NCBI GenBank assembly: GCA_036171915.1
Contig: JAVHRY010000138.1
Span: 2,890-66,889 of the forward strand
Direction of reading: 5' to 3'
DNA length: 64,000 nucleotides
Source of the DNA: Elusimicrobiales bacterium
GTDB taxonomy: Bacteria; Elusimicrobiota; Elusimicrobia; Elusimicrobiales; UBA9959
Positions 1 through 64,000 of this stretch are shown here, piece after piece (within the stretch, counting starts at the first letter, position 1; every line of letters starts with the position of its first letter). A model generated the notes under the pieces. The model saw nothing but the letters and a program-made list of their open reading frames with translations, ran no database searches and had not been told where the DNA came from. The translations under genes and the position numbers were made by a program.

Positions 1-84
1 GAACACCTCGGTTTCGCCGCGGAAGTAGCTCACCTCGTCGGATGTGGAGCCGGGATTCAACACGAGAATATTATATTCGATCAT
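1..84 (-). CDS. buk: butyrate kinase-like protein, first 28 codons only (gene runs off the left edge)
   Basis: Reverse-strand ATG at 84..82 is preceded by GAGGAA. Translation is MIEYNILVLNPGSTSDEVSYFRGETEVF, which carries the NPGSTS motif typical of butyrate kinase N-termini (acetate kinases usually read NxGSSS). It is absent from the ORF track because it is truncated. Confidence 0.5.
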   Translation of the reverse strand, partial: MIEYNILVLNPGSTSDEVSYFRGETEVF

Positions 85-94
85 CGATAATTCC

Positions 95-1207
95 TCACTC
101 AAAAGAAATTTCGTACAGGTAAGGCGCGTTCTTTTTCTCGACCGTAAGCGTTATCCGCTTGCCGCCGGCCAGGGACAGCGCGGGCTGCTCCTTGGCGCCG
201 TAGCAATAGTCCTCTTTGGCACAGGCCGTCAGCTTCTCGGCGGGCCCCCACGGGCCCCAGGGGTAGCGGGCCTGCCTGGCGTACACTGCCGCCCCTTTTT
301 CGTCCATAAACACCGCCAGGTAGCTATTAAGAAATTCGTTGTAGGATACGGAAAAATCCTCCGGCATCCTGTCGAGCACCACGGAGGCCTCCGACAGGTC
401 CGCGGTCCAGCTCCCGGACGCGGCGTCAACGCTGTAATAGGAATATTTTTCCGGGGCGTCCAGCTGGGCGGGCTTCACCCTGGCCAGGGCCGCGCCGTAC
501 TCCCCCGGGGCGGTGATGACCCGGCCATAGACGTAAACCCAGCCGTCCTCGTCCTTAAACAGGGCGGAACCGAAAGCAGGCTCTATATCGTTCCAGAGAA
601 AATAACTGCCGGCTGCGCGCGCTTTCCGGTAGACGCCTTCAGGCTTTTGTGAAACCGCCACGCCCTGGCCTACCCTGAAATAGTCGTAGGGGTCGGCGCC
701 GTAATTATTCATTATGGAATAAAAAACCCAGCACTTTTCCGCGGAGCAAAAACCGGAACGCGGCCAGAAACGGCGGGCCTGGCTGTATTCCCCCGGGCCG
801 CCTGATAGCAGCGGCAGGGGAAGGCCGTTTTCTTCCGCCAGGTAGTTCAGCGCCGGGACCGGGGCCCCGGTGGACACCCCGGCCGAAAAAGCCGCGGCAC
901 CGTCCACAATATTCCAGACCTCGCCCTGGCCGTCTGGCTTGCGCTCGCCGGACATAACGTTGTTCAGGAACCAGATAAGGCGGCCGCCGCCAAGGGCGAC
1001 GGCATAGTTGCCGGCCTGGCCCACTACCGTCCCGGTAGCCGCGGCCTGCGCAAGCAGCGGCATGCCGCCTGAAACTGAGAAAGCCGGCAAGCCGGTTGCC
1101 TGCCGGGCGCAAACCGGCCCGCAAGCCAGCAGCGCGGCCAGCGACATGGCGGCGTTAAACCGTTTTTTTTTAAAATTTTGGCCTGGCCTGCTGCGGGTGG
1201 GGATCAT
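95..1207 (-). CDS. secreted or lipoprotein-like hypothetical protein (possibly DUF4185-like; function unknown)
   Basis: ORF 95..1243. I prefer the internal ATG at 1207, giving MIPTRSRPGQNFKKKRFNAAMSLAALLACGPVCA: a K/R-rich n-region, a hydrophobic core and a possible lipobox LLAC. Composition is protein-like with W/Y/G-rich beta-type segments. The family call is from memory only. Confidence 0.55.
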   Translation of the reverse strand: MIPTRSRPGQNFKKKRFNAAMSLAALLACGPVCARQATGLPAFSVSGGMPLLAQAAATGTVVGQAGNYAVALGGGRLIWFLNNVMSGERKPDGQGEVWNIVDGAAAFSAGVSTGAPVPALNYLAEENGLPLPLLSGGPGEYSQARRFWPRSGFCSAEKCWVFYSIMNNYGADPYDYFRVGQGVAVSQKPEGVYRKARAAGSYFLWNDIEPAFGSALFKDEDGWVYVYGRVITAPGEYGAALARVKPAQLDAPEKYSYYSVDAASGSWTADLSEASVVLDRMPEDFSVSYNEFLNSYLAVFMDEKGAAVYARQARYPWGPWGPAEKLTACAKEDYCYGAKEQPALSLAGGKRITLTVEKKNAPYLYEISFE

Positions 1208-1371
1208 TAGATTGAAACCTTTTACCGTATGCGCGTAAAACACGGGGCCTTGTTTTAACTATAATATAATACAAAACCTACCCCTTGCAACAAACCGGGG
1301 CGCAGGTATTGCTTTTATTCTTGTAACATATTGGGCATTGAATTTAAGCCGCGGTCTGTTAGACTATACTT

Positions 1372-4300
1372 ATGTTTAAAAGGGCAACAACGCTCGCCGC
1401 CTACTGCGCCTGCTTTTTCGCGCTGGCCGCAACCGCGGCGGCTGCCATACCGACGCCGTCCGTTGTATCCACCAGTACGGGCAGCGTTAATTATAACTGG
1501 TCCGGCGGGGTCCAGCCTTATACTGCCGTTATTTCGACCTCCTTTGATTTTTCCTGCCCGGTCTCCAGCGGCTCTGTAGGAACTGCCGCAATAAACTACC
1601 CCGGGCTTAATCCCAATACCACCTACTACTTCCGCGTCAAGGTAACTGCGGACCCCGAAGATCAATATTCCACCCGTTTAACCACCTCCACCTGGGTATA
1701 CGCGCCCACCGCTCTGTACTTCATTCCTAATAATTTTGTGTCCGAATCCTCTTTTACCGCCCTGGCTAGCCTGGGCTGGGATACCGGCAATAACCCGGAC
1801 TGGACTACTTACGAGCTTGAGCAAGCAGACGACAACACCTTCATCCCAGCCCTTACATTGACCAGGAAAACCAATACTACCAATGTGGGCGGCCTGAACG
1901 CCAATACCACCTACTACTTTAAACTGCGTGCGCGCGGCGTATCCGGAACGGTAACCGACTACACTCCGTACATAGATACCGCCACCCTGTCCGTAAAACT
2001 TTCCGGCTTTAGCTCGGTGGTTTCAGATAATGACGCTACCATTTCGTGGGTCAAAGTAAACGATCCCAGCATTAACGCGCTTAAAGCCACAGGCTATCAC
2101 CTGGTACTTTCCACTTCCCAGTCCATGGTCCCTATTACCACCGACCTGGTAAACCCGGACCCGGACACGCCCTCGATACATCTGACCCCGCTTACGGCGA
2201 ACACCACTTATTACTACCGGGCCGGGACCCTCAACACGAACGGGGTTTCAAACATGAGCGACAACCGCTCTTTTACAACGCTCGCGCCGATCCCTGCCGG
2301 GTTGAAGATAATAACGGTAGCCGACGGCTCGGCCAAACTGGGCTGGACCGCCCTGGCGCCCGGGGCCGCGCTGGGCTACAAACTGGAAGCCTCCACGGAT
2401 AATTTCACCGGCCCGGAGATCGCGTTATCCTCAGTTTCATACGGCGTTGCCATAAGCACGCTCTCCATCCCCACCCTGGACCCGAACACCACCTATTATT
2501 TCAGGGTCTCATCTCTTAACAGCGCCGAAGCCCAAAACCACGGGACCTCGCTTTCCACTGTTACGTTAACACTCCCGCTTTCACCTCTAGGCGCGTTATT
2601 ACAGATCTCTCACAACCAGCACAATATGACGGCGAGTTTTGCAGGCGGCCTGTTCCCGGAAACGCCGCAGGCCTTTGCCTGCGAGGGGTATATTTTTGAT
2701 ATTTCCACCGCGGCCTTCGGCTCCGGCGGCACCATACTTTCCTCGGTAACCTACCAGCGGGACCTTAGCGTACTTAATATCTCCGGCCTGGGACCGAACG
2801 TGCTGTATTATCTGCGCATAGGCACTTTAAACTGGGAATTTACCCCAAACTATACTTACCTGGACCCAGCTAGAACAGATGTTCCCGGCCCGCTTTCAAA
2901 CGTGCTGCTCGCTGGCGTCTGGCTCTCCAGCGCCTCTATAAACTTCACCCCCGCGGGCGACGCCGACGGCTATGTGGCGGAAGCCTCCGAGGACCAGCAT
3001 TTTTCCCCGGTATTTAAAAGCTCGGCGACCGCCGCGCCCCTGGCGAGCAACCTGGTTATAACAGGTTTGAACCCCAATACCCAGTACTACTACCGAGCCG
3101 GGGCGCTCTTCAACGGAGCCACGGTGTATATGTACACTATCCCGGAAAGGCAATCAACCCTGGCCACCCCCCTTACCCTGTCGGACCCGCCTTTCGCCGG
3201 GGTGTTTTTCTCAAGCGTCTCGCTTACCTGGGGCGCGCTGCCGGCAAATTCGGCCGCGAGCTACAGGATAGAGGCCGCCGCCACCGCGGCTTTCTCGCCG
3301 GTACTTTTTTCATCTTCCTCCCCCAATATGTCGCTAAGCACGCTTACCTTGACCGGCCTTACCCCCAACACAAGTTATTATTTCCGGGCCGGCACCGTTA
3401 ACCTGGACAATACGCCGAACTATTATTTTACCCCGGCCACGGCCACGCTTGCCGCTATGCCAACCGAACAGCCCTACACCGGGCTCAGGCCTACCTCAAT
3501 TACGCTTAACTGGCTGGCGAACTTAAACCCGGCGGACACGCTTTACATCGCAGAGCTGGACACCGACCCGGGCTTCGGCTCCCCCGCCTCCTCCGCAACC
3601 GTGCTCTCTTCAGCCACCTTCACTGGCCTCATCCCCGCCACGGTATATCACGCGCGGGTAACGGCCTACAACCGCCTCAACAGGATGACCCCGACGGTGC
3701 CTTTCGCAGACATGGCCACCGGGGCCTACGACCCGGTTCTACCCGGTTATACTGATATAGGCGTAACCTCCATGACGGTGAACTGGGGGCCGGGCCTGAA
3801 CCCGGTCAACAATTATTACCGCGCTCAAATATCGTCCAGCACTAACTTTTCAGGAGTGGTGCTTTCCTCTATCACCATCGCCCTGGATGCGGTCTTTAAC
3901 GGGCTGGTCTCCAATGCCAGCTATTACCTGCGTGTTTCCGCCCTTAACTTGACCGGGGTGGCTACGGACCCGGCGGTGCCGTCCGCTGCGCCGGCCCTGA
4001 CGCTGCCCGCCACCGCGTATATGCTGCCGCTGGCGGACGCTTTTTCAAACCCGCTGATAGACGGTTTTACCGTAAGCTGGCTAGCCAACGGGAACTCCTC
4101 ACTTACCATGTACAACGTGCAGGCATCCACCATGGAAGATTTTTCGGTGATAACCTCCAGCCGCGTCGCGCCTGACGTTACCTGCAAATTCTCCGACCTG
4201 CTTATTGACACCACCTACTGGGTGCAGGTGCAGGCAAAAGGCCAGGGCGGCGTGCTTACACCTTATGAGACCGTGGGCTCCACCTGGACCACGCCGTATT

Positions 4301-5001
4301 CCCTGTTAAACTCGGTGGCCCTGCAGGATTCCATAATTTTCCTGGACACCTCTTACGGGCGTATTTCGGTGCACATGCCCGCCGGCTCCGTAGGCGGCTC
4401 GACCCGCCTGACATTGCAGCCGAAAACCCTGTCCAGGGCGTCGGCGAAATCGGCGGTGTCGGAACTTACGCCCACCGGGATAGGCATAGCCATAACATAT
4501 TTTCCCCCGGTGCTGATACTTAACGCCATAACCATTACGCTGCCGTACAGGCAGGCGGATCTGCCTGCGTACACGGATAAATCAAAACTGATACTGGCGC
4601 TGTTTGACGAGACCAACGCGCTCTGGGTGCCGCTGCCGTCCGCCTCGGACATCCCGAATAACCGCGTAATCGGCCAGACCTGGCATCTGTCAACCTTCCA
4701 GATAATGCAGGCGAAATCCGAAAGCGGGCTTGGCGACGTTAAAATTTACCCCAACCCGTACCGCCCGAACTCGGTTGCGGACGTTATGCATTTCACCAAT
4801 ATGACCCCCTACGCCAAGGTCAGGATCTACACTTTTATCGGCGAGCTGGTGCGCGAGATAAAAGCCGACGTGAACGGCATGGCGCACTGGGACGGGCTTA
4901 ACGGCGACAAGCGCAAGGCGGCCAGCGGCGTTTATATAGCTTTCATACAAACCGCGGATAAAAAATCTTCAAAGAGTTTCAAGGTGGCGCTGGAAAGGTA
5001 G
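1372..5001 (+). CDS. large secreted surface protein with ~10 FN3-like repeats and a T9SS-type C-terminal sorting-domain-like tail
   Basis: 1209-aa ORF with signal peptide MFKRATTLAAYCACFFALAATAAAA. Ten modules end in the FN3 F-strand signature L(N/T/D)PNTTYYFR(V/A) (NTTYYFRVKV, NTTYYFKLRA, NTTYYYRAGT, NTQYYYRAGA, NTSYYFRAGT and others). See the C-terminal tail feature below. Confidence 0.85.
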   Translation: MFKRATTLAAYCACFFALAATAAAAIPTPSVVSTSTGSVNYNWSGGVQPYTAVISTSFDFSCPVSSGSVGTAAINYPGLNPNTTYYFRVKVTADPEDQYSTRLTTSTWVYAPTALYFIPNNFVSESSFTALASLGWDTGNNPDWTTYELEQADDNTFIPALTLTRKTNTTNVGGLNANTTYYFKLRARGVSGTVTDYTPYIDTATLSVKLSGFSSVVSDNDATISWVKVNDPSINALKATGYHLVLSTSQSMVPITTDLVNPDPDTPSIHLTPLTANTTYYYRAGTLNTNGVSNMSDNRSFTTLAPIPAGLKIITVADGSAKLGWTALAPGAALGYKLEASTDNFTGPEIALSSVSYGVAISTLSIPTLDPNTTYYFRVSSLNSAEAQNHGTSLSTVTLTLPLSPLGALLQISHNQHNMTASFAGGLFPETPQAFACEGYIFDISTAAFGSGGTILSSVTYQRDLSVLNISGLGPNVLYYLRIGTLNWEFTPNYTYLDPARTDVPGPLSNVLLAGVWLSSASINFTPAGDADGYVAEASEDQHFSPVFKSSATAAPLASNLVITGLNPNTQYYYRAGALFNGATVYMYTIPERQSTLATPLTLSDPPFAGVFFSSVSLTWGALPANSAASYRIEAAATAAFSPVLFSSSSPNMSLSTLTLTGLTPNTSYYFRAGTVNLDNTPNYYFTPATATLAAMPTEQPYTGLRPTSITLNWLANLNPADTLYIAELDTDPGFGSPASSATVLSSATFTGLIPATVYHARVTAYNRLNRMTPTVPFADMATGAYDPVLPGYTDIGVTSMTVNWGPGLNPVNNYYRAQISSSTNFSGVVLSSITIALDAVFNGLVSNASYYLRVSALNLTGVATDPAVPSAAPALTLPATAYMLPLADAFSNPLIDGFTVSWLANGNSSLTMYNVQASTMEDFSVITSSRVAPDVTCKFSDLLIDTTYWVQVQAKGQGGVLTPYETVGSTWTTPYSLLNSVALQDSIIFLDTSYGRISVHMPAGSVGGSTRLTLQPKTLSRASAKSAVSELTPTGIGIAITYFPPVLILNAITITLPYRQADLPAYTDKSKLILALFDETNALWVPLPSASDIPNNRVIGQTWHLSTFQIMQAKSESGLGDVKIYPNPYRPNSVADVMHFTNMTPYAKVRIYTFIGELVREIKADVNGMAHWDGLNGDKRKAASGVYIAFIQTADKKSSKSFKVALER
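4735..4998 (+). other. C-terminal ~85-aa domain resembling the T9SS (Por) sorting CTD / FlgD-Ig-like fold
   Basis: GDVKIYPNPYRPNSVADVMHFTNMTPYAKVRIYTFIGELVREIKADVNGMAHWDGLNGDKRKAASGVYIAFIQTADKKSSKSFKVALER. It matches the pattern YPNP..(hydrophobic strand)..V(K/R)IY...G(E/R)LV......WDG.N......SGVY...(I/L), as in TIGR04183-type tails. Confidence 0.55.
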
Positions 5002-5027
5002 ACCGGCGGGCAAGGGCGCGCACTATT

Positions 5028-6020
5028 ATGACCGAGCGGGCATTGCAAAAAAGCGTTCTTCAAGGCGCGGCTTTAATGCCGGCGCTGCTGCTTTGGGCCC
5101 TTTACTCAGCGCCCGGCTGCGGCGCGCAGGGCTTTGACGCCGCCTCGGCCGGCACCGCTACCGCGCAATTTTTAAAGATAGCTTCGGGCGCGCGCGGGGC
5201 GGCCCTGGGCGAGGCCTATTCCGCGCTGGCCGACGACGCCTTCGCCCTGGACTGGAACCCGGCCGGCCTGATCAACGTAAAGACAAATTCCATGGCCTTC
5301 ATGCACTCTCCCTACCTGGCCGGCACTTCCGTGGATTACTTCGCCTACGCCGAAAGCGCCGGGGAGGTAGGGGCCTGGGGCGTTTCAGGCAAATACATGA
5401 GTTATGGCAAGATCAGCCGGACCGACTCCAGCGGCCTTGAACTGGGCAGTTTCAACCCTTACGACAGCGCCGTTAACGTGGGCTTCGCCTGCTATATAAC
5501 CGGCTTCAATAAAGACCCGGAAGAACGCTTTGTGCTGGGCGGTACCGGTAAATTCGTGCGTTCCAAGATCCTGACTGCCGACAATACCGTTTCGGCCGAT
5601 ATCGGAATTAATATGCCGTACATGTTCGACAACCGTTTCCGCATGAGCCTGGTGGCGCAGAACATAATGGGCACGCTTCGCTACGACAAAGAAGAGGCCC
5701 CTCTCCCCCTTATACTGCGCGCCGGCACGGTGACAAAACTGGCGGATTACCTTAACCTTACCGCCGACGTGATAGCGACACGGGACAACCTGCCGTACCT
5801 GGCCATGGGCGGGGAAGGCAAGATCCCAGTCTATAAGGATATGGATGTTTTTTTGCGGGCCGGTTTCAACACGCGCGCCATCACCGATACCGGCGGCACG
5901 CGCAACGTGGCTTTCGGGCTGGGTATCCGCTACACCGGCTACTGGCTGGATTACGCTTTCTCTCCGTTCGGGGAGCTCGGGACGGTGCACCGCATGTCGG
6001 CGGTTATCAATTTCCAATAA
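5028..6020 (+). CDS. PorV/PorQ-family-like outer-membrane beta-barrel protein
   Basis: 330 aa with a signal peptide, followed by the family-typical N-terminal block GTATAQFLKIASGARGAALGEAYSALADDAFALDWNPAGL. The remainder has alternating beta-strand character and ends in an aromatic residue (...SAVINFQ). It starts 26 nt after the CTD-bearing protein. Confidence 0.7.
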   Translation: MTERALQKSVLQGAALMPALLLWALYSAPGCGAQGFDAASAGTATAQFLKIASGARGAALGEAYSALADDAFALDWNPAGLINVKTNSMAFMHSPYLAGTSVDYFAYAESAGEVGAWGVSGKYMSYGKISRTDSSGLELGSFNPYDSAVNVGFACYITGFNKDPEERFVLGGTGKFVRSKILTADNTVSADIGINMPYMFDNRFRMSLVAQNIMGTLRYDKEEAPLPLILRAGTVTKLADYLNLTADVIATRDNLPYLAMGGEGKIPVYKDMDVFLRAGFNTRAITDTGGTRNVAFGLGIRYTGYWLDYAFSPFGELGTVHRMSAVINFQ

Positions 6021-7284
6021 CAGTCTGCCGGAGGCTGCCGCCGGCAGTTGCCCCCCTTTGCGCCGTAAGCGGAAAGGACAGGACCAGCCACACCCCGGAG
6101 AAAACCAAACCCAGCGCCGGGTAGAAGCCCGGAGCTATAGCGCCCAGCGTCTTCAGGCCGGATATCCAGGCGGCGGTAACGCCCTTGGCGAAGCGGTAGG
6201 TAAAAGCGTCCGCCACCTGCTTGGCGCGGTAGCGGGTATCGTAGGAGAACGGGATATACAGGGTTTCCTTGGACGCCCTGAAGATGGAATAATCCATCCC
6301 CTTGAACAGCAGGAAGGCCGCGGAAGCGACGCCCAGGGTGGGGTACAGGAAGAGCAGCAGGCAGGTAAAGATATGCACCGCAGGGATGGACGTCAGTATG
6401 CCGCGCCGGGGAATATAGCGCAGCAGCAGCGGCGTGAGCAGGAACTGCATTGAGAACGAAAAAATATTCACGCTCATCCAGAAATGCCCCAGGTAGGCCG
6501 TGCGCGCGTCCTTGGTGGGCATGAAGTCCTGCACCAGCTGCGTGAAGCGGAAATCCAGCGCGGTAGCCACCACCTGCGCCGCGAAAATGATGAAAGCTAT
6601 AAAAAGGACCGTGCGGTTCTCTTTAAGGATGCTCAGGTGCAGGGGACCTTTTTTCCCTCCGGCCTCGTCCTCGGCGGGCTTGGGCTCCCCCGCCTTCCCG
6701 TAGCCTATCCAGAAGAGCGCGGCGGCGGGCACGATCGCAAGCGCCGCGAAACCGACGAAGATGTCGGTCCCGAGGCTCACCGCGAAGCGCCCCAGCAGCC
6801 AGCCGCCGGCCAGGGACCCCAGCGCGCCAAGGCCGGCCACAGGCCCGTTAAAGATCTTCCCCTCGTCGTCTTTAAGCACGCTGTTTATAAAAGACCAGTA
6901 TTGCTCGGAAATTATCACTACATAGGACTCCTTGAAGACCAGCAGCAGGAAAGCCAGCCACCGGCCCGCCCAGCCCAGCAGCAGCCAGGCCGCCGCCAGG
7001 AAAACCGCGCTCCCCAGCATCGAGGCCACCATGGCCTTTTTGGCCCCCACGGCGGAAAGCAGCAGGCCGTAGCCGTAGATCATAGCGGCCATCAGAAAGG
7101 GCACGCAGGCGATAGCGTAAGGTTTGGCCGCCGCGCCGAACTGCTCCATAAAAATTGACTCGGCGGGCGAGCGGATGAACTCATAGCCGCAGAAAAGGAA
7201 CATGGCGGAAAGTCCCGCCAGGAAGACCGCCCCCGCCACGTGCCGGCCGCGTTCGGTCTTTAAAGCCGCGAAAAGTGTGCTCAT
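6007..7284 (-). CDS. polytopic membrane transporter, MFS/TLC (nucleotide translocase)-like
   Basis: 425 aa with about 11-12 hydrophobic segments. The block EQYWSFINSVLKDDEGKIFNGPVAGLGALGSLAGG resembles the conserved (Q/E)FWSFAN....EAKR.(F/Y)P..G.GA..G motif of TLC-type carriers. The family assignment is tentative. Confidence 0.55.
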   Translation of the reverse strand: MSTLFAALKTERGRHVAGAVFLAGLSAMFLFCGYEFIRSPAESIFMEQFGAAAKPYAIACVPFLMAAMIYGYGLLLSAVGAKKAMVASMLGSAVFLAAAWLLLGWAGRWLAFLLLVFKESYVVIISEQYWSFINSVLKDDEGKIFNGPVAGLGALGSLAGGWLLGRFAVSLGTDIFVGFAALAIVPAAALFWIGYGKAGEPKPAEDEAGGKKGPLHLSILKENRTVLFIAFIIFAAQVVATALDFRFTQLVQDFMPTKDARTAYLGHFWMSVNIFSFSMQFLLTPLLLRYIPRRGILTSIPAVHIFTCLLLFLYPTLGVASAAFLLFKGMDYSIFRASKETLYIPFSYDTRYRAKQVADAFTYRFAKGVTAAWISGLKTLGAIAPGFYPALGLVFSGVWLVLSFPLTAQRGATAGGSLRQTVIGN

Positions 7285-7363
7285 AGTTTATGCGCCTTAC
7301 ATAAAACCCGGCCGGCGGCCCGGGGCTTTCTCCGCCCCGGAACTGCCGCCGCTTTACCTCCGC

Positions 7364-8569
7364 TTAATACCTGAACTGCCCGTTCTCGTAGATAACTATC
7401 TTCCTGCCGTTGACGAGCGTGGCGGTAACTTTCTTATCCTCGGTGTTTATCAGGTCCCAGTGCACCGCGGAATCGTTGTAGCCAAGCTTACTCTTCAGCG
7501 CCCCGTTGAGTTTTGAAATGTCGCCGGTATAAGTATCGCTGTAGGAGTTGCCTATGGCCACGTGGCAGTTGCCGTGTTTGCCGCCGTGGTTCTCGTCGAA
7601 CAGCGTGTCGGCCATGAACTTATCTATCCGCGAGAAGCGCTTGTCCGTCAGCGAGTACTCGCCTATCTGCGAAGCGCCCTTGTCGGTCCCCATGATCTTC
7701 TTTACGTAATCTTCGCCTTTGCCGGCGGAGATCTTTACCGCGCGGCCGGCCTTAAACTCCAGCTTTATCTTCTCCACATAGTTGCCGCCGCGGAAGGCCG
7801 GGAGGTTGGCGTAGTAAATGCCGCGCGTGCCGCGCCAGTCGGGCGAAGTGAAGATCTCGAAGGACGGGATGTTGTGGCCGCTGATGCCCAGGAAGCGGCG
7901 CTTCTCCCCCAGCTTAACCTCGAAGTCCATCGAGGCGGACTCGGTGCGGATGGTGCCCATCCCCAGCGAGCCCAGCCATTTCTTTATGGCCGTCACCTGC
8001 TTGTAGACCTGGCCCCATTTCTTCACCGGGTCCGGCGCGTCCAGGTAGCAGGCCTTGGCTATCTGGGCCGCGTATTCCTTAACGGAAAGCTTGGCCTGTT
8101 TGGCGAGTTCTTCGGTCGGGTAGGTGCAAAGGGTCCAGGCGAACCGGCCGCTCTCTTCGCGCTTGTTGCGGATGTCGAACAGCGGCTTTTTGGCTATGGC
8201 AACCTGCGACTGGCGCTTGGTGTCTATGTCCTTTAAGTGCGTCAGCGAGGCGGGGGCGTGGATGAAGACGTAGCCGTTGAGGTTGTTATACATCTCCCTG
8301 TCCCATGACGACAGGAAGCCGCGCTGTTTCTCGTCCGAGAACTGGTAGAAGTCCCTCTCCAGCACCGGGCTGGGCAGAAAGGCAACCGCCACGTTGAAGC
8401 GGCGCTGCACCAGCTTGCGGTGGACTATCTCGCCCAGTTCGCGGGCTGCGAGATCGCAGCGCAGCAGCACATTGTCGTATTTTTTAAAAGGCTTGGTGCG
8501 GGCGGTGATGAGCCCCCAGACCAGGGTGTCCGCGTATTTTTCCAGCTGCATTTTTGACAGTACGCTCAT
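7364..8569 (-). CDS. aminopeptidase, peptidase family M29 (AmpS/PepS-like)
   Basis: 401 aa. N-terminus is LEKYADTLVWGL. The C-terminal metal-site region reads DENHGGKHGNCHVAIGNSY...AVHWDL, typical of M29 thermophilic metalloproteases. RBS AAGGAGA lies upstream of the ATG at 8569. Confidence 0.8.
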   Translation of the reverse strand: MSVLSKMQLEKYADTLVWGLITARTKPFKKYDNVLLRCDLAARELGEIVHRKLVQRRFNVAVAFLPSPVLERDFYQFSDEKQRGFLSSWDREMYNNLNGYVFIHAPASLTHLKDIDTKRQSQVAIAKKPLFDIRNKREESGRFAWTLCTYPTEELAKQAKLSVKEYAAQIAKACYLDAPDPVKKWGQVYKQVTAIKKWLGSLGMGTIRTESASMDFEVKLGEKRRFLGISGHNIPSFEIFTSPDWRGTRGIYYANLPAFRGGNYVEKIKLEFKAGRAVKISAGKGEDYVKKIMGTDKGASQIGEYSLTDKRFSRIDKFMADTLFDENHGGKHGNCHVAIGNSYSDTYTGDISKLNGALKSKLGYNDSAVHWDLINTEDKKVTATLVNGRKIVIYENGQFRY

Positions 8570-8621
8570 AGCATCTCCTTAAAGGCTGCGCATAAAAATC
8601 CCGGGCAGGCGCCCAGGGTAA

Positions 8622-8630
8622 ATTATAACA
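8622..8630 (-). promoter_or_regulatory. candidate extended -10 promoter (TGTTATAAT) for the aminopeptidase gene
   Basis: The minus strand reads ...cgcttTTGTTATAATttaccc..., i.e. TGnTATAAT, about 50 nt upstream of the AAGGAGA RBS/ATG at 8569. No convincing -35 was seen. Confidence 0.35.
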
Positions 8631-8709
8631 AAAGCGCTCCGCCGCCTTTTGGGGAACCGCGCCGCGGCGCTCAAAAGGCCCAGGCACAGATCAGGCCTGT
8701 TGCCGGGCC

Positions 8710-8758
8710 GGGACTTTGACAGGGACTTTGACAAGGGACTTTGACAGGGACTTTGACA
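8710..8758. repeat. four tandem copies of GGGACTTTGACA (12-mer; one extra A between copies 2 and 3)
   Basis: Exact copies at 8710..8721, 8722..8733, 8735..8746 and 8747..8758, in the divergent intergenic region between the aminopeptidase (-) and ORF 8797 (+). Confidence 0.9.
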
Positions 8759-8761
8759 CCC

Positions 8762-8790
8762 TTAACAAACCGTAACAAAGCTGTTATACT
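8762..8790 (+). promoter_or_regulatory. candidate sigma70-type promoter (TTAACA-17 nt-TATACT) for ORF 8797
   Basis: -35-like TTAACA at 8762..8767, a 17-nt spacer and -10 TATACT at 8785..8790. The ATG at 8797 lies only 6 nt after the -10 box and has no SD, implying a leaderless or near-leaderless mRNA. Confidence 0.35.
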
Positions 8791-8796
8791 CTAGAT

Positions 8797-9225
8797 ATGG
8801 AACAAACACCCCGGGAACCGGCCGCCGAGCCCGTTAAAAACCCGGTTCCTTCAAAGAGAGCCGGGCTTTTTACCCGGGCGGCGTTTATATTGCTGTCGGC
8901 TTTTATAATACTGCACCGCGCTTACTTGGTTTATTTAATAGCCGCTCTGGGCGGCAGCCAAAAACCGGGCGCCCTGGACGGCCTGGGGATGTCCCTTATG
9001 TTCCTTGACCCGGTGGCCGCCCTGCCGATAATACTTATCGGCGCGGTTACAGGCATTGCGAATATGCCGGTAGACGCTTTTTACCGGCATTACTACCAGC
9101 CCGCGTCAATAGGGCTGGACTGTTTCCTTATCTATCTTTTATGGCTTTGGGCCCGCGGCGCGTTCCGGGGCAGGGAAGAGGAAAAGAAGGAAGAAAAAAA
9201 CATGGGAGATTCCGGCGGGATATAA
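8797..9225 (+). CDS. small hypothetical integral membrane protein
   Basis: 142 aa with 3-4 hydrophobic helices (AAFILLSAFIILH, LVYLIAALGG, PVAALPIILIGAVTGIA, LDCFLIYLLWLWA) and a charged tail (REEEKKEEK). No family recognised. Confidence 0.5.
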   Translation: MEQTPREPAAEPVKNPVPSKRAGLFTRAAFILLSAFIILHRAYLVYLIAALGGSQKPGALDGLGMSLMFLDPVAALPIILIGAVTGIANMPVDAFYRHYYQPASIGLDCFLIYLLWLWARGAFRGREEEKKEEKNMGDSGGI

Positions 9226-9349
9226 GCCGGAACGCGCGCTCCCGCGGCAAAAAAGCCGGTGCCCCCGGTTTCAGGGCCGGGGAAAGTGCCCCGGGCGCGC
9301 TTGCGGGCTCTGCGGAGGAGGCGGCGGAGAGCACCCAGGAGCCTGTCCC

Positions 9350-12300
9350 TCAAAGGTACTTGTGTATTTTTTCCAGCAGCCCCGGTTTTTTAACAGGCTT
9401 CAGCAGGTAATCCGTGAACCCGGCGTCCAGGCATTCCTTTATCTTTACGGCGTCGTCGTGCGCGCTGAAGGCGATCACCGGCACCTCTTTCAGGGCCGGA
9501 GTACGGCGCAGCACCCTTACCGCCGCAAGGCCGTCCATCACCGGCATTTCCAGGTCCATCAGCACCAATGAATAAGCGGCGCGTCCCAGCATTTCCAGCG
9601 CCTCTTCCCCGTTAGACGCCCGGTAAAGGCGCAGTCCCGCTTCACCTTTGAGGTGCAGTTCCACCAGGTCCAGGTTGTCGGGGTTGTCGTCCACTACCAG
9701 CACCTTGCGCCTGGAATCGAGCCATTTATTCAGCGCCTCATAAAGCACCTTTTTCTTAAGCGGCTTGGTAATATGGGCGTTCATGCCGAAGGAAAGCGAT
9801 TTCTGTATATCGCTGTCCAGGCCGTGGGCCGTGAGCGCCAGTATAGGGGTCTTCTTGTAGGCCGGGGTCTTGCGCAGCTGAAAAGTCGCTTCATAGCCGT
9901 CCATCTCCGGCATTTGTATGTCCATCAGGACCAGGTCATATTCATAAACGGCGCATTTTTCCAGCGCCTCGCGGCCATTACAGGCTATGTCCAGCTTATA
10001 GCCGGCCTTTTCCAGCATCAGCCTGTCCAGGTTCTGGTTGTCGGGATTGTCCTCAGCCACCAGGATCCTGAGGTGGGACCTGTCCGGCGCGGACGCTTCC
10101 GCTCCGGCCGGCGCCGCGCTCGGGGCGGCCGGCATAAAAACCTTCAGGATGGCGTTAAAAAGGCCCGACCTTGTTATGGGCTTTGACAGGAAGGCCGCTA
10201 CTTCCGACTTAACGCTTTCCGGGATGACCTCTACCCGCGAGGAAAGCATTATTATTTTAGCCTCTCCGGAAGCGCCGCCAGAGGCCTCTTTTATGAACTG
10301 CTCGCCGTTTCCGCCCGGCATCTGGTGATCGACTATGAGCAGGTCGAATTTACCTCCGCTGTCAAGCACCGCCTTGGCTTCGAAAATGTTCCTGGCCGGT
10401 ACCGTGCTGAAGCCCCATACCGCCATGTTCTGGGCCAATATTTCCAGGCTGTCCGTGTTGTCGTCCACCAGCAGCGCCCGCAGGCCGGCGAACGAAACGT
10501 GCTCCTCCCTCCGGGCCGGTACCGCCGCGGCCTCCTCGCAGGGCAGCCGGAAACTAAAGGAGGAACCCTTCCCCGCTTCGCTCTCCAGCGAAATGGACCC
10601 GCCCATCATCTCCACAAGGGACTTCGAGATGCTCAGGCCCAGCCCTGTGCCGCCGTACTTGCGGGTGCTTGAATCGTCCACCTGGGAGAACTTGCTGAAA
10701 AGTTTTTTCTGGTTCTCCGGAGAAATGCCGATGCCGGTATCGGTCACGGAGAACACCATCCAGCTGCCGGCCCCGCCCTTCAGCAGTTCAGCGGAAATCT
10801 TTATCTGGCCGGTAAGCGTGAATTTGAAGGCGTTCCCGACCAGGTTTATCAATATCTGGCGCAGGCGGTTGCCGTCCCCGATAACCGAGGCGGGCAGGTC
10901 CGTGGAAACCTTAAGGACCAGTTCCAAGCCTTTCGCGGCGGCTCGCTGCGCGAACATTTCGGCCACGCTTTCGGCCACTTCCCGCGGGTCGTACGGGGCC
11001 TTCTCGACCTTTAAGAGGCCAGCCTCTATTTTTGAAATATCCAGGATGTCGTTTATTATATACAGGAGTGCGTCGGCCGAACGCTCGATGGTCTGCAGAT
11101 GCCGCCGCTGCTCTGCGCTCAGGTCGCTGTCCAGCAGGATCTCCGCCATGCCGATTATGGAGTTCATGGGCGTACGGATCTCATGGCTCATATTGGCCAG
11201 GAAGTCGCTTTTAGCGCGGTTGGCCGCCTCCGCGGCTTCCCTGGCTTTGAGCTGGGCGGCTTCTACCGCCTTGCGGGCGGTTATATCCACCAGCACCGCC
11301 AGCACCGCCGGCGCTCCCTTGTAAACTATGGGCGCGCTTTTAACCACGAGATGCAGTATCTTCCCGGGCTTCGTGACGAACTGCACATCGTAATCGCCCG
11401 GCGCCGCGCCCGCCGTCCTCTTGGACATAGCCGCGTAGATCTTTGCCCTGGACGCCTCCGTAAGGAAATCGAAAATAGAGCTGCCCGCCAATTCCTTGCG
11501 CTCATAGCCTGATATTTTTGTGCCTATGTCGTTGACATAAAGGATACGGCCGTCCCGGTGTATTATCACCGTCTCGGGGGCGTTGTTGGCGATGGCCGCA
11601 TACCGGCTCTCGCTCTCTTTCAGCGCGTCCTCCGTTCTTTTGCGCGCCGTTATGTCGCGCAGCACGCCCACGGCGTGCCACTCCCCCCTGAGCCTGACCA
11701 CCGACAGCGAAAGCTCCACGGCGATCTCCGAGGAATCTTTTTTAAGCGCCGCCAGTTCCAGGGTCTTGCCCACCGCGGAACCTGCGCCTGACTTCCGGAA
11801 GTCCGGGAAGGCTTTTAAATGGGCCTCGCGGAAACGTTCCGGCACTATAAGGGTATGCAGGTTTTTTCCCAGCGCTTCTCCGGCGGTCCAGCCAAAAATC
11901 CTCTCGGCCGCTGGATTCCAGAAGGAAATGGCCCCGGAACTGTCCATCATCAGGATAGCGTCCTGGGCGGAGGTCGTTATCGCGCGGAACGTAGCCTCCT
12001 GCCCGGAGAGCCGGTCTTCGGCCAGCTTCCGCTCGGTTATATCCTCTTTTACCGCCAGGTACTTTATTATGTTGCCGCGCGCGTTCTTTATTCCCGAGAT
12101 CGAGGCCAGCTCCCAGAACAATTCGCCGTTCTTCTTTTTGTTGTGCAATTCCCCGCGCCAGGTACCGCCGGCACTGATAGTCTCCCAGAGTTCCCTGTAT
12201 TTTTCCGCGGACAGCTCCCCGGATTTAAGTATCCTGGGATTCCTACCTACGACCTCGTTAAGCGTATAGCCGGTAACCTCGTAAAATTTACGGTTGACGT

Positions 12301-13177
12301 ACTCAATACTGCCCTCCGGGTTGGTTATGACGAAACTAGCCGGACTCTGCTCGGCGGCTATGGACAGCAGCCTAAGCTGTTCCTCGGCAAGCCGCCGCTC
12401 GGTAATATCCTCGAAACTTTCTATGCCGCCGGTAACCACCCCTTTCGCGTTGCGTATCACATCGGCGTTTTTAGAGACGATCCTTATGAGCCCGTCCTTG
12501 GTACGGACGGTACATTCCGCGCAATTTATAGGTTTGGGCACGGTGTCGTCAAAAAGACCGCAGCCGACCCTGCAGGGCATGTCGGCAAAAATACTGCAGG
12601 GCTTGCCTATCACCTCTTTGGCCGAATAGCCGGTTATCTCGGCCGCCTTGCGGTTCCAGTTCATTACCCGCTTGTCGGCGTCCACGGTATACACGGCGCT
12701 GGGCACGAGCTGGAACCCCAGTTCCGCTTCTGCTTTTGCGCTCTCCAGGGCCTCCCGGGCCAGCCGGCGCTCCGTGCTGTCGCTGAAAGCTATTATCAGC
12801 CCCATGACCTTGCCGTTGTCTTTGAGCGGCGCGGCCGAGCAGTCCACCGGGATGCGGCGGCCGTCCTTGGAGACGAACACCTCCTCGGTGAACCTCCGGG
12901 GCGCCCCGGAACGCATCACTTCCATGATGGGGCAGCCATTCTCCGGATTAGCCGTCCCGTCATTCTTGGTGCAATGGAAAACTTTATGGGCGCTCTTGCC
13001 GATGATGTCCCCGTCTTCGTGGCCAAGGATCTCCCTGGCCGCCTTGTTCATGTAGACCACCTTTCCGGCGATGTCCGTCAGGTAAATGCCTTCAGCCACC
13101 GCCTCGAGCAGCGCCTCCTCGTCTTTGCACGAAGCCGATTTCCCGGCTTTATTTTTACCCTTGAACCAGGCGAACAT
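9350..13177 (-). CDS. hybrid sensor histidine kinase: multiple PAS domains, HisKA, HATPase_c and three receiver domains
   Basis: 1275 aa with several PAS/PAC units (repeated ...DITERK/RLAE... boundaries). H-box is FLANMSHEIRTPMNSIIG; N/G boxes are LINLVGNAFKFT, DTGIGI and GGTGLGLSI. Three REC modules: LLVDDN...LLIVDHQMP, ILVAEDNPDN...LVLMDIQMPEMDG and VLVVDDNPDN...LVLMDLEMPVMDG. RBS AAGGAG lies 5 nt upstream of the ATG. Confidence 0.9.
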   Translation of the reverse strand: MFAWFKGKNKAGKSASCKDEEALLEAVAEGIYLTDIAGKVVYMNKAAREILGHEDGDIIGKSAHKVFHCTKNDGTANPENGCPIMEVMRSGAPRRFTEEVFVSKDGRRIPVDCSAAPLKDNGKVMGLIIAFSDSTERRLAREALESAKAEAELGFQLVPSAVYTVDADKRVMNWNRKAAEITGYSAKEVIGKPCSIFADMPCRVGCGLFDDTVPKPINCAECTVRTKDGLIRIVSKNADVIRNAKGVVTGGIESFEDITERRLAEEQLRLLSIAAEQSPASFVITNPEGSIEYVNRKFYEVTGYTLNEVVGRNPRILKSGELSAEKYRELWETISAGGTWRGELHNKKKNGELFWELASISGIKNARGNIIKYLAVKEDITERKLAEDRLSGQEATFRAITTSAQDAILMMDSSGAISFWNPAAERIFGWTAGEALGKNLHTLIVPERFREAHLKAFPDFRKSGAGSAVGKTLELAALKKDSSEIAVELSLSVVRLRGEWHAVGVLRDITARKRTEDALKESESRYAAIANNAPETVIIHRDGRILYVNDIGTKISGYERKELAGSSIFDFLTEASRAKIYAAMSKRTAGAAPGDYDVQFVTKPGKILHLVVKSAPIVYKGAPAVLAVLVDITARKAVEAAQLKAREAAEAANRAKSDFLANMSHEIRTPMNSIIGMAEILLDSDLSAEQRRHLQTIERSADALLYIINDILDISKIEAGLLKVEKAPYDPREVAESVAEMFAQRAAAKGLELVLKVSTDLPASVIGDGNRLRQILINLVGNAFKFTLTGQIKISAELLKGGAGSWMVFSVTDTGIGISPENQKKLFSKFSQVDDSSTRKYGGTGLGLSISKSLVEMMGGSISLESEAGKGSSFSFRLPCEEAAAVPARREEHVSFAGLRALLVDDNTDSLEILAQNMAVWGFSTVPARNIFEAKAVLDSGGKFDLLIVDHQMPGGNGEQFIKEASGGASGEAKIIMLSSRVEVIPESVKSEVAAFLSKPITRSGLFNAILKVFMPAAPSAAPAGAEASAPDRSHLRILVAEDNPDNQNLDRLMLEKAGYKLDIACNGREALEKCAVYEYDLVLMDIQMPEMDGYEATFQLRKTPAYKKTPILALTAHGLDSDIQKSLSFGMNAHITKPLKKKVLYEALNKWLDSRRKVLVVDDNPDNLDLVELHLKGEAGLRLYRASNGEEALEMLGRAAYSLVLMDLEMPVMDGLAAVRVLRRTPALKEVPVIAFSAHDDAVKIKECLDAGFTDYLLKPVKKPGLLEKIHKYL

Positions 13178-13216
13178 ATAGCTCCTTACTCAAGCGGGAA
13201 AGGCCTTAGCGGCCGG

Positions 13217-13528
13217 TTAATCCATCGGGACGTATTCTATCTCCACCGTGTCTAAAAAATCCTTCAGTTCCGCGGCCAGCGCGGCCAGCGCGGCCTTGTC
13301 GGCCGCTTTAGCGGACTTTTCCATGCGTTCTCCAAGTTCGGTCAGGAAATCCAGCCCGAACCCGCCGCCGGAGCCGTGCAGCTTGTGGCCTATTCCCCAA
13401 AGCTCGTCGAAATCCCCCGCTTCAAGAAGCGCGGAGACCCGCGCCAGTTCTTCGCGCCTGCTAGCCAGGTAGACGGGCACCAGTTCCGCCAGGTCGGCAT
13501 CTACTTTTATTATTTTTTTCATAACCAC
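13217..13528 (-). CDS. Hpt (histidine phosphotransfer) domain protein
   Basis: 103 aa with the canonical Hpt motif GHKLHGSGGGFGL in a four-helix-bundle-like context. It lies directly upstream of and co-directional with the hybrid kinase (39-nt gap). Confidence 0.8.
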   Translation of the reverse strand: MVMKKIIKVDADLAELVPVYLASRREELARVSALLEAGDFDELWGIGHKLHGSGGGFGLDFLTELGERMEKSAKAADKAALAALAAELKDFLDTVEIEYVPMD

Positions 13529-13654
13529 CCCCGGTTACCGGGCCTCTGCCGGCCCGCTAAGCGGCGGTACCTTATCTTACATAAGTTTTCATGGTATCAC
13601 AATTAGCCGCGCGGCAGGTCCGGTGCCCCCTCTTTTGTATAATGAGTTCACAAA

Positions 13655-14929
13655 ATGAAATCGAAAATATCCGCAACAGGCGGCGCCGACATACTAATTA
13701 TAGGCGGCGGACCCGCCGGTCTTATGGCGGCGGGCCGCGCCGCCGAACTGGGCGCGCGCGTCACTTTAATAGAGAAGAACGCGCGCCCGGGCCTGAAGCT
13801 CCTTATTACCGGGGGGGGCCGGTGCAACGTCACCAATAGCGCCGGGTTGAAAGGCTTTGTCGCGGCTTTCGGCAAGAACGGCAATTTCCTGTACCGGGCT
13901 TTCTCGGTTTTTTCCAGCGAGAATTTAACGGGGTTTTTAAAATCCTTCGGCGTGCCCACCCGCACCGACCCGGACGGGAAGGTCTTCCCCGCCGACGACA
14001 AGGCCCAGAGCGTGCTGGAAGCGCTGCGTTGCTACCTCAGCCGCGGCAAGGTCGCCACCGTCTTCAACGGGCAGGCCGCCGGGCTGCTCCTGGGCGCGGA
14101 TTCTAAGATGGAAGGCGTAAAGCTCCTGGACGGAGGCTTGCTGCGCGCGAAAAAAGTCGTCATCGCCACCGGCGGCATGTCCTACCCGGCCACCGGCTCT
14201 ACCGGCGACGGCTACGCCCTGGCCAGGCAGTGCGGCCACACCGTAACCCCGCTCAGGCCCGGCCTTACGGCGCTGGAATCGGACGAGCCGTTCATAAGGG
14301 ACCTGCAGGGCCTGACGCTGCAGGATATAAGCATCGGGATCCTGGTGAACGGCAAGAAGGCGGCGGAGGAAAAAGGCGAGCTGCTTTTCACCCATTTCGG
14401 CGTTTCCGGCCCGAAACTGCTGGTTATGAGCGGGACGGCGTCCGACGCCCTGTCCGAACCGGGCAACAAGGTGGAACTTTCCTTGGACCTGAAGCCGGAG
14501 CTCGATCCTTCCGCCCTGACCAGGACCATCCAGGATTATTTCGCCGCTAACGGCGCCAAGATGTTCGCCAGCTACGCAAGAGCCGCCCTTCCCGGCTCGC
14601 TCGCCCCGGTCTTCGAGCGCCGCTGCGGCATTGCCCACGACCGGAAGTGCGCTTCCATTACCGGGAGCGAACGCAAAAAGATAGCGAAAATGCTGGGCGA
14701 CTTCAGAATACATTTAACCCGGCCGCGCCCCCTCCGGGAAGCCACCGTAACGCGCGGCGGAGTGAATTTAAAAGAAATAAACCCGCAGACAATGGAGTCG
14801 CGCCTTGTCCCCGGGCTTTATTTTTGCGGAGAGGTGCTGGACCTGGACGGCATCACCGGCGGCTATAACCTGCAGGAAGCTTTTTCTACCGGCTACCTTG
14901 CCGGGCAGTCGGCCGCTAAGCCGTTTTAA
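13655..14929 (+). CDS. NAD(P)/FAD-dependent oxidoreductase, HI0933/BaiN (YhiN) family
   Basis: 424 aa. Dinucleotide fold is ILIIGGGPAGLMAA. Family motifs are TGGGRCNVTN and the C-terminal FCGEVLDLDGITGGYNLQEAFSTG. Confidence 0.85.
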   Translation: MKSKISATGGADILIIGGGPAGLMAAGRAAELGARVTLIEKNARPGLKLLITGGGRCNVTNSAGLKGFVAAFGKNGNFLYRAFSVFSSENLTGFLKSFGVPTRTDPDGKVFPADDKAQSVLEALRCYLSRGKVATVFNGQAAGLLLGADSKMEGVKLLDGGLLRAKKVVIATGGMSYPATGSTGDGYALARQCGHTVTPLRPGLTALESDEPFIRDLQGLTLQDISIGILVNGKKAAEEKGELLFTHFGVSGPKLLVMSGTASDALSEPGNKVELSLDLKPELDPSALTRTIQDYFAANGAKMFASYARAALPGSLAPVFERRCGIAHDRKCASITGSERKKIAKMLGDFRIHLTRPRPLREATVTRGGVNLKEINPQTMESRLVPGLYFCGEVLDLDGITGGYNLQEAFSTGYLAGQSAAKPF

Positions 14930-15188
14930 CGTTCTTGCCTACCCAGACAAAGCCGGACGGCAGCACTATGCACTGGCACTTATCGCTCAGCATGGAACTG
15001 TTTTCCGGCATGATATTGACTATGCCGTTGGTCCAGGACACATAGCGTATGTGCGCCGCTTCTATCCATTCGTAAACCCGCGGCCCCACGCGCGGCATGA
15101 TAGTCCACACCACCGCGTTCTCCCACGGTATTTCATTGGCGTCGGACGAAAATTTAATTTCAGGTATCTTAGCCGCAAGAGAGTCCAT
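14916..15188 (-). CDS. small hypothetical protein (90 aa)
   Basis: Internal ATG at 15188 of ORF 14916..15305 is preceded by AAGGAG (aaggagttacttATG). The sequence MDSLAAKIPEIKFSSDANEIPWENAVVW... has balanced, protein-like composition. No family recognised. Its 3' end overlaps the convergent oxidoreductase gene by 14 nt. Confidence 0.45.
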   Translation of the reverse strand: MDSLAAKIPEIKFSSDANEIPWENAVVWTIMPRVGPRVYEWIEAAHIRYVSWTNGIVNIMPENSSMLSDKCQCIVLPSGFVWVGKNVKTA

Positions 15189-15217
15189 AAGTAACTCCTT
15201 ATTCCCCACCGCATGGA

Positions 15218-15352
15218 GGGCGCGGGCCTGGGACAGGGTAAGAAAAACCCTGTCGGAGGCCCGAGCTTGCATAGCGCGAGGGCTGAGACGGGGAAGGGCG
15301 AGCACGGTGTGCGAGACCCTGTTTTTTCTTACCCTGTCCCAGGCCCGCGCCC
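15218..15352. repeat. perfect 30-bp inverted repeat (GGGCGCGGGCCTGGGACAGGGTAAGAAAAA) separated by 75 nt
   Basis: The left arm at 15218..15247 is the exact reverse complement of 15323..15352. It lies immediately 3' of rnpB on the minus strand and upstream of the small ORF at 15188. Confidence 0.85.
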
Positions 15353-15361
15353 GAAACTTTT

Positions 15362-15735
15362 TTAGACCGCGGACTGTACCCCGAATTCTGTCCGGCCCCT
15401 TGCGGGACCTGGAGGACCATTTATCTGTTGCGGCCCACTCTGCGCCTCCCCCCGGAGGGGGACGGACGGGCTATCCAGGCGCAATTTTGGCCTTGCTTCA
15501 GGAGGGGCTTGCCCTGCCGTCCGCGTTTCCGCGGACGCGGTGCGCTCTTACCGCACCTTTTCACCCTTACCCTTGCGGGCGGTATGTTCTCTGTGGCGCT
15601 ATCCGTCGGCGGGGGATGTAGCCCCCGCCTCCCGGCCTATGGCCGCTTAGCGGCTTTGAACCGGCACCCTGCCCTGTGAAGTTCGGAAGTTCCTCCCCTC
15701 CCTTGCGGGAAGAGCGGCCCTCCGTCCGCGGTCTA
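15362..15735 (-). ncRNA. rnpB: RNase P RNA, bacterial type A
   Basis: The minus strand reads GACCGCGGAC(P1 5')...GGAGGGGAGGAACUUCCGAACUUCACAGGGCAGGGUGCC...GGUAAGGGUGAAAAGGUGCGGUAAGAGCGCACCGCG...GCAAGGCCAAAA...ACAGAAUUCGGGGUACA GUCCGCGGUC(P1 3'). This is collinear with E. coli M1 RNA blocks (GAGGAAAGUCCGGGCUCCAUAGGGCAGGGUGCC; GGUAAGGGUGAAAGGGUGCGGUAAGAGCGCACCGCG; GCAAGGCCAAAU; ACAGAACCCGGCUUA). P4 shows compensatory changes (CCGAA/UUCGG versus CCGGG/CCCGG). Ends are +/-10 nt. Confidence 0.9.
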
Positions 15736-15740
15736 AAAAT

Positions 15741-16235
15741 TCATAACACGGCTTTTCGCGGCGTTTTTTTCACGTCCGCGGCGTTCTCCGCCGCCAGCGA
15801 CTTATCCAGCGCAGGGGACGCGTGGACGGCGTTATCTAGTATCCGGCTTACCAGCCTTTGCGCCTCCCTGTTCTTCCCGCCCGGCACCAGTGAAAGCGAA
15901 ATTTTCCGGAACCGCGCTCGAGGCCCGCGGAGCCCGGACATAAGAGCGGCCAGCCCCGCGCCCTTTATACCGCACGCTCCGGAGAACTGTTTAACCAGCA
16001 GCCCGGAGTCCGAGAATATCTCCAGCTCCTGCCCTCCCAGGCGGGCGGCCGCGGCCAGCGCCAGCCTTAAGCCGTTATATTCCGCTGACTTACCGGTGCA
16101 GCGCCCCAAGTATTTGCCTTCTTCGCGTAATATCGTGCCGTCCGCGTCAAAGAACACGGCGGCGCAGGCGCCTTGCCCGGGGTTTCCGCGCACCGCTCCG
16201 TCTATAAAGATACGCAGCTTTTTCCCTTTTTTCAT
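15741..16235 (-). CDS. RNase H family protein (RNase HI-like)
   Basis: 164 aa. IFIDGAVRGNPGQGACAAV...SAEYNGLRLALAAA...LEIFSDSGLLVKQ gives a D-E-D catalytic-residue spacing typical of RNase H / RVT_3-type domains. The stop codon is 7 nt from the predicted rnpB 5' end. Confidence 0.75.
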   Translation of the reverse strand: MKKGKKLRIFIDGAVRGNPGQGACAAVFFDADGTILREEGKYLGRCTGKSAEYNGLRLALAAAARLGGQELEIFSDSGLLVKQFSGACGIKGAGLAALMSGLRGPRARFRKISLSLVPGGKNREAQRLVSRILDNAVHASPALDKSLAAENAADVKKTPRKAVL

Positions 16236-16236
16236 G

Positions 16237-16986
16237 TTAACCGCCGAACAGCGTGCGCTCGAGATAAATAAGGCGGCGGCAGTCCGGGCAGACGGCGAGA
16301 GAATCCGTCTTTTTAACGTCCAAAGTCTTCTGCGGGGTAAGCGCTATATGGCAGCCCCCGCACGAGAGCTTGCCCGTGGTTTTGTCCTCGTGAACCGCGG
16401 CCGCGGCCAGTCCGCCCCTGTTTGCCCTGAGGTCCTCGTATTTTTCCAGGAGCTCCGGGGTTAGCGCGCCCGCGGCGGCCGCCCGCACGGTCCTGGCGGC
16501 TTCCAGCCCCGCGCCCGCCTCGCGGGCGGCGGCTTCAAGGGCGGAAATTTCAGCATTCTTAACGGCCTCCATCTTCCTCACTTCAACCTGTATCGCTTTT
16601 TCATCGGAGGAAGCCTTGTCGATGTTTTCCAGCAGCACAAGTTCCGAGGTCTCAAGTTCATCCTTATTCTTCTTATCGTTATCGATTTCGTTCAGCAGGG
16701 CTTTGAAAGCGTTATTGTCCTTAACCAGGTTGAGCTCCCGCTGGTGCTTGCGGATACCCTCTTCGGCTTCCACCAGTTTTAATTCGACGTCTTTTTTTCC
16801 GGACTGAAGCTTATAAAGGGCCTCCCGCGCGGCGCCCATGGATTTTTTTTTAGCCTCAAAAGCGGAGTTGAGAGCGGCTATCTTTACGGGGATATCGGCG
16901 CAGCGCGCCGCCAGCGCGTCTATGGCGGTGTCTTTTTTCTGCAGCTCTACCAGCGCCTTCGCCTCAACAGTGTGAATAGTTTCCAT
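16237..16986 (-). CDS. coiled-coil zinc-ribbon protein, COG1579/DUF164 family
   Basis: I prefer the ATG at 16986 (AAGGAAAAATG) within ORF 16237..17025. It has a long heptad-like coiled coil followed by a C4 zinc ribbon, CGGCHIALTPQ...CPDCRRLIY. Confidence 0.75.
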   Translation of the reverse strand: METIHTVEAKALVELQKKDTAIDALAARCADIPVKIAALNSAFEAKKKSMGAAREALYKLQSGKKDVELKLVEAEEGIRKHQRELNLVKDNNAFKALLNEIDNDKKNKDELETSELVLLENIDKASSDEKAIQVEVRKMEAVKNAEISALEAAAREAGAGLEAARTVRAAAAGALTPELLEKYEDLRANRGGLAAAAVHEDKTTGKLSCGGCHIALTPQKTLDVKKTDSLAVCPDCRRLIYLERTLFGG

Positions 16987-17045
16987 TTTTCCTTGGGTAA
17001 CAGCCAGATTATAGCAACTGCGCACGCCGTATGACAGCCTGGCGT

Positions 17046-17927
17046 TTACAGACCGCCGACCACTTTCCGCGCCCCTTTTACGTTGCGAAGTATTGCCATG
17101 GCGGCTTTGCTCTGGTTAAGCGTGTAAAGGTGCAGGCCCGGCGCCCCGCCCTTCAGCAGTTCCAGCGCCTGCGCCGAGGCGTACTCCACGCTGAACTTGA
17201 ACATCCCGTCCTTGTCGCCGTTCCAGCGCTCTATGCCCGCTTTCAGCGCTCCGGGCACGGACACCTTCATCAGCTGCGTGAACTTCTGCATCTGTTTGTA
17301 GCCGGTTATCGGCATGACGCCCGGCAGTATGGGAACGGAGATCCCCGCCGCTGAAGTTTTTTCCAGGAACCTGAAATAAAAAGAGTTATCGAAGAAAAGC
17401 TGCGTTATAAGGTACTCGGCGCCGGCGTCCACCTTTTCCTTAAGGCGGCCGATGTCGGCCTCAAGAGTAGGCGCCTCCGGGTGTTTTTCCGGGTAGCAGG
17501 CCCCGCCTACCGCGAAATCCCCGGTAGCCTTGAGGTCAGCCGTAAGCTGCGCCGCGTAGCTGTAGTCGCGCCTGGGAGGCAGGCCTTGCAGGTTATGCAC
17601 ATCACCGCGCAGAGCCAGTATATTCTTAATGCCGAGCCCTTTAAGGCGCAGGCAGATCTCCGCTATTTCCGCGCGGCTGTGCGCCACGCAGGTCAGGTGG
17701 GCCACCGTCTCCAGCCCGAGTTCGGCCTTGAGCACGCCCGAAAGCGCGACGGTGCGGTACGGCGCGGCCCCGGTGGAGGAATTCGTAACGGATACAAAAT
17801 CCGGGCCGAGCGCCTTCAGCTCCCGGGCCGCGGCAAAGAGCTTGCGTGAATCCTCCTCCGTTTTAGGGGGATAGAACTCGAAGGAAAAAACCTTGGCGCC
17901 GGAGTTCAGGCGCTCGGTAACTTTCAT
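17046..17927 (-). CDS. metF: 5,10-methylenetetrahydrofolate reductase
   Basis: 293 aa. It has FSFEFYPPKTEE at the N-terminus, plus VTNSSTGAAP, HLTCV, ILALRGD and ITQLFFD blocks typical of MetF. Confidence 0.9.
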   Translation of the reverse strand: MKVTERLNSGAKVFSFEFYPPKTEEDSRKLFAAARELKALGPDFVSVTNSSTGAAPYRTVALSGVLKAELGLETVAHLTCVAHSRAEIAEICLRLKGLGIKNILALRGDVHNLQGLPPRRDYSYAAQLTADLKATGDFAVGGACYPEKHPEAPTLEADIGRLKEKVDAGAEYLITQLFFDNSFYFRFLEKTSAAGISVPILPGVMPITGYKQMQKFTQLMKVSVPGALKAGIERWNGDKDGMFKFSVEYASAQALELLKGGAPGLHLYTLNQSKAAMAILRNVKGARKVVGGL

Positions 17928-18925
17928 TCCGGCAGCCCTATCCTGGACGGCGGCCAGTAAGTGAGCCAGGCTTTCCCTTTTATAAGGCTCTCCGGCACCG
18001 GGCCCCAGTAGCGGGAATCGCAGGAGCGGTCGCGGTTGTCGCCCATAACCATGTAGTGGCCCTTCGGCACGGTAACGGGCCCGAAATTATCCCTTATATA
18101 TTCGGAGAACATCTTGCCCAGCATCCGGTTTTCCCAGTAAGCCTGGTAATCCCTGGGCGCCACATTGTCCGTGGCCTTGGGGTAGCGGTAAAGGTCCAGG
18201 TACTGCGTGTAGGCCTCATCCTGGACCAGGACCCCGTTGACATAAGCGCGCCCGGCTTTGACTTCCACGATATCGCCCGGCATCCCGACTACCCGCTTGA
18301 TAAAATCCTTTCCGTACTGGCTCCCGCCGCACTGGAACTCGCGCGGGTCCTCGGAAGGGAACTGGAAGACCACGATATCGCCGCGTTTAACGTGCCTGAA
18401 TTTCAGGATCTTGGTTTTAGTGTAGGGGATGCGGAAACCATAAACGAACTTGTTTACGAACAGGTGGTCGCCCACGAGGAAAGTTTTTTCCATAGACCCG
18501 GAGGGGATCTTGAAGGCCTGCACGAACAGGTACATTACCACCGAAGCCAGCAGCACCGCGGAGAATACCGTCTCCGACCATTCCATGTCCACCTTTATGG
18601 CTTCGGTCAGGGCATCTTTATTTTTTCCTTTCTCCCCCGCGCCGCTTTTCCAAAGGGCGTAGGCCGCGCCCGCGCAGGCGGCCAAGAGCCCGTACGTAAG
18701 CTGCTTTCCCGAGAAAAGCACGGCCGTAACCACGTCGCCGCGGCTGTTATCCAGGCTGACGGCTAGAAGGATCATGCCGGTAAACGAGATAAGGGCGGCG
18801 AACACGGCGTGCCAGGCCCGCGTAAAAAGCCCCCCGTCCTTAAATAACTCTTTTTCCCTGAAATGGCGGGAAAGGAACAGGTGGATCCCCATCACTATGC
18901 CTATCCAAAAAAGTTTTTCTTCCAT
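17924..18925 (-). CDS. lepB: signal peptidase I
   Basis: 333 aa. Catalytic Ser box is IPSGSMEKT, Lys box is KRVVGMPGD, and GDNRDRSCDSRYWG is box E. It has an extended multi-TM N-terminus and a 4-nt overlap with the metF start. Confidence 0.9.
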   Translation of the reverse strand: MEEKLFWIGIVMGIHLFLSRHFREKELFKDGGLFTRAWHAVFAALISFTGMILLAVSLDNSRGDVVTAVLFSGKQLTYGLLAACAGAAYALWKSGAGEKGKNKDALTEAIKVDMEWSETVFSAVLLASVVMYLFVQAFKIPSGSMEKTFLVGDHLFVNKFVYGFRIPYTKTKILKFRHVKRGDIVVFQFPSEDPREFQCGGSQYGKDFIKRVVGMPGDIVEVKAGRAYVNGVLVQDEAYTQYLDLYRYPKATDNVAPRDYQAYWENRMLGKMFSEYIRDNFGPVTVPKGHYMVMGDNRDRSCDSRYWGPVPESLIKGKAWLTYWPPSRIGLPE

Positions 18926-19046
18926 GTTAAATTATCTCCATTTGATGAAACGGCTTAATTAAATATTTTTCCTATAACCGCGAAGCGTAAAGCGGAAAGA
19001 GTTTTCCAGGGGTTCCTTATGGTTCTATACGCTTCCCGCTTCACGA

Positions 19047-20861
<1,815 letters not shown>

Positions 20862-20955
20862 AAAGTCGTACAGTGTGAAGCGTAAAGAGCAAAGCTTAAA
20901 GAGCCATAAAGAACTCCTGAAAAATTCTTTACGCTTTCCGCTCCGCGCTTCCCGG

Positions 20956-22683
20956 TCATTTCACCTCTTCCTCCACCAGGCGGCGTATTTCGTCGGCGGT
21001 AGGGAGCCCCAGCGCGCTCTGGGCCAGCCCGGAGAATTTCTCGAAGTTCATGGCCCGCACCGAGTGCTTGGCGCGCAGGTACATCTTGGCCGGCACGGAC
21101 AGCACGTCCACGCCCAGCCCAACCAGCAGCGGGATGGCGAACGGGTCGGAGGCCATTTCGCCGCAGACGGACACCGGCTTGCCTTTCTTGTGCGCGGTCT
21201 GCACCACCAGGTTTATAAGCCGCAGCACCGCCGGGTGGAAGGGCTCATAGAGCTCCGACACGTACTGGTTTATGCGGTCCACGGCCAGCGTGTACTGCAC
21301 CAGGTCGTTGGTGCCGATGGAAACGAAGTCGATGTCGCCCAGCAGGGAGTCGAGGATGATCGCGGCAGCGGGGATCTCTACCATCACGCCGAGTTCCGGC
21401 ACGTGCTTAACCTGGAACCCCTCTTCCGCCAGCTCCGTCTTCACTTCCTGCGCCACTTTCTTGACCGTAACCAGTTCGTCGGCGGAGGAGAGCATCGGGA
21501 TCATGATCTTTATGTTCCCGGCGGTATTCGCCTTGTAGATGGCGCGCAGCTGCGTCTTGAGGAGGTCGGGGTATTTTATGAAGAGCCTGATGCCGCGGAA
21601 CCCCATAAAGGGGTTGCGCTCGTCCTTAAGCCCCTTTATCCCCAGCTGCGTGGCGCGGTCGCCGCCGATATCGGCGGTGCGGATGGTAAGCGGGATGCCG
21701 GGGGCCGCCGCCGCCACGGCGGAGTAGGCCTTAAGCTGCTCCTCTTCCGAAGGAACGGAGTCGCGGTTCATATAAATGGATTCCGTGCGGTAAAGGCCCA
21801 CGCCTTCGGCTTTTACGGCGGCAAGTTCGTGCGCGTCCGCGGAAGAGTCCAGGTTCACCATAAGGCTTATCTTGTGCCCGTCGCGCGTGGTGGCGGGCAG
21901 GCCTTTCAGGCGGTGGAAGAAGATCTCCTGCTTCTGCAGCTCCTCTTTGCGCGCCTTGTATTTCTCTATTATTTCAGGAGAGGGCGAGATAATGACCATG
22001 CCCTGTTCGCCGTCCACTATCAGCGTGTCCCCGCTTTGTATCTGCCGGCTGATATCGGACAAGCCCACCACCGCCGGGATCCCCATGCTCTGGGCGAAGA
22101 TGGAGGTGTGGCTGGACTTCGAGCCCAGATCGGTGCAGAAACCCAGCACCTTGTTTGACTCGCGGATGTGCAGGGTGTCGGACGGATAGAGGCTGTGCGC
22201 CACTATTATCACCGGCTCTTTCAGATCTTTCAGCGACACCTTTTCGCTTTTAACCAGGTTCGCTATTATTTTTTTGCCCACGTCAAAAACGTCGTGCTTG
22301 CGCTCGTGGAAGAATTCGTCGTCTATTTTCTCGAACTGTTCCTCGGCCTGGTCCAGTATCTCGGAGAGCGCGAACTCCGCGTTAATTCCCTTGGACATTA
22401 TCAACCTGGGAACTTCCTTGGTGATCAGCGGGTCCTGCAGTATAAGGTGGTGCGCGTCTATGAGCTTGGCGTGATTTTTGCCCAGCACGGTAAGTATTTT
22501 ACTCCGTATGGCGTCCAGGTCCAGTTTGGTCTTATCCAGCGCTTCCTTGAAGCGCTTGACCTCGGCCTTCAGCTTTTCAGGCGGGATCTCTTTCTGCTCT
22601 ATGAGGATGTTTTCCTCTTTTACTATATGCGCCTTGCCTATGGCTATGCCAAGGCTCGCAGCTATCCCTTTTTTTATAAGCAT
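20956..22683 (-). CDS. ptsI: phosphoenolpyruvate-protein phosphotransferase (PTS Enzyme I)
   Basis: 575 aa. Active-site His region is GSKSSHTSIFAQSMGIPAVVG. PEP-utilising C-terminal TIM-barrel motifs are FVSIGTNDLVQYTLAVDR and CGEMASDP. Confidence 0.95.
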   Translation of the reverse strand: MLIKKGIAASLGIAIGKAHIVKEENILIEQKEIPPEKLKAEVKRFKEALDKTKLDLDAIRSKILTVLGKNHAKLIDAHHLILQDPLITKEVPRLIMSKGINAEFALSEILDQAEEQFEKIDDEFFHERKHDVFDVGKKIIANLVKSEKVSLKDLKEPVIIVAHSLYPSDTLHIRESNKVLGFCTDLGSKSSHTSIFAQSMGIPAVVGLSDISRQIQSGDTLIVDGEQGMVIISPSPEIIEKYKARKEELQKQEIFFHRLKGLPATTRDGHKISLMVNLDSSADAHELAAVKAEGVGLYRTESIYMNRDSVPSEEEQLKAYSAVAAAAPGIPLTIRTADIGGDRATQLGIKGLKDERNPFMGFRGIRLFIKYPDLLKTQLRAIYKANTAGNIKIMIPMLSSADELVTVKKVAQEVKTELAEEGFQVKHVPELGVMVEIPAAAIILDSLLGDIDFVSIGTNDLVQYTLAVDRINQYVSELYEPFHPAVLRLINLVVQTAHKKGKPVSVCGEMASDPFAIPLLVGLGVDVLSVPAKMYLRAKHSVRAMNFEKFSGLAQSALGLPTADEIRRLVEEEVK

Positions 22684-22695
22684 AAATAGCTCCGC

Positions 22696-22962
22696 TTAGT
22701 CTTCGTCGAATTTCTTCGCGAAAAGTTCTTCTATAGCGCGCACCGCTTCGGCCTCGTCTTTGCCATTAGCCGTCACCCCTATAACGCTGCCCTTGCCGGC
22801 CGCAAGCGTCATTATTCCCATGATGCTCTTGGCGTTAACCTCCATGCCGTCTTTCACCAGTTTAATGTCGCAGATAAACCTGGAGGAGGTGTTGGCTATC
22901 ATGCCCGCCGGGCGCGCGTGGATGCCCAGCTCGTTTATTATGGTTATCTCTCTTTTTATCAT
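22696..22962 (-). CDS. ptsH: phosphocarrier protein HPr
   Basis: 88 aa. The His15 motif is GIHARPA. The Ser46 regulatory motif NAKSIMGIM is present, consistent with the adjacent HprK. Confidence 0.9.
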   Translation of the reverse strand: MIKREITIINELGIHARPAGMIANTSSRFICDIKLVKDGMEVNAKSIMGIMTLAAGKGSVIGVTANGKDEAEAVRAIEELFAKKFDED

Positions 22963-23816
22963 AGGTATTGCTTTAAAGACTCCAACTTAAAAACGCTGAA
23001 GAACAATATGGACACCACAAGCAGCAGGCCGGCCGAAAAGAAAATGGAACGCCCGAAAGCGCGGGAAACGCGGTGCAGCACAAGCACGGCCAGCGGCAGC
23101 CCAAGCCTGAACGGCAGGTCCGCGCTTAAGGGGAAACCGACATTAAGCCCTACAAGCAGCCCGAAAGCGAGGAGGGCGATGGTCACCGACATGGCAAATC
23201 CCGCGGTACTAAGCCACCTTATTATCCCGCCCCAGTTGGCGGAGTCCAAACCGCAGGCGGACGAGCCTCCGCAGCTGTAGCCCGCCAGCAGCCCTTTCCA
23301 GCGCCAGTAAACGGAGAAAGCAGAATACACGGCGATGCCCGAAAGCGGGCCGGCCAGCAGCAGGGCCGTGGAAGGCCTGTCGTTAAAACCGGTAAAAAGC
23401 CAGCCGTAGAACCCGCCTATAGCCCAGACCAGCAGGCAGAGCTGGGTCGTTATGGGTTTAAGCCGGCCCCAGAAGATCCTGTCGCCGATAGAGGCAAAAC
23501 TGGACGCCAGCGCCTGCTTAACCCCCGGCATGGTCTTAAGCTCGGCCTCGGGGTCGGGGGCCGCGGCCGCGCCCTCCTCTATGCGCACGATATTCCCCAG
23601 CACAAAGGCGGCCATGTAAGGCTGTGTATTGAAAATCTGCAGGTGCCGCAGCAGGGCGGCTTTAAGTTTGCCCTTATCCGGACAGATGCGTTCAAGCGCC
23701 GGCTGCAGCGAAAAAGCAAAACCCAGGTTCTGGAACCTTTCATAGTTCCAGCCAGCCTGGATGAAAAACGACCTTAAAAATATCTTAAAAAACATATAAA
23801 TTCTTAACGCCTGCAA
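22959..23816 (-). CDS. PTS mannose/fructose/sorbose family EIID component
   Basis: 285 aa. FLRSFFIQAGWNYERFQNLGFAFSLQP matches the ManZ-type signature (SWNYERMQNLGF). It is polytopic. Confidence 0.8.
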   Translation of the reverse strand: MQALRIYMFFKIFLRSFFIQAGWNYERFQNLGFAFSLQPALERICPDKGKLKAALLRHLQIFNTQPYMAAFVLGNIVRIEEGAAAAPDPEAELKTMPGVKQALASSFASIGDRIFWGRLKPITTQLCLLVWAIGGFYGWLFTGFNDRPSTALLLAGPLSGIAVYSAFSVYWRWKGLLAGYSCGGSSACGLDSANWGGIIRWLSTAGFAMSVTIALLAFGLLVGLNVGFPLSADLPFRLGLPLAVLVLHRVSRAFGRSIFFSAGLLLVVSILFFSVFKLESLKQYL

Positions 23817-23834
23817 ACTCCTGGGGCTGTCACC

Positions 23835-24449
23835 TCAGCCTTTCTTATACACCTGCGTCCTGAACCTGAAATAAAGGCCGGAAAGCCCCAACCAGGGCAT
23901 GAACGAATAAGCTAAAGCCGCCCCGGGGTAGATACGGCAGATCCCGGGCAGGGCGGCCGCCGCCGCAGCACAGGCCGTAACCGCCAGCACATAAGCGCCT
24001 AAGGCCGCGTTCTCCGCCAGCATGGCTTTAGCAAGCCAGCGGTGGAGCACAAAATCCCCGTTCCTGACCTGTTCCTCTACGGCGGCGTTCCAGACCGAAC
24101 GCGAGGCCCTCAGGCGCGATTCAAGCGGCCCGTAAAATGCCCCGGCGGCAAGCCCCGCGAAGAAGGAAAGCCCCTGGGGAAGGCCGCCGGCGGAATGCGC
24201 AAGCACTCCCACGGCCGCGGCTACGGTCCCGTTGGGCGGAACAACCCCGCCCACCGGGATAAAATCGATATAAAGCAGCTCGAGCAATATCCCCAGGCGC
24301 GCGCCCTCAAGCGGGCAGCCGTTGAGCCAGCCAAGCGCCACGCCGACAAAAGCCGGGCGCGAAAGAAGGAACTGCCCGGCCTGCACAGCGTCCAGCCCGA
24401 GGAGGCCGGCCAGGGCGCTGGAAATTATTGTTTTAAGAAGCATCGTCAC
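23835..24449 (-). CDS. PTS mannose family EIIC component (short, 204 aa)
   Basis: LDAVQAGQFLLSRPAFVGVALGWLNG resembles the ManY N-terminal block (LD....GQ.M.SRP...G...G...G). It is hydrophobic throughout. Confidence 0.7.
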   Translation of the reverse strand: MTMLLKTIISSALAGLLGLDAVQAGQFLLSRPAFVGVALGWLNGCPLEGARLGILLELLYIDFIPVGGVVPPNGTVAAAVGVLAHSAGGLPQGLSFFAGLAAGAFYGPLESRLRASRSVWNAAVEEQVRNGDFVLHRWLAKAMLAENAALGAYVLAVTACAAAAAALPGICRIYPGAALAYSFMPWLGLSGLYFRFRTQVYKKG

Positions 24450-24493
24450 AGCGGCCTCGCGTCCGCGGTCTTTGTGTTGGCCGGCGGGCCACG

Positions 24494-24970
24494 CTACGCT
24501 ATCGCCGCCATCAGATTCAACGGGGTGTCCGAGGGCACGCCCCTGCCTTCTATTTTCACTCCGGCCGCGGAAAGCGCTTTAAGCGCCGCGCAGTCGGCTT
24601 CGTTCAGAAAAATCGCCTTACCGATGGAAAAATTTTTCCCGGCGGAATAATGCATGCCGCCTATATTAAGCTCCGGTATTTTCACGCCCTTAGCCAGCAG
24701 GGCCCGGGCCTCTCCGAGGCCCGGGAGAAGCAGGAGCACCTTCTTCCCCGATCTCTCCGCTTCCGGCAGGTAAACCGCAGCCTCGTCCACCGTCATTATT
24801 TTCAGGTCCACGCCTTCGGGCGTGGCAAAACGCATGATAGTGCGGCGCATCTCGTCCCCGGCTATCTCGTCCGACACCACGGCCAGTTCTTCGGCGCGGA
24901 GGTGCGGCACCCAGCCTTCCACGACCTGGCCGTGCACCAGCCTGTCGTCAACCCTGTAGAGAATAATCAT
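24494..24970 (-). CDS. PTS mannose family EIIB component
   Basis: 158 aa. MIILYRVDDRLVHGQVVEGW is the sorbose/mannose-type IIB phospho-His motif (R.DDRL.HGQV). Confidence 0.85.
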   Translation of the reverse strand: MIILYRVDDRLVHGQVVEGWVPHLRAEELAVVSDEIAGDEMRRTIMRFATPEGVDLKIMTVDEAAVYLPEAERSGKKVLLLLPGLGEARALLAKGVKIPELNIGGMHYSAGKNFSIGKAIFLNEADCAALKALSAAGVKIEGRGVPSDTPLNLMAAIA

Positions 24971-24982
24971 TGTTGCGGGTCC

Positions 24983-25390
24983 TCACTTTTTAATCAGGAG
25001 GCTTTTCACTTCACAGATAGCCTTGCGGCCGTCCACCATGATCTTTTCGACAAGCCGGTCGAAATCCAGGGACTGCCTGTAGGCGAAAGCGGAAGTCATC
25101 ATGTTTATATTGACTCCGCAGATAACGGCGCTTTCTTCTATGTCTTTGGCCATCGGCAGCACCACGTTCATGGGCGTGCCGCCCGGCATATCTATGAGAA
25201 AAACAAGGCCGTCGGCGGAGCGCATTTCCTCTATGGCGCCGGCCACGGCCTCTTTTACCTTCTCCAGCGTCATGCGGGGAGAAATTGAAACATTTTTAAG
25301 CCCGGCGGGCTGCACCCCTACTATTCCTTCGGCCGCCTCTATAAGATACGCGCCGAATTCACCGTGGGTAAGAACGATTATATTTATCAT
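24983..25390 (-). CDS. PTS mannose family EIIA component
   Basis: 135 aa. MINIIVLTHGEFG (His10-type site) and ...FLIDMPGGTP are typical of EIIA-Man. Confidence 0.8.
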   Translation of the reverse strand: MINIIVLTHGEFGAYLIEAAEGIVGVQPAGLKNVSISPRMTLEKVKEAVAGAIEEMRSADGLVFLIDMPGGTPMNVVLPMAKDIEESAVICGVNINMMTSAFAYRQSLDFDRLVEKIMVDGRKAICEVKSLLIKK

Positions 25391-25423
25391 GGAACCAGGA
25401 CCCCATCCTTCATCTTTCAGCCT

Positions 25424-26287
25424 TTATTTGCGGATATCCCTATGGTACTCGGAAACGGAAAAACCGCCGGCCGCAAGTTTTTTAACTATTTCCCCGGCGA
25501 TATAGACGCTGCGGTGGCGGCCGCCCGTACAGCCGATGGCTATGGTAAGGTAGGACTTCCCCTCCTTCACGTAAAGCGGCAGCAGGTCTTTTATCTGCCT
25601 GGTATAATTCTTAAGGAAGCCGCGGAAGCCCGGCTTGCCCCTGAGGTAGCGGCCCACCGGTGCGTCCAGCCCGGTCTTAGCCCTGAGCGAGGCCACGTAA
25701 TACGGGTTGGGCAGGAAGCGCACATCCATTACGATATCGGCGTCCAGCGGGATGCCGTACTTATAACCGAATGAAATAACAGAAAGCTTCATCTCCGCCG
25801 TGCGCCTGAGCTCGAGCATGCCGGAGAGAGTTTCCTTCAGTTCTCCCAGCGTAAGCTTCGAGGTGTCTATAACCCTGTTGGCGCGGGCCTTGAGCTCGCA
25901 GAGGATGTGGCGCTCTTCTTTTACGGCCGCCGCGATATTCTTGCCGAGCGGGTGGCGGTGGCGCGTCTCGGAGAAGCGCTGCATCAGCACGGAGTCGGCG
26001 GCGTCCAGGAAGATCACCCGGCAGTCCAGGCCCAGCTTGCCCAGGTTATCCAGCGTGCGCACGAAATCCTTGAAGAACCGCCCCTCGCGGATGTCTATGC
26101 CCAGGGCGACGTTCCGAAGGTAGCGGCGCGAATTTATAAGCCCCGCGAACTCCGGGATAAGGGTTATGGGCAGGTTGTCAACGCAGTAAAAGCCCAGGTC
26201 CTCGAAGGACTTCAGGGCCTGGCTCTTGCCGGCCCCGGACATCCCCGTAATTATGAAAATCTTTCCTTTAGCTTTTATTTTTCCCAT
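25424..26287 (-). CDS. rapZ: RNase adapter protein RapZ (YvcJ/YhbJ family P-loop NTPase)
   Basis: 287 aa. Walker A is ITGMSGAGKS, followed by FYCVDNLP. The C-terminal signature is IGCTGGRHRSV. Confidence 0.9.
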   Translation of the reverse strand: MGKIKAKGKIFIITGMSGAGKSQALKSFEDLGFYCVDNLPITLIPEFAGLINSRRYLRNVALGIDIREGRFFKDFVRTLDNLGKLGLDCRVIFLDAADSVLMQRFSETRHRHPLGKNIAAAVKEERHILCELKARANRVIDTSKLTLGELKETLSGMLELRRTAEMKLSVISFGYKYGIPLDADIVMDVRFLPNPYYVASLRAKTGLDAPVGRYLRGKPGFRGFLKNYTRQIKDLLPLYVKEGKSYLTIAIGCTGGRHRSVYIAGEIVKKLAAGGFSVSEYHRDIRK

Positions 26288-26295
26288 GGCGGACT

Positions 26296-27261
26296 TTATT
26301 TTTTCCCCATTTCCCTGATAAGGCCCTCGTTAAATTTCTTGGCGACAAAATAACCCTGGTTCTTAAGGCGCTGGTTAAGCGCGGCCACTTCTATGAGAAC
26401 GGCAAGATTCCTGCCGGGAGTGACCGGCAGCCTCAGCGAGGAAACAGGCACGTCCAGGATATTAACCTCGGCCGCCGCCAGCCCCGTGCGGTCATAGTTG
26501 CCCAGCGAGCCTGAAGTCACGCTTTCCAGCTTCACGTGCATTTCTATCAGCGACTGGTCCATAATGGACCCGATGCCGAAGAGGAGTTCAACGTCGATAA
26601 TGCCCAGCCCGCGCACTTCCATGTAATGCTTTATGTTCTTGGGCGAATTGCCCACCAGCATGTAGCCTATGCGCCGCTTCACCTCGACCACGTCGTCGGC
26701 GATAAGGATGTGCCCGCGCTTTAAAAGCTCCAGAGCGCATTCGGACTTGCCGACGCCGGAGTCGCCCTGTATCAGCACGCCCAGCCCGTAGACGTTAACC
26801 AGCACGCCGTGCACGTAGGTGATGGCAGCCAGCTGGTCGTCCAGGTAAATGGTGAGCTCGCGGATAAAAGCGGAGGTGTCTTCGCTGGTGACCAGCAGCG
26901 GGATACCGGCCTTGGCGCAGGCCTGTTTTATCACCGGCAGCGGTTTAACGCCGCCGGTCACTATCACGCAGGGGATGTCCGGCGCCGAGAACATTTTCTG
27001 CAGATTGGCCAGGACCTTGCGCGAATCCTCTTTCTGGCAGTAGGCGTACTCACCCTGGCCTATTATCTGTATGCGCTCCGAGCGGAACTGCTCCATGTGC
27101 CCGGCGATGGCCAGCCCCGGCCGGTTTATCTCGCTGACGACCACCCGGCGGCCCAGATCCTTCTTGCCCGACGCGGACTTAAGCCCCAGGACTTTGCCCC
27201 TGTGCTTAAGGAGTTCCCGTACAGTAATTGACTTGCCTTCTTTTTTAGCCGGCTGGGACAT
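26296..27261 (-). CDS. hprK: HPr kinase/phosphorylase
   Basis: 321 aa. Motifs are HGVLVNVYGLGVLIQGDSGVGKSECALEL (P-loop), IADDVVEV and MEVRGLGIIDV. Confidence 0.9.
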   Translation of the reverse strand: MSQPAKKEGKSITVRELLKHRGKVLGLKSASGKKDLGRRVVVSEINRPGLAIAGHMEQFRSERIQIIGQGEYAYCQKEDSRKVLANLQKMFSAPDIPCVIVTGGVKPLPVIKQACAKAGIPLLVTSEDTSAFIRELTIYLDDQLAAITYVHGVLVNVYGLGVLIQGDSGVGKSECALELLKRGHILIADDVVEVKRRIGYMLVGNSPKNIKHYMEVRGLGIIDVELLFGIGSIMDQSLIEMHVKLESVTSGSLGNYDRTGLAAAEVNILDVPVSSLRLPVTPGRNLAVLIEVAALNQRLKNQGYFVAKKFNEGLIREMGKK

Positions 27262-27278
27262 GGAGTTGCCTGGAACGG

Positions 27279-27797
27279 TTATTTCTTAACGGGCTGCAGC
27301 AGGCCGTAGGTGCTGTCCAGCCGCTTAAAAACCACCTGCAGCTGCTTGGAGCCTTTCTCCATGTACAGCCAGAAGTTAAAACCGAGCTTTTCCATTTCCA
27401 TCACAGCCTCTTCCCTGTTCATGGGCTTCAAGGGCACGTCTTTAACCACGGAGAAGCGTATTTCCGGGCCCACCAGGGTGGTAAATTCGCCCAGGTCCAC
27501 GGATTCGGCAGCGTGGTGGTCGGTAAAGCGCTCCTTGTACTTCTTGATCTGAATCTCTATTTTATCCATGGCCTTGTCTATGGCGGAGTACATCTCGTCG
27601 GATTCGGCCGCGGCCTTCATGGTCTGGTGGCCGGCGTGCACTACCACTTCCGCGGAATGTATCTTCTTTTCCACGCCCACGATGACCTGCGCCCAGACTA
27701 TGTTGTCCAGGTACTCATGCAGTTTCGAAAGCTTGGTTTCTATGAAGTCTTTTACCGGCTTGGTCATCTTCAGTTTGCGGGCTACTATATGTATTCT
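27279..27797 (-). CDS. hpf: ribosome hibernation promoting factor, long form
   Basis: I prefer the second ATG (27797), because the first ATG of ORF 27279..27812 lies inside its own GGAGGA RBS (atGGAGGAtacgATG). It has a RaiA/YfiA-type N-domain and a C-terminal dimerisation domain (KPMNREEAVMEMEKLGFNFWLYM). Confidence 0.85.
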   Translation of the reverse strand, partial: RIHIVARKLKMTKPVKDFIETKLSKLHEYLDNIVWAQVIVGVEKKIHSAEVVVHAGHQTMKAAAESDEMYSAIDKAMDKIEIQIKKYKERFTDHHAAESVDLGEFTTLVGPEIRFSVVKDVPLKPMNREEAVMEMEKLGFNFWLYMEKGSKQLQVVFKRLDSTYGLLQPVKK

Positions 27798-28054
27798 CAT
27801 CGTATCCTCCATAAGCTGTGTCTAAAACTAAAACAAGGCCATTCCCCCCTTACAAAGCGGGAATGTCTTGTTAATCATATTTTATTACATTTCCGCGCGG
27901 GTTGGGGGACGAATCTTTAAGAGGCCTGCGAATCGGGGAGCGAATGCCGGAAAACGCTTATTTAAACGAATCAATCTTTATTTTTCCAATTCGCGGCCTT
28001 TAAAGCGGCTTCGGCCGGGTGACTATCCGCGCAGACCTGTGCTATCATTATCGC

Positions 28055-28723
28055 ATGCGAATAGAAGCCAGGGGGCTGGTCAAGATCTTCCCCGCGCCGG
28101 TTTTGAGCGGCGGGGCGCCGCTGCGCGCCCTGGACGGGATAACTATTGAAGCCGGGCCGGGCGTAACCGGCCTGGAAGGCCCCAACGGCTGCGGCAAAAC
28201 CACGCTTTTAAAGACCCTGGCCGGGATATTAGAGCCTGACGGCGGGCAGCTAACGGCCTGCGGCGAGGCCGCCGGGGCGGGGCGACTCAGGGAATTTTCA
28301 GCCTATTGCCCGGCAAACCCGCGCGCCTTCTATTTCCGGCTGAGCGCAGGCGAGAACCTGCGTTTTTTCGGGGCACTGGCCGGCCTGAGCCCGGAGCAGG
28401 CCGCCGAACGCGCGGGCGCGCTGGCGCTGCGCCTCGGTCTTTCAGCCGCGGACCTTGGCCGCCGTTTTGACAGGCTTTCGGAAGGCAATATGCAGAAAGT
28501 GTCGCTGATAAGGGCCTTCTCGCGCCGGGCCGGGGTTTTGCTGCTGGACGAACCTTCCCGCGGGCTGGACAAAGACTCAGTTCTCGGCCTTGTGGAATTG
28601 ATAGCCGAAACCGGCAGGAGTTCAACGGTGCTGGTCTCCAGCCACAGCCATGAACTGCTGCGCGAAACTGCAGGCAGGATAATCACTTTAGAAGGCGGGA
28701 AAATCAAGAATGGGGAAAAATAG
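28055..28723 (+). CDS. ABC transporter ATP-binding protein
   Basis: Walker A is GPNGCGKTTLLKTLAG, signature is LSEGNMQKV and Walker B is LLLDEPSRGLD. The start is set at MRIEARGLVKIF (ATG 28055). The ORF could also start at GTG 28019. Neither start has a clear SD. Confidence 0.8.
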   Translation: MRIEARGLVKIFPAPVLSGGAPLRALDGITIEAGPGVTGLEGPNGCGKTTLLKTLAGILEPDGGQLTACGEAAGAGRLREFSAYCPANPRAFYFRLSAGENLRFFGALAGLSPEQAAERAGALALRLGLSAADLGRRFDRLSEGNMQKVSLIRAFSRRAGVLLLDEPSRGLDKDSVLGLVELIAETGRSSTVLVSSHSHELLRETAGRIITLEGGKIKNGEK

Positions 28724-28762
28724 CCGAAAAGAAGCACAAGAGGCGCAAGAAAAAAGCGCAGT

Positions 28763-29052
28763 CTGCCTGGGCGGCCGGAACGCAAAACGCGCTAGGAGCC
28801 TGTCCGACATAAGGCTTTCATGACGAAATTGCCGATTTTGGAGCCGAGCCGAAGCGACGCGGAACGAGCACCCTCGACGGAGGTTGTAAGTCGAGCGCCG
28901 CGAAGGCGCAGGACAAAAGCGGCAATTACAGGCGAAATCGCTTATGTCGGACAGGCTCCTAGGCCACACCGTGGCCCCGCTCCGTGTTCGCCCGCGGGGC
29001 TATGCAACCGGCGGGCTCTCCGAGGGTTTTGCTAACCCGGCCGCCCAGGCAG
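28763..29052. repeat. nested perfect inverted repeats (16-bp outer, 22-bp inner) forming a ~290-nt structured element between the ABC ATPase and permease genes
   Basis: Outer arms: CTGCCTGGGCGGCCGG at 28763..28778 pairs with 29037..29052. Inner arms: CTAGGAGCCTGTCCGACATAAG at 28792..28813 pairs with 28941..28962. A further imperfect pairing (AATTGCCG / CGGCAATT) extends the inner stem. Confidence 0.8.
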
Positions 29053-29093
29053 CCTATTGCTCTCATTAGGCAATTTTCAAGAAGAATAAAACG

Positions 29094-29906
29094 ATGAAAC
29101 CAGTTCTTATTATACTTGCTTTCATCCGCAGGGATTTCCTGGCGGAGCGCAGCTACAGGCTTTCTTTCGCGCTGGGCGCGCTGGCCACGCTCGCCAACCT
29201 GGCGGTCTTCTACTTTATCGGCAGGCTTTTCGGCGGCAGTCTGGCCGCGGGCCTGGCGCCTTTCGGCGCGGATTACTTCGCCTACGTTTTCACCGCCCTG
29301 GCTTTTTTCGGCTATATCGGCACCGGGGCGGGCTCTTACTCCGGGTGTTTGCGCCTGGAACAGACCCAGGGCACGCTCGAAGCGGCCCTCTCCACGCCGC
29401 TCGGCGTGCTGCCGCTGCTGGCCGCCATGTCGGCCTGGAATTTCCTGTCCGCCAGTTTTGAACTGATAATTTACGCGCTGGCGGGAATCTTTGTTTTCAA
29501 GGTGGACCTCTCCGCGGCTGACTGGCCGGCGGCGGGGCTGGTGTTCGTGCTGTCGGCGGCCTGTTTCGCGGCGCTCGGCATCATCTCTTCCTGTTTTGTA
29601 ATGCTGTTCAAGCGCGGCAACCCGGTAGCCTGGCTGCTTAACAACTTCGAGGGACTGCTGGGCGGGGTTTATTTCCCGGCGGCGGTACTGCCGGGCTGGC
29701 TGCTGGCTGTTTCGAACCTGCTGCCCGTCACCTACGCGGTGCGGTCTTTCCAGCTGGCCCTGCATAAAGGCGCGGGCCTGGCCGCCATCGGCCACGACCT
29801 GCTTATACTGACGATCTTCGACATTATCCTGATACCGGCCAGCGTCTGGTTCTTCTCGCTGGCAGTCAGGCGCGCCCGCCGCGCGGGCACGCTGGGCGAA
29901 TACTAA
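29094..29906 (+). CDS. ABC-2 type transporter permease
   Basis: 270 aa with six hydrophobic segments and an ABC-2-like organisation. It is the partner of the upstream ATPase. Confidence 0.7.
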   Translation: MKPVLIILAFIRRDFLAERSYRLSFALGALATLANLAVFYFIGRLFGGSLAAGLAPFGADYFAYVFTALAFFGYIGTGAGSYSGCLRLEQTQGTLEAALSTPLGVLPLLAAMSAWNFLSASFELIIYALAGIFVFKVDLSAADWPAAGLVFVLSAACFAALGIISSCFVMLFKRGNPVAWLLNNFEGLLGGVYFPAAVLPGWLLAVSNLLPVTYAVRSFQLALHKGAGLAAIGHDLLILTIFDIILIPASVWFFSLAVRRARRAGTLGEY

Positions 29907-29908
29907 CC

Positions 29909-31447
29909 TTATTTTACCGCGAAAACGTAATGCGAACTGAGCGGGGCTTTTGCCGAGAAGGGGCAGACCCCGGCCGCGCATTCGCCTTTTATCAGCTCCG
30001 CCTTACGCCAACCCCCGGAAACCCTGTAGAATAAATCCGTTTTTTTGTCCTTTACTTTTTCCTCCGGGAATTTAAAATTCAAATCCAGGCCGCCAGAAAC
30101 GCCGCCGAAGCCGGCGCCCAGCTGCAAGGCGTCAACCTGCGAGTAACCGGCAGGCAGGCCCGCGGCCAGACCCGCCGGGAGCGCGCCCTCTAGCACTTCC
30201 ACGGGGATATCCCCGCCACCGCGCTGGCGGGTCCTGAAAGCCAGCCGGACGGCGGCGGCCTGTTCGGAAACCGCCTCTACGGCGTAATCGATCCCGCGCG
30301 GGGAGATCTTAAGCGCTTTCTTTGACACGGTATAGTTAAAAAGGCTTGCCCCTTCCAGCTTGTCGGCGGCCGGAACGGATTGCTCCGGGCGCACCGGCTG
30401 GGCCGCCGCCGGCACCGGGAACCTGTAAGCCAGGGAAATGCGGTGGGTCACGCCGAGATCCCCGAACGGGGAAAAAGCGTAGTCGAAACTGAACTGGCTG
30501 TAAGCGAAACCAAGACCCGCCGAAAAACCGGAGAAGGCGCCCAACTCATTGCCGTGCTGACGGTAGCGGTAGCCAGCCCTGAGGAAAAGCCGGTTGGCCA
30601 GGGGGTGCTCGAGCCCGAGGGCCAGGGATGGATAATTATCCACGGGTTTATACAGGTCCAGGGCCAACAGAAGGCCCCTTTCATAAAGGCGGTGGCTCAA
30701 GCCGGCCCGGAAAACAAGCGGCAGGTCGAAGCGCCGGCTGTTGAATTTTACGCCGGGGCCCAGGTTCTGCACGGCGAAGCCGCCGGTGAACTGCCGGTCC
30801 AGCCAGGCGAAGTCGTACTGCGCCCCGAGGTCCAGCGCCGCGGTGTTCCCTGAGTCGTTGTCTATGCTCTGCCGGATAAATTTAAGGGCGGCGCCCAGCC
30901 GCAGGTCCCGGCTATAGTTGAACCCATAGGCCCCGGAAAAGGCCAGGTCGTAAGCGCCGAATTTGCCTTCCACCGGGGAGATGGCGCCGAAGGCCTCGTT
31001 GAGCCCGCTTCTGCGCTCAAGGTCACTGGGAGTAGAAAGGTAGTTGAACCCGAGGCCGAACCCGCCGTCCTCAAAACGGCTGCCTTTAAGAAATCCTATT
31101 TTCTCTCCCGGCAGGGTGAAGCCGAAATACTCCTGTTTCAAACCTTCGAAATAGTCGTTATGAGTGAAGGCCAGACCGGTACCAAGCGGCTGGGCAAGCC
31201 CCGCGGGGTTCCAGTATACGGCGTAAGCGTCGTCGGAGAGGGCGGCGTAGGCCCCGCCCATGGCCACAGCGCGCGCGCCCACTCCTATCTTAAGGAAGGA
31301 AGCCGAAGTGGTGCCGGCGGAAGGGTAGATACTGGCCGCGTGAGCCGGAAAGCGTAAAGCGCAAAGAGTAAAGAGCAGGAGCAGCGCCGGCAGCATACGG
31401 CGGCCGGAGCCCCCCCCTACTGTAAACCATCCTGTAACGCTTTTCAT
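29909..31447 (-). CDS. PorV/PorQ-family-like outer-membrane beta-barrel with a ~170-aa C-terminal extension
   Basis: I prefer the ATG at 31447 (AGGAGATGGtcttATG) over the TTG at 31504. It has a signal peptide (...LLLLFTLCALRFPAHA) and then GTTSASFLKIGVGARAVAMGGAYAALSDDAYAVYWNPAGLA, the same family block as ORF 5028. The barrel ends near ...RISLAYRF, followed by an extra domain. Confidence 0.7.
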   Translation of the reverse strand: MKSVTGWFTVGGGSGRRMLPALLLLFTLCALRFPAHAASIYPSAGTTSASFLKIGVGARAVAMGGAYAALSDDAYAVYWNPAGLAQPLGTGLAFTHNDYFEGLKQEYFGFTLPGEKIGFLKGSRFEDGGFGLGFNYLSTPSDLERRSGLNEAFGAISPVEGKFGAYDLAFSGAYGFNYSRDLRLGAALKFIRQSIDNDSGNTAALDLGAQYDFAWLDRQFTGGFAVQNLGPGVKFNSRRFDLPLVFRAGLSHRLYERGLLLALDLYKPVDNYPSLALGLEHPLANRLFLRAGYRYRQHGNELGAFSGFSAGLGFAYSQFSFDYAFSPFGDLGVTHRISLAYRFPVPAAAQPVRPEQSVPAADKLEGASLFNYTVSKKALKISPRGIDYAVEAVSEQAAAVRLAFRTRQRGGGDIPVEVLEGALPAGLAAGLPAGYSQVDALQLGAGFGGVSGGLDLNFKFPEEKVKDKKTDLFYRVSGGWRKAELIKGECAAGVCPFSAKAPLSSHYVFAVK

Positions 31448-31500
31448 AAGACCATCTCCTGCCTTGAAACTCTTCCCGCTTTGCCCCTTCCGGTTGACGC

Positions 31501-34500
31501 TCAATGTATTATCGCCAGTTTCTTCGTTACGGCCTTGGTGCCGGAGGCGCTCTTGGCCTCAAGGCGGTACACGTAAACTCCGCTGGCCACGTTTTTCACA
31601 TGCCAGCTTACCTCTGAAGTACCGCCGGCGTCGGCAAGGCCCACGGTTTTCTCAAGCCTGGCCACTTTTTCCCCGGCCACGTCATAGACGTCTATGGTCA
31701 CCGCGGCCTGGTAGTTCACCCTGAACTTGAAGGTGAGATAGTCGCCTTTCGCCGGGTTAGGATAGGTATAGACCTCTTCGGATTCGAATAAGGCTCCTGA
31801 AGGCACATAGCCCATCAGAGAATACGTGGAAAAATGGGCAACCTCGGCGCTTACCTTGCGCAGGCCCGGCAGCACCCGGGAGCTGGCGACTCGCGTCCAG
31901 CGCTGCCCCTCAAGCAGGTACATGCGCAGGCTTTCCTCCGGCATAGAGACGATTTCGGCCGGGGTATAAGGCAGGGAGATAACTGCGTTCTTGAGCAGGT
32001 GGGTTCCGGTTTTTTCAAACTTCACCTCATATATTATCCCGGTAGGCTTCGCCCCCCCGGTGTCCGCGCTGGCGCTCGCGGAAGTCCCGAAGAAGTCGGT
32101 CTTTTCCCTGCGCACGATGAGTATGCTGTCGCTATCGGAGGCGGCATCCGGGGGAATGCTTACCTCCGCCCCGTCCGGCAGCCTGTCCGTTCCACCGGTG
32201 GATTTATCGAGGAAACGCCAGTTGTCCGCGGAGATTCCCCAGGCCTCCGCCGTCATGGTCGACAGGTTGGTGCTGTCAAAAGCCGCCACGGCGTAGTAAA
32301 ACTTAAGGTTCTCCGGGGCGCCCGTATCCACATAGACCGCGGTACCGGCCGGGACCTCGGCATAAGGAGTCCCGGAGGCGGAAATGCCGGAGGAGGCGGA
32401 ACGGAATATTTTATATCCGTAGACGTCGCGCGCCCCCGCGTAGTCGTCAAAAGACAGTCCCCAGTTCAGCACCAGCGCCCCCCCGTGGTCGCCGGGTTTG
32501 TCGGAAACCACCAGGTCCGAAGGGGCGGCGGGCGGCATATAGTCGGGGGTAGCATAAGCGGAAACGGAGGAGGAAGCGGCGGAATAGCTGGGCTTCCCGT
32601 CGTCATAGGCCTCGACCATAAGATAATAGGTGACGCCGCCGAAAAGGCGGGAAACCGCCTCTCGCTCCGGAGTGCCGTACGGCCCCGCGACTGCGCGGCT
32701 GCTTTTCCAGACCCGCCCCGAAGCCCAAACCGAAGCGGAGTAGGTAGCGTAGCGTATCTCGTAGCCGGAGGCCGCCCCGACTATGCCGTCGTCGCCGGTG
32801 GCCGTCCAGGCCAGGTCCACGCTGCCCGCGGCCGCCCCGGGCGCGGCGGAGAGGCCGGTCACGGCCGCCGGGGGTATAATATCGGCGGACGGGTTATTAT
32901 CCGCAGAAACCGCGGAGGCCTGCCCGGAAAGGACCGACTCGCTGTAGCCGTCAAAGGCGCTCACGCCGTAGGTGAAGCGGGAGCCGGTAGCCGCGGCCGC
33001 GTCGAGATAGGTGAGGGACGGCGTGCTGACCTGCGCCAGGTAAGCAAGGCCGCCGCCGTAGGGCGCGCGGTAGACGCGGTAAGCCGTTACCCAGGCGGAA
33101 GGCGAGGCGGCCCAGTTAAGAAGTATCTTGTTGCCGCTGTCCCCCGGGTTATCGGCCGCGTTAAGCCCGGCAGGGGGCTGGGGGAGATGATTAACCCTTA
33201 CCACGTTCCTGGCCTCGGCCAGGTGTCCTGACGGCGAAGACTCCGTAGCCCTGAGGCGCAGGGTATAAAGCCCGTTCGGCAGATCCGACACTTTCCAGTT
33301 CCCAAGCGGCCCGCCTGAGATCTCAGAGACCGCGGGGCTGGAGAACACGAGGGTCCAGCCGCCGGGATTTTCTCCCGCCCCGTAATCCAGCGTATAACCG
33401 GTAAGGAAGGAATCGTCCTTAAGGGAGCCGCTGACGGGAACCGTCCCGTCGACCAGGCCATAGTTCCCCGGAGAGGATATAGCCGTTATGAACGCGGCCT
33501 TATACCCTATAATGCTGCCGCCCATTACCCCGACATAGACGAACCCGTTCGAAACCGCCGGAGAAGAATAGGCCGAGGAGGAGACCGGGATCTCCTGGAG
33601 CTGCGCCCCGGAAGAGCTTACGGCCACTACGCGGGCGTCCACCGTGCCAAGGTACATCACCTCGTTGGCCATGGCTGGCGAAGAAACCAGGCCGAATGAA
33701 ACGGTATTACCGGCAGTAGGAGAGCTGAAAATCAGGTCGTCCATAGAAGAGGGGTCGAAAGCGTAGATGGTATGCGGCAGCGAACCGGCGCCGGCGAAGA
33801 CGGCATAGGGCGAAACTACCGGAGAGGTAACCTCGTTCTCGCTGGCCCTCGGGTTAGAATATATATCCAGGATCTTGGCAAAAGGGGAACTGGCGGCGGC
33901 CAGGGAACCGTCCGAAGAGAGCAGGCGCAGGATCTTGCGCTCGTCGTGTCCGGGCAGGGCGTAAAGGGACCCGCCAAGGACCGCGGCAGCGTTGGGACCA
34001 AAACTGCCTATCGTCTGAGAATAACCCGGAGTTCCCCACCGGTCCTTCCCGCTGACCGCGTCCACGGCGTAAAGCCTGCCGTCGTTAGAGCCGAAATAGA
34101 TATATACGCCGTCGGTGGAGGGAGCGGATTCCACGGGCTGGGCGGCCTGCTTTTCCCAGAGCAGCGCGCCGGTGGCGGCGCTGAAAGCCCTGAGCTTTTT
34201 AACCGGGGCGCCGCAGCCCGCGTAAACGCGCCCGTTAAAAGCCAGCGGGCTTGAAGCCGAGGGCGCGCCGAGTTCGGCCTGCCAGAGCAGGGCCCCGGTG
34301 AGCCGGTTAAAAGCGTAAAGCCTGGAATCACGGCCGGCCGCGAAAACGCGGTCCTCTAAAACCGCGGGAGAGGCGTCCACCCAGCCGTCGGTAGAGTAAT
34401 CCCAGATCAGTTCCCCGGTGAGGGCGTTCAGCGCGTAAATGCTGCCTGAGCGGGCGGTGGCATAAACTATCCCGCCATAAACCACCGGGCCGGACACCAC

Positions 34501-34716
34501 GTCGCCCTGAACCTGGAATTCCCATTTTTTTATAAGCGGCGGGTAAGCCTGCTCGTAAGTAAAACCCGTGCGCCCGGAGTTGCCGCGGAAGAGCGGCCAA
34601 TCCGCGGCGGCAGCCGGAAACAGGGAAGCGGAAAGCGGGAACAGTAAAAACAGGGCGGCCAGGACCGCCTGCCGGGCGGAATTACTAGTGTTATTTTTTA
34701 TCCGGTCTTTTTCCAT
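31501..34716 (-). CDS. secreted PQQ-like (BamB-type) beta-propeller / FN3 multi-domain protein with a T9SS-type CTD-like tail
   Basis: Start is set at ATG 34716 (GGAGAGttccgttATG), giving MEKDRIKNN...LFLLFPLSASLFPAAAA. The longer ORF start at 34899 would overlap the giant gene. PQQ-like blades are present (GSIYALNALTGELIWDY, SRLYAFNRLTGALLWQ, GRLYAVDAVSGKDRW), along with several FN3-like modules (...VTAYRVYRA..., ...YEIRYAT..., ...YKIFRS...). Confidence 0.85.
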   Translation of the reverse strand: MEKDRIKNNTSNSARQAVLAALFLLFPLSASLFPAAAADWPLFRGNSGRTGFTYEQAYPPLIKKWEFQVQGDVVSGPVVYGGIVYATARSGSIYALNALTGELIWDYSTDGWVDASPAVLEDRVFAAGRDSRLYAFNRLTGALLWQAELGAPSASSPLAFNGRVYAGCGAPVKKLRAFSAATGALLWEKQAAQPVESAPSTDGVYIYFGSNDGRLYAVDAVSGKDRWGTPGYSQTIGSFGPNAAAVLGGSLYALPGHDERKILRLLSSDGSLAAASSPFAKILDIYSNPRASENEVTSPVVSPYAVFAGAGSLPHTIYAFDPSSMDDLIFSSPTAGNTVSFGLVSSPAMANEVMYLGTVDARVVAVSSSGAQLQEIPVSSSAYSSPAVSNGFVYVGVMGGSIIGYKAAFITAISSPGNYGLVDGTVPVSGSLKDDSFLTGYTLDYGAGENPGGWTLVFSSPAVSEISGGPLGNWKVSDLPNGLYTLRLRATESSPSGHLAEARNVVRVNHLPQPPAGLNAADNPGDSGNKILLNWAASPSAWVTAYRVYRAPYGGGLAYLAQVSTPSLTYLDAAAATGSRFTYGVSAFDGYSESVLSGQASAVSADNNPSADIIPPAAVTGLSAAPGAAAGSVDLAWTATGDDGIVGAASGYEIRYATYSASVWASGRVWKSSRAVAGPYGTPEREAVSRLFGGVTYYLMVEAYDDGKPSYSAASSSVSAYATPDYMPPAAPSDLVVSDKPGDHGGALVLNWGLSFDDYAGARDVYGYKIFRSASSGISASGTPYAEVPAGTAVYVDTGAPENLKFYYAVAAFDSTNLSTMTAEAWGISADNWRFLDKSTGGTDRLPDGAEVSIPPDAASDSDSILIVRREKTDFFGTSASASADTGGAKPTGIIYEVKFEKTGTHLLKNAVISLPYTPAEIVSMPEESLRMYLLEGQRWTRVASSRVLPGLRKVSAEVAHFSTYSLMGYVPSGALFESEEVYTYPNPAKGDYLTFKFRVNYQAAVTIDVYDVAGEKVARLEKTVGLADAGGTSEVSWHVKNVASGVYVYRLEAKSASGTKAVTKKLAIIH
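31504..31775 (-). other. C-terminal T9SS-type sorting-domain-like tail of the PQQ/FN3 protein
   Basis: VYTYPNPAKGDYLTFKFRVNYQAAVTIDVYDVAGEKVARLEKTVGLADAGGTSEVSWHVKNVASGVYVYRLEAKSASGTKAVTKKLAIIH has the same pattern as the tail at 4735..4998. Confidence 0.55.
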
Positions 34717-34778
34717 AACGGAACTCTCCGAGCTTAAAGCTCTTCTACGCTCCCCGCTTCCTGCCCTGCGTCTTCTGT

Positions 34779-37700
34779 TCAAGGGCCGATGTACAAAACG
34801 TATGTCTTGCCGTCCCCGGAACCGACCATCAGAGTAAAGGTGGTGAAAGGGTCTATAACCAGGTCCGCGCGCACAGGGCCGCCGGTAGCCACCGGCCAAC
34901 CGTCGCGCAACTGGCCGGTATTGGCGTCCACGGCGTAAATATTGCCGTCATCGCAGCCGAAGTACGCGTAATCCTGCCAGACCCCGGCGATCATGCCGGA
35001 ACTAACGACCACCGGTGAAGACCTTATGGCCCCGCCGGCGCGGAAAAGAAGCCCGCCGGTTCCCGAAGACGCATTCACTTTGTAAAGTCCGCCGGCGTCG
35101 TTGCCGAAGAACACGTACGTGTTCCCGTCGGCGAGAGCCGAGAGGAACGGCGACGTGCGGATAGGCGCACCGGAATTAAAATCCGACCAGTGCGGGGGCA
35201 GCGTCGTAAGGTTGGCCGAGGTCCTGGCGTAGAGCTTTTTGTCCGTAGAGGTGACATACAGGTTGTTCCCGCCCAGGTAGGCCGCCTCCGCGTACGGCGA
35301 GGACTGGATGGCCCCGCCTGTCTGCAAAGTGCTAGTCACAACGCCGTCCGAAGTCCTGAAGCGCAAGACATTACCGTCCATAAGGCCCGCCCAGGAAGCG
35401 TTCACGCCCGGGGTACGGTCGTCCAGCGCCAGCGTGCCGGAAACGGCGGCCGTGAACCCGGCGTCGTAAGTCCAGCCGGCGCAGTCGGAGCCGTCGCCTT
35501 TATTAAGACAGTAGACCCTGGCATCGGAAGCGCCGAGGTAGAGTTTATCTCCCGAATCCACCAGGTTTGAATCCACCGGCACGCCGAGCTGCCGCTTCCA
35601 GACCTGCTGGGCGGAGAAATTATTGTCGCGCAGTTTGTAGACGTCGCCGTTGCCGGCGGCAAAATACAGGTAGACGCCGGCGGACTCCACCAGCATCAGG
35701 GGACTGGTTTTAACAGGCGCCAGCGGGGAAGTCTTGAAAGTCCACTTGGGGTTGCCGGCGGCCGTCACGGCGCGCAGGTTCCCGTCGAGCGCGGCGATAT
35801 ACACCGAGGGCGTTATAGAAGGCGCCCCGTCTCCGTCGTAGTAATCAAGCAGAGAAACTATCCCGGCCTGCGCCCCAGCGTCATAAGGCCACGAAGTGCC
35901 CGCCGGCGGCGCCGCCGGCACTATAATGGTGGTGGAATCAGTCTGCACGGCCGCGCCGTAGGCGAAAGCCTGCGGCTCCGCGCTGGGCGAGTCGCGCAGG
36001 ACCACGCCGGCCGCGGGATCCAGACTTACCCGGAAAGTGTTCGGGGCCTGGGTGGAGGCGTACTGCGCGGCCTCAAAAACCACATAGTAGGCGGCGGTGG
36101 AAGCGGCCTGGGTCTGCGCGGCGGCGGGCACGGCTACGGACAAGGTCAGCGCGCCGGACCCGTCCAGCGTTATATCCGGGTTCTGCAGAGAAACGGCCAC
36201 CTGCTCGTCGATGCCGGATTCGTAAACTCCGCTCAAGCCCACGGCTGAATCCTTCACTAGGGAAATGCTCCGGAACAGGTTCCTGGCCTCTGCGGTGCTG
36301 AGAGGGGCAATAAGGTCGGCGCTGGAGATCCGGACCGTGATGCTGGCAAGTTCGACCGAATTGTAGCCGGCCGGGCTGTTGTTCTGCACGTCCAGCCGCA
36401 CCACGGCCGCCGCCGCCTGCTCGCCGAGGCGCTGCGGCGCCGCTGCCGCGGCGTTGACCGCGTGGACGGAGGCATCGTAGGTGAGGCCCGCGCGCTCTGT
36501 CTGCCGGGCGGAAACGGATCCCGTGTCGCTGTTCAATATCAGTTTATATAAGGCGCCGTTCACGAGCGGCCTGCCATCCTGGTCCTGGAAAGACATACCG
36601 TACTGTGAAGTGGCCTGCTCGGCCATTGTATCGGCCAGGTTGAAGCCGATGTTTTCCAACCTGTAGATATGCGGGGAATAAGGGTCGGCCGTACCGCCGG
36701 TGCGCGTAAAGACCATATTATTCCCGGTACCCCAGGTAGACGCGGCCCCGAGGGTCAGGCGCAGCGGGAAGCGCGCCGGCAGTATCTGGGAGGCGGCGGG
36801 GTAAGAGAGGGCGTTCGCCGCGGCCAGGCCCGCGCCGTTATTGCGCGAGGCCGGGGTGGAGGAGGCCTCTACCGCGAAATCGGCGGAATTATAGCCGGTA
36901 TCGGAACCTTCCGCCGGAGTTCTGCCTATGGAGTAGGAGGCGTTGGCCGGCGCCCAGTCCGCGGCGCTGACCAGGGCGGCTTTATAATCGCGCAGGGAAT
37001 AGGCGGCCCCCGATTGCCAGACCACGCGGTCCACCGCCTGACCGGCGGCGTTTTCCAGCACCACGAAGTCCCCGGCGGCGGACAGGCCGGACGGACCGAA
37101 CACGGAAGCGTACGGCAGCGCCTCGTCGCTTACCGCCGACTGGTCGATGAGCGCGTAAGAGCCGGCGTAGATCTTGCGGGTGAAACGGAACCTCCCGTTA
37201 TAAGAACCGCGCAGGGAATAACCGGCAAGCGTAGGCGAGGAGGTCCCCTTGTTATAGAGTTCGATAAACTGCCCGGCCGGCGCGCCGTAGGAAATTTCAT
37301 TTATCTTCACGGGGTCCGTGGCTATAGCGTTGGCGTAGCCCGGAGTTGGCGTCGGGTCGGCGTCGAAATAATCGGCGTTGCCGTCCGTTATCCTGGCGAA
37401 AGACCTGCCGGAGGACAGCGCCGGCCACTGCACGCGGTCCACCACGTTGCCGCCAGCGTCCTTAAGTATCACGTGGTAGCTCTGCGCGCCGTTCAGGTTA
37501 TAGGACGGTACGATGAGGAAAGCAGCGTTGACGCTGCTCCTGTCCACCGCGGCCCCTGTCCAGGCCGTCACCTCAAGGCCGGGCAGAGCTATAGTCCCCT
37601 GATCGTAAACCAGCTTCCAGCCGGCCAGAGAGAAGGTAGAGGCGGTATTGTTGTATAGCTCTACCCAGTCGTCAGCGGCCGCAGCCCCGGACGGGTAAAC

Positions 37701-40700
37701 CTCGTTTATGTACACGTTCGATATCTGCGGCTGCGCCGCGGCCTGGTTGGAGAGGGCGGAAATATTCCCGGCCTTGTCGCCGGTTTTTACGGCGAAATAA
37801 TAGGTCTTGCCCGTATCCAGGCCGTACAGCACGCGCGCCTCGGGCTGGCCGGCCGCGGCCGGGCTCCAGGCCTGCGCGTAGGTGCTGGCCGCGCTGAACA
37901 GCGCGTCGGTGGTGATCTGGAACGTGGCGGACTTCACTACATAGTAACCGCCGTTATCATCTCCGGCGGCGCCGTCGTCCCCGGGGGCGGCCCAGGACAG
38001 CTGCACGGAGCCGCGCACCGGGCCGGCGGCCGCGGCGAGGCCGGCTATGGCAGCGGGCGGCTGCGTATCTTTCAGCACCTTGAAAGCGTCCACCAGCGTA
38101 GTGGTGCTGAAAGCGTTGTCGATGGCGCGCACGCTTATATAGTTGGTGCCGTTCCCGAGCAGGGCGAAGCTGAGCGCCCAGTTGGCCTGCGAAAGGGACC
38201 CCAGGGTACCGGAAGAAATAACCGTCCAGTCCAGGGTCTGGATGCCGGTCTGCGAGGGCCCGCTGGAGGCTGAGTATTCCAGGCTCCTCAGCTGCGAACC
38301 TCCCACGTCGGCGAAGTCCACGTCGTAACCGGGCCCCTGGTCCGAATTGTGCCACGCGGAATCGTACCCGGCGTCCAGGTTATTGGTGATGGTCGGGGGC
38401 ACGGTATCCTTTTGGACGTTGAAAGCGTCCAGGATATAAGAAGAATAATTCCCGGCATTGTCGCGCGCCCGGACGGCCACGTAATTCTGGCCCTGCGGCA
38501 GCAGGTCGAAGGTACCCTGGGTAAGCGGCCAGTCGGCGGAATAGGAATCGGAGTTGATGCCGGAGACCTGGTCGGTCCAATCCTGCAGCAGCGTGCCGCC
38601 GCCGCCGGCCTGCGAGAAGATCCTGGTCTGGATGGACGCCAGGTGCGACCCGCCAGGATCCGTGGCGTCTATATTATAAGCAACGCGCGTATTGCACCAG
38701 TTGTCATCCCCCGGCTGGTTGTCTATGACCGTGGGCGGCACCGGGTCCTGCCTGTCGAAGGCCAGCGCCGCGGACTCGTGGTTGAAGTCGGACAGCGTCG
38801 TCGTGTGCTGGAAATTGGAGGAAGCGGTGGTGCCGGCCCAGGCCGAACCTCCCCACAGGGTGGTCTTAAGTATGCCCAGGGTATCGATGCCCATAGCCGT
38901 TATCTTGCTGGTATTAGGGTCGGGAACAAGCGCCAGCCAGTTTATATTCCCGGCGAAAGTGGTATTAGTGTTTACCGTAGCGCCCGAAAGCGTGGCCGGG
39001 GTCCAGGCGCCGTTAAGCCAGGTAGCGTAAGTCAGGCGCGTAGGATTGGCGGAGGTGACGGCCGCGGTCATGAACTTGCCGGACTGCGCCTCCCAGGCGG
39101 CGTCGGCGATGCGCGAGGCGTTGGCGCGCCCGGTGCCGGAAGTCGGTAGGGCCGACCAGGCCTCCACGGTAAGCGTAGGCCGCCAGATAGCCGCTGCCCA
39201 GGTGGAGGAGCCGTTTATGGAAGTCATTCCAAGGCGGTTCGTAGTAGGGTCGGCCGCCAGCCTGAGCCAGTTGCCGGCCGCGGCGATGGCCGGCCCGGTC
39301 TTGACGGTTTCCCAGGCCGCGGAAGTGGAACGCCAGATACGGTAGTTGGTGGTAACGCCGGTGCCCCAGAGCGCCAGCGCGTTGCCCGTCAGGGATTCCC
39401 AGTCGCCGTCGAAGCATTCCTCGGTGGCTATGGAAGCGGCGGTGGTGAGGTTCTGGTTGGACACCCAGGCGGAGCCGTTCCAGACGGCCGCGGTGATGTC
39501 GGAATTGGCGTCCAGCGCCATCAGCAGGATGCGGTTGGTGCCCGGCATGGGCTTCAGGCGCACCCAGTTGATAACCCCGGTTAGCGAGGCAAGCGGCAGC
39601 GAGGCCGGCGGCGCCACCCAGGCGGAAGAGGTGGCCGACCAGACCGCGTAGGTTACGGCGCCGGCGGCGCCGTTATAGTAGGCGGCCAGCATCCTGCCTG
39701 AAAGATTCTCTGGCGCCAGGTCGAACTTGCGCGTGGCCGAGCCGCCCGGAGCTGGCGCCGGAGAAGGCGTGACATCGGTCCAGGAGGAGTTTAGGCCGTC
39801 CCAGTTCAGGAACTTCAGGCTGTTGTCCGAAGCGAGGAAGCCGCCCAGTTTCGAGTTGGCCACCACGGACACGGATTTAAGTTCGGTCCAGAGCACATTG
39901 GCTGCCGTGGCCGCGGCATCCGTTTCGGCGTGCCAGGTTTCAGGAGTCCAGCTGCGGTATTTTGGGATAGTGGAAGCCCCCGAGCCGTAAACTATCATGC
40001 CGGCGGCCGCGCCCGCCGGAGTGGCGCTGGAGGTGGGCACGTTGGAAATGGCCCCCGCATTCCCCATCTCATCCACAGCTTTTATAGCGATAGAGTAGGT
40101 GGTGCCGGGAACTAGCCCGTCCATCACGCGGCTCTCGGCCTGGCCGTAGGCCAGAGGGATCCATTCCTGCGTGAAGGTGGAAACCGCGGGCGCGCTGAAA
40201 TTACCAGCGGTTATAAGCGCTGTAGAGTAGCGGACTATATAAGAGGTCGCCGTCCCGGCATTGGTAAAGCCTTTGACTCCTTCTCCCGGAGCTGTCCAGG
40301 CAAGCGCTATCTGGCCCTGGAAATCGGCCATGGCCGCGGAGAGGTCGGAGATGGCGCCGGGCGGGGTTTGGTCCACGCCTGCGTAGGTGGAGGTCATATT
40401 ACTGAGCGGCCCCATGTTACCGGCTTTGTCTACGCCCTCTACGGCGATATAATAGGTGACGCCCGCGGTAAGACCGCTCATGGTAAGCCCTTCCAGCGAA
40501 CCGGCGGCTTTCGGAGCCAGCGTGGATACGTACACCGAAGCGGCGTCAAAAGCGGCCTGATCGGCGAAGGCGTCGGTCCCATAGCGTATCAGGTAGTAGC
40601 TGGCATTGCCGATAAGCGCGTTATCCCCGGGAGCGTTCCATCTGGCGTACAGGTCGCCTTCGCCGGCCGGGCCGGTCTTGGCGAGGGAGGCCAGCGTGGT

Positions 40701-43700
40701 TATGGCGGAAGGCGGCACGGTATCTTTCAGTATATAGAAAACATCCACGGCGGCGGAGGAATGCCCGAGGGCGTCCCACGCGGTTACGGTTATATAGCTG
40801 GTACCCGGGGGCAGCAGCAGCCAGTCGGCGCCGTAAACTCCCCAGTCCTGCGTATAGGAGGACATGGGCGGCCCGGAGAAGATCGGCGTGGACGGCAGGA
40901 CCTGGCCGCCTGTATGCCCGGGGCCGGCCCAGGCCTCGTAGGCGGCGCTGGAAACGCCGATGCTGGCGTCGGCGAAATCTATGTTGAAGACCGGGCCCGG
41001 GTTGAGCCTGTACCAGGTGGTGTCCCCGTTCTGCAGGTCCGTAATGACCGGCGCGGCGGTGTCTTTCTTAACGTAGAAGACGTCCCCGGCTTCGGCCTGG
41101 TTGCCGGCGGCATCCCAGGCGCGCACCGAGATATAATTGAGGCCCGGCGCCAGGTTATTGAAATCCACTGGCCAGTCCGCGGTGTAGGCGGCGGTGGGCG
41201 CGGCGAAGATCTGCGTCCAGCCCTTCACCGGGGAACCTGTCTGGCCGGGCCCGGTCCAGGCGGCATAGGCGGCGCTGGACACCCCGGAGCCGCCGTCGGC
41301 GAAATCCACGTCGTAAAGAGATCCGGAGACGTCGCGCCAGGTATCGGACCCCGCCTGGTTGTCGTAGATAGAGGGCGCCGTCGTATCTTTCAGCACCCTG
41401 AACGCGTCCGTTATGGTGTAGGAACTGCCGGCATTGTCCCACACGCGCACGCTCACGTAATTGGTGGCGCTGTCGGCAAGGCCGTTCCAGATGCCCAGGG
41501 ACAGGGGCCAGGGCACGGAGTAAGTGTTGGCGTTGATGGCCGTGATATTATCCGTCCAGTCGAAGGCTGTTATGCCGGTGCCGCCGGGGCCGGTGCTGGC
41601 CTTAAGCTGGAACCTGGAGATCCGCGAGCCGCCGGTGTCGCCGAAAGAAACGCTGTAGGCGCCGCCGTTGGAATTCCGCCAGGAGAATTCGCCCGCCTGG
41701 CTGCTGACGGCCGTCGGGGGCGTGGTGTCTTTCTTTATAAAGAAAGCGTCCTTGAGCACCGCGGTGGAACCAGCTATATCCCAGGCGCGCACGCTTATGT
41801 AGTTCGTCACGCCCTCCCTGAGGGCGGCAAAATCCACCGGCCAGTCCGCCGTGTAGGACAGGCCGCCGCCCGGAGCGGCAATGGTGGTCCAGCCCTTCAC
41901 TCCGCCGTCGGCCGAAGCCTGCGCGGTGCTGGCGCTGTACTCAAAAGCAGCCAGCCCGCTCATGGCGTCGTTAAAGTCAAGGTTATAATTGCGGCCTGCA
42001 TTGAGCCAAGCGGCGTCGCCCCCGGCTTCTCCGTTAGCGAAGAAAGGCGTTGTCGTATCCTTGAGAATAAAGAACGGCTGGACTCCGTACGCAAAGGTGC
42101 TGCCTGCCGCGTCCCAGACCTGCACGGAAATATAATTGGTCCCCTCGCCCAGCAGGTCCCATAGCCCCTGGGGCACCGGCAGCCCGGAGGCGTAAGAGTC
42201 AGAGTTGATCCCGGTAAGGGCGTCGGACCAGTCAAAATACCACGGCCCCAGCGTGCCCGAGTTCGGCGAAGCCCGGAGCTGCACTTTAGAGAGCCTGGAG
42301 CCGCCGGTATCGGTAAAAGTCACGTTATAGACCGTTCCCGAGCTGCGGCGCCAGTAAGAGTCCCCGGCCTGGCTGCCGGCCAGCGCCGGCGGGGTGGTGT
42401 CCTTCAGCACGAAGAACGCGTCCACCACGGTGGAGGTGTTGCCTGCCACATCGTAAGCCCGCAGGGAAATGTAATTAGTCACGTTCTCCATCAGCAGCGT
42501 AAAGGAAGAGGCGGGAAGGGCGAAACCGCCGGTTAAAGAACCCGAATTTATCCCGGCCTGTATGACCGTCCAATTAAAGAGGTAGGGGCCGGTGCCGGCG
42601 TTAGTGGAAGCCCGCACCTCGAGCCCGGACAGCAGCGAGCCGCCGGCATCGGCCAGGTTTATGTTGTAAACGGTGCCCGGCCCGTTGCGCCAGGCCAGGT
42701 CCCCGCCGGCCGCGTTATTGGCCACCTGGGGCGCTACCGTATCCTTAAACACGTAGAACACATCGGGCAGTTCCGCGTAGAACCCGGCCTGGTTATAGGC
42801 GCGCACCGACACGTAGTTGTAGTAGCCGCTGAGCATGGCGTTAAAAGCCGCGGCGGGCAGGGGCCAGTCCGTAGAATAGGCATAAGCATTAAGCCCCGTA
42901 ACGGCGGCCGTCCAGCCGGAGGTGAACGGCCCCAGGTTGCCGGGCAGCGTGGAAGAGCGCACTTCGAAGCGGTCCAGCGGCGAACCGCCCAGCGCGGCCG
43001 CGGAAATTTTATAAAGCCCGTTATTAAGGGAGCGCCAGGCGTCGTCCCCCGTCTGATTATCGGTCAGTGAAACCGCCTGCGTGTCCTTGCGTATATAGAA
43101 TGCTCCGACCGTAGCGGAAGAGGAGCCCGCGCCGTCCCAGGCGCGTACGGAAATGTAGGAAGTGCCGCTTGAAAGCAGGCTCCACATCTGGCTGGTAAGC
43201 TGCCAGTCGGCGGTATAGGACTGGGCATTTATCCCGGAGGCCAGCGTGGTCCAGTCGAACAGCGGCGTACCGTGAGCCGCCGCGTCCGTGGTGGCCTTCA
43301 CCTGGAAGTAGTCCATCCCGGAACCGCCGGCATCCTGGAAATGCACGCTATACAAGCCGGTATTGGCGGAACGCCAGACATTATCCCCGGCCTGGCCGTT
43401 CAGCACGGAAGGCGGGGTAGTGTCCTTCCTGACTGAATACACGTCCGCCTGCTGGGCGCTGTTGCCGGCGTTATCGTAGACGCGCACCGACACGTAATTG
43501 GGGCCTTCGTTAAGCGTGCTGAAGTCCGGGCCCCAGGGCAGGCTGTAATAAGTAGCGTTAACGGTCAGGCGGTCTGTCCAGTCGCGTATCACCGTGCCGG
43601 TGCCGGCGGGGCCGGAGGTTATCCTGGTCTGGAACCGGTCTATCTTTGACCCGCCCAGGTCGGTAAAACCCACGTTATAGACAGGCCCCGGGTCGGCGGC

Positions 43701-46700
43701 GCGCCAGACATTGTCGTCGGGCTGGTTGTCCTGGATGGCCGGGTTGGTTATATCCTTGAGAATATAGAAGGCGTCGTTGGCCGTCCGGCTGCTGCCCAGC
43801 ATGTCGTAGGCGCGCACCGACACATAGTTCGTCGCGGTCTCCGCCAGGGTGAAGAAGTCCACCGGCCAATCCGCGGGATAAGAGGCCGCGCCGGCCGCCG
43901 TGAAGATCACGGTCCAGTCCTTGAGCACGGAGCCGCCGCCGGCCGGCTGAGAGGTTATGCGGTACTGCGCCGTGGCGAGCCCGGCGCCCAGGTCCTCAAA
44001 ATTCACGTCATAGAGCGTGCCCGAAGTCCTGCGCCAGACGTTATCCCCGGCCTGAACGACCGTCACAGAAGGGGCGGAGGTGTCTTTGCGCACCACGAAA
44101 GCGTCCGCGGCCGCGGAAGAAAGGGCTACGCGGTCGAAAGCGCGCACCGACACGTAGTTGAGGCCCTCTGCGAGCGCCGCGAAGTCCAGCGCCCAGTCGG
44201 CCGGCGCGTAAAGCGTGCCGGTGGAAGAGAGGAGGTCGGTCCAGTCCTTCAGCACCGTACCCGCCCCGGCCGGGGCCGAGGTCACGCGGTACTGCGCGGT
44301 AGTCACCCCTGAAGTCAGGTCGCGGAAATCCACGTTGAAGACCGCGCCCGGATCGGCCACCAGCCAGGCGGTGGGGCTGACCTGGTTGTTGCTTATCAGC
44401 GGGCTGGAGGTATCCACGGTGAAGGCCCTGGTGGCCATATCGGCGGAATAGTTGCCGGCGCGGTCGAACGCCCTGGCACGCCAGTAATAGTTGCCGTCGG
44501 CAACATTAGCCAGCGAGGCCTGCGAGACAGCCGTAACGGACGAAGCGTAAACAGAGGAGAAGTCCTGGTAAAGGGAGGCCTCGAGGACGTAGCCGGCCGC
44601 GCCTGACCGCAGGTCCGAAGCGTCGGTCCAGTCGAAGGCCGCGGTAGCCGTAGAATAGGCGGCCTTGTCGGCGGGAGAGACCGCGGCCACGGCGGAGGGC
44701 GGGGTAGTGTCTTTCAAAATATAGAACGCGTCCGCGGCCGCGGAGCTCTGCGCGAGCAGGTCGAAGGCGCGCACCGTGACGTAACCGGTAGCCCATTCCT
44801 GGAGCGCCGCGAAGTCCGCTGGCCAGGGCGCGGTATAGGAAGCCGCGCCGCCGGGCGAAGCTATGTCGGTCCAGTCCTTCAGCACGGCCCCGCCCTGCGC
44901 GGGCTGCGAGGTTATCCGGTATTGCGCCGTGGCGAGCCCCGAGAGCGCGTCGTAGAAAGACACATTATAAGCCTTGCCGGCCGCGCCCTGCCAGGCCGTA
45001 TCCCCGCCCTGGTTCAACCCGAGGGAAGGGGGCGAAGTATCCTTCAGCACGTAGAAAGCGTTATTAAGGACGGAAAAACTGGGCTGCAGGTCGTAGACGC
45101 GCAGGGAAATATAATTCTTGCCCGGCGCCAGGGCGTCGAAAACCGCCTGGGGCAGCGCCCAGTTGGCGGAATAAGCCGTGGAGCCGATATTCCAGGCCGC
45201 GCTGGTCCAGGCTACCAGGTAGGCGGGCGCGGCCGCGGAGGTGGCGGCGGTGACCTGGAAATAGTTCAGGTTATACCCGGACTCCGACTGGAAGTCCACG
45301 TTATAGAGCCCGTCGTTAAGATTGCGCCAGGCGTTGTCGCCGGCCTGTCCGTTTATGATGGAGGGCCCGGACCCTTCCTTGTATATGCTTAGCGCGTCGT
45401 TGTAGTAGGTGGTGTTCCCGGCCAGGTCGTAAGCGCGCACCGAGATATAGGAAGTCGCCAGGTTCGGCAGCGCCAGGTAGTTTACCGGCCAGGCCGCCGT
45501 ATAAGCGGGCGCGTTTATGTTGGCCGCTATATCGGTCCAGGGGATTATCTCCCCCCCGGCGCGGCCCGGCGCGGTCCAGGCCGAGTACTGGGCCTTGGAC
45601 AGCAGCGAGCCGCCGGTATCGGCAAAAGTTACGTTGACCGCGTCCACGTCCGCCTGGCTGGCGGCCAGCGGGATATTCGCCTGGTTATCGGCCACGGTGG
45701 GCGCCGTGGTGTCTTTATTTATGTAAAAAGCGTCGGGCAGCGTAGTAAGCTGGCCCAACCGGTCATAAACCCGCACCGACACATAATTGGTACCCTGGGC
45801 CAGCAGGTTCCAGTTAGCCGCCGAAAGCCCCCAGTTGGCGCCGTAAAGCTGGACATTAAGCCCGGAAGCGAGGTCCGACCAGTCCACCAGGGTAGCGCCG
45901 CCCTGCGCCGGCAGCGAATTGACCCGGTACTGTATGGTCGCCACGCCGGAGTAAAGGTCCCTGAAATCCACGTCGTAAACAGCGCCGGGATTAGCCGCGC
46001 GCCAGACGGCGTCCCCGGCCTGGTTATTGATAATGTCCGGGCCGTAAGTATCTTTGAGCACGGTGAACAAGTCGGCGCGGACCGCGGTGGAGCCGGCCAC
46101 GTCCCAGGCCCTGGCGGAGATATAATTCGTGCCGGCCCCGAGCAGGGCGAAATTCACGCCCCAGGGAACGGAGTAGGCCAGCCTGGGAGTGCCGGAGGAG
46201 ATAAGGGTCCAGGCCAGTGAATTGGCCCCGGTCTGTCCGGGCCCGCTCCAGGCCGAGTACTCCATCGTGTCCAGGCCGGTAAGGTTGTCGGCAAAGGTGA
46301 CGTTATAGGTAGCGCCGCCTCCGGAGTTGCGCCAGAAAGCTTCTCCGGACTGGTAGTCAGTTATAACAGGCGGGACCGTGTCCGCTATTACCCTGAACGA
46401 GGAACTATACCCGGAATAGTTGCCGGCATTATCTGCCGCCTTGACGCGCCAATAGTACGTGGTCCCGGCGGAGAGGGCGCCGGTCTGCTGCGAAACGGAA
46501 GGGGCGGCGGAGTAGGCCGGCGGGGCGAACCCGGCGGCGGTGGAAACCTCCAGCGAATAGCCATAGATGCCGGAAGAACCGTCCGAAGAATCCGACCAGT
46601 CGAACAGCGGCCCGAGCGTGGCGGCGGGCGCGAGATCGGAAGGAGAGAGAAGCGAAGGCGCAGACGGCGGCGTAGTGTCTTTTTTTACATAAAAGGCGTC

Positions 46701-49700
46701 GTCCTGCTCGGACATGTTGCCGGCATTGTCGTAAACACGCAACGAGACCCGGCCCACGCCTTCGGGCAGGGCAGTGAAGGTGGAGGCGGCCAGGGCCCAG
46801 TCATAGGGATAGGCGTTGGCGTTTATCCCGGAAACCGGCGCGTACCAGTCCGCCACCAGCGTCCCGGTCTGCGCCGGTCCGGTCGTCAGTTTTACCTCGA
46901 AGCGCGAAAGCGCCGATCCCCCGGCGTCGGCGAAGTGCACGTTGTAGGCACCGTTATTGACGGAACGCCAGGTATCGTCCCCGGACTGGCCATTGGCTAT
47001 GGACGGGGCCGTAATATCCTTTTTCACATAGAAGACGTCGCTGGCCGTGGTGGTGGCGCCGCTCACGTCCCAGACGCGCACTGAAACGTAGTTCGTGCCG
47101 TTCTCGGCGAGAGCGGAGAAAGCCACGGACCAGTCGGAGTTGTAGGCCGGGGAGTTTATGTTAGAAGCGATATAGGTCCAGTCCTTTATCAGCGTTCCGT
47201 TCTGCCCGGGCAGAGAGGTGACCTTATACTGGGCGGCGGAAAGGCCGGAGGCCCCGGCGTCCTCGAAATGCACATTATACAGGGTACCGGGCGCCGAACG
47301 CCAGGTGTCATCCCCGGCCTGGTTGTCGGCCACGCGCGGCGCGGCGGTGGATTTCCTAACATAGAACACGTCGCTAAGCGCCGAGGACAGGCCAGCGTTG
47401 TCGTAAGCCCTTACTGAGATGTAGTTCAGGCCGCTGGCCAGCGAGTCGAACACGGAAGCCGGCAGGGCCCAGCCGCCGGGGTAGAGATCCGCGCCTATGC
47501 CCGCGGCCACGGTGGTCCAGTCCGCCGTGACCAGGCCGGTCTGGGCGGCCCCGGTAGCGGCTTTCACCTGGAAGTAGGACAGCTTGGAACCGCCGGAATC
47601 GGCGAAGCTGACATCATAGAGCCCGGTGTTGGAGGCGCGCCAGGCGTCGTCGCCGGACTGGCTGTCGGTTATGCCGGGCGGGGTGGTGTCTTTTTTTATA
47701 TAGAAGACGTCGTCCAGCGCCGCGGAGTTGCCGGCGTTGTCGTAAACCCGGGCGGACACATAGGAAACGCCCTGCGGCAGGTTCAGCCAGGTGGAGATGC
47801 CCAGGTCGAAGTTGTCCGTATAGGCCGCGGCGTTGAGACCAGCGGCCCGGTCGAACCAGTTGGAGATAAGGCCGCCGGTCTGGTTCGGGCCGGACATTAT
47901 CTTAAGCTGGAAATTGGAGAGCAGCGACGCGCCCGTATCCTGGAAGTCCACGTCGAACTGCGCCCCGGGGACCGCGCGCCAGGCGTCGTCGCCGGGCTGG
48001 TTGTCCACTATGTTGGGGGCGTAGACGTCCTTTTTCACGTAGAACACGTCGGGGGCGGTAACGGTGGACCCCGCGGCGTCCCAGACCCGCACGGAGATGA
48101 AATTAGTGCCATCGCCTAGCAGGCCGAAATTAACGCCCCAGGCCGCGCCGTAGGCGTCGGCGCCCAGCGGCGTGGAGGTTATTATGGTCCACGGGGTAGC
48201 GTTGGCGCCGGTCAGCCCTGGGCCGGACCAGGCCGAGTATTCCAGCGATTCTATATGGGAACCGCCGGTATCGGCAAAAGCCACGTTATAGACCGCGCCG
48301 GGGTTGGAGGAATGCCAGGCGTTGTCCGCCGCCTGGTTGTTCTGCACCGAAGGCGGCGCGGTGTCGACGCGCACCGCCCAGGTAGAGGAATAGTTGCCGT
48401 AGTTGCCGGCATTATCCAGCGCGCGGGCGCGCCAGTAGTAGCCGCCGGAAGCCATAGTCTGCGAATACTGCGACAGCGTTTTCAGCGCGCTGGAGTAGAC
48501 GACGGCGAAATCGGAGGAGGTGGCGACATAGACCTCGTAGCCGTAGACGCCGGAACCGGAGTCGGAGGCGTCGCTCCAGTCAAAAGTCACGTTGGCGTTA
48601 TTGGTTATAGTGCCGCTGGCAGGGGAAACCGGCGCGACGGCGGAAGGCGCGGAGGTGTCCTTGCGCACATAAAAAACATCATTGAGCAGCGAAACGTTGC
48701 CTGCCCCGTCGTAAGCCCTGACGGAAACATAGGACTGGCCCTCGGGCAGCGCGGCCCAGGTGGAAGCCCCGAGCGCGAAATCGTCTGTGTAGGAAACCGC
48801 GTTTATCCCGGTCACCCTGTCGAACCAATTGGCCAGCACGGTGCCGCTCTGGTTGGGCCCGGAGGTTATCTTGAGCTGGAACCTGTCCAGCAGCGAGCCG
48901 CCCGCGTCGGCGAAATCCACGTTATAAAGAGTGCCGGCCGAGGCCAGCCAGGAATCGCCGCCGGGCTGGTTGTCCGTTATCACGGGCGCCTGCGCGTCCT
49001 TGCGGATATAGAACACGTCGTTGGTGACGGTAAGGTTGCCGGCGCGGTCATAAGACTGCACTGAAACGTAGTTGGTGCCGTTCTGCAGCAGCGCCCAATT
49101 GGCGGGAGAAAGGCTCCAGGGCGCCGCGTAAGAAGGCGAAGCAATGCCCGAAGCTATAGGCCCGGCCGCGAAGGGAACCAACTGCGCCCCGGTACGGCCG
49201 GTGGAACTGTAGACCGAGTAGCCGGCGGAATCCAGCAGGGAGCCGCCAGCGTCCGTAAAGCCCACGGCGTAGGCCGTGCCCGAAGCGTTGCGCCAGGCAT
49301 TGTCCCCGCTCTGGCCGTTTACCGTCACCGGCAGCACAGTATCCACCAGCACGGTATAGGCGGAGGTATAAGCGGAACCGTTCCCGACCAGGTCCGCGGC
49401 GCGCGCGCGCCAGTAATACAGCGCGCTGGGAAGAACCGCCGAAGTGGACTCCGAGACCGAAGGCGAAGCGCTGTAGACCGGGGTAGTGAAATCGACAGAA
49501 GTCGCCACCTGAAGCTCGTAGTTGTTTACGCCGCTGGCCAGGTCCGAAGAATTTCCCCAATCGAAGTAGACAACCGGGTTTTTAAGGAAAGCCCCATCGG
49601 CGGGCAAAAGCAGCGCGGGTACTGTAGGCGGCGTAGTGTCTTTCTTGACATAGAAAGCGTCCGTCACGGGATTAAGGGACACATTATCCGAGCCGTCAGT

Positions 49701-52700
49701 AGACCTGACCGCAACGTAATTGTAACCCTCTTTCATGGCGGCCCAGGTGCCGGCGCCCAGCGGCCAGTCCGGGGTATAGCTGTCCACGCCGGAAGTGGAC
49801 ACCTGGGTGGTCCAGTCCTCCAGCAGCTGGCCGGTCTGGTTGGGGCCGGAGTAGATCTTTGTCTGTATGCCCCTCAGATGCGAACCGCCGGTATCCGCCG
49901 CGTCTATATTGTAAACGCCCGTATTGGCCCCGCGCCAGGCGTCGTCGCCGGGCTGGTTGTCGGTCACCGTGGGCGGCACTATGTCGTGGCGGTGAATGGC
50001 CAGCATGGCAGGCATATAAGTATTGGCCGATAGGGTGGTAGTGTGCGCCACAGGGTTCAGCGTGAACACGCTGCCGCTCCAGGCCGCGCTGCGCAAGTCG
50101 CTCGAGGCGGACCAGGCGGTGAGCATGACCGCGTTGGTCTTTGAATCCGGCTCCAGCTGAACGCCGTTAACAAGACCTGTCCAGTTGCCGACGCTGTAGG
50201 CCGCCGCCAGCGTGGTAGCCCAGCCGCCGGCCGGCGACCAGTAGGAATAAAGGACGGTGTTCGTAAACCTGGCGGCGGAAGCGACTATGAATTTACCGCT
50301 CTTGCTTTCCCAGGCGGCGTCTATGGTCCGGGCCTGGTTGGCGTTCCTGGCCGCGTTGGCGTTCTCGGTGGCCGAAGGGTACCAGCCGGAGCCGTCCCAG
50401 ATGGCGGCGTTCCAGTCGCGGCCGGAGTCTATAGCGGTGGCGCCGATATAATTCGAGTTGGGGTCGGCCGCCAGGCGCACCCAGTTGGCGTTGCCGTTGG
50501 CGCCTATAAAAGTGAACTCGGTAGAGTTGAAAAGAGCCCAGGAGGAGACGGTCCAGATCTGGGTGATGACCTTGCCGGTGACGGCGGTGCCGCCGTACGA
50601 AATGAGACAGCGGCCGGAAAGCGACTCCCAGGCCAGGTCAAAATTCTGATAGGTAGTAAGGCCGAGGCTGGGCACTATCTGCGTGGTATTGTCCCAGGCC
50701 GAGCCGCTCCAGTGCATGGCGGTGAGCCGCGAGGAGGTGGCGTTGGAGAAGGCGGCCATCAGCTCGTCGGCTTTGGGCCTGGCCTCCAGCCTTACCCATA
50801 GCGCGGCGCGGGCGGGGTCGCCGGCCGCGACGGTCTGCACCCCGGTCCAGGAACTGCCGTCGTAGATATTGTATTTCAACTGGCCGTTGGTCGAAGAGTT
50901 ATACAGCACCACCGCCCGGCCGGAATTCTGCTCGTAAGCGATATCGAAGCCCCTGTAAGCCGAGTTGGCCGCCGTAATATCCGTGGCGCTCCATTCGTTG
51001 GTCCAGGTCCCTTGCCGGCCGTTATAACGCTGTATCTGCAGCACGCCGTCCGAAGAAAGTATGCCCGCCATCTTCTCGTTCCTGAGCGGGGAGGCGCGCG
51101 TAATAATATGCCGCATCACGGAAGTAGCCAGGGCACTTGTAGTTGCGCCGTTGTTGGCCGTCCCAAAACTGGGCGGAGCCCAGGTATTGACCATAGGAAT
51201 ATTGGTGGTGCCCACCCCGTACATTATGTTGCCGCCGGTGCCGCCGCCTACGGCCGCGTAGGCGCCGGGGCTGTTGGAAAGCGCCGAAGTGTTCCCTGCG
51301 TCGTCCACGGCTTTTACAGCCCAGTAATAGGTGGTGCCGGCGGTCAGGCCGTCAATGCCCTGCGCCTCGGTTACGCCGGGATACTGCGGCACCCAGGCCT
51401 GGTCATAAACGCTAGCGCTGTCCCAGAGGCCGGGCGTAGCTATGGTCTGGTCCGTGCGGTAGCGCACCTGGTAGGCGGTGGCCGTTCCTATGGATACGCC
51501 ATTATCACCCACGGCGGTCCAGGAGAGGGAAACCTGCCCGTCAAAGCCGCCGTGTTGCGCGGCCAGGTCCGTTATGGCCCCGGGCGGCGTCGCATCCGGG
51601 CCGGAAACAGCCGAGGCCGTGTTTGAGACGCCGGAAAGGTTGCCCGCCTTGTCCACGGACTTAACGGCTATGTAGAAAAGGGTATCCGGCTCCAGGCCTG
51701 TAAGGTTATAACTTTCCGGGAAGCCCGGCGCTACAGGAACCCAGGCCTGCGCGTAGGTGTCGGCCGTATCGAAATTGGCCCCGCTGACGTTTATATAGGA
51801 CGACACCTTCACCACATAGCCGACTGCGGCGGCCCCGCCGTCATCGGGAGCGGTCCAGGAGACGGCTATCTGGCCTTCGGCTCCTTTGACCCCGGCCAGC
51901 GCGCTTACGGCGTCCGCGGGGACGGTATCTTTGCGTACGTAGAAAGCGTCGGTCAGCGAGGAGGTGGAGCCGCCCATGTCGTAGGCGCGCACGGAAATGT
52001 AGTTAGTGTTCTGCGCTAACAAGGGCCAGAGGCCGGGGGGCAGAGCCCAATCGGTGGTATAGGACGCGGCGTTTATCCCCGTAACGGCGTCAGTCCAGTC
52101 GAAAACCAGCGCCCCCGTTTGGCCGGGGCCGGTCATGGCTTTAACCTGGAGTTTTGCCGCGAGTGATTTATCGTCGGCCAGATCAACGTTGTAAACCCCG
52201 GTATTGGCGCCGCGCCAGGTATTGTCGCCGGCCTGGTTATTAGTAATTGACGGACCGGTGGTATCCTTGTAAACGTAGAAAGCGTCGTTAAGAGTGGAGG
52301 AGTTAGCCACGGAGTCCAGCGCGCGCACGGACACGTAGTTAACCCCTTCGCGCATGGCGGTAAAGACCGCGGCGGGCAGTGCCCAGTTGGGCGTATAAAC
52401 CTGCCCGGAAAGGGCGGAGCCCTGCGTCCAGTCCGACAGCACGGTGCCGCTCTGGTTAAGGCCGGTAGTTACCTTAACCTGGAAAGAGCCAAGGCCGGAA
52501 AGCAGGTCGGAAAAATCCGTGTCGTAAAGGCCGGTATTGGCGGCGCGCCAAGTATTATCCCCGGTCTGGTTATTTATTATAGCCGGCCCGGCCTGGTCCT
52601 TGCGCACGTAGAAGGCGTCCTCCAGCGTGGTAGTGGAACCGGCATAGTCGATAACGCGCACGGACACGTAATTAGTTCCCGGGGCCAGCAGCGCGAAAGA

Positions 52701-55700
52701 ACCGGCGCTCAAAGCCCAATCCGTTACGTAGGAGTTCAGCCCGGAGGGCGAAGGTGAAATATCGGTCCAGGCCGCGATCTCCGTCCCGGCCCGGCCGGTG
52801 GAGGACCAGATATTGTACTGGGCCTTCGAAAGCCTGGAACCGCCGGCATCGTCGAAATGCACATTATAGACGCCGGTGTTGGCGGGACGCCAGACATTAT
52901 CCCCGGCCTGGTTATTCGCCGCGGCGGGCGGCACTGTATCCTTCAGCACATAGAAAACGTCGGTACTTACCGCCGCGTTCCCGGCCAGGTCGTAAGCGCG
53001 CGCCGAGATATAGGCCGTGGCGCCGGAATTGAGCGCGGAGAAATCCACGCCCCAGGGGTTGGCGTAGGCCGGGGCGGAGATGCCGGCCGCTATATCCGTC
53101 CAGCCCACCAGGTCGCCGGAAGCCGTGCCCGGCGCCGAGGAGGCGGAATACTGCGCCTTGGAAAGCAGGGAGAAGCCGTCGGTGAAGCCGACGTTGTAGA
53201 CAGCTCCCGGGTCCGAGGACCGCCAGTTGTTATCGCCGGGCTGGTTGTTCGCAAAAAGCGGCGCCTCGGTATCCTTCTTAATGTAGAACACGTCGTTGGC
53301 CGTGGTAGTTGTGCCGGCCAGGTTCCAGGCGCGCACGCTGACATAGTTAAAACTGGATTTCAAGGCCGAGAAATCCACGGGCCAGTCGGCCGTGTAGTCG
53401 GCGGCGTTGATGTTTACGGCGATATTAGTCCAGTCCTTAAGGACGGCGCCGCCCTGGGAGCCAGCCGAGGTGACCTTGTACTGCGCCGCTGAAAGCAAAG
53501 AGCCGCCGGCGGCGCTGAAATCCACGTTATAGAGCGTACCGGGAGAATTGCGCCAGGCGGCGTCCCCGGTCAGGTTTTTCACCACCGACGGGGCGGTAAG
53601 GTCAACGCTGGTAACGGCTTCCGGGGCGGTATCGGTGCCGGGCGGGTCGGTTTCATCCCTGTTACCCGCCTTATCGTAGACAATAAGCCTGAAGCCGGCC
53701 GCGCCGCCGGAAGGGGCGGTGAAAGCGATGGGTGAGAAATTGAAAGTGGAACCGAACTGGGTCCAGGCATACGGGACCTGCGTCGCATACGTGTAGTAGA
53801 GCTTCACATACTGCACCCCGGCGGGTCCCGCGTCGGCAGCTGAATAAGGCACGCTGAAATTCAGGGACCCGGTATATGCCGGAGGAGAGACGGCGCCGGA
53901 CGGGTTCTGCGTATCTTTAAGCACATAGAAAGCGTCGCCCAGGTCGGCGTAGGCGCCGGCGTTATCATAAACGCGCAGGGAAATATAATTTGTGCCGGGC
54001 AGCAGCAGCTGCCACAGGCCGGGCGCCATGGCCAACGGTCCGGGATAGGAAGAGGAATCCAGGCCGGTTACATTATCGGTCCAGCCGAAGGCCGAAGCGC
54101 CGGTGCCGGCGGTGCCGGTGCTGGCTTTCAACTGCACTTTCGAAAGCAGGGAGCCGCCCAGGTCTGTGAAAGCCACGCTATAACCGCCGCTGTCGGAGTT
54201 CCTCCAGACGGAATCCCCGGCCTGGCTGTTATTGACGGCCGGGGGAACCGTGTCCTTAAGCACGTAAAAAGCGTCGGTCAGCGTGGAGCTGGACCCGGCA
54301 TTATCTAAGGCCGCCACCGACACATAAGCGGTGACCCCGCTCCGGATGGCGTCCCAGAGGCCCGCGGTAAGCGGCCAGGGAGCGGAAGCTGAGGCGGCGT
54401 TCAGGCCGGTCAGCACCGGTGTCCAATCCGCCAGGACCGTCCCGGTCTGCCCCGTGCCGGTAGTTATCTTCACCTGCACCTGGTCCAGCAGCGAACCTCC
54501 GGCGTCGGCAAAACGCACGTCGTAGACGGCTGAATTGGCCGAGCGCCAGGCCCCGTCGCCGCCCTGGTAATTATTTATGACCGGCGGCGTAACGTCCTTT
54601 CGCACGTAGAAAACGTCTGAGGTCTCCCTGTCGTTGCCTGCCTTGTCGTAAGCGCGCACGGACACATAGGTCTGGCCTTCCGGCAAGGCGGACCAAAGGC
54701 CATAAGTCAGCGTCCAGGGGCCGGGATACGCGGAAGAATTTATGCCAAAGGCGACATCCGTCCAATCCGCTATCACCGTCCCCAGCTGGTTCTGGCCGGA
54801 AACCAGCCTGACCTGGAACTTATCCAGCAGGGAACCGCCGGCGTCGGCGAACCCCACATTATAAAGCGTGCCGGAGGAATTGCGCCAGGCGTCGTCGCCG
54901 GGCTGGTTGTCGGCGATCGTCGGCATGGTTACGTCCTTGAACACCCTAAAGACGTCGCTGGATACGGAGACGAGGTTCCGCTGGTCGTAAGCCCGCACGG
55001 AAATATAGTTGGTGACGTTCTCCGCCAGGGTGGAGAAGAGCACGGACCAGTTATCGGTATAATAAGTGGGATAGCCGGTCAGGACGTCCACAGTCTGCCA
55101 GGCACTTATGGGATAAGCGAGCGCCGGCGCCGTGCTTACCCGGTACTGCAGCGTCGAAAGGCCCGAGGCCCTGTCGAAGAAATCCACGTTATATGCCGCG
55201 CCGGGGGAACCCTGCCAGGCATTATCCCCGGCCTGGTTATTTACTATCACGGGCGGGGTGGTGTCCTTCAATACGTAGAAGGCGTCCTGCGCGTTTGCCG
55301 AGAGTCCGCCGCGGTCGAAAACCCGCACAGTAACATAGTTGGGCCCTTCCACGGCGGAGGCTAAATCTACGCCCCAATTGGCCGTGTAACTCTTTGTGCC
55401 GCCGGGGATATTGAAGATATCTGTCCAATCCTTCAGCAGCGCGCCGGCCTGCCCGGGCTGGGAATACAGGCGGTACTGCGCGGTTGCCGCGCCGGACTCC
55501 AGATCGCGGAAGTCCACGTCGTAGACCGCGCCGGGGTCGGTAAGCCGCCAAATATCGTCCCCGGCCTGGTTCACCACCACCTCTGGCTGCGCCGTATCTT
55601 TCCAGACCGTGAAAGCGTCGTAAGTGCTGCTGGAGAGCAGGGCCGCGTCGAAAACTTTCACCGAGATATAGGCGGTAACGCCGCTGGGGATGGAATCCCA

Positions 55701-58700
55701 GATGTCGGCCTGCAGCGGCCAGTCCGCGGTGTAGCTGCCGCCCGAGAGGTTTCCGGAGTCCGTCCAGTCGAGCAGATAAGGCGCGTAGTTGCCGGTATGC
55801 GTGGACGCCCTCAGCTGGTAGCGCAGCAGGCCGGACTCCTGGCCCGGATCGGTAAAGTCCACGTTATAGAGCCCCGTATTCCCGGAAAGATAGGCGGACG
55901 CCGCGGGCTGGTTATTGGCGAAAACCGGCGGCGTGGTATCCTTGCGCACGTAGAAAACGTCGTTGCGGGAGGAGGATAACCCTGCCTGGTCGTAGGCCCG
56001 CACGCTCACGTAGCCGCTGGTCCAGCTCTGGAGCGCGGCAAAATCTACAGGCCAATTCGTGGTATAAGAGGCCTGCCCCGCCGGGGTAGTAAAAATGTCG
56101 GTCCAGTCCTTTATCAGGATCCCCGTTTGAAGCGTGCCGGTGCTGATCCTGTACTGCGCCTGGGTCAGGCGGGAACCGGCGTCCGCGAAGTCCACGTTAT
56201 ATACAGAGCCGGCTGCGGAGCGCCAGACGTCGTCGCCGTTCTGCAGGTCGCTGATAGCCGGCGGCGTGGTATCTTTTTTTACATAGAACACATCTTCCAG
56301 CGTCATACTGGTGCCGGCCACGTTCCAGGCGCGCACAGTTATATAGTTGGTGGTTTCGTAGAGCGAATTATAGAAACCCGCCGGCAGCGCCCAATCGGCA
56401 TAATACGACTGGCCGGGGAGATCCCCTGCTTTTGTGAAGTCGGCAGTCATTACGCCGGTGCGGCCCGGCTGCGTCCAAGCCTGGATGGAGAAGGAACTCA
56501 GGTCCACGCCGGGATCGTTGCTTTCGAAATCCACGTTGTAAAAGCCGTTGTCGGAAGTGCGCCACACGCTGTCGCCTGACTGGTTGACTATTATGGATAT
56601 GGGGTGAGTAGTCCGGAACACCTTGAAGGCGTCCAGGTACGTGGAGGTATTGCCCGCCAGGTCCGTGGCGCGGACCGAGAAATAGTTGGTCGCCGGCAGC
56701 AGTTCGAGCGCGTAGAAGTCCACGTCCCAGTTCTGCGTGTAATAAGTGGCCCCGGCAAGCGTGGCGATATTGGTCCAGTCCTTCACCGGCGTCCCTGCTC
56801 CGGCGGGAGACGTGGACACCATGTACTGCGGGGCGGCTATACCCGAGCCGCCGCCGTCGAAGAAGTCCACATTGAAGATGGCCGCTGGATTTACGGAATA
56901 AGGTCCGAAGCCTTTGGTGGGCGTACTGACTATTACGATACTGGGGGCCACGGTGTCTTTCAGCACATAAAAGGCGTCGTTCACCTGCGCGGGGTTGTCA
57001 GCCTTATCGTAAGCCCGCACGCTGACATACCCGGTTGTACCGCTGGGAATGGCAAGGAAGTCCACGCCCCAGTTAGCGGTATATGCGGCCACACCTGCGG
57101 GCGCGGAAACGATATTGGTCCAGTCCCTGATCACCGTGCCGCTCTGGGCGGGCAGGGACGTAATGCGGTACTGCGCGGTGGTAAGGCCCGCGGTCAGGTC
57201 GCCGAAATCCACGTTATAGACGGCGCCGGGATCGGAGTTGTGCCAGGTATTGTCGCCGGCCTGGTTGTCGGTTATGGTCGGGGAGACATTGTCCTTTAAC
57301 ACGTAGAACACGTCCGGGAGGGAGGCGGAATGCCCCAGGCCGTCCACGGCGGCCACGCTAATATAGTTGGTGCCCTGCGCGAGCAGGTTGAAATCCACGG
57401 TCCAGGGAGCGGCGAACGAAGGCCCCGCCGCGCCGGGAATGACCGTGGGCGTTACCGGGTTAGTCCCGGTGAGCCCCGGGCCGCTCCAGGCTTCGTAGCT
57501 GACGGAGGCCAGGCCGGAATCCGCGTCGCCGAAACTCACGGTGTAGGTTGTGCCGCCAAAGCGCCGCCAGGTGTTGTCCCCTGACTGCCCGTCGGTAATA
57601 ACGGGGACCGACGTATCTTTCAGCACGTAGAACACGTCGGAAAGCGCGGTCGTGGAGCCGGCGTAATCCATGGCGCGCACGGAGATATAATTGGTGCCGG
57701 ACCTGAGGAGGCTCCAGACCGGGGCCGGCAGCTGCCAGCCGCCAGGGTAAGAAACCGCGTCTATGCCGGTGACGGCGTCGGTCCAGTCCGCCGCCAGCGT
57801 GCCGGTCTGCGCTGGACCGGTGGCAGCTTTCACCTGGAACCCGGAAAGCAGCGAACCGCCGATATCGGCGAAAGACACATTGTAAACCCCGGTATTGGCG
57901 TCGCGCCAGTTGGCGTCGCCGGGCTGGCTGTCGGTTACGGACGGGGCGGACGTGTCCTTAAGTATATAGAAAACATCGTCCTTCCCCTGCTGGTTGGCGG
58001 CGTTATCGTTCACGCGCACGGAAACATAAGAGATGCCGGCCGGGAGCGCGTTCCACTGCGCCTGGGTCAGTTTCCAGGGACCGGGATAAGAAGCTGAATT
58101 TATAGAACCCTGCTGCACGGCCCAGTCCTGCACCAGGGTTCCGGTCTGGCCGGAGCCGGTCGTTATTTTAATTTCAAAGTTTGAAAGCAGGGAGCCGCCG
58201 GCGTCGGTAAAGCCGACGGCATAAACGGTGCCGGAGGAATTGCGCCAGTTGTCGTCACCGAACTGGTTATCCGCCACTACCGGCAGAGTTTTGTCCTTGC
58301 TTATATAGAAAGCGTCGGCGTAGGTGGAGGTGTTGCCGGCCAGGTCGGTGAAGCGCACCGAGACATAGTTGGTAGCGGCCCCTTCGGCGAGCGCAGCGAA
58401 ATCCACGGACCAGGGGGAGGTGTAGGAAGCCGCGCCCAGCGGCGGGGCTGCGATAGGGTTCCAGCCCTTGCGCGGCGTTCCCTTCTGGCCCGGCTCCGAC
58501 CAGACGGAGTACTCCACGGTATTAAGCAATGACCCGCCGGTGTCGTAGAACTTCACGTCGTAAAGCTTGCCCGGGTCTTTCTGCCAGGCCGCGTCGCCGC
58601 CGGCCTGGAGGTTCTGCGCGTATGGCGCGGTAGTGTCCTTGTAAACGTAGAACACGTCGTTCAGCGCGGTGGTGGTGCCGGCCACGTCCCAGGCGCGCAC

Positions 58701-61700
58701 GGAAATATAATTTATCCCTTCGGCCAGCGCCGGCCAGGAAGAAACGGAGATCCCCCAGGGGCCGGGGTAGGAAGAAAGGTTGGCCGGGCCCGAAGAGATG
58801 AAGGTCCAGTCGATCTTTTTAACCCCGGTCTGCCCGGCCCCGGGATATGCCGTGTACTGGATGCTGTCCAGCTTCGAGCCGCCGGCGTCGGCGAAAGCGA
58901 CGTTGTAGATGCCGCCCGGGTTGGCGTTGCGCCAGGCGTCGTCCCCGGCCTGCGCGTCGGTGATAACGACCGGCACGGTATCCTTCAGCACGTAGAACAG
59001 GTCGTTGACGGAAGTGGAGGAGTTATTGACATTGTCGAAAACGCGCACGCTGACGTAACCGGTGGTGCCGCTGGGGATATTGTCCCAGACCGCGGTCGGC
59101 AGGGCCCAGGCCGAACCGTAGCCGGCGGAGTTTATGCCGGTCGCCACGCTGGTCCAGTCGGAAAGCAAAGTCCCGGTCTGCGAAGGGCCGGAGGTAACCT
59201 TGACCTGGAAATAGGACAAAAGCGAACCGCCAGCGTCGTTGAAGGTTATGTTGTACAGGCCGTTATTGGAATTGCGCCAGCGCGTATCCCCGGCCTGGCC
59301 ATCCGTTATTGTCGGGGTAGACAGGTCCACCAGCAGGGAACGGTAGGCGCTGAAAGCCGAGACGTTCCCCGCCGTGTCGTTCGACGCCGCGCGCCAGTAA
59401 TAAGTAGTCTGCGCGGCCAGCGGCACGAACGCCGCCGAGACCGCCGGCTGGCTGGAATACGAGATGGTGGTAAAATCAGTGGAAGTGGCCAATTGAAGCA
59501 GGTAATTGGCGGTGCGAGAAGCGCTATCGGCCGAGTCGCCCCAGTCGAAAGCCAGGTTAGCCAGGTTGGTCTTGTAGCCGTCGGCCGGTGAAATAAGCGA
59601 GGGAACTGCGGGCGGGGTGGTGTCCTTCAATATCCGGAAAGCGTCGACAACGCTTGTGGTATTACCGGCCACGTCGTAGAATTCCACGCTGATATAGTTG
59701 GTATTGTCGCCGCCCAGGCTGGCGAAAGCCACGGGCCAATCCGCGGTGTAGGCGGCGCCGGTCACCCCGGCTATGGTGGTGGAGGCTACCAGTACCGGCG
59801 GGGTCCCGCCGGGATTGGCGCGCGCCGCGTACTTGGCCCCGGCCAGGCGGGAGGCGCCGTCGGAGAAGTCGAAGTTGTAATTCCTGCCGGTATTGCGCCA
59901 GACGGAATCCCCGCCGGCCTCGCCGTTGACGTAAGCCGGCGGCGTGGTGTCCTTGAGCACCTTGAAAGCGTCGGTGATGGTGGTGGTATTGCCGGCGATG
60001 TCGTACAGTTCGATGGAAATATAGTTGGTAGCGTCGCCGGCCAGCCCGGCGAAGTTCAGCGCCCAGTCCGTGGCATAGGAAGCGCCGGACACGCCGGGGA
60101 TGGCGGTGGTGGAGATTTGCATGGCCCCGGCCCCGCCCGCCGCGGTCCGCGCCGCGTAAACCGCCCCGGCCAGCCTGGAATAGGGATCGGCGAAATCCAC
60201 GTTGTAGCTCTTTCCGATATTGCGCCAGACAAGGTCTCCCCCCGCCTCCCCGTTAGTGAAAGTGGGGGCCACGGTATCTTTCAGCACCTTGAAAGCGTCC
60301 GAAAGCGTTACGGTGTTAGAGGAGTAATCCACGGCCCGCACCGAGATATAGTTGGTGGTCCAGCTGGCGAGGCTGGTCCAGAAACCGGCTGGCAGGGCCC
60401 AGTCCGTATAATAATAGGTGGCGTTCACGTTTAATACGGCGTCCACCCAGCCGCCGCCGAAGTCCGTGCCGGTCTGGCCCGTGCCGGAAGTGGCGCGCAC
60501 CTGGAACTTGGAGATCAGCGAGCCGCCGGCGTCGTCGAAGTCCACGTTGTAAACGCCGTTATTAGTATTGCGCCACACCTGGTCCCCAGTCCCCATCCTG
60601 CCGGTGATGACCGGCGTGGAAAGGTCCACCCTGAAAGCGCGCGTGGCCGACCACAGGCCGGTATTGCCGGCGTTGTCCAGCGCGCGCACGCGCCAGAAAT
60701 ACGGGTTCTGCGCCAGGCCCGCCGGCGCGGCCGCGGCGGCCAGCGGGGCGGAACTGAAGGTAACGGTTGTAAAATCTGCCGCGGTCGCCAGCTGCACCTC
60801 GTAATTCTTCAGGCCGGACCCGTCGATGTCGGCAACCGCTTCCCAGCTCAGCGCCGGGGAACCGTTGTTGAGGTTGGCGTTATTTACCGGCAGGATGGCG
60901 GCCATGGCCGGGGCGGGAGGGCTGGAATAGTCCACGCCGAAGGAAGGGGCGGCAAAGTTTATCCAGCCGCCGCGGCCGCCGTCGCCCAGCGCCGCCACAC
61001 GCCATTTATACTGGCTGCCGGAAGTGATATTTGCCGAGCTGAGGTTTACGGTCAGCGGGCTGCCGCCGTAAACGCTGAAGCCGCCGGTAGAAAGGCCTAT
61101 GCCGTCGAAGGCCGACGCGTTAGGCTTGATCTCCGCCACAAGCGCCAAATTATCCGCGTTCATGGAACTGGCCAGCACGCCCTCGAAGGTGATAGCGCGG
61201 TTATTTGTCCAGCCCCCGGTAGTTAATCCCGAGCCGCCGGCATACTGCGCAGGACTTACCGGCAATTTGGGGTAGGGCACAAAAGTGTAGGTCACCCCCA
61301 CGCGGCCCCCCAGCACGCTATTGGCGCTGCCGGCATAATTCACCTTCACCAGGGTAGTGGTGCTGGTGACGGGCGACATGTTCTGGTAGAACCTCGAAAT
61401 AGTGGTGGTTTCTGTAATAGAGCGGTGATTAACGGTCTGCGGGCCGTTGCCGTTGAAATTCACCGTATCAGTGAAGGCAGCGCCGCCCGTGGAAAGCACG
61501 TTGGCGTAGACATAGGTCCCGCGCATGGTGTCGGTGCCGTACGCCTCGGGGTGATAAAGACCGACGTAGGAAGTGTATGCCTTGGCCGTATTTACTGTAT
61601 TGGAGCCGGCAAGCGCTTCGTAGTACGTGGTATGGGCGGCTTCGTTGGCGGAAGTGTAGGTTATTATCAGCTCGCCGCCCGGCGCCCCGGAAGCCGCGTT

Positions 61701-62990
61701 GGCAGTAACCGTGGTATCCACCGTGCTGCCGTTGGTCCAAGAACCGGCGGCTGAAGTTAGAGAATGAATGAACTCATAGCCGCTGACCTGGCTGGCCTGC
61801 GACCTCACCATGTAGCTCTGAGTGGGGACCGCGGTAGAATTCACGTTTGACCCGACAGGAAGGGCCGTGGCCGTGGCGCTGTTAAAAGTGCCGACTATGC
61901 GGTTGTATATTTCCTTGATGGTAATGCCCTCTTCGCGCAGGTATATGGGCTGGGAGAATACCGCGGTAGTAAGGGCTGCCGCGCCCTGCCCCAGGTAATA
62001 GCGGACCGTCCGCAGCTGCGTGGCGGCCGCGGCGTCCGCCTCATAGGTTATAACAACCTCGCCGCCAAGCGTGGCGATGGGGCTCTGCACGGTAACCAGG
62101 TTGACGGTCTGCAGCGTATTGGCCGCGAACCCGGCGACCACAGTAGACGAAGAAAGATAGGTGAACTGGTACGAACTCTGCAGGCTGCCTTCCAGATAGG
62201 CGGTAGGCTCGGCGGCCGAGACCCCGATCTTGGCATAGATCTGGCCGTCCGTATTGGAAGCGTTGCTCTGCCTGAACCCGCGCACTTCGAACCACTGCTG
62301 CTGGATGGCGCTCAGGTCCGGCAGGTCGGCCTGGTACTGCATGGCGTGGGTGCCCGCGTTCTGTATGGCCGCAAAAGCGGCTATTTTATTGGAGTAATCG
62401 GAATACAGCGGGAAACGCACCGTCTTTACCTGTATGGGGGAAATTACCGGGTCGTCCTCGTACTCATAGGTTATATACAGCTTCATCACCTGGGTATTGC
62501 AGGTGGCCCCTGTCAGGGTAACTGCGCCGGTAAACACCTGCCCGGCGGTAAGGGTTCCCGCCGCCACCGCGGCGGTAACGTCGGCCCTGGCAAAAACTTT
62601 TATGGACTCGCCGCTGTTCGTGGTATAGGCCCCCGAGGTAAAGCGCGCCGTGGTGGCCGTGGCTCCGGCGTTGAAATAAACGTTCAGCGCGGTGATGGCG
62701 GCGGCCGAAGTAACGCCTTCGAACTCCAGCCAGGCGCTCCTGACGGTTTTGCCGCCCTCGGGCAATTTTACGGTCTGGGATTTAAAAGTAAATTTGGCGG
62801 CGGACGCAATGTTGGCCGTAGCGTACCTGCCGCCGAAATTATATTCTACCGTCTTTATGCGGGTTTCGGCTTGCGCCTGGGGCGCGGAAAGGAGCATGGA
62901 GAAGAACAGCAATAACGGGGCAAAAGAAAGGCCGCGCAGGCTTAAGCCGCGTTTTACGCCTCCTTTCTTTTTATCGCTCCGGAATTTCAT
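34779..62990 (-). CDS. giant secreted repeat protein (9,403 aa); function unknown, surface fibre/adhesin-like
   Basis: One uninterrupted ATG-to-TGA frame of 28,212 nt with an N-terminal Sec signal peptide. It is modular, with extracellular-type composition throughout (see sub-features). Antisense and other-frame ORFs inside it are short and R/G/P-rich, as expected for GC-rich non-coding frames. Confidence 0.9.
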   Translation of the reverse strand: MKFRSDKKKGGVKRGLSLRGLSFAPLLLFFSMLLSAPQAQAETRIKTVEYNFGGRYATANIASAAKFTFKSQTVKLPEGGKTVRSAWLEFEGVTSAAAITALNVYFNAGATATTARFTSGAYTTNSGESIKVFARADVTAAVAAGTLTAGQVFTGAVTLTGATCNTQVMKLYITYEYEDDPVISPIQVKTVRFPLYSDYSNKIAAFAAIQNAGTHAMQYQADLPDLSAIQQQWFEVRGFRQSNASNTDGQIYAKIGVSAAEPTAYLEGSLQSSYQFTYLSSSTVVAGFAANTLQTVNLVTVQSPIATLGGEVVITYEADAAAATQLRTVRYYLGQGAAALTTAVFSQPIYLREEGITIKEIYNRIVGTFNSATATALPVGSNVNSTAVPTQSYMVRSQASQVSGYEFIHSLTSAAGSWTNGSTVDTTVTANAASGAPGGELIITYTSANEAAHTTYYEALAGSNTVNTAKAYTSYVGLYHPEAYGTDTMRGTYVYANVLSTGGAAFTDTVNFNGNGPQTVNHRSITETTTISRFYQNMSPVTSTTTLVKVNYAGSANSVLGGRVGVTYTFVPYPKLPVSPAQYAGGSGLTTGGWTNNRAITFEGVLASSMNADNLALVAEIKPNASAFDGIGLSTGGFSVYGGSPLTVNLSSANITSGSQYKWRVAALGDGGRGGWINFAAPSFGVDYSSPPAPAMAAILPVNNANLNNGSPALSWEAVADIDGSGLKNYEVQLATAADFTTVTFSSAPLAAAAAPAGLAQNPYFWRVRALDNAGNTGLWSATRAFRVDLSTPVITGRMGTGDQVWRNTNNGVYNVDFDDAGGSLISKFQVRATSGTGQTGTDFGGGWVDAVLNVNATYYYTDWALPAGFWTSLASWTTNYISVRAVDYSSNTVTLSDAFKVLKDTVAPTFTNGEAGGDLVWRNIGKSYNVDFADPYSRLAGAVYAARTAAGGAGAMQISTTAIPGVSGASYATDWALNFAGLAGDATNYISIELYDIAGNTTTITDAFKVLKDTTPPAYVNGEAGGDSVWRNTGRNYNFDFSDGASRLAGAKYAARANPGGTPPVLVASTTIAGVTGAAYTADWPVAFASLGGDNTNYISVEFYDVAGNTTSVVDAFRILKDTTPPAVPSLISPADGYKTNLANLAFDWGDSADSASRTANYLLQLATSTDFTTISYSSQPAVSAAFVPLAAQTTYYWRAASNDTAGNVSAFSAYRSLLVDLSTPTITDGQAGDTRWRNSNNGLYNITFNDAGGSLLSYFQVKVTSGPSQTGTLLSDWTSVATGINSAGYGSAWALPTAVWDNIPSGTTGYVSVRVFDNVNNSSTSVNDLFYVLKDTVPVVITDAQAGDDAWRNANPGGIYNVAFADAGGSKLDSIQYTAYPGAGQTGVKKIDWTFISSGPANLSSYPGPWGISVSSWPALAEGINYISVRAWDVAGTTTALNDVFYVYKDTTAPYAQNLQAGGDAAWQKDPGKLYDVKFYDTGGSLLNTVEYSVWSEPGQKGTPRKGWNPIAAPPLGAASYTSPWSVDFAALAEGAATNYVSVRFTDLAGNTSTYADAFYISKDKTLPVVADNQFGDDNWRNSSGTVYAVGFTDAGGSLLSNFEIKITTGSGQTGTLVQDWAVQQGSINSASYPGPWKLTQAQWNALPAGISYVSVRVNDNAANQQGKDDVFYILKDTSAPSVTDSQPGDANWRDANTGVYNVSFADIGGSLLSGFQVKAATGPAQTGTLAADWTDAVTGIDAVSYPGGWQLPAPVWSLLRSGTNYISVRAMDYAGSTTALSDVFYVLKDTSVPVITDGQSGDNTWRRFGGTTYTVSFGDADSGLASVSYEAWSGPGLTGTNPVTPTVIPGAAGPSFAAPWTVDFNLLAQGTNYISVAAVDGLGHSASLPDVFYVLKDNVSPTITDNQAGDNTWHNSDPGAVYNVDFGDLTAGLTTAQYRITSLPAQSGTVIRDWTNIVSAPAGVAAYTANWGVDFLAIPSGTTGYVSVRAYDKADNPAQVNDAFYVLKDTVAPSIVIVSTPTKGFGPYSVNPAAIFNVDFFDGGGSGIAAPQYMVSTSPAGAGTPVKDWTNIATLAGATYYTQNWDVDFYALELLPATNYFSVRATDLAGNTSTYLDAFKVFRTTHPISIIVNQSGDSVWRTSDNGFYNVDFESNDPGVDLSSFSIQAWTQPGRTGVMTADFTKAGDLPGQSYYADWALPAGFYNSLYETTNYITVRAWNVAGTSMTLEDVFYVKKDTTPPAISDLQNGDDVWRSAAGSVYNVDFADAGSRLTQAQYRISTGTLQTGILIKDWTDIFTTPAGQASYTTNWPVDFAALQSWTSGYVSVRAYDQAGLSSSRNDVFYVRKDTTPPVFANNQPAASAYLSGNTGLYNVDFTDPGQESGLLRYQLRASTHTGNYAPYLLDWTDSGNLSGGSYTADWPLQADIWDSIPSGVTAYISVKVFDAALLSSSTYDAFTVWKDTAQPEVVVNQAGDDIWRLTDPGAVYDVDFRDLESGAATAQYRLYSQPGQAGALLKDWTDIFNIPGGTKSYTANWGVDLASAVEGPNYVTVRVFDRGGLSANAQDAFYVLKDTTPPVIVNNQAGDNAWQGSPGAAYNVDFFDRASGLSTLQYRVSTAPALAYPISAWQTVDVLTGYPTYYTDNWSVLFSTLAENVTNYISVRAYDQRNLVSVSSDVFRVFKDVTMPTIADNQPGDDAWRNSSGTLYNVGFADAGGSLLDKFQVRLVSGQNQLGTVIADWTDVAFGINSSAYPGPWTLTYGLWSALPEGQTYVSVRAYDKAGNDRETSDVFYVRKDVTPPVINNYQGGDGAWRSANSAVYDVRFADAGGSLLDQVQVKITTGTGQTGTVLADWTPVLTGLNAASASAPWPLTAGLWDAIRSGVTAYVSVAALDNAGSSSTLTDAFYVLKDTVPPAVNNSQAGDSVWRNSDSGGYSVAFTDLGGSLLSKVQLKASTGTAGTGASAFGWTDNVTGLDSSSYPGPLAMAPGLWQLLLPGTNYISLRVYDNAGAYADLGDAFYVLKDTQNPSGAVSPPAYTGSLNFSVPYSAADAGPAGVQYVKLYYTYATQVPYAWTQFGSTFNFSPIAFTAPSGGAAGFRLIVYDKAGNRDETDPPGTDTAPEAVTSVDLTAPSVVKNLTGDAAWRNSPGTLYNVDFSAAGGSLLSAAQYKVTSAGSQGGAVLKDWTNIAVNINAADYTADWPVDFSALKSSFNYVSVRAWNLAGTTTTANDVFYIKKDTEAPLFANNQPGDNNWRSSDPGAVYNVGFTDGFSLLSKAQYSASSAPGTASGDLVGWTDIAAGISAPAYANPWGVDFSALNSGATAYISARAYDLAGNAAVSTDVFYVLKDTVPPAAANNQAGDNVWRPANTGVYNVHFDDAGGSRLSKAQYNIWSSTGRAGTEIAAWTDISPSPSGLNSYVTDWALSAGSFALLAPGTNYVSVRVIDYAGSTTTLEDAFYVRKDQAGPAIINNQTGDNTWRAANTGLYDTDFSDLLSGLGSFQVKVTTGLNQSGTVLSDWTQGSALSGQVYTPNWALPAAVFTAMREGVNYVSVRALDSVANSSTLNDAFYVYKDTTGPSITNNQAGDNTWRGANTGVYNVDLADDKSLAAKLQVKAMTGPGQTGALVFDWTDAVTGINAASYTTDWALPPGLWPLLAQNTNYISVRAYDMGGSTSSLTDAFYVRKDTVPADAVSALAGVKGAEGQIAVSWTAPDDGGAAAVGYVVKVSSYINVSGANFDTADTYAQAWVPVAPGFPESYNLTGLEPDTLFYIAVKSVDKAGNLSGVSNTASAVSGPDATPPGAITDLAAQHGGFDGQVSLSWTAVGDNGVSIGTATAYQVRYRTDQTIATPGLWDSASVYDQAWVPQYPGVTEAQGIDGLTAGTTYYWAVKAVDDAGNTSALSNSPGAYAAVGGGTGGNIMYGVGTTNIPMVNTWAPPSFGTANNGATTSALATSVMRHIITRASPLRNEKMAGILSSDGVLQIQRYNGRQGTWTNEWSATDITAANSAYRGFDIAYEQNSGRAVVLYNSSTNGQLKYNIYDGSSWTGVQTVAAGDPARAALWVRLEARPKADELMAAFSNATSSRLTAMHWSGSAWDNTTQIVPSLGLTTYQNFDLAWESLSGRCLISYGGTAVTGKVITQIWTVSSWALFNSTEFTFIGANGNANWVRLAADPNSNYIGATAIDSGRDWNAAIWDGSGWYPSATENANAARNANQARTIDAAWESKSGKFIVASAARFTNTVLYSYWSPAGGWATTLAAAYSVGNWTGLVNGVQLEPDSKTNAVMLTAWSASSDLRSAAWSGSVFTLNPVAHTTTLSANTYMPAMLAIHRHDIVPPTVTDNQPGDDAWRGANTGVYNIDAADTGGSHLRGIQTKIYSGPNQTGQLLEDWTTQVSTSGVDSYTPDWPLGAGTWAAMKEGYNYVAVRSTDGSDNVSLNPVTDAFYVKKDTTPPTVPALLLPADGAFLKNPVVYFDWGNSSDLASGVNNYELQVATSVDFTTPVYSASPSVSESTSAVLPSALYYWRARAADLVGNGSAYTSAYTVLVDTVLPVTVNGQSGDNAWRNASGTAYAVGFTDAGGSLLDSAGYSVYSSTGRTGAQLVPFAAGPIASGIASPSYAAPWSLSPANWALLQNGTNYVSVQSYDRAGNLTVTNDVFYIRKDAQAPVITDNQPGGDSWLASAGTLYNVDFADAGGSLLDRFQLKITSGPNQSGTVLANWFDRVTGINAVSYTDDFALGASTWAALPEGQSYVSVRAYDGAGNVSLLNDVFYVRKDTSAPSAVAPVSPASGTITNNANVTFDWSDASDSGSGVYGYEVYVATSSDFAVVYSSALKTLSQYSQTMASGGYYWRARALDNAGNYGNYSSTWAVRVDTAPPSVQNNQAADNAWHSSNPGAVYNVAFADTGGSHIESLEYSAWSGPGLTGANATPWTIITSTPLGADAYGAAWGVNFGLLGDGTNFISVRVWDAAGSTVTAPDVFYVKKDVYAPNIVDNQPGDDAWRAVPGAQFDVDFQDTGASLLSNFQLKIMSGPNQTGGLISNWFDRAAGLNAAAYTDNFDLGISTWLNLPQGVSYVSARVYDNAGNSAALDDVFYIKKDTTPPGITDSQSGDDAWRASNTGLYDVSFADSGGSKLSYFQVKAATGAAQTGLVTADWTTVAAGIGADLYPGGWALPASVFDSLASGLNYISVRAYDNAGLSSALSDVFYVRKSTAAPRVADNQAGDDTWRSAPGTLYNVHFEDAGASGLSAAQYKVTSLPGQNGTLIKDWTYIASNINSPAYNSDWSVAFSALAENGTNYVSVRVWDVSGATTTASDVFYVKKDITAPSIANGQSGDDTWRSVNNGAYNVHFADAGGSALSRFEVKLTTGPAQTGTLVADWYAPVSGINANAYPYDWALAASTFTALPEGVGRVSLRVYDNAGNMSEQDDAFYVKKDTTPPSAPSLLSPSDLAPAATLGPLFDWSDSSDGSSGIYGYSLEVSTAAGFAPPAYSAAPSVSQQTGALSAGTTYYWRVKAADNAGNYSGYSSSFRVIADTVPPVITDYQSGEAFWRNSGGGATYNVTFADNLTGLDTMEYSAWSGPGQTGANSLAWTLISSGTPRLAYSVPWGVNFALLGAGTNYISARAWDVAGSTAVRADLFTVLKDTYGPDIINNQAGDAVWRAANPGAVYDVDFRDLYSGVATIQYRVNSLPAQGGATLVDWSDLASGLNVQLYGANWGLSAANWNLLAQGTNYVSVRVYDRLGQLTTLPDAFYINKDTTAPTVADNQANIPLAASQADVDAVNVTFADTGGSLLSKAQYSAWTAPGRAGGEIIPWTDIAANINAPAYTAAWPVNYLALPNLATSYISVRAYDLAGNTTYYNDALSIYKEGSGPSIINGQAGDNAWRNLNDGLYNVDFQSESGYNLNYFQVTAATSAAAPAYLVAWTSAAWNIGSTAYSANWALPQAVFDALAPGKNYISLRVYDLQPSFSVLNNAFYVLKDTSPPSLGLNQGGDTAWQGAAGKAYNVSFYDALSGLATAQYRITSQPAQGGAVLKDWTDIASPGGAASYTAPWPADFAALQEWATGYVTVRAFDLLAQSSAAADAFYILKDTTPPSAVAAVSPADKAAYSTATAAFDWTDASDLRSGAAGYVLEASLYQDFSSVYASSVTAVSQASLANVADGNYYWRARAFDRAGNYSADMATRAFTVDTSSPLISNNQVSPTAWLVADPGAVFNVDFRDLTSGVTTAQYRVTSAPAGAGTVLKDWTDLLSSTGTLYAPADWALDFAALAEGLNYVSVRAFDRVALSSAAADAFVVRKDTSAPSVTVVQAGDNVWRRTSGTLYDVNFEDLGAGLATAQYRITSQPAGGGSVLKDWTVIFTAAGAASYPADWPVDFFTLAETATNYVSVRAYDMLGSSRTANDAFYILKDITNPAIQDNQPDDNVWRAADPGPVYNVGFTDLGGSKIDRFQTRITSGPAGTGTVIRDWTDRLTVNATYYSLPWGPDFSTLNEGPNYVSVRVYDNAGNSAQQADVYSVRKDTTPPSVLNGQAGDNVWRSANTGLYSVHFQDAGGSGMDYFQVKATTDAAAHGTPLFDWTTLASGINAQSYTADWQLTSQMWSLLSSGTSYISVRAWDGAGSSSATVGAFYIRKDTQAVSLTDNQTGDDAWRSLNNGLYKISAAALGGSPLDRFEVRSSTLPGNLGPFTSGWTAAVTGLNAYAYSTDWPLPAAAFNAMLSGYYNYVSVRAYNQAGFYAELPDVFYVFKDTVAPQVANNAAGGDLAWRNGPGTVYNINLADAGGSLLSGLEVRASTNAGTGPYLFNWTVIQAGINSGSLTGGFALPASSFTLLMENVTNYISLRAYDVAGNTSTVVDAFFVLKDTTPPALAGSQAGDSYWRRSSGTVYNVTFTDTGGSRLSKVQLRASPNSGTLGPWYFDWSDALTGINSDSYASGLPVPQGLWDLLGEGTNYISVQVWDAAGSTFAYGVQPFFILKDTTTPFFANGEAGGDAAWLNAGRNYNLDFNDAMSGLAAFEYSASTAQASADGGVKGWTTIAAPGGGLSYTADWPVDFAALREGVTNYISVRAWDIAGSTAVLKDAFFIKKDTTPPTAVSSQAGEFSWRNSNGGAYSVSFGDTGGSRISRFQLKASTGPGGTGITAFDWTDNITAINANTYSVPWPLSLGIWNGLADSATNYVSVRVWDNAGSSYTITDAFRVLKDTTAPSIYDNQAGSDTWRDVSGSLYDVDFADGGSGVSSAAYAAWTGPGQTGSPVKGWTQIFAAPTAAYTADWPVDFNNLAPGLNYISVRAWDAAGNQAEAGDVFYVKKDTAAPVITDLQNGDTTWYRLNPGPVFNIDFADASIGVSSAAYEAWAGPGHTGGQVLPSTPIFSGPPMSSYTQDWGVYGADWLLLPPGTSYITVTAWDALGHSSAAVDVFYILKDTVPPSAITTLASLAKTGPAGEGDLYARWNAPGDNALIGNASYYLIRYGTDAFADQAAFDAASVYVSTLAPKAAGSLEGLTMSGLTAGVTYYIAVEGVDKAGNMGPLSNMTSTYAGVDQTPPGAISDLSAAMADFQGQIALAWTAPGEGVKGFTNAGTATSYIVRYSTALITAGNFSAPAVSTFTQEWIPLAYGQAESRVMDGLVPGTTYSIAIKAVDEMGNAGAISNVPTSSATPAGAAAGMIVYGSGASTIPKYRSWTPETWHAETDAAATAANVLWTELKSVSVVANSKLGGFLASDNSLKFLNWDGLNSSWTDVTPSPAPAPGGSATRKFDLAPENLSGRMLAAYYNGAAGAVTYAVWSATSSAWVAPPASLPLASLTGVINWVRLKPMPGTNRILLMALDANSDITAAVWNGSAWVSNQNLTTAASIATEECFDGDWESLTGNALALWGTGVTTNYRIWRSTSAAWETVKTGPAIAAAGNWLRLAADPTTNRLGMTSINGSSTWAAAIWRPTLTVEAWSALPTSGTGRANASRIADAAWEAQSGKFMTAAVTSANPTRLTYATWLNGAWTPATLSGATVNTNTTFAGNINWLALVPDPNTSKITAMGIDTLGILKTTLWGGSAWAGTTASSNFQHTTTLSDFNHESAALAFDRQDPVPPTVIDNQPGDDNWCNTRVAYNIDATDPGGSHLASIQTRIFSQAGGGGTLLQDWTDQVSGINSDSYSADWPLTQGTFDLLPQGQNYVAVRARDNAGNYSSYILDAFNVQKDTVPPTITNNLDAGYDSAWHNSDQGPGYDVDFADVGGSQLRSLEYSASSGPSQTGIQTLDWTVISSGTLGSLSQANWALSFALLGNGTNYISVRAIDNAFSTTTLVDAFKVLKDTQPPAAIAGLAAAAGPVRGSVQLSWAAPGDDGAAGDDNGGYYVVKSATFQITTDALFSAASTYAQAWSPAAAGQPEARVLYGLDTGKTYYFAVKTGDKAGNISALSNQAAAQPQISNVYINEVYPSGAAAADDWVELYNNTASTFSLAGWKLVYDQGTIALPGLEVTAWTGAAVDRSSVNAAFLIVPSYNLNGAQSYHVILKDAGGNVVDRVQWPALSSGRSFARITDGNADYFDADPTPTPGYANAIATDPVKINEISYGAPAGQFIELYNKGTSSPTLAGYSLRGSYNGRFRFTRKIYAGSYALIDQSAVSDEALPYASVFGPSGLSAAGDFVVLENAAGQAVDRVVWQSGAAYSLRDYKAALVSAADWAPANASYSIGRTPAEGSDTGYNSADFAVEASSTPASRNNGAGLAAANALSYPAASQILPARFPLRLTLGAASTWGTGNNMVFTRTGGTADPYSPHIYRLENIGFNLADTMAEQATSQYGMSFQDQDGRPLVNGALYKLILNSDTGSVSARQTERAGLTYDASVHAVNAAAAAPQRLGEQAAAAVVRLDVQNNSPAGYNSVELASITVRISSADLIAPLSTAEARNLFRSISLVKDSAVGLSGVYESGIDEQVAVSLQNPDITLDGSGALTLSVAVPAAAQTQAASTAAYYVVFEAAQYASTQAPNTFRVSLDPAAGVVLRDSPSAEPQAFAYGAAVQTDSTTIIVPAAPPAGTSWPYDAGAQAGIVSLLDYYDGDGAPSITPSVYIAALDGNLRAVTAAGNPKWTFKTSPLAPVKTSPLMLVESAGVYLYFAAGNGDVYKLRDNNFSAQQVWKRQLGVPVDSNLVDSGDKLYLGASDARVYCLNKGDGSDCAGWTYDAGFTAAVSGTLALDDRTPGVNASWAGLMDGNVLRFRTSDGVVTSTLQTGGAIQSSPYAEAAYLGGNNLYVTSTDKKLYARTSANLTTLPPHWSDFNSGAPIRTSPFLSALADGNTYVFFGNDAGGLYKVNASSGTGGLLFRAGGAIRSSPVVVSSGMIAGVWQDYAYFGCDDGNIYAVDANTGQLRDGWPVATGGPVRADLVIDPFTTFTLMVGSGDGKTYVLYIGP
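34782..35810 (-). other. C-terminal PQQ-like beta-propeller of the giant protein
   Basis: Blade-like units are GNLRAVTAAGNPKWTF, GDVYKLRDNN...QVWKRQL, ARVYCLNKGDGSDCAGW, KKLYARTSAN, GGLYKVNASSG and GNIYAVDANTGQLRDGW. The protein ends ...GDGKTYVLYIGP with no CTD-like tail. Confidence 0.6.
36825..37725 (-). other. two tandem lamin-tail domains (LTD) in the giant protein
   Basis: VYINEVYPSGAAAADDWVELYNNTASTFSLAGWKL... and VKINEISYGAPAGQFIELYNKGTSSPTLAGYSLR... fit the LTD opening pattern INE(V/I)....(D/G).(W/F)(V/I)ELYN.....(L/F)..(W/Y).L. Later strands are also present (GDFVVLENAAGQAVDRVVW / HVILKDAGGNVVDRVQW). Confidence 0.7.
38064..38728 (-). repeat. giant protein repeat array 3: two further copies of the ~110-aa module
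   Basis: IDNQPGDDNWCN...AFNVQKDTVPPTI and TNNLDAGYDSAWHN...AFKVLKDTQPPAA. Confidence 0.75.
38728..40010 (-). other. ~427-aa Trp-rich blade-repeat module B (paralogue of module A)
   Basis: It runs from GMIVYGSGASTIPKYRSWTPETW... to ...FDRQDPVPPTV. It has the same unit pattern as module A (WVRLKPMPGTNRILLMALDANSDITAAVWNGSAW; WLRLAADPTTNRLGMTSINGSSTWAAAIW; WLALVPDPNTSKITAMGIDTLGILKTTLWGGSAW). Confidence 0.55.
40010..40718 (-). other. FN3 pair B of the giant protein
   Basis: ...GDLYARWNAPGDN...YLIRYGT...LTAGVTYYIAVEGVDKAGNMG... and ...GQIALAWTAPGEG...YIVRYST...LVPGTTYSIAIKAVDEMGNAG... Confidence 0.7.
40719..49975 (-). repeat. giant protein repeat array 2: ~24 copies of the ~110-aa module with four interspersed FN3-like (FDW.D..D..SG...Y.L.V...DF......YYWR..A.D.AGN) inserts
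   Basis: Manual parse as for array 1. The FN3-like inserts follow copies 25, 27, 32 and 37 in my numbering. Confidence 0.8.
49975..51250 (-). other. ~425-aa Trp-rich blade-repeat module A (candidate beta-propeller/lectin-like; unassigned)
   Basis: It runs from GNIMYGVGTTNIPMVNTWAPP... to ...AIHRHDIVPPTV. Internal recurring units are W(V/L)RL(E/A)(A/P).P......(A/M)......D(L/W).AA.W.GS.W. Confidence 0.55.
51250..51923 (-). other. FN3 pair A of the giant protein
   Basis: ...GQIAVSWTAPDDGG...YVVKVS...LEPDTLFYIAVKSVDKAGNLS... and ...GQVSLSWTAVGDNG...YQVRYRT...LTAGTTYYWAVKAVDDAGNTS... Confidence 0.7.
51924..60630 (-). repeat. giant protein repeat array 1: ~24 copies of the ~110-aa module (plus one FN3-like and one Ig-like insert)
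   Basis: I parsed the translation by hand. Modules are delimited by D(A/V)FYV(L/R/K)KDT(T/V)(P/A)P and contain NQ(A/P)GD..WR....G.YNVDF.D.GGS.LS..Q.K...G..QTG....DWT......(S/A)Y...W.L.......L..G.NY(I/V)SVRA.D.AGN. On the + strand this shows as recurring tccttcagcacgtagaa(a/c)(a/g)cgtc-like strings about every 330-340 nt. Confidence 0.8.
61270..62867 (-). other. N-terminal region of the giant protein: four paralogous ~130-145-aa modules
   Basis: Each module opens with (K/R)TV(E/R)(Y/F) and closes with GG..(I/V)(I/V)TY(E/T): ...QVMKLYITYEYEDD; ...LGGEVVITYEADAAA; ...PGGELIITYTSANE; ...LGGRVGVTYTFVPYP. Boundaries are approximate. Confidence 0.5.
62868..62990 (-). other. signal peptide of the giant protein (aa 1-41)
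   Basis: MKFRSDKKKGGVKRGLSLRGLSFAPLLLFFSMLLSAPQAQA|ETR: a strongly basic n-region, a hydrophobic core and an AQA-E cleavage-type site. Confidence 0.75.
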
Positions 62991-63004
62991 AAAGATTTTA
63001 ACCG

Positions 63005-63445
63005 CTATTCTTCAGCCGCGCCGCCCTGGTCTTTAAACTTGCCCGGTTTTTTTTCTTCTTTGCGCCGTTCCTCTTCCTTCATCATTTCCACTATGTCCTG
63101 CACGGTCAGGCCGACCAGCCAGTGGTTAACCTCCCCGCGCAGCGTCTCGTAAAGTTTTATGGAAACTTCTTTTTTAGAGGCGTCCGGGGCGCCGTTGAAG
63201 GTAAAGGCCTCCATCAGCTGCCACACGCTTATATCGTCCAGGTCCTTGCGCAGGCGGTAGCCCTTGCCCTTCTGCGATTCCACAAAACCGGCGTGCACCA
63301 GCGCCTGCAGCACCTTGTTGCAGTACGGCGCCGGCAAGCCCTGGAAACGGGAAATCTCCGCCACCTGGTTCCAGGAACCGCCATTGTTCTGCCCAAGGTA
63401 ATGCAGGCAGGCCAGGCCGTAAGCTAAGGTGCGGTTCATCTTCAT
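63005..63445 (-). CDS. Rrf2 family transcriptional regulator
   Basis: Start is set at ATG 63445 (MKMNRTLAYGLACLHYLGQNNGGSWNQVAEISRFQGLPAPYCNKVLQALVHAGFVESQKGKGYRL), a winged-HTH typical of Rrf2/BadM. No three-Cys Fe-S ligand cluster is visible. It has an acidic/basic tail (EEERRKEEKK). Its stop is 14 nt upstream of the giant-gene ATG. Confidence 0.8.
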   Translation of the reverse strand: MKMNRTLAYGLACLHYLGQNNGGSWNQVAEISRFQGLPAPYCNKVLQALVHAGFVESQKGKGYRLRKDLDDISVWQLMEAFTFNGAPDASKKEVSIKLYETLRGEVNHWLVGLTVQDIVEMMKEEERRKEEKKPGKFKDQGGAAEE

Positions 63446-63495
63446 AAAATTATCATAAAAAGGTTTTTTTCCTAAGTTCAGTCCAGCAAACAACA

Positions 63496-63522
63496 GCCAT
63501 TGGATACTTTCTATCCAATGGC
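63496..63522. promoter_or_regulatory. perfect palindrome GCCATTGGATA-N5-TATCCAATGGC; candidate Rrf2 operator
   Basis: The 11-bp arms at 63496..63506 and 63512..63522 are exact reverse complements. It lies between the candidate promoter (63574..63601) and the Rrf2 start (63445). Confidence 0.35.
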
Positions 63523-63573
63523 ATCCCAAAAAATCGGGCGGCTTAAGACAACAGAGCCGTCCTTGATATCAAT

Positions 63574-63601
63574 AGTATAGCAGGCCTATTAACCAAGTCA
63601 A
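63574..63601 (-). promoter_or_regulatory. candidate sigma70-type promoter TTGACT-16 nt-TATACT for the Rrf2/giant-gene string
   Basis: On the minus strand, TTGACT is at 63601..63596, followed by a 16-nt spacer and TATACT at 63579..63574. A 10-bp palindrome TTGATATCAA (63563..63572) abuts the -10 box on its downstream side. Confidence 0.45.
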
Positions 63602-63618
63602 GGGGGGGGCCGGGTTAC

Positions 63619-64000
63619 TTACGATACACTCTTTTCAGCCTGCCTGCGGGCGGCCTTTGCCAGCGTACAAGCCGGTACGTTGGGGGCAAAAACATCCCCC
63701 TCCTCCAGGAAACTCACTCCGGGGCAGCGGCTGCAGAACTCCAGCTCCCGGCAGGAAACGCACTTTACCAGGTCCGCCGCGCCGGCTGAGCGCCATTTTT
63801 TCAGCCAGGCGGATCTCTTCCACACTACGGAAAATTTATCGCGGGCCAGGTTCCCTAGCTTTACCGGCAGCTGCAGGCAAGGGTAAAGGTCCCCGCCGGG
63901 AGTTACCGCGCAGACATTGCGGCCGGCGCCGCACAGGAAGTCAAAAGCCGAAAGATGAGAACTTAAAGGCGCCGGGACGGAAGAGGCTGAAGGCTTTTCG
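63619..64000 (-). CDS. radical SAM protein, C-terminal SPASM domain (partial; gene runs off the right edge)
   Basis: The frame stays open to the window edge (the GTG-started ORF 63619..63825 is only its tail). My translation is ...FLCGAGRNVCAVTPGGDLYPCLQLPVKLGNLARDKFSVVWKRSAWLKKW...CVSCRELEFCSRCPGVSF..., i.e. the CGAG...V.P.G.(V/L)YPC ... C..C....C..C Cys pattern of SPASM/twitch auxiliary-cluster domains. Confidence 0.7.
   Translation of the reverse strand, partial: EKPSASSVPAPLSSHLSAFDFLCGAGRNVCAVTPGGDLYPCLQLPVKLGNLARDKFSVVWKRSAWLKKWRSAGAADLVKCVSCRELEFCSRCPGVSFLEEGDVFAPNVPACTLAKAARRQAEKSVS

Follow-up and report, generated by a model that had tools for sequence, protein, structure and literature searches.

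Array and architecture of the giant protein

The question raised by this locus is what kind of domain is repeated about 50 times in a row in an Elusimicrobiales bacterium, and what such an array is for. In the window (the whole stretch of DNA analyzed, 64,000 nucleotides), a single minus-strand ORF at positions 34779 to 62990 (9,403 aa, no internal stop) contains the whole array. An HMM grown iteratively from one unit has 61 matches in total: 50 full-length modules that score 97 to 144 bits each and occupy aa 789 to 8305 (window positions 38076 to 60626), and 11 partial matches on interspersed FN3-like domains. This is very close to the sequence-only reading, which had proposed about 50 copies of a ~110-aa unit with a KDT boundary between 38064 and 60630. 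The modules are 107 to 114 aa long (~112), begin with KDTxxP, and mostly abut, with a gap of one residue between neighbors. The features of the protein, all on the minus strand, are as follows.

34779..62990, minus: giant ORF, 9,403 aa (ORF list and translation, single stop at the end)
62868..62990, minus: Sec-type signal peptide, aa 1 to 41, ending ...LLSAPQAQA before E (translation; cleavage site inferred from the AXA pattern)
60918..62867, minus: N-terminal ~650-aa "head" (32 to 54% identical at the N terminus of 11 homologs)
38076..60626, minus: array region, 50 full-length 112-aa modules (self-HMM coordinates, alignments, structure models)
59631-60626, 53922-59330, 51936-53606, minus: module blocks 1 to 3 (self-HMM)
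49647-49988, 48666-49346, 46686-48368, minus: module blocks 4 to 6 (self-HMM)
44718-46385, 40731-44414, 38076-38750, minus: module blocks 7 to 9 (self-HMM)
60627-60917, 59331-59627, 49347-49643, 48369-48662, 46386-46682, 44415-44714, minus: six interspersed ~100-aa FN3-like (Ig_Rha78A_N-type) domains (alignment; Pfam Ig_Rha78A_N E 2.8e-20)
51270-51932, 40035-40727, 37737-38072, minus: classical fn3 domains, as a pair, a pair, and a single domain (Pfam fn3, alignment)
49989..51269, minus: W-rich ~430-aa insert A, paralog of insert B (kept in 24 homologs)
38751-40034, minus: insert B, paralog of insert A (31% identical to A, E 6e-42)
37014..37733, minus: two lamin-tail domains (LTD), aa 8420 to 8522 and 8562 to 8659 (Pfam LTD E 6.9e-16 and 7.4e-13, both above cutoff)
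34782..35810, minus: C-terminal PQQ_2/BamB-like β-propeller, aa ~9061 to 9403 (Pfam PQQ_2 47.5 bits, cutoff 27.6; Beta-prop_ACSF4 98 bits)

The protein is acidic (D 6.8%, E 1.5%, K 2.2%, R 3.1%) and has 7 Cys residues. No TM-like segment was found in its 9,403 aa, and there is no lipobox Cys in the signal peptide. Pfam and PDB searches with the head and with inserts A and B gave no match. Pfam detects no T9SS sorting domain in the giant protein, whose C-terminal end is the propeller, and neither an RTX/T1SS signal nor a membrane anchor was found with Pfam, NCBIfam, and a composition scan. The head, inserts, LTDs, and propeller are all conserved in homologs. Each of the interspersed FN3-like domains likewise opens with KDTxPP, and hhalign aligns these domains with the classical fn3 domains at 97% probability.

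Sequence conservation within and outside the array

The module consensus is KDTxxPxIxxNQxGDxxWRxxxGxxYNVxFxDxGGSxL...DWT...SYxxxWxL...GTNYVSVRAxDxAG...DAFYV. In the alignment of the 50 copies, conservation is 90% or higher at each of D2, P6, W18, Y26, F30, D32, Y71, W75, Y91, D98, D108, and F110, which bears out the recurring Trp, Tyr, and Asp positions described earlier. A plus-strand string that had been quoted as the boundary reads ...FYVLKD in reverse complement. When up to 4 mismatches are allowed, there are 32 occurrences within the array region and one outside (0.45 expected from shuffles), and the five examples given for it (near 42401, 45041, 52941, 57617, and 58981) are all module starts. 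Pairwise identity among the 50 modules averages 40% (range, 24 to 67%), which rules out recent amplification.

Two sub-types, with D.GGS or the one-residue-shorter D..SGL, had also been proposed. The copies divide more clearly by a 3-residue indel that follows W75 (29 long and 21 short copies), and this indel is associated, imperfectly, with the loop type (Fisher p=0.002). However, clustering of the 50 modules gives no clean clades, copies of both forms are intermixed along the chain, and identity is 41 to 43% within types and 39% between them. The proposed sub-types are thus borne out only in part.

The order of the modules is conserved between species. For 43 of the 44 modules covered by the partial ortholog P0012, the best match is at the same ordinal position, and over all 50 modules the best-match identity averages 73%, compared with 53% for the next-best paralog. 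This indicates an old array rather than an artifact, with selection acting on the number and order of the modules, as would be expected of a stalk that determines length. The module is found in 756 representative proteins, most of which come from Elusimicrobiota and candidate phyla allied to it. A set of 859 modules taken from 159 other proteins keeps the hallmark residues, including D2, D32, and D98; in the same set, D108 is conserved in less than 80%.

Relation of the module to named domain families

No model in Pfam-A (2025) or NCBIfam (2026) reaches its cutoff on any individual module, PDB sequences searched with the module profile gave no match, and NCBI names the homologs after their flanking domains or as hypothetical. 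The suggestion that the family is undescribed thus holds, since none of these searches confidently matched a named family at the module's own boundaries. The module is, however, not unrelated to FN3 and Big domains: hhalign ties it to FN3-like domains at 94 to 98% probability over ~90 columns. The alignment with the interspersed FN3-like domains of the same protein has a probability of 94.4% (E 9e-8, 90 columns), and that with the repeats of the Acidimicrobiia protein P0083, which itself reaches the cutoff of NF047446 (OmpL47-type), has a probability of 97.7% (E 2.3e-12, 91 columns). The giant protein also exceeds the NF047446 whole-protein cutoff of 40 bits, with 86.7 and 47.9 bits, by summing many weak partial matches. 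At the level of sequence profiles, these comparisons show a remote homology of the module to FN3-like "DxxSG...DxAGN" domains (OmpL47-type, Ig_Rha78A_N-like), of which it would be a form enlarged by ~10 to 15 residues. Based on the hhalign link and the summed OmpL47-type score, we conclude that it is a new family inside a known superfamily and not a new fold. It is of use as an addition to the known domain families, but the biology is not of a new kind.

The motif order is collinear between the module and the FN3-like bacterial Ig domains (NF047446, PF25788 Ig_Rha78A_N, the six in-protein domains, and the P0083 repeats). The shared elements are a DTxxP linker, a Trp in the N-terminal loop, F-x-D-x(2,3)-S-G/L after strand B, a mid-domain W-T, and Y-x-S-V-R-A-x-D-x-A-G-N in the F-G hairpin. 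In contrast, the additional length of the module lies in C'-E and E-F insertions, including a short helix, and near-invariant Y26, Y71, and W75 are peculiar to it.

Could the module nevertheless be a divergent member of a named family, i.e., NF047446, Big_3_3 (PF13750), Big_13 (PF19077), or Ig_Rha78A_N? We consider this unlikely, and it would leave the stalk function unaffected. The summed NF047446 scores and the P0083 alignment are consistent with it, as are sub-threshold NF047446 matches on 16 of the 50 modules (best E 1.7e-6), but the 68-position NF047446 profile spans only module residues 49 to 105, in a shifted register. Summed whole-protein scores for Big_3_3, Big_13, and Glucodextran_B (PF09136) are also over the gathering thresholds, yet no individual stretch passes. 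These three families have the C-terminal F-G hairpin motif in common with the module, and they match only 3 to 4 of the 50 modules (E at least 0.004), either over the last third of the profile or out of phase across two modules; positions 9 to 144 of Big_3_3 extend over one and a quarter modules. Matches to the named families are limited to the C-terminal hairpin part of each profile, whereas the longer module has hallmarks of its own (W18, Y71, and W75). The NF047446, Big, and Ig_Rha78A_N names are never used in NCBI annotation of the homologs, on which precomputed Pfam matches are only "faint."

Predicted structure

The AlphaFold2 model of a single module (pLDDT 92.7) has ~seven strands and one short helix, with W18 in a lower-confidence N-terminal loop outside the core strands, and its best fold neighbors are Ig/FN3-like sandwiches, in agreement with the β-sandwich proposed from sequence. 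In the two-module model (pLDDT 96.4, pTM 0.86, values that may be inflated at the junction by MSAs composed of paralogous repeats of one protein), the last strand (G) continues through the FYVxK boundary and the junction is fixed. The models show the module as a predicted Ig-like β-sandwich with a defined junction to its neighbor. There is no significant PDB match to the module by sequence or fold. For the di-module, the top Foldseek match in the PDB is SiiE (2yn5, E 2.6e-7), followed by the MhLap tetra-tandemer (6xi3, 9e-6); TM-scores to both are low (0.35 to 0.45), and the likeness is therefore architectural and no proof of membership.

Probable function of the array

Our favored reading is that the 50 Ig-like (FN3-derived) sandwiches, arranged head to tail with ~12 FN3-type domains, are probably the long, stiff extender of a giant secreted protein, a predicted cell-surface fiber or adhesin. 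The two-module model and its closest PDB analogues, which are extenders of the giant adhesins SiiE and MhLap, argue for the stalk role that had been suggested from sequence. By analogy with SiiE and MpIBP, a sandwich domain would be 3.3 to 5 nm long, and a stalk of 62 such domains would measure ~0.2 to 0.3 μm. Placed by Ig/FN3 strand topology alone, D2 (linker), D32 (B-C loop), D98 (F-G loop), and D108 (end of the previous module) would all be at the inter-module junction, where they probably bind Ca2+. The putative Ca2+, together with the Pro-rich KDTxPP linker, would make the rod rigid, in the manner of RTX-adhesin extenders. The N-terminal head and inserts A and B are the putative ligand-binding parts.

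Neighboring genes suggest how the other end may be held.

31501..34716, minus: downstream gene, PQQ-type β-propeller protein with its own signal peptide and a C-terminal Por_Secre_tail (T9SS-type) sorting domain; ATG at 34716 is the probable start (Pfam PQQ_2 E 1.7e-31; Por_Secre_tail 39.5 bits, cutoff 27)
29909..31504, minus: next downstream gene, PorV/UPF0164-like outer-membrane barrel (Pfam PorV 27.7 bits, cutoff 27; weak UPF0164 match)
63005..63529, minus: Rrf2-family transcriptional regulator, immediately upstream of the giant gene (Pfam Rrf2 E 1.7e-17)

The C-terminal propeller end may be held at the outer membrane via the neighboring propeller/sorting-domain protein and the PorV-like barrel. 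The propeller and Por_Secre_tail gene is directly downstream of the homologs in three other MAGs (3 of the 4 homolog loci with readable neighbors), and the barrel is in the equivalent position at 2 of those 3 loci (L002 and L003). The homolog contigs begin at the giant gene.

The conserved aromatics could instead mean that the array is a multivalent lectin or carbohydrate-binding array and not a passive spacer, with W18, W59, W75, Y26, Y71, and Y91 forming a glycan-binding face on each module; the protein would then bind polysaccharide or the envelope of another cell with high avidity. Each 112-aa domain has three Trp and three Tyr that are near-invariant, W18 is in a loop rather than a core strand, there are weak cumulative matches to Glucodextran_B and Ig_Rha78A_N (glycoside hydrolase accessory domains), and cellulose particles strongly enriched an Elusimicrobia population that lacks cellulases (PMC7031533). 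However, no CBM or lectin is matched, by family or fold, most of the conserved aromatics are in predicted strands and alternate as in a sandwich core, and the weak family matches span the F-G hairpin motif only. A spacer predicts the positional conservation of all 50 copies equally well, and we regard a lectin array as improbable. Less probable still is a surface-layer or sheath component, in which tandem sandwiches of different molecules would pack laterally into a two-dimensional coat with no projecting fiber. Fold searches with one module and with two both place the Deinococcus radiodurans HPI S-layer protein (8cka) among the better matches (TMq 0.47 to 0.48), but this match is generic to tandem Ig domains. 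Moreover, S-layer proteins known so far are much shorter, none of the conserved operon partners resembles an S-layer component, and a linear chain of 62 domains with distinct head and tail domains better fits a fiber.

Comparison with known secretion and adhesin systems

Compared with T9SS cargo/shuttle pairs of Bacteroidota, the giant gene is similar in having an adjacent sorting-domain gene followed in the window by a PorV/UPF0164-like barrel gene. The difference is that the giant protein itself has no sorting domain and that the host belongs to Elusimicrobiales, whereas reviews describe T9SS as a Bacteroidota system (PMC10202324).

The extender reading has its closest parallel in the extender (BIg) arrays of giant RTX adhesins, namely, Salmonella SiiE (2yn3/2yn5), Marinobacter MhLap (6xi3), and Marinomonas MpIBP region II (NF033510 Ca_tandemer), which likewise consist of dozens of tandem ~100-aa β-sandwiches with short linkers. 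RTX-adhesin extenders are diverse β-sandwiches, rich in conserved Asp and with Ca2+ in the linkers, and are proposed to serve in projecting the binding domains at the distal end (PMC7493085); the giant protein shares their acidic, Asp-rich composition. They are its best tandem fold matches, but at the low TM-scores given above, and Ca_tandemer matches 4 of the 50 modules, with E at least 0.019. Unlike RTX adhesins, the giant protein has neither RTX repeats nor a T1SS C-terminal signal; instead, it starts with a Sec signal peptide and finishes in an LTD-LTD-propeller part. Its repeats are ~40% identical, compared with 65 to 100% in MhLap, AhLap, and MpIBP (PMC7493085).

Module array and its boundaries

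The interval in which the sequence-only reading had described about 50 copies of an unassigned module (38064-60630) lies wholly within the following ORF, whose product is referred to here as the giant protein.

34779-62990, minus strand, single ORF of 9,403 residues with no internal stops

A module HMM, built iteratively from one unit as the seed, matches the giant protein 61 times. Fifty of these matches are full-length, score 97 to 144 bits each, and are 107 to 114 aa long, mostly with a one-residue gap to the next; they run from aa 789 to aa 8305 (38076-60626), in close agreement with the count, sharp KDT boundary, and limits proposed earlier. The other 11 are partial matches on FN3-like domains that are distinct from the module. 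The MAFFT alignment of the 50 modules (A1) gives the consensus KDTxxPxIxxNQxGDxxWRxxxGxxYNVxFxDxGGSxL...DWT...SYxxxWxL...GTNYVSVRAxDxAG...DAFYV, in which D2, P6, W18, Y26, F30, D32, Y71, W75, Y91, D98, D108, and F110 (module positions) are each at least 90% conserved. The plus-strand string that had been read as marking the boundary is the reverse complement of ...FYVLKD. With at most 4 mismatches allowed, the interval contains 32 occurrences of this string and the remaining sequence one, while shuffles give an expectation of 0.45, and all five of the positions cited for it are module starts.

Two sub-types, carrying either D.GGS or D..SGL, had also been proposed. An indel of 3 residues after W75 (29 long copies, 21 short) does correlate with this motif difference (Fisher p=0.002), but identity within types is barely above that between types, clustering yields no clades, and long and short forms are interleaved along the protein. 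We therefore reject a clean two-subtype model and retain only the correlation.

Pairwise identity between modules averages 40% (range, 24 to 67%) and is 41% for neighbouring copies. P0012 (HBA59975.1), the nearest ortholog that the collections contain, is a partial protein of 6,986 aa from an Elusimicrobia MAG and is collinear with the giant protein. For 43 of the 44 modules in its range, the best match occupies the same place in the order, and over all 50 modules the best match in P0012 averages 73% identity, compared with 53% for the next-best paralog. This module-by-module agreement means that the array is older than the split of the two species. Because the copies are only ~40% identical to one another and their order agrees with that in P0012, we reject both an assembly or repeat artefact and a rapidly evolving repeat. 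Judging from these alignments, each copy is individually maintained, and copy number and order are conserved.

Comparison with curated families and the literature

Each module was scanned singly against Pfam-A (2025 copy) and NCBIfam (June 2026). No Pfam-A family reaches its gathering score on any of the 50 modules. The best Pfam-A results are Big_13, Glucodextran_B, Ig_Rha78A_N, and Big_3_3, on 3 to 4 of the 50 modules with E values of at least 0.004. Big_3_3, Big_13, and Glucodextran_B stay below threshold on every single module and align through only the C-terminal part of each profile. Ig_Rha78A_N (PF25788) likewise stays below threshold on single modules (3 of 50 matched; best E, 0.0065), and classical fn3 (PF00041) matches none of the 50 at E<=1, the fn3 matches of the giant protein being located on other domains.

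In NCBIfam, single modules match NF047446 (OmpL47-type beta-barrel domain), which is found on 16 of 50 modules at E<1 (best E, 1.7e-6), always below its 40-bit cut-off (the first module scores 19.6 bits). The boundaries of this family also differ from those of the module, since profile positions 4 to 60 of 68 correspond to only module residues 49 to 105 of 112. The two halves of the giant protein reach the whole-protein cut-off of NF047446, with 47.9 and 86.7 bits, which are sums of many weak partial matches with no more than one stretch significant alone. Big_3_3, Big_13, and Glucodextran_B also exceed their cut-offs cumulatively on half-protein scans, with almost no stretch significant alone.

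A profile search of all PDB sequences with the module gives only noise (E >= 0.065). Precomputed Pfam matches for module homologs are faint, and the NCBI names of these homologs follow their flanking domains (lamin tail, fibronectin type III, PQQ-binding-like beta-propeller repeat) or are simply "hypothetical." We found no description of the module in the literature on giant genes, Elusimicrobia, OmpL47, or T9SS. The suggestion that the module is an undescribed family is thus sustained: no single module reaches any Pfam-A or NCBIfam cut-off, the PDB sequence search is at noise level, and homologs are named for their flanks.

Distribution of the module

An alignment-based homolog search returned only 11 short fragments, none with a Pfam annotation, and the family became visible only when 1.84 billion representative proteins were searched exhaustively with the HMM. 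At E <= 1e-3 this search matched 756 proteins, and at E <= 1e-30 it matched 205. Many of the matched proteins are giants, such as one of 6,986 aa with 46 stretches and another of 5,973 aa with 34. The named carriers belong to Elusimicrobiota, Endomicrobiales, Candidatus Firestonebacteria, Omnitrophota, and Margulisbacteria/Riflemargulisbacteria, and a more distant form of the module is present in Acidimicrobiia. Among 859 modules from 159 matched proteins, D2, P6, W18, F30, D32, S36, L38, W59, Y71, W75, Y91, D98, and F110 are at least 80% conserved, and the KDTxxP boundary is seen again in homolog fragments and in an AT-rich Margulisbacteria protein. LepA encoded in the window places it in Elusimicrobiales: the top matches are without exception Elusimicrobia MAGs, and identity to GTDB species representatives does not exceed 93%. 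An exact look-up of this LepA gave no record.

Evolutionary placement and predicted structure

In addition to the modules, the giant protein holds six ~100-aa FN3-like domains, each opening with KDTxPP, on which its significant Ig_Rha78A_N matches are located, and five classical fn3 domains. Alignments of these two sets (A3 and A4, respectively) were compared with the module alignment, as was an alignment (A5) of the ~21 repeats of P0083, a distant carrier from Acidimicrobiia.

Profile-profile comparisons by hhalign (probability, E value, columns aligned)
A1 (module) vs A3 (interspersed FN3-like): 94.4%, E 9e-8, 90 columns (1-106 vs 1-92)
A1 (module) vs A4 (classical fn3): 84%, E 7.6e-6, C-terminal 42 columns only
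A3 (FN3-like) vs A4 (classical fn3): 97.3%, E 2.4e-11, 93 columns
A1 (module) vs A5 (P0083 repeats): 97.7%, E 2.3e-12, 91 columns (2-106 vs 2-99)

P0083 reaches the whole-protein cut-off of NF047446 and is cumulatively above those of Ig_Rha78A_N and Ig_J_second. Its repeats share with the module the register DTxxP / W / F-x-D-xx-SG / W-T / Y-x-SVRA-x-D-xx-GN. Based on this register and on the A1-A3 and A1-A5 matches, we conclude that the module is an enlarged offshoot of the FN3-like "DxxSG...DxAGN" bacterial Ig domains, with ~10 to 15 additional residues in the C'-E and E-F regions. This origin explains the weak library matches, which are all confined to the F-G hairpin, a shared element that forms the C-terminal end of the profiles.

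An AlphaFold2 model of a single module, with the 50 paralogs as its alignment, has a pLDDT of 92.7 and a pTM of 0.85. The modelled fold is an Ig-like sandwich with strands at ~7-10, 28-31, 38-46, 55-68 (probably a hairpin), 91-98, and 103-111 and a short helix at 79-83. Foldseek searches of PDB and BFVD with this model give no match at E <= 1e-3 (TM <= 0.62), and the neighbours are generic Ig/FN3 sandwiches, among them C3/CVF MG domains, titin FN3, the sulfite dehydrogenase C-terminal domain, the HPI S-layer, SiiE, and phage tail Ig domains. In a two-module model, for which the alignment consisted of 41 adjacent module pairs (pLDDT 96.4, pTM 0.86), the last strand (103-114) runs on across the FYVxK boundary. 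Foldseek finds 87 PDB matches to this model at E <= 1e-3, the top one being the Ca2+-binding giant adhesin SiiE (2yn5; E 2.6e-7, TMq 0.45) and the second the MhLap extender tetra-tandemer (6xi3; E 9e-6). With both models confident and their neighbours Ig/FN3 sandwiches, the beta-sandwich fold anticipated from the sequence is well supported.

The profile-profile similarity over 90 to 91 columns, taken together with a predicted sandwich whose top neighbours are Ig and FN3 domains, places the module, as a remote homolog, in the FN3/E-set Ig-like superfamily. The earlier view of a beta-sandwich stalk domain from a possibly undescribed family therefore stands with one qualification, which is that this new family lies inside a well-known superfamily and probably has the usual role of such tandem domains.

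The giant protein outside the modules

The giant protein begins with a Sec-type signal peptide, which is followed by a ~650-aa head, the module array broken by FN3-like domains, two lamin-tail domains (LTDs), a 340-aa stretch, and a C-terminal PQQ_2/BamB-like beta-propeller. No TM-like segment was found in it, and it is strongly acidic (D, 6.8%; K+R, 5.3%). Many homologs share its head, its two W-rich inserts, and its C-terminal end.

60918-62867, minus strand, N-terminal ~650-aa head, shared by 11 homologs at their own N-terminus (32-54% identity)
53607-53921, minus strand, 105-aa domain breaking the array (aa 3024-3128), matching neither module nor FN3 models
49989-51269 and 38751-40034, minus strand, paralogous W-rich ~430-aa inserts (mutual identity 31%, E 6e-42)
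35811-36830, minus strand, 340-aa stretch between the second LTD and the C-terminal propeller (aa 8721-9060)

The head has no family, Pfam, or PDB match, and BLAST self-comparison shows no repeats in it; by eye it appears to consist of about four ~150-aa units, each closing with I-T-Y-E/T. Each W-rich insert is preceded by two classical fn3 domains. The inserts are conserved in 24 homologs, have no Pfam, NCBIfam, or PDB sequence match, and could be a candidate propeller-like ligand-binding domain. Pfam and PDB searches with aa 3024-3128 and aa 8721-9060 are empty.

Neighbouring genes

Directly downstream of the giant gene is the gene for a PQQ-type propeller protein that carries a T9SS-type sorting domain (Por_Secre_tail), and the second gene downstream encodes a PorV/UPF0164-like barrel.

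63005-63529, minus strand, Rrf2-family regulator, ending 15 bp upstream of the giant gene start codon
29909-34716, minus strand, propeller/sorting-domain gene and PorV-like barrel gene
20956-27812, minus strand, S30AE ribosome hibernation factor, HPr kinase, RapZ, mannose-type PTS IIC/IID, PTS enzyme I, then LepA and signal peptidase I
9350-13177, minus strand, 1,275-aa hybrid sensor kinase (five PAS domains, HisKA/HATPase, three receiver domains)
1372-6020, plus strand, 1,209-aa fn3/Pur_ac_phosph_N-rich protein, then immediately a 330-aa UPF0164/PorV-like barrel

The Rrf2-family regulator may regulate the fibre operon. The housekeeping cluster at 20956-27812 is ordinary in appearance. The second pairing of a large protein with a barrel, at 1372-6020, suggests that in this organism large Ig/FN3 surface proteins have PorV-like barrels as their dedicated partners.

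The propeller and Por_Secre_tail gene is directly downstream of the homolog in three of the four homolog loci with readable neighbour genes: L001 (Elusimicrobiota MAG, cassette at 15248-18349), L002 (Firestonebacteria MAG, 18252-23041), and L003 (Endomicrobiales MAG, 12931-17064). A UPF0164/PorV-like barrel is next in L002 and L003, and its counterpart in L001 is a 323-aa product with no family matches. The fourth locus, L004, lacks the downstream cassette and has three giant module proteins in tandem.

ENA ERZ25039590 contig_66531, 4558-29863, L004 giants of 4,620, 2,464, and 2,757+ aa

Among the genes read in L004, there is no LTD and no propeller and sorting-domain partner gene. A radical SAM/SPASM, PqqD, and HD-domain cluster (a RiPP-maturase-like set) is located directly upstream of the giants.

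Function of the array

The reading with the best support makes the module array a stalk, the rigid extender of a giant fibre or adhesin that is secreted to the surface. A stalk had been proposed from the sequence, and what bears it out is demonstrated here in the predicted fold, the module junction, the conserved copy number and order, the signal peptide, the distinct terminal domains, and the recurring downstream neighbours. By Ig/FN3 topology, the N-terminus, B-C loop, and F-G loop would lie at one pole of the module and the C-terminus at the other, so that D2, D32, and D98 of any module are predicted to face D108 of the one before it, forming an acidic cluster at each junction. The conserved Asp residues at these predicted positions would be suited to Ca2+ coordination in the inter-module linkers. 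The per-domain length in SiiE and MpIBP is 3.3 to 5 nm, from which the 62 sandwich domains would be expected to form a rod ~0.2 to 0.3 um long. We speculate that the C-terminal propeller anchors the fibre via the neighbouring sorting-domain protein and the PorV-like barrel, which is consistent with synteny.

Other readings account for parts of these data. The conserved aromatics and the weak similarity to glycosidase accessory domains could point to a multivalent glycan-binding array, and the HPI fold match could point to an S-layer-like coat; both have little positive support. It could also be argued that sensitive profile-profile searches would put the module into an existing family, which would change its label and leave the biology as it is.

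A more ambitious interpretation, which we consider improbable, is that the array belongs to a conserved system of surface fibres, hitherto undescribed, in Elusimicrobiota and in candidate phyla allied to it. The allied phyla would be Firestonebacteria and Endomicrobiales, and module-bearing giants are also present in Omnitrophota and Margulisbacteria. Under this interpretation, a Ca2+-stiffened fibre of >0.2 um, made of its own Ig-like domain family, would dock at the outer membrane by propeller-propeller contact with a partner bearing a T9SS-type sorting domain, and a dedicated PorV/UPF0164-like barrel would hold this partner as a PorV-style shuttle/anchor module working outside Bacteroidota, possibly without a canonical T9SS.

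The module makes up ~60% of the 9,403-aa protein and is present in 756 representative proteins, many of them >4,000 aa, that are now annotated by minor flanking domains only or as hypothetical. With a curated model, such giants would be annotated over most of their length, both in Elusimicrobiota and in uncultured phyla related to it. That 50 diverged copies have kept their positions, along with the recurring sorting-domain and PorV-like neighbours, suggests how these little-known bacteria assemble long fibres on their surface and anchor them; such fibres could serve in attachment to particles or other cells. Neither a new fold nor a new principle is involved, since tandem Ig-like extenders are a well-known solution; the value lies in the annotation and in the recurring downstream cassette, in which the gene for a PorV-like barrel follows that for the propeller and sorting-domain protein.

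Comparison with known adhesins and secretion systems

The giant protein is not T9SS cargo: it has no Por_Secre_tail and terminates in a propeller, and it is the product of the downstream gene that bears the sorting domain. With the RTX adhesins of the SiiE/LapA/MpIBP type it has in common a rod-like extender of tandem beta-sandwiches (pTM of 0.86 for two modules), but the ends differ. RTX adhesins have no N-terminal Sec signal and carry RTX nonapeptide repeats together with a T1SS signal at the C-terminus, whereas the giant protein has an N-terminal signal peptide, no RTX family match, and a C-terminus composed of two LTDs, a stretch without an assigned family, and a propeller. We therefore reject its membership in this group. 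Extenders of SiiE, MpIBP, MhLap, and AhLap are rigidified by Ca2+ through an acidic arrangement at the junctions, and Pro-rich linkers are an alternative means of stiffening (PMC7493085). The KDTxPP linker of the module has both the Asp and the Pro features of these two strategies.
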